From positions 64,589 through 108,914 of IMG/VR virus record IMGVR_UViG_3300047160_021165: a stretch of 44,326 nt of DNA, one strand, 5' to 3'. Origin of the DNA: a virus. The notes under the pieces are model-generated. The model searched no databases and was not told the origin of the DNA. It worked only from the letters and a program-made list of their open reading frames with translations. Position 1 is the first letter of the stretch; every line of letters begins with the position of its first letter. Below are positions 1-44,326 of the stretch, piece after piece. The translations under genes were made by a program, and so were the position numbers.

Positions 1-203
1 TGACCGTCTTTATCCCCGCCAATGATCATTACAGTATAAACGGTTTCGGTTGCGCTTTGCCCGGCCCCAGAATCGTTCTTTGGGTTGTCGGTATATATAA
101 CTTCTCGGATTACACCCCTATAAAGGCCGTGATCCCTAAGCAAATACCGGTTATCTCTTACTGGATTGTTTATGGATCTTACTGACCCGTCATTTCTAAT
201 CAT
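1..203 (-). CDS. Baseplate spike / gpV-like protein, N-terminal part (runs off the window)
   Basis: Not in ORF track. ATG at 203 gives MIRNDGSVRSINNPVRDNRYLLRDHGLYRGVIREVIYTDNPKND..., resembling the 'G.YRG.V' OB-fold start of gp5/gpV. Lies directly downstream of the hub gene. Confidence 0.55.
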   Translation of the reverse strand, partial: MIRNDGSVRSINNPVRDNRYLLRDHGLYRGVIREVIYTDNPKNDSGAGQSATETVYTVMIIGGDKDG

Positions 204-209
204 GATCTA

Positions 210-2222
210 TTACCCTAAAGGTGATTTAAGGAATTTTTTGGCTGCACTAATCAAGGAATTCTGGCTTCCATTGTTTCCGTTTTTATCAAATGAATGGAAG
301 GTGTTAGTTTGAATTCCCGGTCTATAGATTGGGCTGCCACCATTTAAGAATGCAGTTGTCATACCACGAGTTACATTCAAGTTCTGAGTCCAGGTAGTAG
401 TGCCATCCCCGTTTACTGTGAAGACGTCTTCATAACCCTCAATGTAAAATACCATATTTCCAATACCTTGGAAACTATCATCGGTTACAATGACTTTACC
501 TAATTTTACGTCGTTTCTACCGTAAATGGTTATAGTACCACTGTAAAAATCCTGATCATTTCCATGCAGATCTTCCATCATATAGTTAGCTTCCAAGATG
601 AACTCTTCCGCTGGACTACCGGTGAAAAACTTACCTATATTGAATAATCCTCCGGAATTTGCCAAAAATGTGGCTACGCTGAGTATCATAGGTTTGAAAC
701 CATTACGTTTTATATTATTCTCGTTGCGTACTGGAAAGCTATACCCCCTAGCTGTGGATAGGGCTGAAATAGTAGAGAAGGCGTTAGTTTGATCTTGCGT
801 ACCTTTTGAGGAGTTAATCAGGAAGAAATTATAACGATTGTGATAATCGGGACCTACATCAAAAGTGAGACATTCTATAGACTGAAGAGGGACAGCGTGA
901 AAAAGTCTTTGATCTGAAGAAAAAGAATCTGCAAAAGTAGAAACTGCAGCCGCTGCTATAGATCCTAAAGAAGATAGGTTAGTTCCTATTGGAACAGGGG
1001 GCAAAACTGGATCAACGGAAGTCAAATCCCTGTACTTCAGCATTGAGGATCCAAATATCGGATAATTAGTCGTATCTAATGCCCATGGTATTGGTCTAAA
1101 AAATAACTTAGGTCTGCCAGAATCACTAAGCTCTGTAAATAATTCGTGAAATTCTGGCTGAGATAAACTCTTCAGTCTATCCCATGCTTTTCCCTCTAAC
1201 CCGGAAAGGGGGCTTGGATCCGGGTTTTCCACTACAGTGGCTCCGAACTCCTTAACATTAGCTATTTCCCCGAAATAACCTGTAGCGGTTATTGGGAAGG
1301 ATAAATCGAGATCATCTGCTAATTGGGTAGGGATTAACCATTGTTCTGGATAAAATGCAGATAAATTTGCGAAGTTGGACAAAACTTTCTTTGGATTTAG
1401 GAACAAATCATGCCATTTATCCAATAAATCAGTAACATTTCGTTGAAATTCAGTAGTGGTAGCATTAATTACGGATTGGGCCGTAGAGTTGTCAGCATTG
1501 TTTGCATTAAACCAAATTTCAGTTTCTTCATAAACTGTCCCAAAATCCCGCCCAGTTATAACATATGTTATTTCTAATGCCCCCTCACTAGTTACAGCGG
1601 ATCGTATACCAACTCTGCTAATAACTCCCATGACTCTCAATTTCTTTCCATCTAATGAAGAGGAATCCACATTTGGTAGAGGTAAAGTTGGTAATGGAAG
1701 GGGTAACAAAGAGCTAACACCTGATGCTATGGCGGATCCGAAATTCGTAGGTATTTGTTTTTTATTAACGAGGCTATTTTCATAAGCATTTAAGGCGATT
1801 TCATCTTTAGTTCTACTAGTTCCAGAGTTCTCTTGTGGTAGATCCAAGGATCCGTCTGACCCCAAATAAATGGTTATCCACTCTCCAGGACGTACGAATC
1901 TAGCCCAGTCGAAAGAGTTGTGAAGTATTATAGAGAATGAACCAGCTGCAGAGTTCATATCTTTGGAATAACTTATGGAAGCTATATGGTTAGATATATC
2001 ATAGGCATTGGATAGCCTTAAAATATAAGGATTTGTAGGAAGAGCTCCCTTTATTTGTTGAGCAAAACCTTTAGATCCACTATCCAAAAGCGGATTGGCC
2101 CATTGATACCAAACCACTTTAGCCTGATCAATTCGATCTATGCGATTATCAGATCCTGGATTTACAGAGTCATTAAATCCCTTACCACTAACTATATTCT
2201 TGGCCTCTTGTAATATATTCAT
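210..2222 (-). CDS. Baseplate hub / tail tip protein
   Basis: 670 aa after the tape measure. Hub-like motifs SYSKDMNSAAGSFSIIL, ITGRDFG, ELFTELSD..PKLFFRP, GTITIYGRNDVKLG, FYIEGYED. Confidence 0.7.
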   Translation of the reverse strand: MNILQEAKNIVSGKGFNDSVNPGSDNRIDRIDQAKVVWYQWANPLLDSGSKGFAQQIKGALPTNPYILRLSNAYDISNHIASISYSKDMNSAAGSFSIILHNSFDWARFVRPGEWITIYLGSDGSLDLPQENSGTSRTKDEIALNAYENSLVNKKQIPTNFGSAIASGVSSLLPLPLPTLPLPNVDSSSLDGKKLRVMGVISRVGIRSAVTSEGALEITYVITGRDFGTVYEETEIWFNANNADNSTAQSVINATTTEFQRNVTDLLDKWHDLFLNPKKVLSNFANLSAFYPEQWLIPTQLADDLDLSFPITATGYFGEIANVKEFGATVVENPDPSPLSGLEGKAWDRLKSLSQPEFHELFTELSDSGRPKLFFRPIPWALDTTNYPIFGSSMLKYRDLTSVDPVLPPVPIGTNLSSLGSIAAAAVSTFADSFSSDQRLFHAVPLQSIECLTFDVGPDYHNRYNFFLINSSKGTQDQTNAFSTISALSTARGYSFPVRNENNIKRNGFKPMILSVATFLANSGGLFNIGKFFTGSPAEEFILEANYMMEDLHGNDQDFYSGTITIYGRNDVKLGKVIVTDDSFQGIGNMVFYIEGYEDVFTVNGDGTTTWTQNLNVTRGMTTAFLNGGSPIYRPGIQTNTFHSFDKNGNNGSQNSLISAAKKFLKSPLG

Positions 2223-2241
2223 CTGATATCCAATCTAAATA

Positions 2242-4290
2242 TTAGCGGAGCATATCTCTGCCAACTTTTGGAGCGCTAGTTGGGCGTAACAAACCTTTTT
2301 CCAGGATTTGGTTGGTTTTTCTTTGCTCTTGAAGCATATGATCCAGGGAAACTCCGTGTCCTGGAGTTGCCGCGACGGCAGCAGCTGGAGCTTGTCCAGA
2401 TGTTTGGGAAGGCTTCATTCCCAAGAAGGATTCAATACTGTTGAGTCCGTTAGATATTGATTTTTTGGCTTTATCTGATGCTCCAGAACCGAATACGGAA
2501 TCTATGGCGCTTTCTGCCTGCCGCCCCGTGACCTTAGCAGCCCCAGAAAGAACCTCCCCTCCTTTGCCAGCAAATATAGCACTCAAAGTTTGATCTAGTT
2601 CGGTAACTCCAGATGTTAAAGTGTTGAATACTCCTGAAGCGGCTTGCCCCAGTTCGAACTTGGCTTGCTCTTGCTTAGCCGCCGTTTTTTCAGTGTTGAG
2701 GGCGATTTTATCCAACTGACTTAGAGCCGCATCTTGCCACTTACCTTCAGGGGTCTTTTGAAGATCTTGTAGATTTTTAATATCCTTGGTATTAGCGGTT
2801 CCGGAGGCTATCTTATCTAGGATGGCTAATACTCTAGTAGCCTCCCCAGCAGTTTGAACTCCGAATGTTTGACCAATGAAACCCAAGCCGGCTTGAGCAC
2901 CCTCTTTAGTTCCAGTATTTATCCTTTGGTGAAACTGATCCAAGATGCTTTTAGCGAAATCTTGACCAAAATTTCCTTTGTTCAAACCCATCTGCTGGAT
3001 CGCATTAAGGCCTAATTGAGCCTCTCTACTACCACTAACTTGCTGCCTCAATGCTCCGAGATCTACACCCTGAAGCCCTTGACGTACAGCAAACTGAGTA
3101 CCTAATATCGTCCCGCCACCCAACCCCCTGCTAGCAGCTGCAGATTGAAAGAAGGAGTTAGCTTCTCCCTGGGACTTAGATATTGCATCGTTGACGGTTT
3201 CTACGGCCTTAGCAGCTGCCTCCGGACTCATGCCGTTTTTGGACAAGGAGGTCATAACTCCGAGCAACTTAGTGGAGTTCATGATTCCATTTTGATTAAG
3301 TGTCGATAGCAATCCAGCAGCAGCCTCTAAATAGTGGGGAACTTGAGATTTATCTAAACCAGAAGTGAAGGCTTTTTCTAGGATAGAGCCTAATTGGCGC
3401 TCAGCAACTTGAGTCCCACCCACTTGTCTGAGTTGTTCTCCAGCTTTAGTTATTTGTCCTGGCTCTACACCCATGCCCCTAGCGGCTGTTAGTAGGTTAC
3501 TGGTGCGTGCGAATTCCCCTGCTGGAGATCTAGCAGTGCCGAAGGCAGAGGCAGCTTCAAGTTGAGTCGGCAATACATCTTGCACTTTAAAGCCAGTTTT
3601 ATTGGCTATATTTTCAGTGTATACTCCCTCTAAAGGGGTTACACCTCTGGCGCTCAATTTTAACAGATCTGGGACTGCCTGTTTAAATGTTTCAAATGCT
3701 TCTGAAGCCCTATTCAATGCCAGAGAAGCTGCAGCAGCGGCTATTGCCAAACCACCTAAAGCTGCGATAGCCGGACCACCCAAGCCTTGAGCCTGTGCAG
3801 CTTTACCAGCCCCTAAACCGGCCTCTCCAACACCAATAGCTTCTCTCACGCCCGGTAGTTGGTTACCCACAGTAGTAGCGGCTCTAGCTGCTGCACCACC
3901 GAATGTGGGTCGGATTACGTTATCATCGCCTAGATTCAGTGTATTTTCGGATCTTTTAAGATTGGAAATGCTTTTCTCAGCATCAGCTATACGTTTTACA
4001 GTATCAAGGCGGGATTTAGATAAAGCGGCTTGTTTGGTTTCGTCACCAGCAGCACTTTTCATTAATTTATCGAAATTAGCCGCTTCTGCTCTCAACTTTT
4101 GAAGCTGAGCAGTCATCTGACTAAGTGCTGAATTTGTTTGACTTTTCAGGAAATCTATAGAGGAATCATCTAGAACTTTGGCACCATTCTTACCAAAAGC
4201 GGTATTAATGGTCTTTTGAAGATCCTCGACGCCTTTGGTGATCTGGCTAAAATCGGCTGAGCCTTGAATATTTATGGTATGTTTTGCCAT
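2242..4290 (-). CDS. Tape measure protein
   Basis: 682 aa, Ala/Gly/Gln-rich and helical. Sits between tail chaperones and hub. Confidence 0.75.
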   Translation of the reverse strand: MAKHTINIQGSADFSQITKGVEDLQKTINTAFGKNGAKVLDDSSIDFLKSQTNSALSQMTAQLQKLRAEAANFDKLMKSAAGDETKQAALSKSRLDTVKRIADAEKSISNLKRSENTLNLGDDNVIRPTFGGAAARAATTVGNQLPGVREAIGVGEAGLGAGKAAQAQGLGGPAIAALGGLAIAAAAASLALNRASEAFETFKQAVPDLLKLSARGVTPLEGVYTENIANKTGFKVQDVLPTQLEAASAFGTARSPAGEFARTSNLLTAARGMGVEPGQITKAGEQLRQVGGTQVAERQLGSILEKAFTSGLDKSQVPHYLEAAAGLLSTLNQNGIMNSTKLLGVMTSLSKNGMSPEAAAKAVETVNDAISKSQGEANSFFQSAAASRGLGGGTILGTQFAVRQGLQGVDLGALRQQVSGSREAQLGLNAIQQMGLNKGNFGQDFAKSILDQFHQRINTGTKEGAQAGLGFIGQTFGVQTAGEATRVLAILDKIASGTANTKDIKNLQDLQKTPEGKWQDAALSQLDKIALNTEKTAAKQEQAKFELGQAASGVFNTLTSGVTELDQTLSAIFAGKGGEVLSGAAKVTGRQAESAIDSVFGSGASDKAKKSISNGLNSIESFLGMKPSQTSGQAPAAAVAATPGHGVSLDHMLQEQRKTNQILEKGLLRPTSAPKVGRDMLR

Positions 4291-4679
4291 TACTTATACT
4301 CATCCTCAAATTCTATCGGGGCAGAATCTTCCTCCTTAATTGTATCCTGTTTCTTAGTCAATTCAGAGGCTTCCATGCTATCGAACCAGTCTAGATCTGC
4401 CTTAGAGGGACCCATACCTAATGTACCGAATTCTTTACGTAATTCTTCATTTTCATCGAACTTAATAGCAAAAAATTCAATAAGAATTTCTTCCTCAGTA
4501 TAGGAGTCCCATACTGGATCATTCCACAATACATTTCGTACCTTACAGATCTGCCATTTAGCAAATGATATGAGAGTCTCTCTATCTAACTCTTCCATAT
4601 CCTTGGGGAGGCCAGTTCTATAGTAAGCAATGTATTTTAAAGCAAAAAATGGATCATTATTCGCTTTTGGAGCTGTCAT
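4290..4679 (-). CDS. Tail assembly chaperone (second)
   Basis: Acidic 129 aa with a 'DPVWDSYTEEEILIEF' motif, immediately upstream of the tape measure. Confidence 0.6.
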   Translation of the reverse strand: MTAPKANNDPFFALKYIAYYRTGLPKDMEELDRETLISFAKWQICKVRNVLWNDPVWDSYTEEEILIEFFAIKFDENEELRKEFGTLGMGPSKADLDWFDSMEASELTKKQDTIKEEDSAPIEFEDEYK

Positions 4680-5085
4680 CTGTTGGCGCCTTTAAAGCTT
4701 TATACCAATTAGACATGGATTTTTGTGCTTGGGAAAAGATTTCTACAGGGATATTCATATCTAAAGTGTCTAAGCCGTAGTCCATGCCTTCTTCTGAGGC
4801 ATCATCGGCTGCATTCGTGAACCATGCTGGGGCTGATTTGAGGGTAACTTTGAGGAATCCTACGGCGTTGTTGATACCAGCAGTAGTTTTATCCAACATT
4901 TCCAAGGGGATACCTTCACTTAAGCGCGCTACTTCTACGCCAATCTTGGACATTTCCCTAACTGTTGGAATAGACACGACAAAATCGCCAGTGTACTGTT
5001 TTCCAGACACCGAACCTTTGATTTTAATTGAGAAGGGAATTTCTTTAGAAGGCAAATTTTTAGGTAAGTTGCTAATACGACTCAT
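4657..5085 (-). CDS. Tail assembly chaperone (first)
   Basis: 142 aa between tube genes and tape measure, with GDFVVSIPTVREMSKIGVEVAR and APAWF motifs. Confidence 0.6.
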   Translation of the reverse strand: MSRISNLPKNLPSKEIPFSIKIKGSVSGKQYTGDFVVSIPTVREMSKIGVEVARLSEGIPLEMLDKTTAGINNAVGFLKVTLKSAPAWFTNAADDASEEGMDYGLDTLDMNIPVEIFSQAQKSMSNWYKALKAPTDDSSKSE

Positions 5086-5133
5086 GATTTGATGGCCTTT
5101 ATCTTTATATCTAAATCTAATTATCTAAAAATA

Positions 5134-5142
5134 ATTATAACA
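5134..5142 (-). promoter_or_regulatory. Late-type extended -10 promoter (TGtTATAAT)
   Basis: Reverse complement reads aTGtTATAAT upstream of the chaperone-tape measure operon. No recognisable -35. Confidence 0.6.
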
Positions 5143-5165
5143 TAACGGGTACTTAAAGGGAAGTC

Positions 5166-5192
5166 TAAAGAAAATCCAGAAAGCTCCGATAG
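5166..5192 (+). promoter_or_regulatory. sigma28-type promoter
   Basis: TAAAG...TCCGATAG with TAAA-N15 spacing. Confidence 0.65.
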
Positions 5193-5200
5193 GGTACAAG

Positions 5201-5312
5201 TAAGTTGATTGTTGTCACCCGGTCAACTTATGGATCCTGGCACTGGATCAAGTTTCATCCGTTGGGGTCATCAGAGTTTTCTCTCCTTTCGCTCTGCTGG
5301 CCCCTTTAGGAG
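5201..5312 (+). ncRNA. Structured 5' leader (three hairpins, possible SD-sequestering pseudoknot)
   Basis: Stems 5201-5211/5220-5230, 5233-5237/5245-5249 and 5264-5276/5292-5304. Loop CTCCT (5283-5287) is complementary to the SD AGGAG (5308-5312). Confidence 0.45.
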
Positions 5313-5317
5313 TTTTT

Positions 5318-6025
5318 ATGGTTCTCTGGGCAATGTTAGTAACAACTCTTACTTGCTTTTTCGTATATATAATAGCGGAAATAGTTACCTTTCTAGCCAA
5401 TAGAAAGAATACTATGATGCCGATCGACGATTCCAAAATGTGCAAAAACCACTTATGGAAAGAATTAAGAATAGTAAATCCAGATGCGGAACCTGGAGCA
5501 GAGGAAGAACGAGTAACTGCATATTGCACAGCTTGTGGATATGTTCCCCAACTAGACGCCATGATGAAACCTAAGAAACTAGCCGAAAACAACGTTCTTA
5601 CTTTCGCTAGGGAAGAAGCTCTAGCCCAAAGAAAAGAATTTGATGATCTTGAGATGGAATTTCTGGAGCTTTTCTTAGGCAATGAAGCCGATTTCACCGC
5701 AGAGGAAAAAGAGCTGGTATCCAAGGGATATAGGGCTCATATGAAATTCATAGATTATGCCCCCCTACTACTGAGCTTGAAGGCTATGTCTAAAGCCTCT
5801 AAAAAGCTAGAGGAAGAGTTTAAAGCTCTGGAAAATTCAGCAGAAGCTGAAGCCCATAGGGAAGCATCGATTGTAAAACAAGAGTTAGAATTGTTGGAAA
5901 TGAACAAACAGATTTCCAAGGAAGAGTATATTCAAAACGTTCTTAAAGATGCTCATGATTTCGATGCATATCTTAAAGAATTGGAGAAAGAAATAGCTAA
6001 ATCCCAAAACCCTGACGAGCCCTAA
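5318..6025 (+). CDS. Hypothetical membrane-anchored protein with zinc ribbon and coiled coil
   Basis: AGGAG RBS, N-terminal hydrophobic helix, CKNHLW...CTACGY, acidic helical C-terminus. Confidence 0.65.
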   Translation: MVLWAMLVTTLTCFFVYIIAEIVTFLANRKNTMMPIDDSKMCKNHLWKELRIVNPDAEPGAEEERVTAYCTACGYVPQLDAMMKPKKLAENNVLTFAREEALAQRKEFDDLEMEFLELFLGNEADFTAEEKELVSKGYRAHMKFIDYAPLLLSLKAMSKASKKLEEEFKALENSAEAEAHREASIVKQELELLEMNKQISKEEYIQNVLKDAHDFDAYLKELEKEIAKSQNPDEP

Positions 6026-6473
6026 AATTCCAGGTACCTTCCCATACGCCTCGGGCATTTAGCTGCCCTGTTCCACCCGCGAATTTACAGCCGTAAGCGG
6101 TGTAGATGGGGGTCTCCCTGTAGCTCGTAATCTGCCCCTGGCTGTTTCTAACCGGGGTGGAATCTACAATCTCTATAATCAATTCGGGCTGAAGCAAGAT
6201 GGATTTAGGATCTTTTAGACTGTCCAAACTATAATCAGCCGCATTGTTGGATACTGATTGGCCGGAAACAGATGCATCTGGAGCTAATTTGATGAAGTTC
6301 AACGTCACAGAACATCTATGGCCGTTTTCTGCGTACTCAATGATCTGAAGATTGTCTAATTGAGGAATTTCTTCTAGACGGTTTTCGTGGGTAACAGATA
6401 CTCCGGCGGCAAAGGCTACTGTATCCCCACCCAATTTTATATTAGCTCTTGCACCGGTAATAACTGCTGCCAT
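5997..6473 (-). CDS. Tail tube protein paralog 2
   Basis: Clearly paralogous to 6555..7052 (VITGARANIKL, CKFAGGTGQLNARGVWEGTWNFRARQGFG). Confidence 0.75.
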   Translation of the reverse strand: MAAVITGARANIKLGGDTVAFAAGVSVTHENRLEEIPQLDNLQIIEYAENGHRCSVTLNFIKLAPDASVSGQSVSNNAADYSLDSLKDPKSILLQPELIIEIVDSTPVRNSQGQITSYRETPIYTAYGCKFAGGTGQLNARGVWEGTWNFRARQGFGI

Positions 6474-6481
6474 TTTGATAC

Positions 6482-6490
6482 CTTATATCA
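6482..6490 (-). promoter_or_regulatory. Late-type extended -10 promoter (TGaTATAAG)
   Basis: Directly after the terminator and just before the tube-2 ATG. Confidence 0.45.
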
Positions 6491-6492
6491 TT

Positions 6493-6535
6493 AAAAAAGC
6501 CGCTTGAGCACCTTTGGGGTATCTTAAGCGGCTTT
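6493..6535 (-). terminator. Rho-independent terminator after tail tube 1
   Basis: AAAGCCGCTTGAG...CTTAAGCGGCTTT inverted repeat with a T-run on the minus strand. Confidence 0.75.
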
Positions 6536-6554
6536 ACGGGTTTCTAAGGATTTA

Positions 6555-7052
6555 TTATAATCCGAAGCCTCTTTGTGCTTGGAATCTCCAAGTACCTTGC
6601 CAAATTCCGCGAGCTTCTAGACGACCAGTTCCACCTTCAAGTTTGCAGTTTTGCATGTAGAAGATAACCGCATCTTTGTTCAAATCATCAACGATTTCAA
6701 CATCAAAGTAAGCTTGTGAACGCATAGCGTCTACGTTGCCGGGGATAACTCCCGTAGCTCCGAAACCTGCAGAAGTATCGATTCCGATAGCAGCCGCTGT
6801 GTTTGGGAAAACTGCACCAGCACCAGCAGGAGTAGGAGCTCCCACTGTAGCTTGTGGGGGAACAGCTTTAAATGTATTGATTGTGAAGTTACATTTATGG
6901 CCAACTTCGGCTAAGTCAGCTCTTTCCAATTGACCAAGAACATCAACATCAGCCAATGTATTTTCTACATCGACATCGATTCCGCTGATGAAGCCAACGA
7001 GTACGCCGTTGATCTTAACTTTGCCTCTGGCTCCCGTCACAACCTGGGACAT
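6555..7052 (-). CDS. Tail tube protein (probably the major one)
   Basis: 165 aa, MSQVVTGARGKVKINGVLVGF, a typical contractile tail tube start. Followed by a terminator. Confidence 0.75.
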   Translation of the reverse strand: MSQVVTGARGKVKINGVLVGFISGIDVDVENTLADVDVLGQLERADLAEVGHKCNFTINTFKAVPPQATVGAPTPAGAGAVFPNTAAAIGIDTSAGFGATGVIPGNVDAMRSQAYFDVEIVDDLNKDAVIFYMQNCKLEGGTGRLEARGIWQGTWRFQAQRGFGL

Positions 7053-7057
7053 AATTA

Positions 7058-7549
7058 TTACTCCTCGAAATTATTACGTTTTCTTGAATTTTCTTCTTTT
7101 GTCAGGATTTGCAAATTACTAGGAACATGCAATCCGCAGACAGTCTTACCCTGTAATGGGATAATATGATCCACTTCATGTATTATACCAGTTTCCCTAG
7201 TCAACTTTCTGGCCAGAGTATAAATCTCTAATATTTTCTTGCGATCTTCAGCAGTTAGCCATTTTGGAGTGGCTTTTAGCCTCGTGGCCCTATAAGTTGC
7301 AATAAATGCAGCTACTTTATCTGCATTTTTCTTCTTATACCTGTGAACAGTAGCCAAGTATTTATCTCTATTTTTCTTCCGCCACTCCCTTTGCTCTGGC
7401 CATCTATTCCTCTTGGGCGTCCTAGCGTCTACTAATCTTCTACAAGGGGTACATTCTGGTCTCAACCCCGTAGAATGTTTACTAGCTTTCCCAAAGAATT
7501 CCGCCAGTTTATACTCCTTGCACTTAGAACAGACTTTGCCCTCGACCAC
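7058..7549 (-). CDS. HNH homing endonuclease
   Basis: N-terminal CSKC..CTPC zinc finger; C-terminal HEVDHIIPLQGKTVCGLHVPSNLQILTKEEN. Confidence 0.9.
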   Translation of the reverse strand: MVEGKVCSKCKEYKLAEFFGKASKHSTGLRPECTPCRRLVDARTPKRNRWPEQREWRKKNRDKYLATVHRYKKKNADKVAAFIATYRATRLKATPKWLTAEDRKKILEIYTLARKLTRETGIIHEVDHIIPLQGKTVCGLHVPSNLQILTKEENSRKRNNFEE

Positions 7550-7552
7550 GAT

Positions 7553-8095
7553 CTACTCTTCCCCACCACTGAGAACATCAGCCAGGCTGGAATTGAAAAG
7601 CAGCCCATATAGACCAGGATTATCAATAGGTTGATTTTGGAAAAGAATCCTATCTTTAGTGTAGATAGCGTATTCTTCCCCATTATCACCCAAAAATATG
7701 AATTGATCTAGAGACTTATTCAGGTGTTTGAAGGTAAGGGCAGTGCCAGCAGGGATAGTTTCCATAACCTCTTGGAAAGAACCAATATTTTGGGATTGGC
7801 TAGGTTTGGAAGCGTAGAAGCCGTCATCCTCTTCGCTCTTGGTCAAGCCGCCTAGAGTTTCAGTAGCATTTTGGATATTAGCTTTTAATATTATTGGAGT
7901 TTTTGATGTCATAGCCTTGATTAATTCTTGTTTCAAGATAGGCATAGCTTTTTTAAGAAAATCTTGTTGATTTTCTTGAGCTTCTAGGCGTTCGTGAGCC
8001 TTCTGGAAAAGCTCCTTGCTAGTCATTTGCCCATGGGCTTTGCGGCGGCGATCGTCGAAGCCACCTTTATAGTATTTGTTCCAGTCTATAGCCAT
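7553..8095 (-). CDS. Hypothetical late protein (probable virion/internal protein)
   Basis: Start reassigned to MAIDWNKYY at 8095 (AAGGA RBS, late promoter at 8124-8132). Several hydrophobic-x-K-[AS] motifs. Confidence 0.6.
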   Translation of the reverse strand: MAIDWNKYYKGGFDDRRRKAHGQMTSKELFQKAHERLEAQENQQDFLKKAMPILKQELIKAMTSKTPIILKANIQNATETLGGLTKSEEDDGFYASKPSQSQNIGSFQEVMETIPAGTALTFKHLNKSLDQFIFLGDNGEEYAIYTKDRILFQNQPIDNPGLYGLLFNSSLADVLSGGEE

Positions 8096-8123
8096 TAGTA
8101 GATCCTTAACCTGGTTTACTAAA

Positions 8124-8132
8124 AGTATATCA
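8124..8132 (-). promoter_or_regulatory. Late-type extended -10 promoter (TGaTATACT)
   Basis: Upstream of the 8095 ORF-HNH-tube operon. Confidence 0.55.
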
Positions 8133-8174
8133 TACGATAAAAGGCTTGGCATTTCGGGGTTTTATTAGAAAAAT

Positions 8175-8202
8175 TAAAGGTTTCGGCTTTGAAAACCGAT
8201 AG
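8175..8202 (+). promoter_or_regulatory. sigma28-type promoter
   Basis: TAAAGGTTT...ACCGATAG, TAAA-N16. Confidence 0.7.
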
Positions 8203-8211
8203 ATATCTACA

Positions 8212-9654
8212 ATGTTTATGGAGGATTCCGCATTGGAGAAGTTATTAAGCCCGATACAAGCGTTTAAATTGAGATATTTCCCCCTCTTAATGGTTTACTT
8301 TACCAGGGGATTTATTGCTCTAACAGCCGTAACTTCTACCTTCTTTATGAAGGATAAAATTTCCCTTAGTGCTGCAGAATTGATAACTTTGGGGATCTGG
8401 ACTGGCTTGCCTTGGTCTATCAAAATCGTATTCGGATCTTTCATAGATGGAATTCCTATTCTTGGTAATCACCGTAAATCCTACATTTATTTGGGTAATT
8501 TTCTTATACTTTTATCCTGCGTTGGGATGGTGGATCATGCATCTACCCAGATTCTATTCAACCATCTAGGCCAATTCGGAGGTCTTCTGGTTACTGGGCT
8601 CCTAGCCACCACTGGAACCGTTGTAGCTGGAATTATTGCCAGTACCATGGCTATAGAATTAGTGGATAAAGCTGGAAACGTAGACGAGGAATTGGGGAAT
8701 ATTCAAGTTTTGACCCAAATAGCCCTCGCAATCGGGTCACTGGGTGCGGCAGCAGTCACAGGTTATCTGGCTGCCCACTTCGCAACAGCTACAGTATTCG
8801 GCTTAGCGGCTGTTTGCCCGATCATTTCTATAGTGTCTACGGCAGCTGTCAAACTAAATGAACCAGAACACGTTTCTGTGCTGAATAAGCCTCTAATCAC
8901 AGCCGGCTTGATATATGCTGTCGTTTGCGTGCTTTGTGGGCTCTATTTGGCTGGATACGCTCAACCGGTGATCTTTTGCCTTAGTTTGACCGTTATTTCC
9001 AGCCTAATGTACTGGGTTACTAAATCCATGCCTCGAGATGCAAGAATTACTTTCTATCTCTCCATGGTAGCTATCTTCTTGTTCAGAACGGCTCCAGGAG
9101 CTGGTCCAAGTCTTTCTTGGTACTACATTAACAAGCTCGGGTTCGACGAAGAATTCCTTGGATTGCTGAGCCTTACCGGATCTTTGTTCTCCTTGGGGAT
9201 TTTATGGTTCTTCATGGACTATATGGCCAAATCTAATATCCCCAAAATATTGACCTATTTGACTATCTTAGCTACAATTCTCTCATTACCGGATATCATG
9301 GTATACTACCATATACATGAAATGATTGGGATTTCTGCTCGTCACTTGATCCTGATCGATAGCGCAGCAGCTACAGCCATTGCTGAGTTATCCATGATCC
9401 CACTGGGAGTTGTAATAGCCAAAAGCGCTCCTCCGGAACAAAGAGCCATTTATATCAGTTTAACGGCCTCTTTAATGAACCTAGCCCTAGTATTCAGCGA
9501 TCTTTTAACGAAGCAACTGAATACTATATTTGTAGTTACGAGAGAAGATTTCAGCCAATTGGGTCAATTACTGATCTGGAGTTTGATTCTCTCAACAGGA
9601 CTAAGTATTTTAGGCTTGGTAGTCCTGAAAATCAACGAGCTCAGAAGAGCTTAA
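8212..9654 (+). CDS. Folate-biopterin transporter (BT1 family, MFS)
   Basis: About 12 TM helices with BT1 motifs LPWSIKIVFGSFIDGIPILGNHRKSY, IFLFRTAPGAGP and ISLTASLMNLAL. The true start may be TTG 8233 (GGAGG RBS). Confidence 0.85.
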   Translation: MFMEDSALEKLLSPIQAFKLRYFPLLMVYFTRGFIALTAVTSTFFMKDKISLSAAELITLGIWTGLPWSIKIVFGSFIDGIPILGNHRKSYIYLGNFLILLSCVGMVDHASTQILFNHLGQFGGLLVTGLLATTGTVVAGIIASTMAIELVDKAGNVDEELGNIQVLTQIALAIGSLGAAAVTGYLAAHFATATVFGLAAVCPIISIVSTAAVKLNEPEHVSVLNKPLITAGLIYAVVCVLCGLYLAGYAQPVIFCLSLTVISSLMYWVTKSMPRDARITFYLSMVAIFLFRTAPGAGPSLSWYYINKLGFDEEFLGLLSLTGSLFSLGILWFFMDYMAKSNIPKILTYLTILATILSLPDIMVYYHIHEMIGISARHLILIDSAAATAIAELSMIPLGVVIAKSAPPEQRAIYISLTASLMNLALVFSDLLTKQLNTIFVVTREDFSQLGQLLIWSLILSTGLSILGLVVLKINELRRA

Positions 9655-9698
9655 GGAGTTTTAACGGAGAAATCCTGTTCTAATTAGGGAGGTGTGCT

Positions 9699-10193
9699 AT
9701 GTCGCACAAAATCGTTATTTGTCAAGATTTCGATATCCCCTACGTTGGGGGCTACAATAATGCTGGTACCATCGTGTATATCGATAGGCATCTTCCTAGG
9801 ACGTTTAGGGCTAGTACTAACGTGAACGTGGATTTACATAAATATTTGATTATTCATGAACTTACAGAAGTAAGCATGATGACTAATCTTGGGCTATCTT
9901 TCAATGAAGCCCACAAAATAGCCTTGGGCGCAGAAATATCCGCTCTCCAAAAAGACGGCTGCCCCGTAGACGAATATTATTCCCAATTGTATAAGCATAT
10001 TGATAAGAAATTACTGCCAGAAAACATCAGAATGGTTCCTAAAGATCTGAATTTACAGCCATATATAGATGATGAGCTGACTGCAGTTTTGGACGCAATA
10101 GCTAAATGCAGAAATTCTCAAGTCATTGAATTCATTGATGATTATCAAGAAGAGACTAATATTCTTCCATTCAGGAAAAAAGTCAGGGCATAA
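9699..10193 (+). CDS. Hypothetical protein with HExxE/EAH metal-binding-like motif
   Basis: GGAGG RBS; LIIHELTE...FNEAHKIA. Confidence 0.55.
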   Translation: MSHKIVICQDFDIPYVGGYNNAGTIVYIDRHLPRTFRASTNVNVDLHKYLIIHELTEVSMMTNLGLSFNEAHKIALGAEISALQKDGCPVDEYYSQLYKHIDKKLLPENIRMVPKDLNLQPYIDDELTAVLDAIAKCRNSQVIEFIDDYQEETNILPFRKKVRA

Positions 10194-10243
10194 TACCTAG
10201 TTATTAGGTACTGGAAATAGATCTAGTACCTAGATTAGGTATT
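10193..10243. repeat. Nested inverted repeat / hairpin
   Basis: AATACCTAG...TAGGTACT...AGTACCTA...TTAGGTATT. Confidence 0.5.
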
Positions 10244-10286
10244 TATCTCTATTTTTCCTTATAAAATGCCAAGTTACAGATTCTTA

Positions 10287-10314
10287 TAAAGCTTTTTCTT
10301 TTTTATTCCGATGA
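10287..10314 (+). promoter_or_regulatory. sigma28-type promoter
   Basis: TAAAGCTTT...TCCGATGA, TAAA-N16, upstream of the GGAGG RBS of 10343. Confidence 0.6.
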
Positions 10315-10342
10315 AAACAATGTTAGACGGGAGGAATAAACT

Positions 10343-10609
10343 ATGAAAAAATCTAATTCAGCATCAATAGCATTTTTCTGCGGAATAGCCGTGATGATGA
10401 TACTTTTTAGTGTCTATTCTGCCTTCCAATTTGATGGTCAAGCTCAAGTGGCAGACATGCGAGAAAAAGCTATAGAAGTTTGCGAATGCCACGGCGGCCT
10501 AAAATCCATCACCCCGAACCATTTTGGTGAGCCCACCGTCATGTGCAAAGATGGTCAAGTTTATACAAGCATAAGCTATGCGGTATTTACTTGTAGCGAG
10601 GGCAAATAA
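10343..10609 (+). CDS. Hypothetical membrane/exported protein
   Basis: N-terminal TM helix, Cys-rich C-terminus, GGAGG RBS. Confidence 0.65.
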   Translation: MKKSNSASIAFFCGIAVMMILFSVYSAFQFDGQAQVADMREKAIEVCECHGGLKSITPNHFGEPTVMCKDGQVYTSISYAVFTCSEGK

Positions 10610-10610
10610 G

Positions 10611-10994
10611 ATGTCGATTTTAAGATACACGGAAAAGTGCAAAAGTTGGACTACTTGTGAGCATCAATATACTCGCTTGGGTTTCGAGAGTCACACTATC
10701 CTAGATTTCTGCTCCAAGTGCGGATATATAGCCGGCTCTAGTAATAGAGCTATAGCCAAAAAACACTTCTCAGTTTTTCTAGATTTATCCGTTATTCAGG
10801 AAGTTACTCAGGCTCAAACCGCCACGGAACTAAGAAAACACCTGTATACAGCGTATATCGGGGAATCTAAATTGTTGGGCAAGGTGAGTAAGGAGACCTC
10901 TGAAAAGTTGGATTTTCAGGTTGAAATCATAGCTCTTTTAGCCCCTCTGACCCCGTTATCTGTGTTGGACGGCTATAAAGACCTACTTTTTTAG
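10611..10994 (+). CDS. Hypothetical zinc-ribbon protein
   Basis: CEHQY...CSKCGY. Start reassigned to the ATG after the previous stop. Confidence 0.55.
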   Translation: MSILRYTEKCKSWTTCEHQYTRLGFESHTILDFCSKCGYIAGSSNRAIAKKHFSVFLDLSVIQEVTQAQTATELRKHLYTAYIGESKLLGKVSKETSEKLDFQVEIIALLAPLTPLSVLDGYKDLLF

Positions 10995-11001
10995 GAGTCT
11001 A

Positions 11002-11250
11002 ATGATGAAGAAAATATTATTATTGATAATTTTCTCAATGATTCCAGCTGCCTGTGCTACCACTTACGATATCAACGAGCAGTGCACGGCGTACCAGCCC
11101 GGAGGGAAGATTTGGATATCCCCATTCACCACACTGACCGTGATTGAAGTACGTTTACGAGAAGATAGCATAATTTACCACGGATATTTGAATCACTTTG
11201 GCGTAGCTACAGATGAAGTGGCAAATTATAGGGGGCCATTATGTCGTTAA
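11002..11250 (+). CDS. Putative lipoprotein
   Basis: MKK + hydrophobic stretch + IPAAC lipobox-like motif. Confidence 0.6.
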   Translation: MMKKILLLIIFSMIPAACATTYDINEQCTAYQPGGKIWISPFTTLTVIEVRLREDSIIYHGYLNHFGVATDEVANYRGPLCR

Positions 11251-11561
11251 AATATGCCTTTCTACTACCTTTCTTGACCACTGGCTGTATAACTGTGAAC
11301 ACAGATAGACCGCCTCAAAGCGAAGTTTCTGTACGTCTCCACAAGGAATATAGGCTATACAGCTTACATGACGGTTATACGCCCCAGGAAGTTGCGGATC
11401 GCACCTGTAGAACGCTCAGAGCCGATAACGAAGTGGAAGCAACAGACATGAACATGATTCTCTTGGGCAAATTCAAGGATAAAAGAGGTAGGGTTTATCT
11501 TAAATATGATCTAGACTATACCTGCGAATTAGCAGGTTTACATCAAGAAGGAGATAATTAA
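11241..11561 (+). CDS. Putative lipoprotein
   Basis: Signal peptide ending LTTGC. Confidence 0.6.
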   Translation: MSLKYAFLLPFLTTGCITVNTDRPPQSEVSVRLHKEYRLYSLHDGYTPQEVADRTCRTLRADNEVEATDMNMILLGKFKDKRGRVYLKYDLDYTCELAGLHQEGDN

Positions 11562-11794
11562 TGCTAAATACTTTGATTATAATTCTGGTTTCTATTATGG
11601 TGGCTTGTGGAGTCATCATATTCGAGGATGGGAAATCTACCCATAAATACGTTCCTAAGATATTTGCTGGAGCTGCGGTAGGGCTAATAGCCGTTATTTT
11701 GCTGCAGGTTATTTTAGAGCATTTCCTCCTGATTCCTTTCCTGGGAGTTGCAGCGTATTTGATGTACTACAAACCAGAATACAAGTTCTGGTAG
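11561..11794 (+). CDS. Small membrane protein (2-3 TM)
   Basis: Hydrophobic helices, GGAG RBS. Confidence 0.6.
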   Translation: MLNTLIIILVSIMVACGVIIFEDGKSTHKYVPKIFAGAAVGLIAVILLQVILEHFLLIPFLGVAAYLMYYKPEYKFW

Positions 11795-11805
11795 AAAGAT
11801 CTAAC

Positions 11806-12372
11806 GTGAGATATACTAAATTCCTACTTTTGTTTATCTTAGCCTTCGCGCAAGGGTGCGCCACCTTTGGGGAAGTTGATCCTCAGGCCAAGCCATATTT
11901 GGACTCTTTCGTGTCAGAAGCCCATGAAAGGGGCTATTACCCCAACGTAGACAACTTGTCTATTTATATTAAGCCCAAGGATTCTTTATCCATGGAACTA
12001 GTATCTGACAATGCTCTGGCATATTGCATGCCCCTAGCCATAGGTACCAGTAGAGACCGAGATTTCATTCCCAGCTTTGGGGAATACATCATAATAAGTA
12101 AGGAATATTGGGATGCTGCCCCAGATGCCGGTCGAGAAGATACCCTATTCCACGAATTAGGCCACTGCATTCTCAATAGAGTTCATACAACTAAGCTACT
12201 TCCAATGTGGGACGGAACCTACCGACCAGCTTCTCTGATGTATCCTACTGATTTTCCTGGTATTATCTACCTAGAATATAGAAAAGAATATATAGATGAG
12301 CTGTTTGAAAACGCACCCTTCTATATAAAACACAGACTCATGGAAAACGGGCCAATTAAGGCAACAAAGTAA
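11806..12372 (+). CDS. Metzincin-like zinc metalloprotease lipoprotein
   Basis: Lipobox AQGC, zinc motif HELGHCILNRVH, Met-turn SLMYP. Confidence 0.8.
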   Translation: MRYTKFLLLFILAFAQGCATFGEVDPQAKPYLDSFVSEAHERGYYPNVDNLSIYIKPKDSLSMELVSDNALAYCMPLAIGTSRDRDFIPSFGEYIIISKEYWDAAPDAGREDTLFHELGHCILNRVHTTKLLPMWDGTYRPASLMYPTDFPGIIYLEYRKEYIDELFENAPFYIKHRLMENGPIKATK

Positions 12373-12384
12373 TATAATTAATGT

Positions 12385-12516
12385 ATGAGAAAGTATTTGT
12401 GGTTAACAGTCAAGATTTTGATTTTCCTGGTTGTTCCGGGCTCTCTTGTTATTTATGGGTTACATTGGTTATTAGTGCGAAGTAAACGAAAGCTTAATAG
12501 CGGCGAACCTTATTAA
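12385..12516 (+). CDS. Small membrane peptide (43 aa)
   Basis: Below track cutoff: MRKYLWLTVKILIFLVVPGSLVIYGLHWLLVRSKRKLNSGEPY. Confidence 0.45.
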   Translation: MRKYLWLTVKILIFLVVPGSLVIYGLHWLLVRSKRKLNSGEPY

Positions 12517-12568
12517 ACGTTCGCTTCGTTCGAGATAATAAGGAAGTTTTTTGGCCCAAAATTCAGAC

Positions 12569-12604
12569 AAAAAAGGGGATCCGTTAAGATCCCCTTTCCT
12601 TTTT
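12569..12604. terminator. Bidirectional terminator
   Basis: AAAAAAGGGGATC-cgttaa-GATCCCCTTT between convergent genes. Confidence 0.8.
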
Positions 12605-12622
12605 ACCTCAGATTCTCAGGTA

Positions 12623-14770
12623 TTATGCTGATTGTTTTGTGTCGCCAAGAGTGAAGGTTATGAAAATAAAATCAAGGCCTTGGACCGGTTTTATTTCGAC
12701 TTGAACAGTAGCTGTGTTTCCAACAACCTCAACCAAGAATGTGCTTTCTACGAACCCTTGTGGAGCATCTGTGCTTGGGCTAAGAATTTGAGCGTTGAAC
12801 AAGTTGATCAATTGGCTACGGATTCTGTTTTTAATGGAGTTAGCACTAGCGACAGTTACTTTTTTACCAACGAAAGCTGTTTCTGCATCGCTACGAATTG
12901 TTTTGGCTACGTATTGGGAAGCTTCAACTACGGATCCACGGTTGAATACGAAAGAGTCGTCAATTCCGTATGTTGTGTTGTCAACAACGATTCTGTACGC
13001 ACCAGCATTTGGCTCAGCAAATGTGACACCAGCATTAATTGCATCATCGTAATCGATAAGTGGGTTGAAGTCACCAACTACTACACCAGTTGAAGGAGTT
13101 ACGTAATGGCCAACACCGCTAACTGCCATATATTTAAAGGTTTCTGGCTCACCGATTGGTGTTCCAAGACGGATACCAGCGATAATGGCAGCCATGATGT
13201 GTGGTTGTTTCCAGGCTAAAGCACCAGTAGAATCAACTACTAACACGTCTTGCATTGCCATTTGAAGAGTATACAAGTTCAAGCCAGCGGCATGCTCGTA
13301 AGCAGCTTCTTTTGTGGAAACTCTATAACCTACAACACCTTGGGCTTCTTTACGGTTTTGGATAGTTCCGCGAAGTACTAAGTGACTAGCTAAAAGAGCG
13401 TGAACGGCTGCAACAACGTAAGTAGAACTTGGGTCAGTAATACCAGAGGTTAAGTCAACTGAAGCATCTTGGCTGATACAAGGGACGATAACGTTCAGGT
13501 CGATTCCTAAGGCAGCTTGAAGTGCGGCGGCGAAGTCAGAGTTAGCAGAAGCACCTTTTGCTCCACCGGCTAAGCTAGCTGGGCCTTCAGCGTCTGGTAA
13601 GCCTTTAACAGCTTGGGCAGAAATAGCAACTAAGTTAGATCCTGCGAAGAATTGAGCTACTTCGTAAGCATCCATTTTAATACGAGCTGGCATTAAACCG
13701 GCAGCAGAGAAAGCACCAACAGCACTTACTTGGTCAAGAACAGTAGAAGGCAAGTTAGCGTATTTAGCAGCGCTAGCAACTGTAACCCCTGGTAAACCAG
13801 AAAGAGCAGTAACCAAGCTACCGATTGTTGGGTAGTTAGCGAATAAAAGTGTTACAGAAGAGGGGGTTGCGCCTGTTTGAGCAAGAACCAAGCTAGTAGA
13901 GTTGATAGTAACTGTAGCAGCAGTAGCTCCACCAGTAGCAGAACGACCAATCATAAGTGGGATGTCCCCACCAACTACTTCAGAAACTGTAACACCATCG
14001 CGTGGTTGAACTAAAACAAGGTCAGCAGAAGGTTCGGTAGCAGCAACTGTCAAACCAGCAACCAAAGCCAATTTAGTTAAAGCTGTAGAAGCAGCTAAGA
14101 TTTCGAAAGAACGACCGAAACCATCTCTTTGGTGGTTAGCAGCGGCGTTCATTGTCAATGTAAGAACGCTAGCACCGCTAGCTGTGATTCCAGTTAAAGC
14201 GCCGTTAATTTGGGTAATTACGTCAGACATTGTTACTGGAGTAACGAATGTAACTGTTACTGGGGCAGCACCGTCTTGGGCTATAATCAGAGTTTCGCCA
14301 TCCAGGCCAGAAATACTAGAGACGGCAGCAGAACCAGTTACTGTAGGAGCAGCTTCAGCTGTAAGGGTGTTTTGATATGTGATTCGGTTTCCACCAACAC
14401 CATATTCAAGAGCAGTTAAAGTACCATAGCTATTTAAAGCGGCATACGTAGCTTGGAGGGAATGGTTGGTTTTGTAAACGAGGATAGTTTGAGCTCCGTT
14501 TACACCAGGAGTCAAGGATGGGGCAAGAGCTACCAAAGCGGCGTCAACGATTGGGCCAGTTTTATATTTGGCTTGTAAAGCACTGAAACCACTAGCAGAA
14601 AAGCTTTGGATGCCTTCAGCAGATCCTGGGGCACCTGCGTCAGCTTCACCAACCAACAAAAGAACACCAGTAGTAGAGGAAGCAGCACCTGCACTTAAAG
14701 CCACTTGGCTTACTGAGTAAGCGCCGGGCTTGCGAATCGTACTTCCCGAAAATTGTTTTGATATCGCCAT
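12623..14770 (-). CDS. Contractile tail sheath protein
   Basis: N-terminal RKPGAYS and LLLVGEADAG motifs; C-terminal VEIKPVQGLDFIFITF. 715 aa with a beta-rich insertion. Confidence 0.9.
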   Translation of the reverse strand: MAISKQFSGSTIRKPGAYSVSQVALSAGAASSTTGVLLLVGEADAGAPGSAEGIQSFSASGFSALQAKYKTGPIVDAALVALAPSLTPGVNGAQTILVYKTNHSLQATYAALNSYGTLTALEYGVGGNRITYQNTLTAEAAPTVTGSAAVSSISGLDGETLIIAQDGAAPVTVTFVTPVTMSDVITQINGALTGITASGASVLTLTMNAAANHQRDGFGRSFEILAASTALTKLALVAGLTVAATEPSADLVLVQPRDGVTVSEVVGGDIPLMIGRSATGGATAATVTINSTSLVLAQTGATPSSVTLLFANYPTIGSLVTALSGLPGVTVASAAKYANLPSTVLDQVSAVGAFSAAGLMPARIKMDAYEVAQFFAGSNLVAISAQAVKGLPDAEGPASLAGGAKGASANSDFAAALQAALGIDLNVIVPCISQDASVDLTSGITDPSSTYVVAAVHALLASHLVLRGTIQNRKEAQGVVGYRVSTKEAAYEHAAGLNLYTLQMAMQDVLVVDSTGALAWKQPHIMAAIIAGIRLGTPIGEPETFKYMAVSGVGHYVTPSTGVVVGDFNPLIDYDDAINAGVTFAEPNAGAYRIVVDNTTYGIDDSFVFNRGSVVEASQYVAKTIRSDAETAFVGKKVTVASANSIKNRIRSQLINLFNAQILSPSTDAPQGFVESTFLVEVVGNTATVQVEIKPVQGLDFIFITFTLGDTKQSA

Positions 14771-14771
14771 G

Positions 14772-15515
14772 TTATAAAACTCCTAAGTTCGATAAATCTT
14801 GTTGCTCTAAAACTTTTTTATTTAAATCTGGGTAATCGCTCAGGAATAAAGACCACTTAAGCTTCGCCTTTTCGGTCCAAAACCCTTTAATCTCTATAAT
14901 TGTACCATCTTTAAGTCTGAAATCAGGGGAATAGGTCATTCCGTTGGATAACTTGAACTTGGGTTCGTATTCCCAGGATATACCATTTGAATCCAACCAA
15001 TTAGCATAGGCCAATTCCCAACTGCTCCTAACTTTAAAGGAGCCCTGAATACCATTATACTGAAATATTCGACCCTTCCACTGAGGGGGCTTATTGCTGT
15101 TTTTGTCAGATAGAAAGGCTTTAGTGTTTTGCGAGTGTTTTAAACCAGCAAATTGATTACCATTTTTATTACAATACTCTTTTTGCTTTTGGCTAAGAAC
15201 CTTTTTAGTTTCTTCAGAATGATGAGTTCCTATCCTAGCTTTTTGGGCTAGTTTTAGACATTCACTCGATTTTTGTCTATGCTTATCCGTTCTCTCATAT
15301 TTACCAGGTTTTATACACTTTAAACAATTGGGTTTTTTGGCTCGTTTTAAGGGTTGATACCCCCTATCTGATCCGCAAGCGTTACATTTAGTTCTATAAA
15401 ATAGCTTATAGCATCCGTCTTTTTCTTCATGTCTGATCCAATCTTCGGGATCCACATTACTAACGGATAATGCTTTTTCATAGGATTTTAATTGATTCCT
15501 ATCACCAGAGGCCAT
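14772..15515 (-). CDS. Homing endonuclease (NUMOD3 + PD-(D/E)XK nuclease)
   Basis: GTHHSEETKK and GLKHSQNTK NUMOD3-like repeats; VRSSWE...YEP...YSPDF...IEIKG nuclease motif. Confidence 0.8.
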   Translation of the reverse strand: MASGDRNQLKSYEKALSVSNVDPEDWIRHEEKDGCYKLFYRTKCNACGSDRGYQPLKRAKKPNCLKCIKPGKYERTDKHRQKSSECLKLAQKARIGTHHSEETKKVLSQKQKEYCNKNGNQFAGLKHSQNTKAFLSDKNSNKPPQWKGRIFQYNGIQGSFKVRSSWELAYANWLDSNGISWEYEPKFKLSNGMTYSPDFRLKDGTIIEIKGFWTEKAKLKWSLFLSDYPDLNKKVLEQQDLSNLGVL

Positions 15516-15517
15516 AA

Positions 15518-15745
15518 TTAAAACTTTAAAAATACTTCGTTGTATAAATCTTCATCTTCTGAACCAGATAAACCCTGCTTTTTCATGAAAATCCAGAGGC
15601 CGTCTTTTTGCCATTCTCTGGATTTTCCTAGTTTTATCTGTTTGTCAAACCATCTATCAAAAGTGACTTTGGGCTTGGTAGGAGCTTCAATCTCAACAAC
15701 TTCCTGAGGCAAAGGTTTAATTTCGTTCACATATTTTTTAGACAT
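15518..15745 (-). CDS. Small conserved-type late protein upstream of the sheath
   Basis: AGGAG RBS, late promoter upstream. Confidence 0.6.
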   Translation of the reverse strand: MSKKYVNEIKPLPQEVVEIEAPTKPKVTFDRWFDKQIKLGKSREWQKDGLWIFMKKQGLSGSEDEDLYNEVFLKF

Positions 15746-15781
15746 ATAATCTCCTTTGAGCGGTGTTCTCGCTTAATCTTG

Positions 15782-15790
15782 ATTATATCA
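15782..15790 (-). promoter_or_regulatory. Late-type extended -10 promoter (TGaTATAAT)
   Basis: Perfect extended -10 upstream of the sheath operon. Confidence 0.65.
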
Positions 15791-15821
15791 TTGGAATTTA
15801 AGATAATCAAGTCTGGGCTTT

Positions 15822-15887
15822 AAACAAAAAACCCCAGTCAAGGGAGGGCATCCTGACCAGGGCAGAGGAACGTTTTAAGCCCCTCAT
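15822..15887 (-). ncRNA. Candidate small RNA (~65 nt) with its own terminator
   Basis: TATAAT at 15892-15897, hairpin GAGGGGC..GTTCCTC, then GCCCTGGTCA..TGACTGGGGT followed by a T-run. No ORF. Confidence 0.4.
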
Positions 15888-15906
15888 TTGAATTATATAG
15901 CATTTT

Positions 15907-15942
15907 AAAAACGTACCCAGTCGGGTATTCTGGGTACGTTTT
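15907..15942 (-). terminator. Terminator after thyA-dfr
   Basis: 13-bp inverted repeat AAAACGTACCCAG/CTGGGTACGTTTT. Confidence 0.7.
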
Positions 15943-16075
15943 CGCATATTTCTTAAATATCCAAAATTGACAACTTTTCGGTTTGTTCTGGATATACCAA
16001 AAATACCGGAAAGTGGTACTTTTGGAACATTTTAAAGCAAATGTAATACAGAAAATTCTTGTTATACATGTGTTA

Positions 16076-16558
16076 CTATGGTCTAACCCAGTATTCCCAT
16101 TTAGCTTTTACGGATTTATCCGGAAAGTCTTCTTCATTAAGCTTAAGAAGGCCTTTATTCCAGTCCATGGGAAAGAAAATAGTGGCGTTAAAGCAGTCTT
16201 CTTCGATCTGGGTTATATGGAAACTAGTGGCTAAGGGGATGGTTTTACGGTAGATTTCTCCGCCCCCAGCCACAAATAGATTTTCACAACCTTCACTTTC
16301 GGCCCAAGCTATGGCGGATTTGACGTCGGGGAACACATAAGCTCCCTTAATGCTTAATGGCATATCGGAAATTACCAAATTTATTCTATTTTTTAGAGGA
16401 CTACCTATGGAGACGAAGGTATTATAGCCCATAAGTACATATTGATTCGTAGTAAGGTGCCTGAAACGCTCTAAATCGGCTTTTAGAGGCCATATAAGAG
16501 TATTATTGACTCCTAATTCCAGGTTCTTTCCTATAGAGGCTATGATCGAAATACGCAT
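16076..16558 (-). CDS. folA: Dihydrofolate reductase
   Basis: ISIIASIGKNLELG..LIWPLKADLERF, MGYNTF, PLKNRINLVIS, VAGGGEIY. Confidence 0.92.
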   Translation of the reverse strand: MRISIIASIGKNLELGVNNTLIWPLKADLERFRHLTTNQYVLMGYNTFVSIGSPLKNRINLVISDMPLSIKGAYVFPDVKSAIAWAESEGCENLFVAGGGEIYRKTIPLATSFHITQIEEDCFNATIFFPMDWNKGLLKLNEEDFPDKSVKAKWEYWVRP

Positions 16559-17340
16559 TATACGGCTACCTTTGCTTTAATCGAGGGGTGCGGATTATAG
16601 CCCTCTAGTTCAAAATCCTCAAATTTATAGTCAAATATGGAATCCGTCTTTCTCAGAATATTAAGTTTGGGTAAAGGTCTAGAATCCCTACATAATTGGA
16701 TTACTACACCATCTAAGTGGTTATTATATAAGTGGGTATCTCCGCCTACCCATATGAACTCCCCCAGACCAAAGCCACATTGCTCAGCAACCATGTGCGT
16801 TAGGAGAGCATAAGAGGCTATATTGAATGGGACGCCCAAGAAGATATCGGCGCTGCGCTGGTAAAGCTGACAACTGAGGCGATTCTTATTATCTACCCAG
16901 AACTGAAAGAGGCAGTGACATGGGGGAAGAGCCATTTGGGCTAATTGGCCTGGGTTCCAGGCTACTACTACGGCTCTCCGAGAATGAGGGTCTTTCTTCA
17001 GGAGTTCTACAACATTAGCTATTTGATCTATGCCGTTGGAATTACGCCATTGAGCTCCGTAAATAGGCCCTAAGTCACCGTTTTCATCAGCCCATTCGTT
17101 CCAAATGGTGACTCCGTTGTCGTTAAGGTATTTAACATTCGTATTACCATCCAAAAACCATAGCAATTCATGGACTATAGATTTCCAGTGAAGCTTTTTG
17201 GTGGTAAGTATGGGAAATCCTTCATTTAAGTCGAAACGCATAGTTTCGCCAAATAAGGATTTGGTGCCGGTTCCAGTACGATCCGGCTTATCTACGCCAT
17301 GTTCAAGGAGTTTTCTGAGAAGAATTGAATATTGATACAT
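16558..17340 (-). CDS. thyA: Thymidylate synthase
   Basis: [49 protein letters not shown]. No intron evident. Confidence 0.97.
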
Positions 17341-17358
17341 AGAGCCCTCCAGTATTCA

Positions 17359-17388
17359 AGACTAGCATAAAGGGCCGGTATCAGTCAA
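17359..17388 (-). promoter_or_regulatory. sigma70-type promoter of thyA-dfr
   Basis: TTGACT-N18-TAGTCT with TGn extension. Confidence 0.5.
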
Positions 17389-17438
17389 GATTACGGGTAA
17401 CTGTCATAATTCGACAGTATCTAGTGTCTTTTTGACAC

Positions 17439-17480
17439 AAAAAAGAAAGCCCCCTAAACACTTAAGCTTAGAGGGTTTTC
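17439..17480 (-). terminator. Terminator after major capsid gene
   Basis: GAAAACCCTCTAA...TTAGGGGGCTTTC followed by a T-run on the minus strand. Confidence 0.7.
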
Positions 17481-17510
17481 CCGGGAGGCGTGAGGTCGCT
17501 ATCGACTAGA

Positions 17511-18929
17511 TTATCCGATAAGTACTGGAGCTACCAAGTTGTCGATAATTACGTTTTTACGTGGAGCTTGGATTACGATCATACCGTAGAGCAATTGCAA
17601 CCATTGGTAAGAGGTGTTGGTTACGGCCAAGTCGTATTTAATCAAAGATCCTAATTGTTTCCAAGAAAGAACGTCTGGATCGTGCATTAACAAGTAAGCG
17701 CGGTTAGAGCCAGGCAATCTCAGGTTTTCGTCAAGAACGTACGTTGCACCAGAAGTTGTAACAGCCAAACGACCGATGAATTCCCAACCAGCAGTTGTTC
17801 CGACTGGAGCTCTGAACACGTTCATGTACAGTGGCATTCCGGAGAATGTGATTGTAGCAGAAACGTTTTGACCAGCAGCAACGGCTTGTTCCATGTGAGC
17901 AGCTGGAAGCGTTTCACCATCAGCGTAAACAGCGGAAACTACATAAGAATATGTTCCAGCAGAAGCAGATGTGAATTTAGAAGCCATGTCACTAGGAGCA
18001 GAAGTACCTGTAATTACTGGGGCGCTAGAAGCAGAAACTGCAACAGCCAAAGGAACTTTTCTTGCACGGTTGAAAATTGAAGGTTTGAATTTGAAGTTCA
18101 GAGAACCCATGAATTCAGGAATTAGGTAACCGGCAGCAGTTCTGTCACCAGGACGTACGCGTTCTTTTGCATAGAAGGCTTTGCTGAAGTTAGAGTGGAT
18201 ATCTGTAGCTAAGTACATATCCATTGGCATACCAAAGTTGTTGATAGCGCGTAAGCATGCGGCTTCGCAGAGGTCTTCGTCCAAGCTAGAACCTTCAGCG
18301 TCGATGATTACTGTATCATCAGTTCCAACTACGCTGTAACCAGCGAAAGCTGTTGATTGGAATGCAGCAACTGATTGTTTTGAACGGATAAGTTTGTCTA
18401 CACCGTCGTATTCAAGAGCGTTGATAGCTGAGTCAGCATCAAACATAGCTCTTTCGTTACGGGCTAACAATTCGATAGTTTTGTTTTTTACTTCGCGTGC
18501 AACAACTGGTCCGTGAGCAGCTTGGATCATGGTCAAGTTGTGTTGTACGCTACCTTGTGTACCAAGGTACTTAACTACGTATACTTCACGGTTATATGAA
18601 GCATCAGTTGCTGTAGGTGTTCCACCCATTTGGAAGAATGGAGAAACTTCAGCACCGTAGCTGTTTTGTACGTTGAATTGGTGTACAGTTTGGCTAACTT
18701 TTTGTTTTATAATGTCTTTCCACAAACGGAGATGTTCCATGGAATATGTAACCAGTTTCAAGGTGCGGTCAAGGTCTTCGACTGCAAGGGCAGCACCACC
18801 AGTTAATTGTCCAGGGGTGTCGACGGCATATTCGCCACCGACGGATAACGCTTTTTGGAGTTCTTCAACATCTTGTACAGAATGTTGACCAAAGCCAGTC
18901 ATGCTTTGGTTTTCTAATTGATAGTTCAT
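17511..18929 (-). CDS. Major capsid protein (SPO1/Twort-like)
   Basis: 472 aa. ELQKALSVG..TPGQLTGGAALAVEDLDRTL..LWKDI resembles phage K/A511-type capsid proteins; LEYDGVDKLI. Confidence 0.9.
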   Translation of the reverse strand: MNYQLENQSMTGFGQHSVQDVEELQKALSVGGEYAVDTPGQLTGGAALAVEDLDRTLKLVTYSMEHLRLWKDIIKQKVSQTVHQFNVQNSYGAEVSPFFQMGGTPTATDASYNREVYVVKYLGTQGSVQHNLTMIQAAHGPVVAREVKNKTIELLARNERAMFDADSAINALEYDGVDKLIRSKQSVAAFQSTAFAGYSVVGTDDTVIIDAEGSSLDEDLCEAACLRAINNFGMPMDMYLATDIHSNFSKAFYAKERVRPGDRTAAGYLIPEFMGSLNFKFKPSIFNRARKVPLAVAVSASSAPVITGTSAPSDMASKFTSASAGTYSYVVSAVYADGETLPAAHMEQAVAAGQNVSATITFSGMPLYMNVFRAPVGTTAGWEFIGRLAVTTSGATYVLDENLRLPGSNRAYLLMHDPDVLSWKQLGSLIKYDLAVTNTSYQWLQLLYGMIVIQAPRKNVIIDNLVAPVLIG

Positions 18930-18976
18930 TGTTTTTCCTTACTTTCTTTTAAAAATTAAAAACTTATATATTATTC

Positions 18977-19015
18977 TGGGGAATTTCCCATTTTAACGGG
19001 GGGCTAAACCCCCCG
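18977..19015. other. Two GC-rich hairpins between scaffold and capsid genes
   Basis: TGGGGAATTTCCCA and CGGGGGG-ctaaa-CCCCCCG. Possible mRNA processing or stabilising signal. Confidence 0.45.
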
Positions 19016-19020
19016 CTGAA

Positions 19021-19794
19021 TTATCTTTTTGCTACTGCTCTATCTAACAATTCACGAGCTGTTTGGTCAAAAATGTAACCAGTTTGTTCTAACTCGATTA
19101 CATGTTCCATAGTGAAGTCTTGTGCCATTCTTCTGGATTTGACTAATTCTTCAGCTACGTCTAACAGTTCAGATTTTGAAAGGCTTGGTTTTTCAGATTT
19201 TTCAAACTTTTCAACAACTTGCATGCTAGTAATAGCTTTAGGCCGTTGTGGCTTGTTAGCGATAGATTTAAGAAGTTCTTCTTGTGCTTTCAAAGACTTA
19301 CGAAGATCTTCATTTTCTTTGCGGATGCTAGAAGTAGCTTCTACGACGGCAGATTTAATGAGGTCTGTTTGTTCTTTGCGAGCTTTTTCCAAGATTTCAG
19401 CTTTAACAGCCAATTCTTTAGCTTTTTTCAATTCCATATATTCAGCGAATTCAGCGTCAGAAAGGCTTTTCTTCATCAAAGCAGGAACTTGGATTTGATC
19501 GTCTTCTTTTTTCTTAGCGTCAGCGTCGGTTTCTTTTTCTACGATTTTTTCATCGTATTTACCAGCGCGGTCACCGTCAGTGTCAACTTGTGGAACTTCA
19601 CTGATTTGGGTAGGACGGCCAGCAGCTCTTTTTTCGTCTTTTTCAGCTTTAGGAACTTGGGCCATTGCTTCGTCAGCAGTTTCTCTTTCTGGTTTTTCGT
19701 CTTTAATCATAGACTTAGACATTGGCGCTTCTTCGAAGATTTCTTCGATCAAAGAGTCAATAGCGTCTACGACTGATTTGTTTAACTTTTCCAT
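19021..19794 (-). CDS. Prohead scaffold protein
   Basis: Charged coiled coil between protease and capsid genes, with many hydrophobic-x-K-S motifs. Confidence 0.7.
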   Translation of the reverse strand: MEKLNKSVVDAIDSLIEEIFEEAPMSKSMIKDEKPERETADEAMAQVPKAEKDEKRAAGRPTQISEVPQVDTDGDRAGKYDEKIVEKETDADAKKKEDDQIQVPALMKKSLSDAEFAEYMELKKAKELAVKAEILEKARKEQTDLIKSAVVEATSSIRKENEDLRKSLKAQEELLKSIANKPQRPKAITSMQVVEKFEKSEKPSLSKSELLDVAEELVKSRRMAQDFTMEHVIELEQTGYIFDQTARELLDRAVAKR

Positions 19795-19806
19795 TAGTTA
19801 CCCCTA

Positions 19807-20097
19807 TTAAAGCATCAATCCAGCAGCTTTAAGAGCAGCTAGAATGGCATTGATTGCAGCGCGGTTAGCTTGGATGTCGGCAACGGCAGAAGCTAAAGCA
19901 GTGTTGATAGCGGCGTCGCTATATGTGTTGCTTGTAGAAACTGTGATAGCGGCTACTGTTCCTGGGCTAACGGCAGCTACGTCAGCAGCTGGTACGAGAG
20001 CTTCTGCAGCGTTAATAGCAGCGGCAATTTCTTCACCGACTGGAACGCTAGCTGTAGCGATGATTAAGGCGTCTTGGGCTAAGGTTGAAAGGGCCAT
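19807..20097 (-). CDS. Head decoration / head fiber-like protein
   Basis: Ala-rich, ends INAILAALKAAGLM, typical of head fiber C-termini. Confidence 0.6.
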   Translation of the reverse strand: MALSTLAQDALIIATASVPVGEEIAAAINAAEALVPAADVAAVSPGTVAAITVSTSNTYSDAAINTALASAVADIQANRAAINAILAALKAAGLML

Positions 20098-20137
20098 GGA
20101 TTAATACTCCAATTTATAGTGGGTTAAATCTTTACTA

Positions 20138-20146
20138 ATAATATCA
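20138..20146 (-). promoter_or_regulatory. Late-type extended -10 promoter (TGaTATTAT)
   Basis: Upstream of the decoration-scaffold-capsid genes. Confidence 0.55.
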
Positions 20147-20164
20147 TAAACTAAAACGAAAGGG

Positions 20165-21055
20165 CTAGAAGTCGCCTTTGATTTCGGGATATTTCTTGTT
20201 CAGGCGATCTTGCATGCATTCCCAAATCTGGGCTCTAGTACAATGTGGGTATAATTCTTGAATCTTATTAAGGACTTCCATCATTGATGATTTGTAAAGC
20301 TCCTTGGACATCTTTTTGAGTTTTCCGGGCTTTACTTCAGCTTTTATTGCTTCGTCAGCTAGTGTGACGTCCTTAGGTTTCTTATCTAGGTCTTCTTGGG
20401 CTAGTGCATCACCCTGAGTACGTGCGGCTGGGGCTTCAGTAGCTGCTCCGGCGCCCACACCAAGGGTTTTTTCGAGCAAATTCAGTACTTGTTTAGCTGT
20501 AAATACTGGTTTTTCTTCAGTTTTTGCTAAAACTTGAAGGTTTTCAGCGGAAGAATTGAATTCCAGATCTGTTCCGGACATAGATTTGACCAAATCAACG
20601 AAAGAATCCTGATTCACAGGGTTCATAGTCAGTGCGACAGCGTTAATTTGGCATTTTTTAATGATTTTGCCATCTTGTCCAGCACGTTCTAGGATCTTAC
20701 CCTCTACAGACATGCCCATTTTGAGCTTGTCTGACTTGTTTAAGGAGGACATGATCTGGTGTACGGACTTGGCTTTGTCGTGATTCTTGAAAAGTCGACC
20801 TTTTACGAAGAATCCTTCTGGAGTTTTCTTGTAGGAATCCAAAGAACCTAGAATATTTTCAGGACCTTTCAAGTGATCCCAGTTCAAAAGGCCACGACCT
20901 TCGTCGATTGGGGAAGCATCTATCCCTTCTGGGAGAATAACTTCGCCCTGACGGTCTTTAGAAGAGGTAGAAGCTAACCCTTGGACAACCCATTCCCCAT
21001 CCGCACCCTTGGCTAATTCAGCAGGTATAACAAATTTGAAGTCTTTTTCGAACAT
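20165..21055 (-). CDS. Prohead maturation protease (HK97-type serine protease)
   Basis: VQGLASTSSKDRQGEVI, LNWDH, GMSVEG, VALTMNPVN. Confidence 0.9.
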   Translation of the reverse strand: MFEKDFKFVIPAELAKGADGEWVVQGLASTSSKDRQGEVILPEGIDASPIDEGRGLLNWDHLKGPENILGSLDSYKKTPEGFFVKGRLFKNHDKAKSVHQIMSSLNKSDKLKMGMSVEGKILERAGQDGKIIKKCQINAVALTMNPVNQDSFVDLVKSMSGTDLEFNSSAENLQVLAKTEEKPVFTAKQVLNLLEKTLGVGAGAATEAPAARTQGDALAQEDLDKKPKDVTLADEAIKAEVKPGKLKKMSKELYKSSMMEVLNKIQELYPHCTRAQIWECMQDRLNKKYPEIKGDF

Positions 21056-21091
21056 TATAAGCCCTTAAAATAAAAAGCTCTCTCTAAGGCA

Positions 21092-21100
21092 ATTATACCA
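21092..21100 (-). promoter_or_regulatory. Late-type extended -10 promoter (TGgTATAAT)
   Basis: Shares TATAATTGCCTTA with the site at 39072-39080. Confidence 0.65.
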
Positions 21101-21104
21101 TTAG

Positions 21105-22064
21105 CTATTCTTCGCCTTCGAACACTTGGACGGTCTGGTTTTCCAACCCGATTTCGGCATTACCCGCTGTATCTTTAGGCACTTGCGGGATAACGTCGAT
21201 AGAATCGATGAGCAATACTTTATCTTGACGCCATGAATGCTGGACGATACCACTCAAATTGAAGAAGCGGCTATAAACCACGTTTCCATCGTATTCCATG
21301 TTACGGTGGAAGTCGGATCCGCTGTAAGTATCGAGCTGGAGCCCGCGTGCGGTCATATCCTTTTTACGACTGAGCACGAAATATTTAACCAATGTATACA
21401 AATACTTAGTTAAAAGTGCTTCCTTAGTGTGGATTCCCAGGATAAGTTGAGTGTGTTCGATGTTACCGTGGATATAGAATTCGTCGTAGTTAATGGAACT
21501 TACGATTTGGAAAACCCCAGGCACGTTGATCTGAGAACCTGGCTCTACGTAGACGGTTTTAGCACCTACGGCATTGTTGATCCCGCCTATAATGGCGAAC
21601 TGGTTGCCTTCCGCATCCTGGATAAGCTGGTTAATATGGACGACAGACAGGTCTACTGAGTCGGGGATGGTTACGATCCCGGTTCCTTGATTATACGTGC
21701 TGATAGTGAAGCTAGGCACGATTACGGTGGAAGCCAGTTGTTCTGGGGTTGTGTACGGGCGGTCGTAAAGGTAGACGAAATCCCCCATATGGGCGTTTTC
21801 AGTTTGTTCCCGGTCGTCAGCTAGCTGGATGGAGATGCATGGCAGATTAGCGTTCACGAGGTTATAGGAATGTACAATGCTAACTTCTTGATTTTGGACG
21901 ATTTCTACGATTTTATCTATTTCACGGTGACCGTATTTCTTACGAGCATACTTCCGGCCTAGTTCACCAAAGACGTCCCATATGACCGAAGGGTCACGGC
22001 GAGCGTTATTTAAGCCATCTTTCAATATTGACTCTACGACGAGGTCTGGAAGCTTAAAAGACAT
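21105..22064 (-). CDS. Tail terminator / tail completion protein
   Basis: LPCISIQLADDRE motif, beta-rich insertion, structural-gene context. Confidence 0.55.
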   Translation of the reverse strand: MSFKLPDLVVESILKDGLNNARRDPSVIWDVFGELGRKYARKKYGHREIDKIVEIVQNQEVSIVHSYNLVNANLPCISIQLADDREQTENAHMGDFVYLYDRPYTTPEQLASTVIVPSFTISTYNQGTGIVTIPDSVDLSVVHINQLIQDAEGNQFAIIGGINNAVGAKTVYVEPGSQINVPGVFQIVSSINYDEFYIHGNIEHTQLILGIHTKEALLTKYLYTLVKYFVLSRKKDMTARGLQLDTYSGSDFHRNMEYDGNVVYSRFFNLSGIVQHSWRQDKVLLIDSIDVIPQVPKDTAGNAEIGLENQTVQVFEGEE

Positions 22065-22068
22065 GATT

Positions 22069-22671
22069 TTATCTCCATTTACAGCTAGGATATTTGGTTA
22101 TATCCTCTAGATTTATTATATTTCTTTTTGCTCTATTATCCTCGGCTTTCAGATATTGAAGATTTTCAAGGACGTGAAAACCAGATACCAGCTCTCCTCT
22201 AATAGGTATTATATGATCTACTTCATAACCCTCAGGGCATCCCATATAAAACTCTTTAATGGCCCTCAAATCCGCCCACTTAGGGGTGACTTTAAATTTT
22301 TTTGTTCTATATTCGGCCGTTATGGCATTGTATCTAGCTTTATTACGAGCGTGATGAAGCCGGCTGTACTCTCGTCGTTTCCTCATGTACTCCGGATCAT
22401 TCTTCAGTAGTTGATGATACAGCCTAGATTTGGAGTTATGATACTGTTTAGTCCGAATATAATAGTTATGGTCTGAATCCGGGTGATTTAATCTATAATT
22501 TTTGCAATTTTCCCTATGTTTGCCAGAATCTCTATAAGCCTTATCTGCTATTTTTGAACAATTCTTGCAATGAGCTTTCCTGAAAAGTTGGCTGGCATAA
22601 CCTCCTTTTCTGAAATCTTCTAATGGTTTTAATATGTTGCATCTAGTGCAAACTTTACCTTGCTCTTCCAT
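22069..22671 (-). CDS. HNH homing endonuclease
   Basis: CTRC..CKNC zinc finger; TPKWAD..YEVDHIIPIRGELVSGFHVLENLQYL. Paralog of 7058..7549. Confidence 0.9.
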   Translation of the reverse strand: MEEQGKVCTRCNILKPLEDFRKGGYASQLFRKAHCKNCSKIADKAYRDSGKHRENCKNYRLNHPDSDHNYYIRTKQYHNSKSRLYHQLLKNDPEYMRKRREYSRLHHARNKARYNAITAEYRTKKFKVTPKWADLRAIKEFYMGCPEGYEVDHIIPIRGELVSGFHVLENLQYLKAEDNRAKRNIINLEDITKYPSCKWR

Positions 22672-22750
22672 CTAGCCCTCTAGATCTTGTTATTTCTACC
22701 CTTAATTATAGCCCTAACCTAGGGTAAAAGCTCAATATTTGGTAACTTTC

Positions 22751-22777
22751 TAAAGTTTACTGAACATTATCCGATAC
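22751..22777 (+). promoter_or_regulatory. sigma28-type promoter
   Basis: TAAAGTTT-N11-TCCGATAC. Confidence 0.7.
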
Positions 22778-22839
22778 AGTAAATGTTCATAAGTTCTCCA
22801 AAACGGGAACTAACTTCGGTTTTAGTTATTTGTCCGAAG

Positions 22840-23049
22840 TTAGTTCTTGGAGGACAACCCCTCTTTGCAATCTCTTACTAACTCAATGATTTCTTTCATA
22901 TCTTTTCTTGCTAAATTATGATAAACCACTTGCAAATCATTCCAAATAGGCTTAATTTCTTCTTTTTTGGCCTCTAACTCTTCATCAGTCATAGATACAA
23001 TTTGTACGAGTTTTTCAATTAAGGCTACTAATTCTTGATTTTTGTTCAT
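22840..23049 (-). CDS. Hypothetical protein
   Basis: GGAG RBS, 69 aa helical. Confidence 0.6.
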   Translation of the reverse strand: MNKNQELVALIEKLVQIVSMTDEELEAKKEEIKPIWNDLQVVYHNLARKDMKEIIELVRDCKEGLSSKN

Positions 23050-23064
23050 TTTTTAATCTCCATC

Positions 23065-23092
23065 TAAAGTTTCTACCTAATTATACCGATAT
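23065..23092 (+). promoter_or_regulatory. sigma28-type promoter
   Basis: TAAAGTTT-N12-ACCGATAT. Confidence 0.7.
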
Positions 23093-23124
23093 ATTGGGAA
23101 ATTGAGTTTATAAGGGCTAGAATC

Positions 23125-23289
23125 ATGCTTAAAGAAGATTATGAAGAAATTTTAAGTATCTATTTGGAGTACTTCCAACTCCATATGGACTTAGCGGATT
23201 TGATTGAGTTGTACCGCATCGGGCTTCTAGCCCGCCCTTATGACACCCAGGAAGAACGTATACCGGATAGTTTACTTTGGCGTCAGTAA
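23125..23289 (+). CDS. Small hypothetical protein (54 aa)
   Basis: Below cutoff: MLKEDYEEILSIYLEYFQLHMDLADLIELYRIG...; first ORF after the promoter. Confidence 0.5.
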   Translation: MLKEDYEEILSIYLEYFQLHMDLADLIELYRIGLLARPYDTQEERIPDSLLWRQ

Positions 23290-23325
23290 GTCACCGAATC
23301 CGTGACATATTAGAAAGGATTAATC

Positions 23326-23433
23326 ATGCTCAATGAAATCGATAGTTTAGGTCCAGTAGGCTATCTAGCCCTGATTATATTGATCTTTGTGTTTTTATTT
23401 ATTCTTTATTTAGGCATGTTGGACGGGGAATAG
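23326..23433 (+). CDS. Small membrane peptide (35 aa)
   Basis: AAGGA RBS; MLNEIDSLGPVGYLALIILIFVFLFILYLGMLDGE. Confidence 0.5.
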   Translation: MLNEIDSLGPVGYLALIILIFVFLFILYLGMLDGE

Positions 23434-23435
23434 CC

Positions 23436-24134
23436 ATGATAAGTAAAAAAATATATAACATGGTTCCAGCTTTAATACCAACGAATAGCAGAACTTGCCC
23501 CTGGAAAACTCTAGGAGAAGAGTACGCGATCCGGGATGCTCACACTAACGAACTGATAGGTTTGGCTTCTTTTGGAGCTGATCGTTTAGGGGGCGATACA
23601 GCTTACTTCAATGTGACTTTGACCAAATTTGAATGGAATTATGAACGAGCTCAACTCATCAGCAATATAGATATTTCCCAAGCCTTCTTAGAAGGTTTCT
23701 ACTTGTACAAAAACTGGGAATCTGTGTCAGATCCAGTAATCAGAGGTTTGGTAGCAGTCAATTTATTAGCTTGGGGCGATGATCCTACCGGCCCTCTGGG
23801 CATTTATGGAAATCTTTGGAATAATTACACCCCCAAACCAGAAAAGCTATCTTTGGTTTCAGATACAACTGAACTCCGTGGTGGTGACAAACTCTTAATC
23901 AAGTCGGACTTTTACGGAGAATGTAGGGGAACGCTCCTAGAGGCTGCTTATGCGCCAGGCCACAAGTTACAATACGTCCAGACTGGATTCAGTTACTGTA
24001 CTTCCAACTCCGGAAACACCATCTATACGCTGGGAATCAAGGTTCACATAAGCAAGGCTGATATCAAGGCTAGAGAATCTCAAACTGGGCAAGAATTTGG
24101 TACTTCACAAGTATATTTGATAACCAAGGAATAA
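23436..24134 (+). CDS. Hypothetical protein
   Basis: 232 aa ORF in a tight operon. Confidence 0.65.
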   Translation: MISKKIYNMVPALIPTNSRTCPWKTLGEEYAIRDAHTNELIGLASFGADRLGGDTAYFNVTLTKFEWNYERAQLISNIDISQAFLEGFYLYKNWESVSDPVIRGLVAVNLLAWGDDPTGPLGIYGNLWNNYTPKPEKLSLVSDTTELRGGDKLLIKSDFYGECRGTLLEAAYAPGHKLQYVQTGFSYCTSNSGNTIYTLGIKVHISKADIKARESQTGQEFGTSQVYLITKE

Positions 24135-24136
24135 TT

Positions 24137-24271
24137 ATGCTTACAGAATCCGAAGTTATAGAAGCTTTGGCCGCAGCAAAGTCTGAACTAGAAGAAACTT
24201 GGAAACTAGATTGGGGTTGGATATTGAAGCTTTCCGGAAACTCAACCCTTAACATACGGAGATTATTATGA
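24137..24271 (+). CDS. Small hypothetical protein (44 aa)
   Basis: MLTESEVIEALAAAKSELEETWKLDWGW...; fills the gap and has an ATGA overlap with the next gene. Confidence 0.5.
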   Translation: MLTESEVIEALAAAKSELEETWKLDWGWILKLSGNSTLNIRRLL

Positions 24272-24600
24272 AAGCTATTCAAGACCTTAAAACAGGTGAC
24301 AAAATATACCTTTATGATGGTGGAATTCAAGATATAACTGAGGTTAAATTAGGGGTAGTGGAGGCTATTTCCCCAGGAGAAATTCCAGATATAGACGATG
24401 ACGGTAATCATCTAGATACCTGGGCCAAGTTTTACAGCGTACAGATACGTCCGGTTTCAAAGGCTTCCAAGAAATCCAGATGCATAAGGGATGAATACGC
24501 ACCCAATACTCTCTTTTGTGAGACTAAAGAGGAGTTGGCTACCATGTATAGACATGTGACTGAGGGTAGAATAGATAGATTCTTGAAATCTAGGATTTAA
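24268..24600 (+). CDS. Hypothetical SH3/KOW-like family protein
   Basis: DLKTGDKIYL...LFCETKEEL; related to 24943, 25408 and 27759. Confidence 0.6.
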   Translation: MKAIQDLKTGDKIYLYDGGIQDITEVKLGVVEAISPGEIPDIDDDGNHLDTWAKFYSVQIRPVSKASKKSRCIRDEYAPNTLFCETKEELATMYRHVTEGRIDRFLKSRI

Positions 24601-24931
24601 CATATCGCCTTAGTGCAGCCCTATCCTTCTGTTTTTCCTTAGCTTCTTCCTTATGCTCTGCGTACCATCGCTTCTTACGTTCCACGGTTTCTTCCATATG
24701 GGTGCGGTCGTATTCCCCTACTGCTAGTACGGCTTCATAGCCTTCCCGTTCATATTGAGGCCTACGGTACTTTACGTAGTAGCAATCCTTGCATAGCTTC
24801 GTATACCCATCCTTGGCTTCCTTACGGGCGTAAAAGGCCTCTACGGGCTTTATAGAGCCACATTCTTTACATGTCTTGGTGGTTGGGGGAGTACCCCCGC
24901 TAGGGGGGTTTATGTTGGTGGAATTAGTCAT
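24590..24931 (-). CDS. Zinc-finger/helical protein (HNH N-terminal domain without nuclease)
   Basis: KTCKECGSIKPVEAFY..KDG..LCKDC, no HNH motif. Confidence 0.65.
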   Translation of the reverse strand: MTNSTNINPPSGGTPPTTKTCKECGSIKPVEAFYARKEAKDGYTKLCKDCYYVKYRRPQYEREGYEAVLAVGEYDRTHMEETVERKKRWYAEHKEEAKEKQKDRAALRRYVKS

Positions 24932-24942
24932 GGTGGGGGGTC

Positions 24943-25290
24943 TTACTCGTCCTCTTTTTTCGCATTTTCTTGCATTTTATTAAATAACTCAATAGTAGCA
25001 TGTTGATTCTTATAAAGATTTTCAATTCTATTGAGATATTGTTCGATTACTTCTTCTCTAGATTCATAGAAATAAGAGAACTGTCTGGCTATCAGAGGGA
25101 CTTTAAGGGTTAAGTGTTCAGTTTTCTTAGTATTAAGTCTTTTAAAGACCACATATTCCTGGTTAAAGACTCCGGCTACTTCTACCTCTTCTATATTCCA
25201 TATATCGAAGTATTGTAAATCGATAAGATTCTTCGTCTCTTTATGGAGCCATACAACCATTCCCGGTTTTAAATCTTTGAGATCAACCAT
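24943..25290 (-). CDS. Hypothetical SH3/KOW-like family protein
   Basis: DLKPGMVVWL...FYESREEV. Confidence 0.6.
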   Translation of the reverse strand: MVDLKDLKPGMVVWLHKETKNLIDLQYFDIWNIEEVEVAGVFNQEYVVFKRLNTKKTEHLTLKVPLIARQFSYFYESREEVIEQYLNRIENLYKNQHATIELFNKMQENAKKEDE

Positions 25291-25329
25291 TTACATGTAT
25301 CCTTTGTTTCTGTGTTTTCCATGACTTAA

Positions 25330-25358
25330 AGTATACATGTAAAAAAGGCTAAAGTAAA
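25330..25358 (-). promoter_or_regulatory. sigma70-type promoter
   Basis: TTTACT-N17-TATACT, overlapping the divergent sigma28 site. Confidence 0.45.
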
Positions 25359-25377
25359 GTGCGGTATATGCCGATAA
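25350..25377 (+). promoter_or_regulatory. sigma28-type promoter
   Basis: TAAAGT...GCCGATAA, TAAA-N16. Confidence 0.75.
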
Positions 25378-25407
25378 GCATCCAAATATAACCTTTTAGG
25401 GGGCATC

Positions 25408-25920
25408 ATGTTCAAAGTGGGTCAAAGAGTTTACTGCGTTGACAAAAGATATAAAAGGCGTCTCTATGCTTGTGTGCTAAAGAGTGTACCGATAGGAGAT
25501 GATACAGAATATCTAGTGGAAACACCTAGATATGATCATTCCATCATCATTGGTGAGGAATATACACTCATATTCGCTGATCTGGAAGAAGCTAAACGAG
25601 TGGTTTTAGATCACTGGAAAAAAGAGTTAGCTGAAACGGAAAGCGAATATCCGGGCTACGTAGGATATATAGGAAAACTAAGAGAAGCCTATAAAAGAGA
25701 TGTGGAAGCCTTATGGCGAGAAGCTCAAAATCCCTATTTTAACCCTAAAGGTAGAGATGCAGATCAGGGGACTTCTTTATATTGGAAAGTGAGTCGATCA
25801 TACGGCGATCTTCTACAAGAATGTAGAGTTGACCATGAAACTGTATGGCGAGAGGCTATTTACGAAAAAGAGAAGGAAATTCAGAGGATTGAAGCTTTAA
25901 CTAAAGAAGACTTTGAATAA
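25408..25920 (+). CDS. Hypothetical SH3/KOW-like family protein
   Basis: MFKVGQRVYCV...IFADLEEA, coiled-coil tail. Confidence 0.6.
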   Translation: MFKVGQRVYCVDKRYKRRLYACVLKSVPIGDDTEYLVETPRYDHSIIIGEEYTLIFADLEEAKRVVLDHWKKELAETESEYPGYVGYIGKLREAYKRDVEALWREAQNPYFNPKGRDADQGTSLYWKVSRSYGDLLQECRVDHETVWREAIYEKEKEIQRIEALTKEDFE

Positions 25921-25929
25921 TGCCGATAA
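25902..25929 (+). promoter_or_regulatory. sigma28-type promoter
   Basis: TAAAG..GCCGATAA (TAAA-N16) followed by the conserved GTAATATGTAAGT. Confidence 0.7.
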
Positions 25930-25954
25930 GTAATATGTAAGTAGGGAAACAACC

Positions 25955-26314
25955 ATGGAAGAAAAAACCAAGGAACAAAAGCACGCCGAATCATCCAAGC
26001 GCTATTACCATAAGAATAGGGAAATAATTCTCGAAAAGGCTAGGCTGAAAAGAAAGGCAGGTCTAATCGATCGGGCAGAATATAACAAAAAATATTATGT
26101 CGAGAATAAAGAGAGGATCAATGAATACGCGAAGAACTATAGACGTCTTAATAAAGATTATTATGATCAGTATGGAAAAGATTATTATAGGGCTAATAGA
26201 GAAAAGGCTTTAGAGTACAACAAAAAGTGGGTTGAGGACAATTATGAACGCAGATTGGAAATAGCTAGGGATTATGAACGTAGGAAAAGAGCTAAAATCA
26301 AGGAATTGAAGTAA
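25955..26314 (+). CDS. Basic helical-repeat protein (YY..N[KR]E repeats)
   Basis: Repeats like the linker regions of HNH endonucleases; no catalytic domain. Confidence 0.65.
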   Translation: MEEKTKEQKHAESSKRYYHKNREIILEKARLKRKAGLIDRAEYNKKYYVENKERINEYAKNYRRLNKDYYDQYGKDYYRANREKALEYNKKWVEDNYERRLEIARDYERRKRAKIKELK

Positions 26315-26367
26315 AAGGAAGAATCATAAACGTGCGGTTTTATTGGTTTCTTTCTTTTACATTCCCC

Positions 26368-26394
26368 TAAAGTTTCAGCTAGCAATACCGATAA
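26368..26394 (+). promoter_or_regulatory. sigma28-type promoter
   Basis: TAAAGTTT-N11-ACCGATAA. Confidence 0.8.
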
Positions 26395-26436
26395 GTAATA
26401 TGTAAGTGATGAAGAACAAGAACCAAGGAGTAAGCC

Positions 26437-26637
26437 ATGCAAGACCAAGTAACCATAATCAAAGCCATAAACGAACTAGTAAGCTATGCAACCATGGAAA
26501 ATAAAACATCTTTATCCTTGCCTACCGGTCTAGAAGTAGGGGATGCCGTGGTTCAATATAGAGATGTCTTGGTAGCGTGCGGTTTTGAAGTTAGACACTT
26601 TAAACAAGCTAAATTGGTAAGAATTACTTGGGGTTAA
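26437..26637 (+). CDS. Hypothetical protein (C-terminal ITW family)
   Basis: AAGGAG RBS; LVACGFEV..VRITWG. Confidence 0.65.
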   Translation: MQDQVTIIKAINELVSYATMENKTSLSLPTGLEVGDAVVQYRDVLVACGFEVRHFKQAKLVRITWG

Positions 26638-26855
26638 TCCCATGTTATGGTGCATCTGTGGATAGGATATTCCACGTTCTCGGAAACGGCTATAAAGCAA
26701 CTGAACTCTATCTCTAATCCCTGATTTTTAAGGGATTTCTCATTTATAAGAGCTTGAGTATAGGCAATTGGATCTACGTCTTTCTCCAAGATAAGGCCTT
26801 TAGCTCCTGTTGTTCTTGCGTTATCTATAGCTGCTATTAGTTCATATGGACTCAT
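26634..26855 (-). CDS. Hypothetical protein (C-terminal ITW family)
   Basis: LKNQGLEI..CTITWD; shares a TTAA stop with the convergent relative. Confidence 0.6.
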   Translation of the reverse strand: MSPYELIAAIDNARTTGAKGLILEKDVDPIAYTQALINEKSLKNQGLEIEFSCFIAVSENVEYPIHRCTITWD

Positions 26856-26861
26856 AGGTTA

Positions 26862-26984
26862 TTATCTCCACCAGTAAGGATATCTACCAGGTCCTCTAGG
26901 GTTCATTTTGTCGATAGCTTTGGTCATTTGTTCTTCTTTGATAGGTTTAATTATGCCTAGTAGTCTTTTAATGAAATTAAACAT
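26862..26984 (-). CDS. Small hypothetical protein (40 aa)
   Basis: MFNFIKRLLGIIKPIKEEQMTKAIDKMNPRGPGRYPYWWR fills an operon gap. Confidence 0.45.
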   Translation of the reverse strand: MFNFIKRLLGIIKPIKEEQMTKAIDKMNPRGPGRYPYWWR

Positions 26985-26993
26985 GTTAAATCC

Positions 26994-27206
26994 CTACCTC
27001 ACTGTAACAGTGTAAACCACGTATTCTTGTTCATTATAACTCGGTGCGGATACCGTTACTATCATAGTCTTCGGATCTGTGCCCAAGTCGCCCAGAGCTT
27101 CACTTATGAGCTTGGAAACAGCATTTGTGAGCTCACGCTGTTTAATTAGTTCCCAATTGGGATTGGCCATCAGTTCAACGGATATCGATCGTGTCGTGGT
27201 TAACAT
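26994..27206 (-). CDS. Hypothetical protein
   Basis: In-operon ORF with RBS. Confidence 0.55.
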   Translation of the reverse strand: MLTTTRSISVELMANPNWELIKQRELTNAVSKLISEALGDLGTDPKTMIVTVSAPSYNEQEYVVYTVTVR

Positions 27207-27209
27207 GGG

Positions 27210-27584
27210 TTACTTTCCTTCTTCTATTAGTTTTCTAAGTCTTCCAATTTCTTCCACGGCTAAATAGAATGCTCGTGCGGATACTTGAGGCTCTGTCCCC
27301 ATAAAAGGGGAATTGGCTCTATGGATAAAAGCCGGTAACTCGTTAAAAACGTTGAAATCTAGGCTTTGGTTGCACAACATGATCAAGAGGTTAAGATGTT
27401 CAGTTTGTATACTGCTGAACGTAGCTTCCCCATCTATCCATTCCCTTTTAACCAAGTCTTCCATTATAAGTTTTAGTTCTCTTAGCCCATCTTGAACAAA
27501 TCCAGCTTTCAGGTTATCTTTATGTAACTCTAAGATTTCCAAGTATTCTTTGGCTAATACCCCGAATCTCTCTACGTTGTCCAT
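27210..27584 (-). CDS. Hypothetical protein
   Basis: First gene after the sigma70-type promoter. Confidence 0.6.
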   Translation of the reverse strand: MDNVERFGVLAKEYLEILELHKDNLKAGFVQDGLRELKLIMEDLVKREWIDGEATFSSIQTEHLNLLIMLCNQSLDFNVFNELPAFIHRANSPFMGTEPQVSARAFYLAVEEIGRLRKLIEEGK

Positions 27585-27617
27585 GTTTTGTTTCCTATCC
27601 TAATTTTCTCTGAGTCT

Positions 27618-27646
27618 ACTATGACATAATCCCGTTAACAAGTCAA
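27618..27646 (-). promoter_or_regulatory. sigma70-type promoter
   Basis: TTGACT-N17-CATAGT with TGn extension. Confidence 0.5.
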
Positions 27647-27758
27647 CGCCCAGTAACCTATAAACTAAGGTTGTATCTTGGTTTATACGGAAAAATCTAA
27701 ACTATTAGTTTAAATAAATCTTTAATAATACTAATACGTTGCATTTATAGGGATAAAT

Positions 27759-28088
27759 TTAAACTAATTCTGAACTGTATTCGGCTATTCCATCTCTGTA
27801 ATCTATTATTTTACTCATCCCTTGAAGATATGTGGGACCTTCATAATCTTCACACAGATCTACAATCTTTTGAATTTCTTCTATTTTACTTCCCCAATGG
27901 GCTAAAGCGGCACTGATAGCTTCTTTACGATCGAAATAAACATTATGAGACTCATCTTTGATGATTGCATCTAAGGTATCGGTAATATAGATATTTTTCC
28001 CAAATGCTGTAACCTCAACGACTTTTATTGATGTGATCCGCACCCATCGATCATCGATATACCAGCCCTCTTTTGGTTCCAGTTCCAT
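27759..28088 (-). CDS. Hypothetical SH3-like family protein
   Basis: ITSIKVVEV...VYFDRKEAISAALAHW. Confidence 0.55.
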   Translation of the reverse strand: MELEPKEGWYIDDRWVRITSIKVVEVTAFGKNIYITDTLDAIIKDESHNVYFDRKEAISAALAHWGSKIEEIQKIVDLCEDYEGPTYLQGMSKIIDYRDGIAEYSSELV

Positions 28089-28089
28089 G

Positions 28090-28404
28090 CTATTTTTCCC
28101 ATCCTATATATAGGATCCGTATACCCGTTGGCTTTAGCCATGGTCGTTCAGTATCGGGTGACCATTGCTTAACGGTGAATCCTAGACTGGTTACTATCGA
28201 TTCGTTTTGTGTCAAAAAAATGAACAACTCTGGGCTTTCTTGGTTGTGTACAGTTATATGATATTTGCCTTCCTTAGCGGCTTCTTCTGTGGCTTTAGCT
28301 AAGATCGGACCGTATACGCTATGGTAAGCAAAGTCTATTTGATCTTGGCGTTGTTTACCTAGGGCTGCCTCGGTTATTTTGAGTAATTGTTCAGGTGTTT
28401 TCAT
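28090..28404 (-). CDS. Hypothetical protein (C-terminal IxW family)
   Basis: EAAKEGKYHITV..LGFTV..LYIGWEK. Confidence 0.6.
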   Translation of the reverse strand: MKTPEQLLKITEAALGKQRQDQIDFAYHSVYGPILAKATEEAAKEGKYHITVHNQESPELFIFLTQNESIVTSLGFTVKQWSPDTERPWLKPTGIRILYIGWEK

Positions 28405-28898
28405 TTCTTTAATTCCTTTTCGGCTTTTTTTCTTGCTTTATATAATTTTCTGTATTCTTTCATTTTATCTGCGTTTTTTAGCTTCCAAAGTCTGTTTGCT
28501 TCCAGCCTTTTTGTTCGGAATTCTTCATCTTTAGAGTATCTCTCTTTGCGCTCAGTCAGCCTAATTTCTCTATTTTCATAATAATTTTTTAAACTTTCTA
28601 ATCTCGCACGCTCCTTATTTTTTACGTAATTTTTCTTGTTATATCTTTTCCAAGCGGCTTTTCTCGCTACTGGATTGGTTTCTGACCACTCTTTGGCTTT
28701 AAGTTTCCTTATTTCCTTGTTTCTTTCATATCTTTCTTTTGCTTTCAATGCCATAGCAGGCTCTCTCGCCTTGGCAGCCTGACAAGCTTTGCAAAAAGGT
28801 TTATATCCAGAATCAGAGCTAGAATCGACCACGAATGTGATTAAAGGCTTGATTTTGTTGCATCTGCAGCATTCTTTGTATGGCATTGGATCATTCAT
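28401..28898 (-). CDS. Zinc-finger/helical protein (HNH N-terminal domain without nuclease)
   Basis: KECCRCNKIKPLITF..DSG..FCKAC plus basic helical repeats. Confidence 0.65.
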   Translation of the reverse strand: MNDPMPYKECCRCNKIKPLITFVVDSSSDSGYKPFCKACQAAKAREPAMALKAKERYERNKEIRKLKAKEWSETNPVARKAAWKRYNKKNYVKNKERARLESLKNYYENREIRLTERKERYSKDEEFRTKRLEANRLWKLKNADKMKEYRKLYKARKKAEKELKK

Positions 28899-28980
28899 CT
28901 AATAACGCCTCAATGATTACTATATAGACTGGTGTAAGGATTAACATCATGATAATAATGGACATTATTTCGTGAGTCAT
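28891..28980 (-). CDS. Small membrane peptide (29 aa)
   Basis: MTHEIMSIIIMMLILTPVYIVIIEALLDE. Confidence 0.4.
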   Translation of the reverse strand: MTHEIMSIIIMMLILTPVYIVIIEALLDE

Positions 28981-28990
28981 AGACTGTTAC

Positions 28991-29176
28991 CTATAAAAAA
29001 AGGCCTAACAACAAAGCCAAGGGCATTTTCACTTGGTGGTGCACTAAATGCGCATCCGCCCAAGTGAATAATAAATACAGGGATGTAAAAAAGACCACTA
29101 TTACCAAAAGGATAGCTGCTGATGCGGCAAAGAAGGCCATAAGAGATTGGGCCAAAGATTCTTTTTTATCCATCAC
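28991..29176 (-). CDS. Small membrane protein
   Basis: Hydrophobic, 61 aa. Confidence 0.55.
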   Translation of the reverse strand: MMDKKESLAQSLMAFFAASAAILLVIVVFFTSLYLLFTWADAHLVHHQVKMPLALLLGLFL

Positions 29177-29177
29177 A

Positions 29178-29504
29178 CTACTCCATTATTTCGTGTAAGT
29201 CATTGAATTTCTTAGACTTCAACATTCTACGTAAAGCCAAGGCTTCTTTGTTCTTAGCCAAATAAACTTCACGGTTAGCTTTGACTTTGTCTTTGTTAGC
29301 CGCATTCCATTCCTTAGAAGCCCTAATACGGCTTCTTTGGTTCTCGTAATAGTGAGGAATGGTGTATTTAACGCTCACACATACTTTGCATATGCCTTTA
29401 TGGCCGTCTGCTTGATATTTGTCTTGGTGGAACTCTGTGATTTCTTTGTAAACGTTACAGTTTGAACAGCATTTGTGTTGGTATAAGGTTTCGATTGTAT
29501 TCAT
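29178..29504 (-). CDS. Zinc-finger/helical protein (HNH N-terminal domain without nuclease)
   Basis: KCCSNCNVYKEITEF..ADGHKGICKVC; AGGAG RBS. Confidence 0.65.
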   Translation of the reverse strand: MNTIETLYQHKCCSNCNVYKEITEFHQDKYQADGHKGICKVCVSVKYTIPHYYENQRSRIRASKEWNAANKDKVKANREVYLAKNKEALALRRMLKSKKFNDLHEIME

Positions 29505-29559
29505 GATATTTTCTCCTTTTAGGAACTTTTATGGGCTGCCCTCGCAACTCATATATTAC

Positions 29560-29586
29560 TTATCGGCATTGGTGGCTAAAACTTTA
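29560..29586 (-). promoter_or_regulatory. sigma28-type promoter (perfect consensus)
   Basis: TAAAGTTT-N11-GCCGATAA. Confidence 0.85.
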
Positions 29587-29697
29587 GCCATTTAATAAAT
29601 AAATTTAACGAACAATAAAACTATTAAAAACAAGGCGTTAAAGGCGAAAACCATTTGACTTAGTTGATTAATTATCAGTAAAATCATGATCTATTCC

Positions 29698-29937
29698 TTA
29701 GACTAATTTACTGAAATCTACGGTAGATCCATTACCCTCAAAAGCCGATTTAATTTGGGCCCTTATTTCCGCAGTAACCGCATCAGGATGGACATAAGTG
29801 ACTCTATGGCCCATAACTTTAACAGCTTCTACCATGGCTATGTGATTGTTGTATGAAAACTCAACTCCAATTGGAATAACGTCTATTGTTTGGGTAGCTG
29901 GATCGATTAAGCTCAGTTTAACAAATAAGGTTCCCAT
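29698..29937 (-). CDS. Hypothetical protein
   Basis: AAGGAG RBS, own sigma28-type promoter. Confidence 0.65.
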   Translation of the reverse strand: MGTLFVKLSLIDPATQTIDVIPIGVEFSYNNHIAMVEAVKVMGHRVTYVHPDAVTAEIRAQIKSAFEGNGSTVDFSKLV

Positions 29938-29979
29938 GATTATCTCCTTTATGGTTGCCTAACTCAACTTACATAATAC

Positions 29980-30006
29980 TTATCGGTATTGCTAGCCTAA
30001 ACTTTA
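29980..30006 (-). promoter_or_regulatory. sigma28-type promoter
   Basis: TAAAGTTT-N11-ACCGATAA; nearly identical to 26368-26394. Confidence 0.8.
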
Positions 30007-30044
30007 GTTTATTTTAAAAGAAAGATAGGTGGGATACTAGGGGG

Positions 30045-30266
30045 TTAGTCTAAAGGTTCTTTTTCTTCTTCAGATAGTGAGCTAGGTTTTAAAGGTCTTG
30101 CCCTCAATGCCTTGGTATTATTGTCTATTTCTTGAATTTTTTTGGATAATTCAGCCCTGAATTCCTGGGATTCTTTGATTGAATTTTTCCAATGTTTATA
30201 AGATATTAGTTCAAAAGTCAATCTGACCAATAAAAAGCTAAGAAATATAAATTCGATAAAATTCAT
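30045..30266 (-). CDS. Small membrane-anchored protein
   Basis: N-terminal hydrophobic helix plus coiled coil. Confidence 0.55.
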   Translation of the reverse strand: MNFIEFIFLSFLLVRLTFELISYKHWKNSIKESQEFRAELSKKIQEIDNNTKALRARPLKPSSLSEEEKEPLD

Positions 30267-30268
30267 AG

Positions 30269-30475
30269 TTATTCCCGCCTTCTATTAGATTTCAAGGCTT
30301 TAAGTTCTTGCTTTAGCTTTAGATTCTCGGATCTTAGTTCCATAAGCTCTAGAGCCCATTCTTTGGCTGTTTCATACCCAACAGCTGGGTTAATATGGTG
30401 GTGCGCACCTTCAACTGGAGCCAACATTTCCAATAAAGCCAATATCTTAGCATCGCTTAAACGTTTCTTAGCCAT
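30269..30475 (-). CDS. Hypothetical protein
   Basis: 68 aa, coiled-coil C-terminus. Confidence 0.55.
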   Translation of the reverse strand: MAKKRLSDAKILALLEMLAPVEGAHHHINPAVGYETAKEWALELMELRSENLKLKQELKALKSNRRRE

Positions 30476-30516
30476 TGTATTTCTATTTGCCTTATTGTTT
30501 GATTAGTCGAATAAGC

Positions 30517-30795
30517 CTAGCGGTTATCGTCTGCTTGGTGATCTTGAACTGGTTCGGCAGGAATCTTAATTGGAGGTAATGGTGGCTTCTTAGGCCAGCT
30601 GAATGTAAGCACGGTATTTCCTTCTTTATCGTGGGTTTCTATAATCATTATACTAGCATCCACGATATTGGCTACTGCTTTTTCATTCAGTTTTCTGAAT
30701 TCTTGTATACCTTTGATCATCTCTTTTTCCCTTAGGTATACAAACTGAGGCGCATTAGCTAAATGTTTCGGTATGTTACGCACTACGTCTTTCAT
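30517..30795 (-). CDS. Hypothetical protein
   Basis: GAGGAG RBS, overlap with the upstream ORF. Confidence 0.55.
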   Translation of the reverse strand: MKDVVRNIPKHLANAPQFVYLREKEMIKGIQEFRKLNEKAVANIVDASIMIIETHDKEGNTVLTFSWPKKPPLPPIKIPAEPVQDHQADDNR

Positions 30796-30986
30796 TTTAA
30801 ATACTCCTCTATTCTTCTAAGTTCTTGTAAAAAATGTACTTTTAATTCTAAAAGCTCAGCCCTTTGTTCTACAGAGAGTGTGGGATCGGCTAACTTTATA
30901 TCCCCTCTTCTGATGCACTCTAGAACCAGAGGCTTTTGTATTCCAGCTAGGAATCGATTCCATTTAGCTTTTAACCAAGATTTCAT
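30792..30986 (-). CDS. Hypothetical protein
   Basis: GGAGG RBS directly after the sigma28-type promoter. Confidence 0.6.
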   Translation of the reverse strand: MKSWLKAKWNRFLAGIQKPLVLECIRRGDIKLADPTLSVEQRAELLELKVHFLQELRRIEEYLK

Positions 30987-31011
30987 AATAATCTTCCTCC
31001 ACTTTCATACC

Positions 31012-31039
31012 ATATCGGACGTTCTAGGGATTGACTTTA
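31012..31039 (-). promoter_or_regulatory. sigma28-type promoter
   Basis: TAAAGT...TCCGATAT, TAAA-N16. Confidence 0.6.
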
Positions 31040-31063
31040 CTATTTTACAAATACTCTTTTATA

Positions 31064-31783
31064 TCAGAATCTTGGACCTTTTCTTATATTATCTATAGCC
31101 CATAGAGGTTGCAAATTAGTGTAATGGCACGCCGCTCTGAATTGTTCCTCGTTAGAAAGATTGAAGGCAGATAGAGGTATTATGTGATCTATATGCCAGC
31201 CCTTTTTACCCCGATTTTCCCAAGTCATACCGGGCATGAACTTGGATTCTATATAAGCTTTGAGCTCTTCTATTGAGCAGCCTAAATCCCTCACTGCGGA
31301 GCCACCTTTATCCTTCTTCCCCAGCAGGGCATCAGATACTCTGGTTCTGAGAAGTCTTTTGAGTTTATTGTGTATTTTCAAACCCTCTCTATCTACGATA
31401 TAAGCTGGATTTTTAGTACCTTTATTAAAATCCGTATTTTTGTTTTGCCAGCGGACTTGACATTTGGGGCCACAGAATGTCATTTTATACAATTCTAAAT
31501 GTCTTTTAGTTCTCCTTTGGAGATTCCCACAATATAGACAGGGGATTATGCATTTTATCTTGTAATTTTTTGGATTTTCTGTGCTTATTTTTCGTCTCAA
31601 CGCTCTCATTTCAGCGGACTTCTGAAGACAATCCTTACAAGAGCCATGGGTTCTATCTAATTTCTTGGCTCTATTTCTTTCGATACGTCTTGTCCTCCCG
31701 CACTTGGAACAAATGTGTTCAATAGTGTAGAAAGTTACTCCAGATGCGCCCCTCACTCTTTGATCTGTCCCAAGAACTATCAC
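31064..31783 (-). CDS. HNH homing endonuclease
   Basis: LGCSIEELKAYIESKF..MTWEN..WHIDHIIPLSAF..HYTNLQPLWAIDN, with N-terminal zinc fingers. Confidence 0.88.
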   Translation of the reverse strand: MIVLGTDQRVRGASGVTFYTIEHICSKCGRTRRIERNRAKKLDRTHGSCKDCLQKSAEMRALRRKISTENPKNYKIKCIIPCLYCGNLQRRTKRHLELYKMTFCGPKCQVRWQNKNTDFNKGTKNPAYIVDREGLKIHNKLKRLLRTRVSDALLGKKDKGGSAVRDLGCSIEELKAYIESKFMPGMTWENRGKKGWHIDHIIPLSAFNLSNEEQFRAACHYTNLQPLWAIDNIRKGPRF

Positions 31784-32505
31784 ATTAAATCCTTGATAAT
31801 TTGATCTATCTTAGATATGATTTCCGCTTCTGCATCATCAAAGGCTTTAATACCGGAAAATCCTTTATTAATCCAAGGCTTACCGTTTTCGCTGATAGTT
31901 CGATAATTAATATATATCGAACGTATGTTTCCTGTATCGGCATCTCTTGATTGATACTTGACTAAATTGTTTAACATAGGGTTTTCGCTCTTGGAAGTAG
32001 CTACTTTACCTACTATGGGATTGCCTTGAGCATTAGTAAACAAGTCAGCCATGCTTTGCTTACGACCAGCTGCATTAGTTGCAGACATAGCCTTAATGGC
32101 ATCAACCATGTTAGCCGCCCCAGCTGGGGCTTCTATCTTGCGCTCCATGGGGATATGCGTATACTTGTGTCCATCTTTGGCTGTCTTGACGTTCTTAGCG
32201 TTAAGCAACCCCTTGGACATATCGAAGCTAGGGTATCCATCTTCCAATGCTTCAGCCCACTTACCCTCTAAGGATATAAGGAATTGATTATCGCCCAAAT
32301 CCTCAAACGTAAGCCCCTGGAGATATTGACTACGGGTAGAATGGAGCTTAGCATTAGCTTTGGCTACAATAGTTGCATAAGCTGCAGCCGCTGTTTCCTG
32401 AATAGCTTTACTGACTTCCCGCTCTACAGATGGGGCTAAGTTTTCCATAGATTTCTTCAGTTGATCTAAGGACTTATCTAGCTTTATTTTTAGCTGATTC
32501 GGCAT
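31780..32505 (-). CDS. Tail completion / neck protein (HK97 gp10-like)
   Basis: KLHSTRSQYLQGL..AEALEDGYPSFDM..YRTISEN..WINKG. Confidence 0.55.
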   Translation of the reverse strand: MPNQLKIKLDKSLDQLKKSMENLAPSVEREVSKAIQETAAAAYATIVAKANAKLHSTRSQYLQGLTFEDLGDNQFLISLEGKWAEALEDGYPSFDMSKGLLNAKNVKTAKDGHKYTHIPMERKIEAPAGAANMVDAIKAMSATNAAGRKQSMADLFTNAQGNPIVGKVATSKSENPMLNNLVKYQSRDADTGNIRSIYINYRTISENGKPWINKGFSGIKAFDDAEAEIISKIDQIIKDLM

Positions 32506-32689
32506 ATTTTTCTCTATAGAGTTTAGCCTGGGCTCTTTGTGTTTGAGCGTATTCTTTGCTATACGCTTTGATTTTTTCTTTATTGGCTTCGTAATAGTCT
32601 TTTTGATAGAGTTTCGCGTAGACTTTACGTAGCTCTCTGACTTCAGCTTTGAGTTCTTCTATGCGTTGCAAAATTAATGTTTCTTCCAT
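32474..32689 (-). CDS. Basic helical-repeat protein
   Basis: YYEANKEKIKAYSKEY repeat; start reassigned to MEETLIL (AGGAG RBS). Confidence 0.55.
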   Translation of the reverse strand: MEETLILQRIEELKAEVRELRKVYAKLYQKDYYEANKEKIKAYSKEYAQTQRAQAKLYREKYAESAKNKAR

Positions 32690-32691
32690 GA

Positions 32692-32937
32692 TTATAGCTC
32701 CTTTAACCAATCTTTAACGAAAGACACGTCTTGGATTTGTTTATAGCGTCCAAGATCCTGCCAATAAACTCTTATCCACTCGTGTCCATTACCCATAACT
32801 ATGAAATTGTAGTCATAATGAGGTATAGGTTCTCCCGCAGGGATTACTAAGTAAATATTAGTAAAATTGGGATCTTGTAATAAAGTCCAGTGCTTGGATA
32901 GAATCAATTCTTTGCCTATGTGCTCAATGGGCATCAT
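32692..32937 (-). CDS. Hypothetical protein
   Basis: GGAG RBS, in-operon ORF. Confidence 0.55.
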   Translation of the reverse strand: MMPIEHIGKELILSKHWTLLQDPNFTNIYLVIPAGEPIPHYDYNFIVMGNGHEWIRVYWQDLGRYKQIQDVSFVKDWLKEL

Positions 32938-32941
32938 GATT

Positions 32942-33088
32942 CTATCTCCCGATAGCCGGGATACAAGTAGATGTTGCTACTGGATGTTCTTGCGGGCTTG
33001 GGAAAGGTCTTTGCTTCGAATAAAGCATTATGGCAGCAAAAATTATGGCTACCGTAAGAACTTTAATACCTAAAGTTTGTTTATCCAT
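32942..33088 (-). CDS. Small membrane-anchored protein (48 aa)
   Basis: AAGGAG RBS; MDKQTLGIKVLTVAIIFAAIMLYSKQRP...; first gene after the promoter. Confidence 0.55.
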   Translation of the reverse strand: MDKQTLGIKVLTVAIIFAAIMLYSKQRPFPSPQEHPVATSTCIPAIGR

Positions 33089-33120
33089 GATAACTCCTTC
33101 GCTTTATAAGCATATGGGCT

Positions 33121-33147
33121 TTATCGGTAGATTTTAATAAAACCTTA
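33121..33147 (-). promoter_or_regulatory. sigma28-type promoter
   Basis: TAAGGTTT-N11-ACCGATAA. Confidence 0.7.
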
Positions 33148-33160
33148 GAAAACTATATAA

Positions 33161-34408
33161 CTATTTGATTATTTTAAGCTTTTTCTTGCGTAATACGGCT
33201 ACGTTACGTTCTATCCAGAACGACTCAGATCTACTAGATCGTTTCAGCTTTTTAAGACTACGTTCTACTCTTTGGCGTACGTTTTCTCTGGTTTTTTCAA
33301 GTTTTGCACCAATAGCTGAGTGCGTGCTAGCGCTCTTTTCACCTATTCCAAAGCGTAGACGCATGATCTTTTCATCGGTAGGATCCAGAGTACTTAACAG
33401 TTCTCGTACTCTATCGTTTAGTTCTTCTTCCATGATGTAATCTAGAGGGCTAACAGCTTCTTCATCAGCCATAGAGTCCATGGGTAACCGGCCCTCAGCC
33501 GAAGCCAAATCTTCTATGTAATTTATAGGGCTAGTGGCATTCTTAACCTTTTCAGCCTTTTCTTCCGATATATGCATGGATTCGGAAAGTTCTTCTATGC
33601 TAGGATCACGCCCCAGTTCTTTCTGGAGTTTGTTGTTGATCTTGGACATTTTGTTAATGTTATCAACCATGTGGACTGGTACACGGATTAATCTGGCTTT
33701 ATCTGACAACGCTCTACCTAAAGCTTGATCTATCCACCAAGTAGCGTAAGTAGAGAACTTATAACCCTTTTCTACATCATATTTCTCAATGGCTTTGAGT
33801 AAGCCAATGTTGCCCTCTTGGATCAGATCTTCTAGGCTTAATCCTTTGTTTAAAAGGGTTTTAGCGCGACTGAATACAAGTCTAAGGTTAGAGGTCACAA
33901 GCTTGGTGCGGGCTGCCTGCATCGCGTTTAAATGCGTTTCCAGGTGCTTAACCTGAGTAGCCGTGCCGAAGTCCTTGATAGGCTGAGATATATGGCGTAA
34001 ATCACGTTCAGTGAAAAGGATTCTCAATAAAAATTCATGTAATTTAGCTTCGGATCCTTTGACCTTTTTGACCCTATCTACGAGCAATAGTTCCAAGCCA
34101 TCTAATGCTTTGAGAATTTCTTCTTTGGGAGCATTTTCTTCTACTACTCCAAAGAACATCTTACGGAGCTCAATGATGTTCAGGCTCTTCAGAGCGTATA
34201 GTTCGGTAATGCAGTCATCAGATTGGACACAAAGCTTAAGAATGCTTTTCTTGGCATCTCGGATCTTAGTGGCTAATTCGATCTCTTCCTCTTTGGTGAG
34301 CAGCTTATATTTCTGGGCTGCTTTTTTATAGGATTCGATTGAGGATAAGCTTTCGGTGCTATAAGTTTCTGGAAATTCCAAGTCATTGAATTCATTATAC
34401 TTTGACAT
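33161..34408 (-). CDS. Phage-encoded RpoD-like sigma70 factor
   Basis: Region 1.2 LLTKEEEIELA, non-conserved region, region 2 NLRLV..DLIQEGNIGLLKAIEKYD..GYKFSTYATWWI, RVPVHM, region 4 MRLRFGIG..TRENVRQ. Confidence 0.93.
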   Translation of the reverse strand: MSKYNEFNDLEFPETYSTESLSSIESYKKAAQKYKLLTKEEEIELATKIRDAKKSILKLCVQSDDCITELYALKSLNIIELRKMFFGVVEENAPKEEILKALDGLELLLVDRVKKVKGSEAKLHEFLLRILFTERDLRHISQPIKDFGTATQVKHLETHLNAMQAARTKLVTSNLRLVFSRAKTLLNKGLSLEDLIQEGNIGLLKAIEKYDVEKGYKFSTYATWWIDQALGRALSDKARLIRVPVHMVDNINKMSKINNKLQKELGRDPSIEELSESMHISEEKAEKVKNATSPINYIEDLASAEGRLPMDSMADEEAVSPLDYIMEEELNDRVRELLSTLDPTDEKIMRLRFGIGEKSASTHSAIGAKLEKTRENVRQRVERSLKKLKRSSRSESFWIERNVAVLRKKKLKIIK

Positions 34409-34456
34409 ATTGGAAACTTTTTAGCTATGGGTTAGATTTTTATGGGACGTAAAAAT

Positions 34457-34485
34457 ACCTTAGCAAATTCAGAGGGATTTGTCAA
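34457..34485 (-). promoter_or_regulatory. sigma70-type promoter of the sigma gene
   Basis: TTGACA-N17-TAAGGT with TGn extension. Confidence 0.6.
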
Positions 34486-34524
34486 GTCCAAAAGATTGAT
34501 TTACTTGGGAGTTTTAAAATAAAT

Positions 34525-34552
34525 TAAAGGTTTGATAGGTTTGTGCCGATCA
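34525..34552 (+). promoter_or_regulatory. sigma28-type promoter
   Basis: TAAAGGTTT...GCCGATCA, TAAA-N16. Confidence 0.65.
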
Positions 34553-34580
34553 AAAGCGGTGTTTTTGATAGGAGGATTTT

Positions 34581-34718
34581 ATGTGGGATTTCCCAGTACA
34601 ACAGAAATCTAAGCACAAAAAAGCTAGAACACAAGTTAAATTCATAGTTTATGTGGGTGGATTGCCCCCCTGGATGCCTAGTGCTAAATCCAGAGCCAAC
34701 CTAACTCTCATAAAGTAA
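34581..34718 (+). CDS. Small basic protein (45 aa)
   Basis: AGGAGG RBS; MWDFPVQQKSKHKKARTQVKFIVYVGGLPPWMPSAKSRANLTLIK. Confidence 0.5.
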   Translation: MWDFPVQQKSKHKKARTQVKFIVYVGGLPPWMPSAKSRANLTLIK

Positions 34719-34743
34719 CGAAAAACGTCGCATTCTGCAAGTT

Positions 34744-35595
34744 TTATTCGTAGGTTTCTCTACCTACGAAATAGAGATCATCGTCGTCAGCATCGTCTGA
34801 TTCGCGGATCTTATTAGGCTTAATTATTTGACCTTTTTGATCTTTTCTAGAAATCAAGTATTCTTTTTGCAACAGCCATTGTTCAGATACTTTAACGAGT
34901 TCTCCGTTAGCATCTCCGCTTGGGTTGATCTGGACGAACCGGTTATTGTGCATAGCTTTGATAGCTCTGAAGCGTATCTTAGTGTTATAGTTGATACTAT
35001 AGATCATTCCTCGATCTGGTTGTCTACCATCGCACCAAGATATATTCCCATTAGGATCTAGCTTGAAGTCAGAGCCTTCGTAGTATTCTTTACCATGCTT
35101 ATCTATGACTAGGTTGACTCTAATTCCTGGATATCTAAGGACGTCTACTTGTCCATCTTGACGTTTAATGCGCTCAAAGAAAGCTTCGGTGAAGTCTTCT
35201 AGTTCGACCATGGTAAAGTATTGGAGTTCCACGCCTTGCATGAAAGTACCTCGCATGGAGTTACCGTCGTACAAGCCTTCTACGAATACTTTCTTATCCA
35301 ATTCAATGGTTTGAAGGAAAGCCCAGGTAGACAATGGGTAACGATCTACAAATCCGGTTCCATGGCATATTGGGCAGTCTATCTCATGTTCCCCACCGTC
35401 TATGGACTTTACATTGGGGCAAAAGGAGGTGCGGAATACTTTAACTCTAACACCTTGTCTGTGGATAAGATCGTCAAAGTCTTGGGTATTGAAGTTAACG
35501 GCCTTCTTGACCGTATTCCTGGGTATAGCTGTTGATCCAGTAGGATTCCATCCCTTTTGATTGGGGAAGCTACTGGTGGGTTTTGGTATTGGCAT
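34744..35595 (-). CDS. Neck / head-closure protein
   Basis: FDDLIHRQGVRV..CP..CPICHGTG, as in SPO1/Twort-like neck proteins. Confidence 0.65.
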   Translation of the reverse strand: MPIPKPTSSFPNQKGWNPTGSTAIPRNTVKKAVNFNTQDFDDLIHRQGVRVKVFRTSFCPNVKSIDGGEHEIDCPICHGTGFVDRYPLSTWAFLQTIELDKKVFVEGLYDGNSMRGTFMQGVELQYFTMVELEDFTEAFFERIKRQDGQVDVLRYPGIRVNLVIDKHGKEYYEGSDFKLDPNGNISWCDGRQPDRGMIYSINYNTKIRFRAIKAMHNNRFVQINPSGDANGELVKVSEQWLLQKEYLISRKDQKGQIIKPNKIRESDDADDDDLYFVGRETYE

Positions 35596-35598
35596 AAA

Positions 35599-37053
35599 TT
35601 ATCCAAAGGATGGAGTTCCGCCACCCGCTCCTGTTTCTACTTGCATTGATTTCTTTTCGCCTTCAGCAGCATGTTTAGCAGCTGTCGCGTGAGCATGTTT
35701 AGCAGCTATTTCGTGCATAGCGGCTTCACCTTGGGGAGTTAATGCTCTGATCTTTCTGGTTTTTTGATCGTAGGTTATGTGGCCCGTTACAGGGTGTCCT
35801 GCTTGGAGCATCTCTTTGGCCAAGAATTTATAAGCTTTAAGTTCTGGCTCATCCATAGAACCACCTTTACCGGTGAATCCTTCGGGCGGTACATATGTCT
35901 TTTCTTTAGGTGCCACTTGAATATTATGGGAATCTACGCCTGGGTGGACACCTTTGGGGCTTTTATCTTCAGTAAGTTCGTGGCGTTGGGCTAATTTTTC
36001 TCTGAAAGTCTTTTCTTTTTTGGCAGTTTCTTTAGCCATACCTGAGTGTAAAGCGCTTTGATATTCACCACTTGCAGCTTCTGCACGCTTAGCATGGAGG
36101 TCAGCAGCATCTTGATGTTCTTTGGAAGTAAAATCTTTGTGTTCTGGATGGTCAGCGTTTTCATAAATAGGCTTACCGGTTTTGGTATGGCCAATGATCT
36201 TACCACCCCTAGAACCTTCTCCGCTTAGAGCTTTTTCCAGATTTCCTAATTTTTCCAATAATGAGGAAGCTTTAGACATTTCATCCCTCTTAACGAGTTT
36301 TACATGACATCTACAATTGATTATATCTTCTATTTTACCATTAGGATCGCGAGGATATCGTAATCCGTTGCTGAAAGGCTTATAAGCTGGAACTACTTCT
36401 CCGTCTAGGATTTGGTGCGCATGCCTAACCTTTTCATCTTTAGCGGTTACCCACTTCTTCATGGCTCCGGGGATTTGCGCCATGGCTTCCCCAGATCCCA
36501 TTGCATCAGCCCCCAGTAGTTCAGTATCAGCTATGAGATCAGCTCTATTTTCAAGGATTTTTTCCCTAAATAGGTATTCTCTAAGAACTTCCTTGGTTAT
36601 CCCAGGATGGCTTTCTATAGCACTCTGGATCATTTTCAGCGTAGTATCGTTTATATGCTTAAAACTACTATCTATTTTTGCAACAACTTGTTGATCTAAT
36701 AGTGCTGGGGCTTCCTGATCCAAAGTATCTTCGTAGGCACTTTCAGCAGTAGTTCTGAGGGGATGATGCAAGATGTCGAAGTATTCAGTACCGAAAGAAT
36801 TCAGGGCATTAGCTGCATTAATGAGGTTTAACTGACCTTCTGGAGTCAGATGATTAGCTGCAGCGTCTAGTTGACGGGTGAGGAAAGATTCGAGTTCTTG
36901 ACTAAGTTCAGCTCTAGCTAAGGCATCTAAAGCTTTCTTAATTTTGGCTGATTTCTTAGAATGGAGCACTTTGGATGCTCCGGTAGCTCTACCTTGAAAA
37001 AGGATGTTATCCCCATCCTGAGGCCATCTAGTTTTATACTTATAGGCTTCCAT
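35599..37053 (-). CDS. Head morphogenesis protein (Mu gpF / SPP1 gp7-like) with C-terminal extension
   Basis: KKWVTAKDEKVRHAH..LDGEVV..GLRYPRDP..IINCRC. Confidence 0.8.
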   Translation of the reverse strand: MEAYKYKTRWPQDGDNILFQGRATGASKVLHSKKSAKIKKALDALARAELSQELESFLTRQLDAAANHLTPEGQLNLINAANALNSFGTEYFDILHHPLRTTAESAYEDTLDQEAPALLDQQVVAKIDSSFKHINDTTLKMIQSAIESHPGITKEVLREYLFREKILENRADLIADTELLGADAMGSGEAMAQIPGAMKKWVTAKDEKVRHAHQILDGEVVPAYKPFSNGLRYPRDPNGKIEDIINCRCHVKLVKRDEMSKASSLLEKLGNLEKALSGEGSRGGKIIGHTKTGKPIYENADHPEHKDFTSKEHQDAADLHAKRAEAASGEYQSALHSGMAKETAKKEKTFREKLAQRHELTEDKSPKGVHPGVDSHNIQVAPKEKTYVPPEGFTGKGGSMDEPELKAYKFLAKEMLQAGHPVTGHITYDQKTRKIRALTPQGEAAMHEIAAKHAHATAAKHAAEGEKKSMQVETGAGGGTPSFG

Positions 37054-37071
37054 GGGGATAACCCTTAACTA

Positions 37072-39030
37072 TTAGTACATCCAGTCTTTTTTCAGGTCTT
37101 TTTTCTTTTTAGCTTTGGCTTCTTTTTCAGCCTTTTCTTCTTCCATTTTCTTAGCTTTTTCAAGCTCATGGGCGAAGAGTCCTTCCATTTCAGTGTCATC
37201 GAAGGATTTGACCATTTTTATTTCATGTTTTTTAGCTGGTTTCTTGGCTTCTTCTTTTTTATGTTCAACAGCTAAATCATCCATATCCATGCCTTTTTCG
37301 ATCATTTCACTAACAGACATAGATTTATGGAGTTTCTTAGCGTGGCCCATTTTGTGGCCTTCATGAGCTGCAGCATTGAACTTTTTAGCACCGTATTTTT
37401 TACGGCCGATAGCAGCAGCTACTGCAGCTGGATCTTTAACATCTCCACGAGCAGCTAGTTTGCCTTCTAGTTTTTTGAAGCCCATATAAGCTTTTTCAAC
37501 GCTTTCGAAATGTTGCATTTCATCATCAGGTTTAATCACTTTGGCAGCTTCTTTAAGAGCTTCAACATCTTTAGATTCGTCCATCCATTCAGGCAGCTTG
37601 GATTGTTCTTTAGCTTCTTCCGGACCGAATTTGGTTTCGTCTGATTCTTCTTGGCCTGGATTACCAGCTACAACTTCTTTTGATTTTCTAAGAGCTTTAT
37701 CAGCTACATCATACAAGAAAGTAGATTTAGCTAAAGATTCGGCTCTGAGGCTTTCTTCAGAGGCAATATAGCTATCTACTGAATAATGCAGAGATTTAGC
37801 CAACAATGGATTCTTTTTAGGGGCATAAACCACTGATTCTTCGTGGTAAATAGACTTTTTCATGTCGCCAAGTTTGCTCATGGTTTCTGGAACTTCACGA
37901 GTCATTTCATCGGCTTCTTCTTTAGCTTCACCGCTAAGTGGCTTTTCTTCTTTTTCTTTTTTGACTTTCTTAGCAGCAGCATCACGGTAAGCTGGAACTT
38001 CTACTGAATCTGGATCATGGACTGCGCCTTCCATGTCTTTTTTCATTTGTTCTGGAACATCAGATTGTTCACCTTCGGAGATGTTTTCACCGACTGTGCC
38101 ATCATCATATTTATATCGTTCAGATTTAGCCAAGGCTTCCCAAACTTTAGCTACTGCAGTCTCAGAAGCGCCCAGAGATTTAGCAAAAGCAGGAACGCAT
38201 TCTTCTTTTTTCATTCCTTTTTCTTGCATTCTTTTAACGATTTTATGGATACTTTTCTTAACAGCTTCTTTTTCTTCTTCTTTTTCCAATTTCTCACCTT
38301 TTGGAGGAAGTTTGCATTCTGCAGTATGTTCGTGATCTTCTGAACAATACATTTCCATATCCTTTTTAAGTTTGGCATTAGTTATAGCATAAGCTGATTC
38401 TTTAGGATAACCTTCTCTTTTAAGAGCATGAACCATTTCTTCGTGTTTCTCAGGATTAACACCTTTTGGAACACCTTGTTTTTTCATGAAGTTATCGCCG
38501 TCTACGCCATAAGAAGAATCCCCATCAGCGCTTTTTTCTACGTCTGATTGAAGCTTTTCCATTTTGCCTTCAGCTGCTTTAATGTCTTTTAATTCTTTGT
38601 CTTCGGCTTTTTCATGAGCTTCTTGTTTGGCACTCATTTCTTCAGCTTTAATGATTTGACCTTCCCAACCTTCGATAGGAGCTCCACCTTGATTGCGATG
38701 AGACATTTGTTTGCGTTTTTCAGCTTCGTCCATCACTTTTTCGTCTTGAGTATCGAACTTAGGTTTGTCAGTATTTTCTTCCATACGGCCAGCTTCGGAA
38801 CTCTGGGAAGCCGGTTCAGTACTTAGTTCTTTCTTTTGTTTCTTCATTTCTTCAAGTACTGATTTTAATAGTTCTTTTTGTTCTGCGTTGAGGGTAGGAG
38901 CTACTTTGCGTAAATCAGAAGAGCCCATCTTAGCTATTTGGGCTTTGAGAAGCATCATGGTTTCGTCTTTAAGCGTCATTGATTTCTCCATGTTTTCAGC
39001 TAAAGCTTCAATTTCTTTAGTAATATCCAT
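37072..39030 (-). CDS. Large K/E-rich internal head protein
   Basis: 652 aa, low complexity, many hydrophobic-x-K-[SA] motifs, late promoter. Confidence 0.55.
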   Translation of the reverse strand: MDITKEIEALAENMEKSMTLKDETMMLLKAQIAKMGSSDLRKVAPTLNAEQKELLKSVLEEMKKQKKELSTEPASQSSEAGRMEENTDKPKFDTQDEKVMDEAEKRKQMSHRNQGGAPIEGWEGQIIKAEEMSAKQEAHEKAEDKELKDIKAAEGKMEKLQSDVEKSADGDSSYGVDGDNFMKKQGVPKGVNPEKHEEMVHALKREGYPKESAYAITNAKLKKDMEMYCSEDHEHTAECKLPPKGEKLEKEEEKEAVKKSIHKIVKRMQEKGMKKEECVPAFAKSLGASETAVAKVWEALAKSERYKYDDGTVGENISEGEQSDVPEQMKKDMEGAVHDPDSVEVPAYRDAAAKKVKKEKEEKPLSGEAKEEADEMTREVPETMSKLGDMKKSIYHEESVVYAPKKNPLLAKSLHYSVDSYIASEESLRAESLAKSTFLYDVADKALRKSKEVVAGNPGQEESDETKFGPEEAKEQSKLPEWMDESKDVEALKEAAKVIKPDDEMQHFESVEKAYMGFKKLEGKLAARGDVKDPAAVAAAIGRKKYGAKKFNAAAHEGHKMGHAKKLHKSMSVSEMIEKGMDMDDLAVEHKKEEAKKPAKKHEIKMVKSFDDTEMEGLFAHELEKAKKMEEEKAEKEAKAKKKKDLKKDWMY

Positions 39031-39071
39031 TATTTAATAATCCCAAGAATAATTCAATAAGATATAAGGCA

Positions 39072-39080
39072 ATTATATCA
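39072..39080 (-). promoter_or_regulatory. Late-type extended -10 promoter (TGaTATAAT)
   Basis: Perfect extended -10. Confidence 0.65.
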
Positions 39081-39149
39081 CGGAAATCGGTAAATCCCGA
39101 ATCCGCTTAGATATGTAGCCTAGATCGACACTTCCCAAGAATATGTCGA

Positions 39150-39710
39150 TTATTTTGGATTTTGTAAAGCTTTCAGCAAATCCATGTATTTGTTTTCGGA
39201 TTTGCCTAGGTGAATATGCAGATCGCCTTTTAAATTGGCTAGGGTATGGACTATAAGGGGATCAGCCATGACTTCGGCTAAAGCGGTATTGACTTGCTCT
39301 TCAGTGGCCGGTACCACTTCAACTGGAGCTTGGGGTAAATAGCCTTTAGTTTTAAGGGCTTGGACTATAGCTTCTGGGGTAAGCTTAAGGAGTTGAACCA
39401 GGATTTCTCCATGATTGCCGGCCATTGGATCATCCTTGACTACAAAACCAGTAAAGAATCCATCGTCATCTTTTTGAAGCTTAAGGACTAAATGATTAGG
39501 TAGAGTCAGATCTCTAGGAGCATCTCCGGGATGGAAGAAGTCCATAAGATCGCGAATCTTGGCTAGATATTCATTGTTACCGGCTGCTAGCTCATCTTGA
39601 GACTGTTCGGCTGTGTTGAGGTCTATGCCAGCGTTATCATTGCTCACTATACCTTTTTTAAGCTCGACAGTTTCTAAGGCTTTGCTTAAATCTAAAAGTT
39701 TAGTAAACAT
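39150..39710 (-). CDS. Hypothetical virion-associated protein
   Basis: In the structural operon; LSKA, LGKS and LLKA motifs. Confidence 0.55.
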   Translation of the reverse strand: MFTKLLDLSKALETVELKKGIVSNDNAGIDLNTAEQSQDELAAGNNEYLAKIRDLMDFFHPGDAPRDLTLPNHLVLKLQKDDDGFFTGFVVKDDPMAGNHGEILVQLLKLTPEAIVQALKTKGYLPQAPVEVVPATEEQVNTALAEVMADPLIVHTLANLKGDLHIHLGKSENKYMDLLKALQNPK

Positions 39711-39726
39711 GTAACCCTCTAATATC

Positions 39727-40578
39727 CTAGATGATATTTATTGATTGCCCCTTGTAGAACTTCCTAAGGATTTCTACAATAGAGTTTGGTTTATCGTTTT
39801 GGTTATCACCGAAGAGTAAGCGCTTGTAATCTTTAACTTTAGCGGAGTAACCGTGGTTTTCAGCAGAGGCTGTGGTTTGGATGCTTTGGCTTAAACCATC
39901 CAAAGAAATACTAGTACCAGCAATACCTGCACCGATAATCAAGTCCCCAGCGATGTTCATATAGAAGATAGAAGCTAACATACCGATGGCAGCGTTCAAA
40001 AGGGCTGGGATTTGGCCTTCTTTGAACCCGTGGATATATCTGGCTACCCATAGATCTGGGACGGTGGAATAGCGTCTAAAGAGCTCTGGGAAGAAAGCTC
40101 CAGAAGCATCTACTTGAAGTCGGCCTGGGAACCTGTTGTTTGGTACCAGACGTATAATTCCTGTTTCCGGTTCCAAACGTATCCATTCTTGGGGAATATC
40201 CAGAACAGTTTCCAGGGTATTTTGATCCCGAAGGTATACAACGGACAAGTCCAGGAGTTCGATTACGGGGATACGGTTAAGCTGCATATAGCCCCAGTCC
40301 CAATAGTCCTGAGCGAAATAGTCTTTATGTTCTTCAATGAATGTAGGCTTTACCGTGATGTCCAGATCATGCTCAAGTACAGAAATAGCTTGATCGATGA
40401 ACGTTTGGATGGTTTCATCAGAAATGCTATTTCCGTTCTCATCATAAGCAGTTACACCGAATAGATAAGTAGCCTTCAGCTTATCTACGGTAATAAGGGG
40501 TTCTACACGGTTATAACGATTGTTATTGACGTGACGATTGTTACTGAACTCTATTGGGGGTAAATTAGCCATTAGCAA
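39727..40578 (-). CDS. Head-tail adaptor (neck) protein
   Basis: YLFGV..AISVLEHDLDI..SISLDGLSQSIQTTASAENHGYSA, a Twort-like adaptor motif. Confidence 0.7.
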   Translation of the reverse strand: MLMANLPPIEFSNNRHVNNNRYNRVEPLITVDKLKATYLFGVTAYDENGNSISDETIQTFIDQAISVLEHDLDITVKPTFIEEHKDYFAQDYWDWGYMQLNRIPVIELLDLSVVYLRDQNTLETVLDIPQEWIRLEPETGIIRLVPNNRFPGRLQVDASGAFFPELFRRYSTVPDLWVARYIHGFKEGQIPALLNAAIGMLASIFYMNIAGDLIIGAGIAGTSISLDGLSQSIQTTASAENHGYSAKVKDYKRLLFGDNQNDKPNSIVEILRKFYKGQSINII

Positions 40579-40958
40579 ATGTCCGTAATTACTAAGGTTA
40601 ATGCAGCCTGAATGTAACCCTTGTCTATCTGGGTTCCATCCCCTAAAAGATCCAATGTTAATACTACGTTACCGCTAGCTAATAAAGCAGTAGTAGCGGA
40701 AGTCAATGTCGTAGTCCAAATAGACCTATCGTCAGCCATATAGGTCATGGATTGGGTAGTTTGTGTTCCGTCTAGATTTTGGAAAGTGACAGTTAATAGA
40801 GCAGTGCTTGGAGGAATATATCTAAGCAAATCAGCACGTTGTGATTGTTTTAATCGGATAGCGAATACGGTTTGGGATCCTGGAATGAAGGATAAAGTCC
40901 CGATAGGACTGAAGTCATTGATAGTAACCGTGGAACTGATTACATCGGCGGTAAACAT
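40572..40958 (-). CDS. Hypothetical beta-rich structural protein
   Basis: 128 aa, Thr-rich, in the virion operon. Confidence 0.55.
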   Translation of the reverse strand: MFTADVISSTVTINDFSPIGTLSFIPGSQTVFAIRLKQSQRADLLRYIPPSTALLTVTFQNLDGTQTTQSMTYMADDRSIWTTTLTSATTALLASGNVVLTLDLLGDGTQIDKGYIQAALTLVITDIC

Positions 40959-40959
40959 C

Positions 40960-41301
40960 TTATCTTCTCCAAAACGCCGTCAGTATGGCGTAAATAGCTG
41001 AAATAGCTGGAAGGGCTAGGGCAGCCCATCTTGCCCATTTACCCAGAACTTTGACTTCAGCTACGTGATCTTCGGCTTCAGTTACTTTAAGTTCTAAGGC
41101 CTTTTGGGCTTCTTCTAACATTAGGGAACGTCTATGATGCTCTTCTACTGTTATCGTGTTTCTAAGAAGAGTTTCGTTATGTTTCTCTAACAAATCCGCA
41201 TGCTTATCTAACATCTTTTGAGCAGCATCTAGACGTACCAAAATCTCTTTTTGGTCAACAGATAGCTCGGTAAGTCTGTCTATAATGGGATCCATCTCCA
41301 C
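40960..41301 (-). CDS. Coiled-coil protein with C-terminal TM (holin/XhlA-like candidate)
   Basis: Heptad repeats followed by WAALALPAISAIYAILTAFW. Confidence 0.45.
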   Translation of the reverse strand: MEMDPIIDRLTELSVDQKEILVRLDAAQKMLDKHADLLEKHNETLLRNTITVEEHHRRSLMLEEAQKALELKVTEAEDHVAEVKVLGKWARWAALALPAISAIYAILTAFWRR

Positions 41302-41329
41302 CGCCTATAAAGAGGTCATTCATTATAGA

Positions 41330-41338
41330 ATTTTACCA
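41330..41338 (-). promoter_or_regulatory. Late-type extended -10 promoter (TGgTAAAAT)
   Basis: Intergenic, upstream of 41301. Confidence 0.5.
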
Positions 41339-41346
41339 TACCCCTG

Positions 41347-41745
41347 TTAGGCTTCAGGATTTAAAATAGTCAAAACAAGAGCTTTCATTTGCTCCTGAGG
41401 AATTCGGATATCCTGCAGATATGATAGAGGAAGTTCTGGTAAAGTAACTTCTAAAGAGGCTAGCTCTTCATACTCTTTCATGAAGCTATCGGTATCTTCC
41501 AGTAGATATTGGGAGCCGTCCTCGTTGAGAACTGGATTCCCAGATTCATCCTTTTTTCCATATTTTTCGATTAATCCTTTACGGATACCATCGTATTTAT
41601 CAATATGTTTTTTAGACTCATCTATTACGGTGGTCAATAAATAGGAAGCAGATGCCTTAAGCACCCGAGATTGGTCAGCAATTGTAGATAGAGCCATTTG
41701 GTAATTATGGCCAAGAAAACCTAATTTTACGGAAACTTCTTTCAT
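41347..41745 (-). CDS. Hypothetical protein (DUF1617-like)
   Basis: RKGLIEKYGKKDESGN..FMKEYEELASLEV. Confidence 0.6.
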   Translation of the reverse strand: MKEVSVKLGFLGHNYQMALSTIADQSRVLKASASYLLTTVIDESKKHIDKYDGIRKGLIEKYGKKDESGNPVLNEDGSQYLLEDTDSFMKEYEELASLEVTLPELPLSYLQDIRIPQEQMKALVLTILNPEA

Positions 41746-41774
41746 TTTGCCCTCTTATGAAAAGTTACCCAACT

Positions 41775-41783
41775 AGTATAACA
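41775..41783 (-). promoter_or_regulatory. Late-type extended -10 promoter (TGtTATACT)
   Basis: Intergenic, upstream of 41745. Confidence 0.5.
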
Positions 41784-41792
41784 AACTATTTT

Positions 41793-42278
41793 TTATTTTG
41801 CAACCTCGTACCATTTTCCGGTAGCTTTGAGTTTTTGGTATAGGCCGTATGGGGTTATTGTTTCATCTGGAGCGCCATCTAGATATTCAGTAACCCATTC
41901 CGTGCACATGAAAGTGTTAGTAAATCTAGCGGGATCCGTCTTTGGCATTGGAGTTTTTAGATATTTATGAAGAATGGTACAAATGCCCAGGAACAACAAC
42001 CCAGTAATATCGTAGAAGTCGTTTTCGTAAACATCTAATGTCTTAGTTAATCGTTCTTTATCTTGAGTCAGAGAGCTCATGCAATTGTCAAGTTCATATA
42101 CTACTGTACATTTTTCTCTGAAATAAGATGACCATTCCAGGCCAATCCCCAGTAGGTTGCTTTGAACCACTATTCCTAATTCGGGGAATTCCAGAGCTAC
42201 GTGGCTCACTGGTTCCCCGGTTACTCCAAGGATGGCTACGGAAAGAGGTAAGCTGCTTTTAGTAAAGAGGATTTTCAT
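41793..42278 (-). CDS. Permuted papain-like (NlpC/P60, YiiX-type) hydrolase
   Basis: SHVALEF (His) precedes YD..GL and FMCTEWV (Cys), then ITPYGL. Confidence 0.7.
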   Translation of the reverse strand: MKILFTKSSLPLSVAILGVTGEPVSHVALEFPELGIVVQSNLLGIGLEWSSYFREKCTVVYELDNCMSSLTQDKERLTKTLDVYENDFYDITGLLFLGICTILHKYLKTPMPKTDPARFTNTFMCTEWVTEYLDGAPDETITPYGLYQKLKATGKWYEVAK

Positions 42279-42922
42279 TATTTTACTTCGTCAAAGAAAA
42301 AGTTAATTCCAATGTTTTTGTTAGAAGCTGAAGTATATGTCATGGAAATAACCATTCCCGCATAGACGTCAGCATCGAACTGGGACATTTTCCTGTAATA
42401 ATCTTTAGGTAGATTCATGGCGAAGGAAAACTGATTAAGAAGAGCATTCGCATGCCCAGAATATGTTCCAGCAGCAGTATCATACACTTTGAAATCTACT
42501 GTGTCAAGAGCTTCGCAGCCTATGCACTCTACGCCAAGCATTTTAGCCCAGGTTAAAGTAGCTGTATAGGTTAAAGTATTCGCTCCAGCAGTGACCGCAT
42601 ATTGTACTCCGGTATATCTAGCAAATAGGCTTTTAGTGACCCCATTAACTGATATAGTTTTGGAACCAAAAGGAGGAGATTGCTGAATGGAGGATAAGGA
42701 AGCTGTGGGTAAATTTCCCTTGGATTTATAGTTGGTTTCGAAGTCAGTTTGATTGGCTCCGCCATCCTTAGGTAGGCTACACTCTACATCGAAGTTATCT
42801 TGATAGGCCCTTAAATAGTAAACAGTTCCTAGGTCTACCCATTGCAGGGATAAACTATAGGTTGTTATGAACGTCTTTAAGGTAGCCCAATCTATGCTTA
42901 TGCTGCTCATGCTTCCACCCAT
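42278..42922 (-). CDS. Hypothetical virion protein
   Basis: Beta-rich, NQTDFETNYK motif, in the structural operon. Confidence 0.55.
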   Translation of the reverse strand: MGGSMSSISIDWATLKTFITTYSLSLQWVDLGTVYYLRAYQDNFDVECSLPKDGGANQTDFETNYKSKGNLPTASLSSIQQSPPFGSKTISVNGVTKSLFARYTGVQYAVTAGANTLTYTATLTWAKMLGVECIGCEALDTVDFKVYDTAAGTYSGHANALLNQFSFAMNLPKDYYRKMSQFDADVYAGMVISMTYTSASNKNIGINFFFDEVK

Positions 42923-43647
42923 TGTAAGTAAAAGTAGGTGTTTACGGACGATAGAAGCCCTATGTTTCCAACAGTAACCGTCATCAACATTGTATTGCCT
43001 GGAGCCAGAATAGCCGTTTGGGCGAAATTGAACAAGGAAGCATCGGCTCCAGCATTGGTTACTACAGTCAGCCTTTTAGTTCCGTTGGCAGAAATAGTTG
43101 GACCTCCATACAAGTTCATGGAACTGAGTGGTGCTGAAGCGGAAACCAAGTTATTTACCGGAGTTACGGCTGTACCATTGGCACTAACCGTAGGATTTGT
43201 ATAAATATTGACTGTAACTATGCCCTGGGTAGAGTTTGGGGCAGCGTAGAAGTACATAGCCCTAGCATTTATTCCGGAGTTGGATGGATTAGCTAGCAAA
43301 ATGACTGGAGTTTCGGTGGTGTTGTTTAATGAAGCATTTCCAGTAGTTGAGAATCCCATGCCTGCTAAAGTAAAGGTTACTGGATCGCTGGAATTTTGTG
43401 GAGCCCCAGAAGCCAACCAAGTAGACAAATACTTAGTTATAGCTGCACCGGTATATTGGTTCATGCCATCAGAAAGAATAATGCGTAAGCCATTTGCATC
43501 ACTGATGAAGTTAGGATCCAAAGCTAGATAAGGAAGTAATCCGTAAGGAACAGTTGTAGTAGACCCTGAACTTACACTAACTTGGCTATTCACGTATGAA
43601 AGCGCCGATGTTGTTTGATTTATTATGGATACTGTGTTGTTGCTCAT
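42907..43647 (-). CDS. Hypothetical beta-rich virion/fiber protein
   Basis: S/T/N-rich, repeated PTVSANGT / PTISANGT. Confidence 0.55.
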   Translation of the reverse strand: MSNNTVSIINQTTSALSYVNSQVSVSSGSTTTVPYGLLPYLALDPNFISDANGLRIILSDGMNQYTGAAITKYLSTWLASGAPQNSSDPVTFTLAGMGFSTTGNASLNNTTETPVILLANPSNSGINARAMYFYAAPNSTQGIVTVNIYTNPTVSANGTAVTPVNNLVSASAPLSSMNLYGGPTISANGTKRLTVVTNAGADASLFNFAQTAILAPGNTMLMTVTVGNIGLLSSVNTYFYLQWVEA

Positions 43648-43655
43648 AATATTGC

Positions 43656-44326
43656 CTAATCGTATATTACCGTGAAATCAGCACTAATTGAGTTAACCAC
43701 CATCGTAAGCCCAGTACTAAAGTCTAAATCATAAGGAAATTGACCTATTCCTGACGCGAGAGAAAGAACAGCCAAAATGTTACCAGAGTTAGTCGTGTTA
43801 TCGTAGAAGGTTACAGTAGCTCCAGATGTTCCGGCTGTGTTTATCATGATCTTTTGGAGAGTCCCCGGGCCTATCTTGATGGTAGTAGCTGCGTTTGGAA
43901 TCGTGAAACCGCTGGATAAAGAGGAAGCAGTCAGCTTAAAGGTAGCAATTTGCGCCAGATAGCTGTCTGAGTTACTGTTAGTCCCGGTTGCAGCATATGC
44001 CCCAGTAGCCATTGTATACTGTTCTTCTGTAAAAAGAAAGCCTCCACCAGCTGCTGAAGCTGCTTGTGAGTTTGTAGTGTTCCAGTTGGTTCCTGGAGTG
44101 ATAGTTGTGGAGTTAGTGTGAGTATCGACAAAACTACCGATTAGAAGCTCTTGGGCTTGAGCTGTTGTAGTAGTGGCAGTACTGCTCCAAGGACTTCCAG
44201 TAGCGCTGGTACCGCTGTTAGCAGTTTCATCCAATGGGGAAGCAGTAATTACTCCACTATATTCAGAAACTATCATAGTTAATGAAGTGTTAGCACCTAC
44301 AGTTATTCTTACGGAGGTCACCCCGC
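43656..44326 (-). CDS. Beta-rich virion/fiber protein, C-terminal part (start probably outside the window)
   Basis: T/S/A-rich ORF open to the window edge. Confidence 0.55.
   Translation of the reverse strand, partial: GVTSVRITVGANTSLTMIVSEYSGVITASPLDETANSGTSATGSPWSSTATTTTAQAQELLIGSFVDTHTNSTTITPGTNWNTTNSQAASAAGGGFLFTEEQYTMATGAYAATGTNSNSDSYLAQIATFKLTASSLSSGFTIPNAATTIKIGPGTLQKIMINTAGTSGATVTFYDNTTNSGNILAVLSLASGIGQFPYDLDFSTGLTMVVNSISADFTVIYD

Follow-up and report, generated by a model that had tools for sequence, protein, structure and literature searches.

The window analysed here is a 44,326-nucleotide stretch, bases 64589-108914 of a phage genome that is complete at 108,914 bp and bounded by direct terminal repeats. 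The phage is an uncultured lytic myovirus. Its genome contains three promoter classes, sorted by gene type: sigma-28-type sites, sigma-70-type promoters and a late class. The window also holds the gene for an RpoD-derived sigma factor (33161..34408, minus strand), which lies between two of the sigma-28-type sites.

Sigma-28-type sites in the window and in the genome

Searching both strands for TAA[AG]G-N15/16-CCGAT gives 13 matches in the window, nine on the plus strand and four on the minus strand. These are the same 13 sites that the initial annotation had read as flagellar sigma-28 (FliA/SigD) promoters, and the pattern occurs nowhere else in the window. That annotation placed all of them at gene junctions. 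Twelve are indeed wholly intergenic, and the site at 25902 overlaps the 3' end of the preceding ORF. It also counted 12 that point at an accessory ORF, and we find a same-strand ORF 12-128 nt downstream of 12 sites; the exception is the site at 22751, which faces a strong hairpin antisense to a small ORF.

On the plus strand, the site at 5166..5190 (15-nt spacer) stands back to back with a late promoter. It is followed by a 128-nt structured leader (folding z -4.3) and then by a 235-aa ORF (5318-6025), whose orthologue is preceded by a same-type site in G006 and L165. The site at 8175..8200 (16-nt spacer) lies upstream of the gene for a BT1 folate-biopterin transporter (8212-9654); before the BT1 orthologue of G006 the boxes are kept and the spacer has diverged. 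Other plus-strand sites with 16-nt spacers head a group of small ORFs at 10343-12372 (site 10287..10312) and lie upstream of ORFs of 54, 35 and 232 aa (23065..23090), a 170-aa ORF (25350..25375), a 119-aa ORF (25902..25927) and a 45-aa ORF (34525..34550), the last being divergent from the promoter of the sigma gene. A site with a 15-nt spacer at 26368..26392 precedes a 66-aa ORF and is 85-86% alike to the sites at 29586 and 30006 over 41-59 nt. On the minus strand, the site at 29560..29586, upstream of a 108-aa ORF, is the exact E. coli sigma-28 consensus, TAAAGTTT-n11-GCCGATAA with 15-nt spacing (PMC2859248), as the initial annotation had recognized. The remaining minus-strand sites lie upstream of a 79-aa ORF (29982..30006, 15-nt spacer), a 64-aa ORF at 30792-30986 (31014..31039, 16-nt spacer) and a 48-aa ORF (33123..33147, 15-nt spacer), the last directly after the sigma gene.

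The site at 22751..22775 (plus strand, 15-nt spacer) has no adjoining ORF. A long hairpin (22793..22855, plus strand; -31.3 kcal/mol, z -6.0) lies 3' of it and overlaps the end of the minus-strand ORF 22840-23049. Together they form a candidate small or antisense RNA. The hairpin has no Rfam match and no clear homologue in five relatives, and an Rfam search of the whole genome gave no match.

Over the whole 108.9-kb genome, the pattern has 19 matches against 0.8 (order-2 Markov model) or 1.8 (order-4) expected and a maximum of 5 in simulated genomes (30 per model), a fold enrichment that is somewhat inflated since these sites themselves served to define the pattern. Three results are independent of that definition: the profile of spacer lengths, the bias towards intergenic DNA and the controls with the reversed pattern. 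When the spacer was scanned from 5 to 29 nt, nine sites appeared at 15 nt, ten at 16 nt, and 0-2 at each other length; 15 nt is the E. coli value for sigma-28 and 16 nt the Bdellovibrio value. Fifteen of the 19 sites are fully intergenic, compared with 4.5% of random 25-mers (binomial p ~2e-17), and 18 have a same-strand gene within 160 nt downstream, which is the placement and orientation of sigma-28 promoters. In viral contigs the strict pattern has at least 120 matches, and the reversed pattern 7. The boxes themselves are those of sigma-28. The -35 box reads TAAAG in 17 sites and TAAGG in two, and the three positions that follow, which lie outside the search pattern, most often hold T (11, 14 and 13 of 19). 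CCGAT is followed by A in 15 of 19 sites and by a second A in 11; the leading G before CCGAT occurs in only six, and the base there is free. One genome site, 27744-27769, falls within the gene for ribonucleotide reductase; its score is low (12.4), and it may have arisen by chance.

These features make it extremely improbable that the sites are not promoters and represent chance matches or the remains of copied repeats. Four of them do share 24-59 nt beyond the boxes, so some sites arose by duplication. However, neither chance nor copying agrees with the genome-wide count, the one sharp spacer peak, the intergenic placement and the orientation, and before orthologous genes in relatives the boxes are kept while the spacers have diverged.

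Gene classes, other promoters and the phage sigma factor

No virion gene is headed by any of the 19 sites, which extends to the whole genome what had been noted for the window. We discounted a looser match at 39086-39109, upstream of a late gene: it departs from the consensus, and a late-type site follows directly. The initial annotation described the motif as a signal of accessory genes. Most of the small accessory genes would indeed start from such sites, and for the majority of the genes that stand first behind them the relatives have no orthologue. However, the accessory block 27210-27584 lacks the motif and has a sigma-70-type promoter instead (27618..27646, minus strand), and in the rest of the genome copies of the motif head an NRAMP transporter gene, a Clp protease gene and a minus-strand block with GroEL and DnaB. 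The signal is therefore not confined to accessory genes.

Sigma-70-type promoters also precede thyA (promoter 17360..17388, gene 16558-17340, both minus strand) and the phage sigma gene itself (34457..34485, minus strand; TTGACA-17-TAAGGT with TG before the -10 box). The sigma gene orthologue of G006 and L166 likewise stands behind a sigma-70-type promoter. The Clp protease gene has sigma-28-type and sigma-70-type promoters in tandem, and the GroEL/DnaB block has a sigma-70-type site further upstream. A generic sigma-70 scan of 20-40 kb was not informative (38 sites, 48 expected). The late class consists of TGnTATAAT extended -10 sites without a -35 box, upstream of structural genes. In the window, minus-strand sites of this type precede a tail assembly chaperone-like gene (5133..5142), a block with the tail sheath gene (15781..15790; kept in L165, L167 and G004), the head maturation protease gene (21091..21100) and a 652-aa gene heading a head-morphogenesis block (39071..39080). 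The last of these sites recurs in eight relatives, some of which have the sigma-28 motif and some not.

The sigma factor of 415 aa encoded at 33161..34408 was overlooked by the initial annotation, which had suggested looking for a phage sigma-28 or RNA polymerase elsewhere in the genome. It contains regions 1.2, 2, 3 and 4 and a 115-aa insert, and lacks region 1.1; FliA/WhiG factors have neither region 1.2 nor a non-conserved region. Its best models are RpoD, although it scores below the RpoD equivalog cut-offs (252 vs 354 bits); against the FliA/WhiG model TIGR02479 it reaches 85 bits, with a cut-off of 189.6. It keeps the RpoD recognition residues equivalent to W433, W434, Q437, H455, E585 and R588 (RpoD numbering), and differs from RpoD by R436D, T440G and Q446K. 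Its predicted fold likewise resembles RpoD/SigA. By these features it is an RpoD-derived (group 1/2) factor and not FliA-like. It is the only sigma-70-family gene of the genome; profile searches of the whole genome revealed nothing FliA-like, nor was a gene for the beta subunit of a multisubunit RNA polymerase detectable in it. Among 50,697 phage records there is no full-length match to the protein. Across 23 phage orthologues, region 2.3-2.4 is conserved (0.88), and the region 4.2 recognition helix scores 0.60, versus 1.00 in 23 bacterial RpoDs. Such a protein, in which the residues that read TATAAT are conserved and the -35 helix drifts, fits the late TGnTATAAT class. An RpoD derivative whose -35 reader is decaying or missing is a natural tool for the study of extended -10 recognition. 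In G001 the late motif is present and a sigma is not detectable, which indicates that the late class can exist without a phage sigma. The initial annotation counted a phage-encoded sigma that recognises the motif as a refutation. Since the phage sigma is RpoD-derived and fits another promoter class, the proposal that a host motility sigma reads the sigma-28-type sites survives its discovery.

Candidate readers of the sigma-28-type sites

The motif is present in phages without a usable sigma factor. Five complete phages unrelated to this one (G028, G058, G062, G063 and G036) carry 7-11 exact sites each and have no Sigma70_r2 match, a search that could miss a very divergent sigma. G028, G058 and G062 have one to four proteins in common with this phage, and G036 none. 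In three incomplete genomes, G032 (19 sites), G056 (9) and G029 (10), the RpoD-derived sigma ends before region 4.2. In bacterial metagenome contigs, matches to the strict pattern stand in front of flgM (5), flagellin (3) and further genes of motility signalling, and so mark real sigma-28 regulons. Taken together with the RpoD type of the phage sigma, these observations make the host sigma-28 the likely reader of the sites, and in this respect the initial annotation is supported.

We consider it quite unlikely that the phage sigma changed its specificity and reads the motif, in which case the sites would form a phage-internal middle class and resemble flagellar promoters by convergence. Sigma factors with their own bipartite promoters are known, as in phage 7-11 (PMC8948821). 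Within the phage family, all genomes with the motif group in a single clade of the sheath tree, and the sigma subtype of 410-420 aa belongs to that clade as well. The distribution alone is therefore compatible with a change of specificity on that branch; the co-occurrence was rejected as proof of a phage reader, since a single branch represents one evolutionary event. The region 2.4 changes R436D and Q446K are fixed and region 4.2 is altered; in G004 it reads RVSQ, as in FliA. However, R436D and Q446K are found in relatives that lack the motif as well, sigmas with the same WWIDQ signature occur in related phages without it (G002, G007, G009, G013 and G017), and the residues for -10 melting and extended -10 recognition are RpoD-like. 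In addition, the TAAAG box barely varies while the -35 helix of the phage sigma drifts across relatives, and the unrelated phages described above share the motif with no sigma or with one that lacks region 4.2.

An unrecognised phage protein, either a sigma of very divergent sequence or a factor redirecting the host polymerase, is a very improbable reader. Many ORFs have no family, and profile searches can miss divergent sigmas. Against this, the motif-bearing phages have almost no genes in common with this one and yet use its consensus, which in bacteria marks flgM and flagellin genes too; a host factor common to them all would explain this more simply.

If the host sigma-28 does read the sites, its place in the infection has to be considered. 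It is unlikely, though less so than a phage-encoded reader, that the sites form a side channel, with infection launched by sigma-70-type promoters and the accessory and uptake genes added only in motile hosts. The sigma-70-type promoters of the sigma gene, thyA and at least one accessory block, the tandem promoters of the Clp gene and the apparent dispensability of most first genes, which lack orthologues, would agree with it, and CtrA sites in Alphaproteobacteria phages are a precedent for reading host state (PMC9437464). However, G004 contains 14 sigma-28-type sites, and none of its genes is preceded by a strict sigma-70 site, as expected if the sigma-28-type class stands in for the early class. 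In L167 a near-consensus sigma-28-type site is the only promoter type before the sigma gene. One site of the present phage heads the GroEL/DnaB block, although the sigma-70-type site further upstream softens this point.

We infer from these comparisons transcription from the sites, the reader of each class, its timing and the host. It seems somewhat probable that the host FliA/SigD holoenzyme reads the sigma-28-type sites as the first, or one of the two first, transcription classes and that the phage sigma then serves the late genes. The sigma-28-type class would drive small accessory genes, the uptake genes (BT1, NRAMP) and part of the replication block. The host RpoD would read a few sigma-70-type promoters to express the phage sigma gene and thyA, and the phage sigma would in turn act on the late promoters of extended -10 type that precede the virion genes. 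Since the phage sigma gene stands behind a sigma-70-type promoter, host RpoD is probably used too, and infection would not run on FliA alone.

The possible host and comparison with known systems

Homologues of the sigma, BT1, lysozyme, GroEL, DNA polymerase and thyA point to no named host, nor do cluster names or the Atlas, and the tail proteins give generic matches only. The lysozyme is a GH24 enzyme that lacks a wall-binding domain, no more than a hint at a Gram-negative host. The phage sigma has the RFGIGE motif, common to RpoDs named Deltaproteobacteria, Desulfovibrionaceae and Nannocystaceae. About half of the sites have a 16-nt spacer and any base before CCGAT, as in the attack-phase promoters of B. 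bacteriovorus, TTAAG-N16-CCGATA (PMC3627812). In that bacterium, rpoD is at 19.5 RPKM in attack phase and at 1834 in growth phase. Sigma-70 promoters do, however, function in attack-phase Bdellovibrio (PMC12622784). The host is probably Gram-negative, with FliA as a main sigma and RpoD scarce in the infectable state. The spacers and the delta-type RpoD donor make a Bdellovibrio-like host plausible, and Bdellovibrionota would fit best as a group. The initial annotation had named attack-phase Bdellovibrio, an idea that these two features support indirectly; however, sites are absent from phi1402 and phi1422, two phages of Bdellovibrio in culture. Its other suggestion, a flagellum-binding phage, finds no support in two phages of that kind: phage 7-7-1 has no site, and the five profile matches of phage chi lie inside genes, overlap a start codon or point antisense. 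The records G046 and G061 are classed as proviruses. More tentatively, several unrelated lineages of uncultured phages may infect non-growing, FliA-dominated swimming cells, such as attack-phase Bdellovibrionota, and start on the motility sigma, the larger ones bringing an RpoD derivative for the housekeeping-type transcription missing in these cells.

Early phage promoters are normally read by the host primary sigma. In this more tentative case, the usual order, with the host primary sigma first and an alternative sigma later, would be reversed. A genome-wide early class on a flagellar sigma would show that a phage can be tuned to the state of its host cell, not just to the species. The motif would be a possible host marker for uncultured phages and, if such phages do infect attack-phase Bdellovibrionota, a sequence marker for phages of predatory bacteria. 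The initial annotation knew of no phage with this strategy, and we found neither one nor a published phage-wide sigma-28 promoter class in the literature searched, which comprised few subscription journals.

The sites share both boxes with the E. coli sigma-28 class 3 promoters (PMC2859248), with one exact site and the same spacing in nine of 19; unlike in those, the spacer of the other ten has one base more, any base may stand before CCGAT, and the targets are accessory, uptake and replication genes, not motility genes. The B. bacteriovorus FliA regulon, compared by eye from Table S2 of PMC3627812, likewise has common 16-nt spacers, a free base before CCGA, frequent CCGATAAG and many non-flagellar targets, whereas the -35 box of the phage is much stricter and phi1402 and phi1422 lack such a set. 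In the Enterobacter prophage flagellin gene fliC_P (bioRxiv 10.1101/2023.11.30.569447), the promoter of a phage gene is also proposed to recruit host FliA, but this concerns one flagellin gene in a lysogen, compared with ~20 promoters in a lytic-type genome, none before a flagellar gene. The CtrA-site phages of Alphaproteobacteria (PMC9437464) similarly wire their genes to a host regulator of the motile, infectable state, and this has arisen in several phage lineages. However, as a transcription factor CtrA controls only a few genes there, with a proposed deferment of lysis, while here the core promoter itself is that of an alternative sigma. In the phage sigma cascades of SPO1 (gp28, gp33/34), T4 (gp55), phiEco32 (gp36) and phage 7-11 (gp47; the last two from PMC8948821), the phage sigma also serves later genes, and late promoters with a single box occur in phiEco32 (PMC8948821). 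Unlike in this phage, where the first class would be sigma-28-type and the sigma is a near-complete RpoD derivative, those cascades begin with an early class read by the host primary sigma, and their sigmas are short and divergent.

Promoter motif

Sigma-28 promoters are a textbook type, and the initial annotation had placed 13 copies of it in the window, a stretch of 44.3 kb at the end of a 108,914-bp phage record that is complete, carries direct terminal repeats and has 41% G+C. All 13 positions are recovered by pattern search. Genome-wide, TAA[AG]G-N15/16-CCGAT has 19 matches, against 0.8-1.8 in Markov simulations (simulated maximum 5), and 15 of these sites are wholly intergenic versus a 4.5% background. 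The spacer profile has a single peak (15 nt in 9 matches, 16 nt in 10), and the bases beyond the search pattern follow the sigma-28 consensus, being T-rich 3' of TAAAG and A, then A, 3' of CCGAT. A profile made from the sites gives 22 matches at 15 bits or more, the reversed profile 1. Upstream of orthologous genes in relatives (BT1 in G006; a 235-aa ORF in G006 and L165), both boxes are conserved and the spacer has diverged. Of the sites between 25 and 30 kb, four have 24-59 nt in common and probably spread by duplication.

Judged from sequence, the motif is a sigma-28 signal, because one site is identical to the E. coli consensus (PMC2859248) and because the strict form, CTAAAGTTT-N11/12-RCCGATAAG, heads flgM and flagellin genes in a positive control. 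In that search of metagenome contigs, the 78 downstream ORFs include flgM five times and flagellin three times, and also cheR and response regulators. Viral contigs contain at least 120 motif matches versus 7 for the reversed pattern, and the motif is evidently not rare among uncultured phages.

Three promoter classes and their genes

The phage encodes a contractile tail sheath, DNA polymerase A, DnaB, ribonucleotide reductase, RecA, GroEL, thyA and dfr. Its major head protein is ~30% identical to those of SPO1-like phages, and no close cultured phage was found. Further genes include S-adenosylmethionine decarboxylase, a uracil-DNA glycosylase family protein and a second Clp protease (alignment A2, genome-wide); endonuclease VII-like family matches occur in 5 ORFs (A2, genome-wide small ORFs), one of them at 22069-22671.

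Upstream regions fall into three promoter classes by gene type. Class F, the sigma-28-type motif, heads small accessory ORFs, the transporters BT1 and NRAMP, a Clp protease gene and the GroEL and DnaB block. Class M (CTTGAC-N17-TA..T) lies before the sigma gene, thyA and a small number of other genes. The late class, class L (TGnTATAAT without a -35 box), is found in front of late blocks, among them those of the protease, sheath and baseplate, and each of its 11 exact matches lies no more than 150 nt from a gene start. We infer that the class F promoters are genuinely of sigma-28 type and that the host probably reads them, in a programme of three classes that a phage RpoD derivative completes.

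The relatives give hints on timing. The 14 class F sites and 0 strict sigma-70 sites before genes in G004, together with a near-consensus class F site upstream of the sigma gene in L167, would favour an early role of class F; the motif-free relatives G005, G021, G002 and G001 have 7-15 sigma-70 sites before genes. The sigma-70-type promoters before the sigma gene in this phage (TTGACA-17-TAAGGT), G006 and L166 would speak against class F as the sole launch. In G001 (L118-L124), class L TGnTATAAT sites are present and a sigma gene is not detectable; therefore, class L is not always dependent on the phage sigma. Neither was detected in G003 (L125-L130), which must therefore use another late signal.

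The BT1 folate-biopterin transporter gene (8212-9654, +) probably starts at the TTG at 8233, behind GGAGG, because its database form has 473 aa. Among the relatives compared, BT1 is present only in the motif-bearing G004 and G006, and only motif-bearing G004 carries the NRAMP-family transporter, which is encoded here outside the window (L001:7429-8709, -) and preceded by a sigma-28-type site. A strong hairpin (22793-22855, +; z -6.0) lies directly 3' of the sole sigma-28-type site without an ORF (22751-22775, +); it overlaps the 3' end of a minus-strand 69-aa ORF and is a candidate small RNA. A structured 128-nt leader (5200-5320, +; z -4.3), with no match in Rfam, has a hairpin adjoining the ribosome-binding site of the 235-aa ORF. 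The unit downstream of the site at 23065-23090 (+) contains a 35-aa hydrophobic ORF with a ribosome-binding site (23326-23433, +). At 5133-5190, 22700-22775 and 34457-34550, sigma-28-type sites stand back-to-back with other-class promoters on the opposite strand, and a site divergent from the sigma gene also occurs in relatives L165 and L167.

The phage sigma factor and the reader of class F

The initial annotation, which named the host motility sigma as reader and a phage-encoded sigma-28 or RNA polymerase as the alternative, overlooked a 415-aa sigma factor (33161-34408, -) between the sites at 33123-33147 (-) and 34525-34550 (+). A phage sigma is thus present, and the genome has no other gene of the sigma-70 family, but this sigma is not FliA-like (85 bits with the FliA model, cut-off 189.6), and an RNA polymerase beta subunit was not detected in the genome. 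Regions 1.2, 2, 3 and 4 are present and region 1.1 is absent; the best model scores are for RpoD, and the protein matches RpoD/SigA chains in sequence and fold. It retains the RpoD residues responsible for melting and recognition of the -10 and extended -10 boxes. Among 23 phage orthologues, conservation is 0.88 in region 2.3-2.4 and 0.60 in the -35 recognition helix, versus 1.00 for that helix in bacterial RpoD. A drifting -35 helix with -10 reading kept matches the class L promoters, which lack a -35 box; it does not fit class F, where the -35 box hardly varies.

The position after WWI (R436 in E. coli RpoD numbering) is Asp/Glu in 23/23 phage-family sigmas (alignment A1) and Arg in 23/23 bacterial RpoDs. 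This exchange tracks the phage family, not the sigma-28 motif.

Seven relatives (G002, G007, G009, G013, G014, G016 and G017) have sigmas with the WWIDQ signature seen in this phage's sigma but no class F set (0-2 profile matches). Five unrelated complete phages (G028, G058, G062, G063 and G036) carry 7-11 exact class F sites each with no Sigma70_r2 match, and the 4 of them that were compared each have 0-4 proteins in common with this phage. In the incomplete records G032, G056 and G029, with 19, 9 and 10 class F sites, RpoD-derived sigmas end before region 4.2, and no region 4.2 was found elsewhere in the incomplete G032 and G056 records. The ~340-aa RpoD-derived sigmas of three motif phages (L297:1024-2058, +; L299:997-2025, +; L300:1465-2484, -) stop just after region 4.1, and the -35 reading helix is missing. 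These four tests (residues, relatives, unrelated sigma-less phages and region-4.2-less sigmas) point away from the phage sigma, and host sigma-28 is the likely reader of class F. As counter-evidence, class F and a 410-420-aa sigma subtype mark the same clade in this family; this co-occurrence is a single event and does not tell a change of host apart from a change of specificity.

Host and comparison with known systems

No phage gene gave a host name. Bdellovibrionota may be the host, with slightly less than an even chance. RFGIGE precedes region 4.2 in phage sigmas and likewise in 57 of the bacterial matches; those that carry names belong to Deltaproteobacteria, Desulfovibrionaceae and Nannocystaceae. 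Class F sites are absent from phi1402 and phi1422, two cultured phages of Bdellovibrio; the phi1402 record names host strain H-I 109, where H-I presumably means host-independent.

The idea that such promoters would suit a flagellum-binding phage gained no support from the flagellum-binding phages 7-7-1 and chi. Phage 7-7-1 has 0 sites in a profile scan, and the 5 profile matches of phage chi are all inside genes, overlapping a start codon or antisense. Therefore, flagellum binding alone does not bring class F wiring. One chi match, at 40092 (L471:4093-4121, +; 21 bits), lies inside gp36 ~215 nt before the lysis cassette and may be due to chance.

In using 15- and 16-nt spacers equally and leaving the base before CCGAT free, the phage sites resemble the attack-phase promoters of B. 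bacteriovorus (PMC3627812). FliA-type promoters make up 92 of 140 attack-phase promoters in that bacterium (counted by eye from the table), and from attack to growth phase rpoD goes from 19.5 to 1834 RPKM and groEL from 13.8 to 4421 RPKM (PMC3627812). Scarce attack-phase rpoD would account for a phage of such cells carrying an RpoD of its own; sigma-70 promoters are still functional in attack-phase cells (PMC12622784).

A literature search short of most subscription journals turned up no description of a sigma-28 promoter class that spans a phage genome. Host FliA has been proposed to serve a prophage flagellin gene (10.1101/2023.11.30.569447), and the host regulator CtrA is used by phages of Alphaproteobacteria (PMC9437464).
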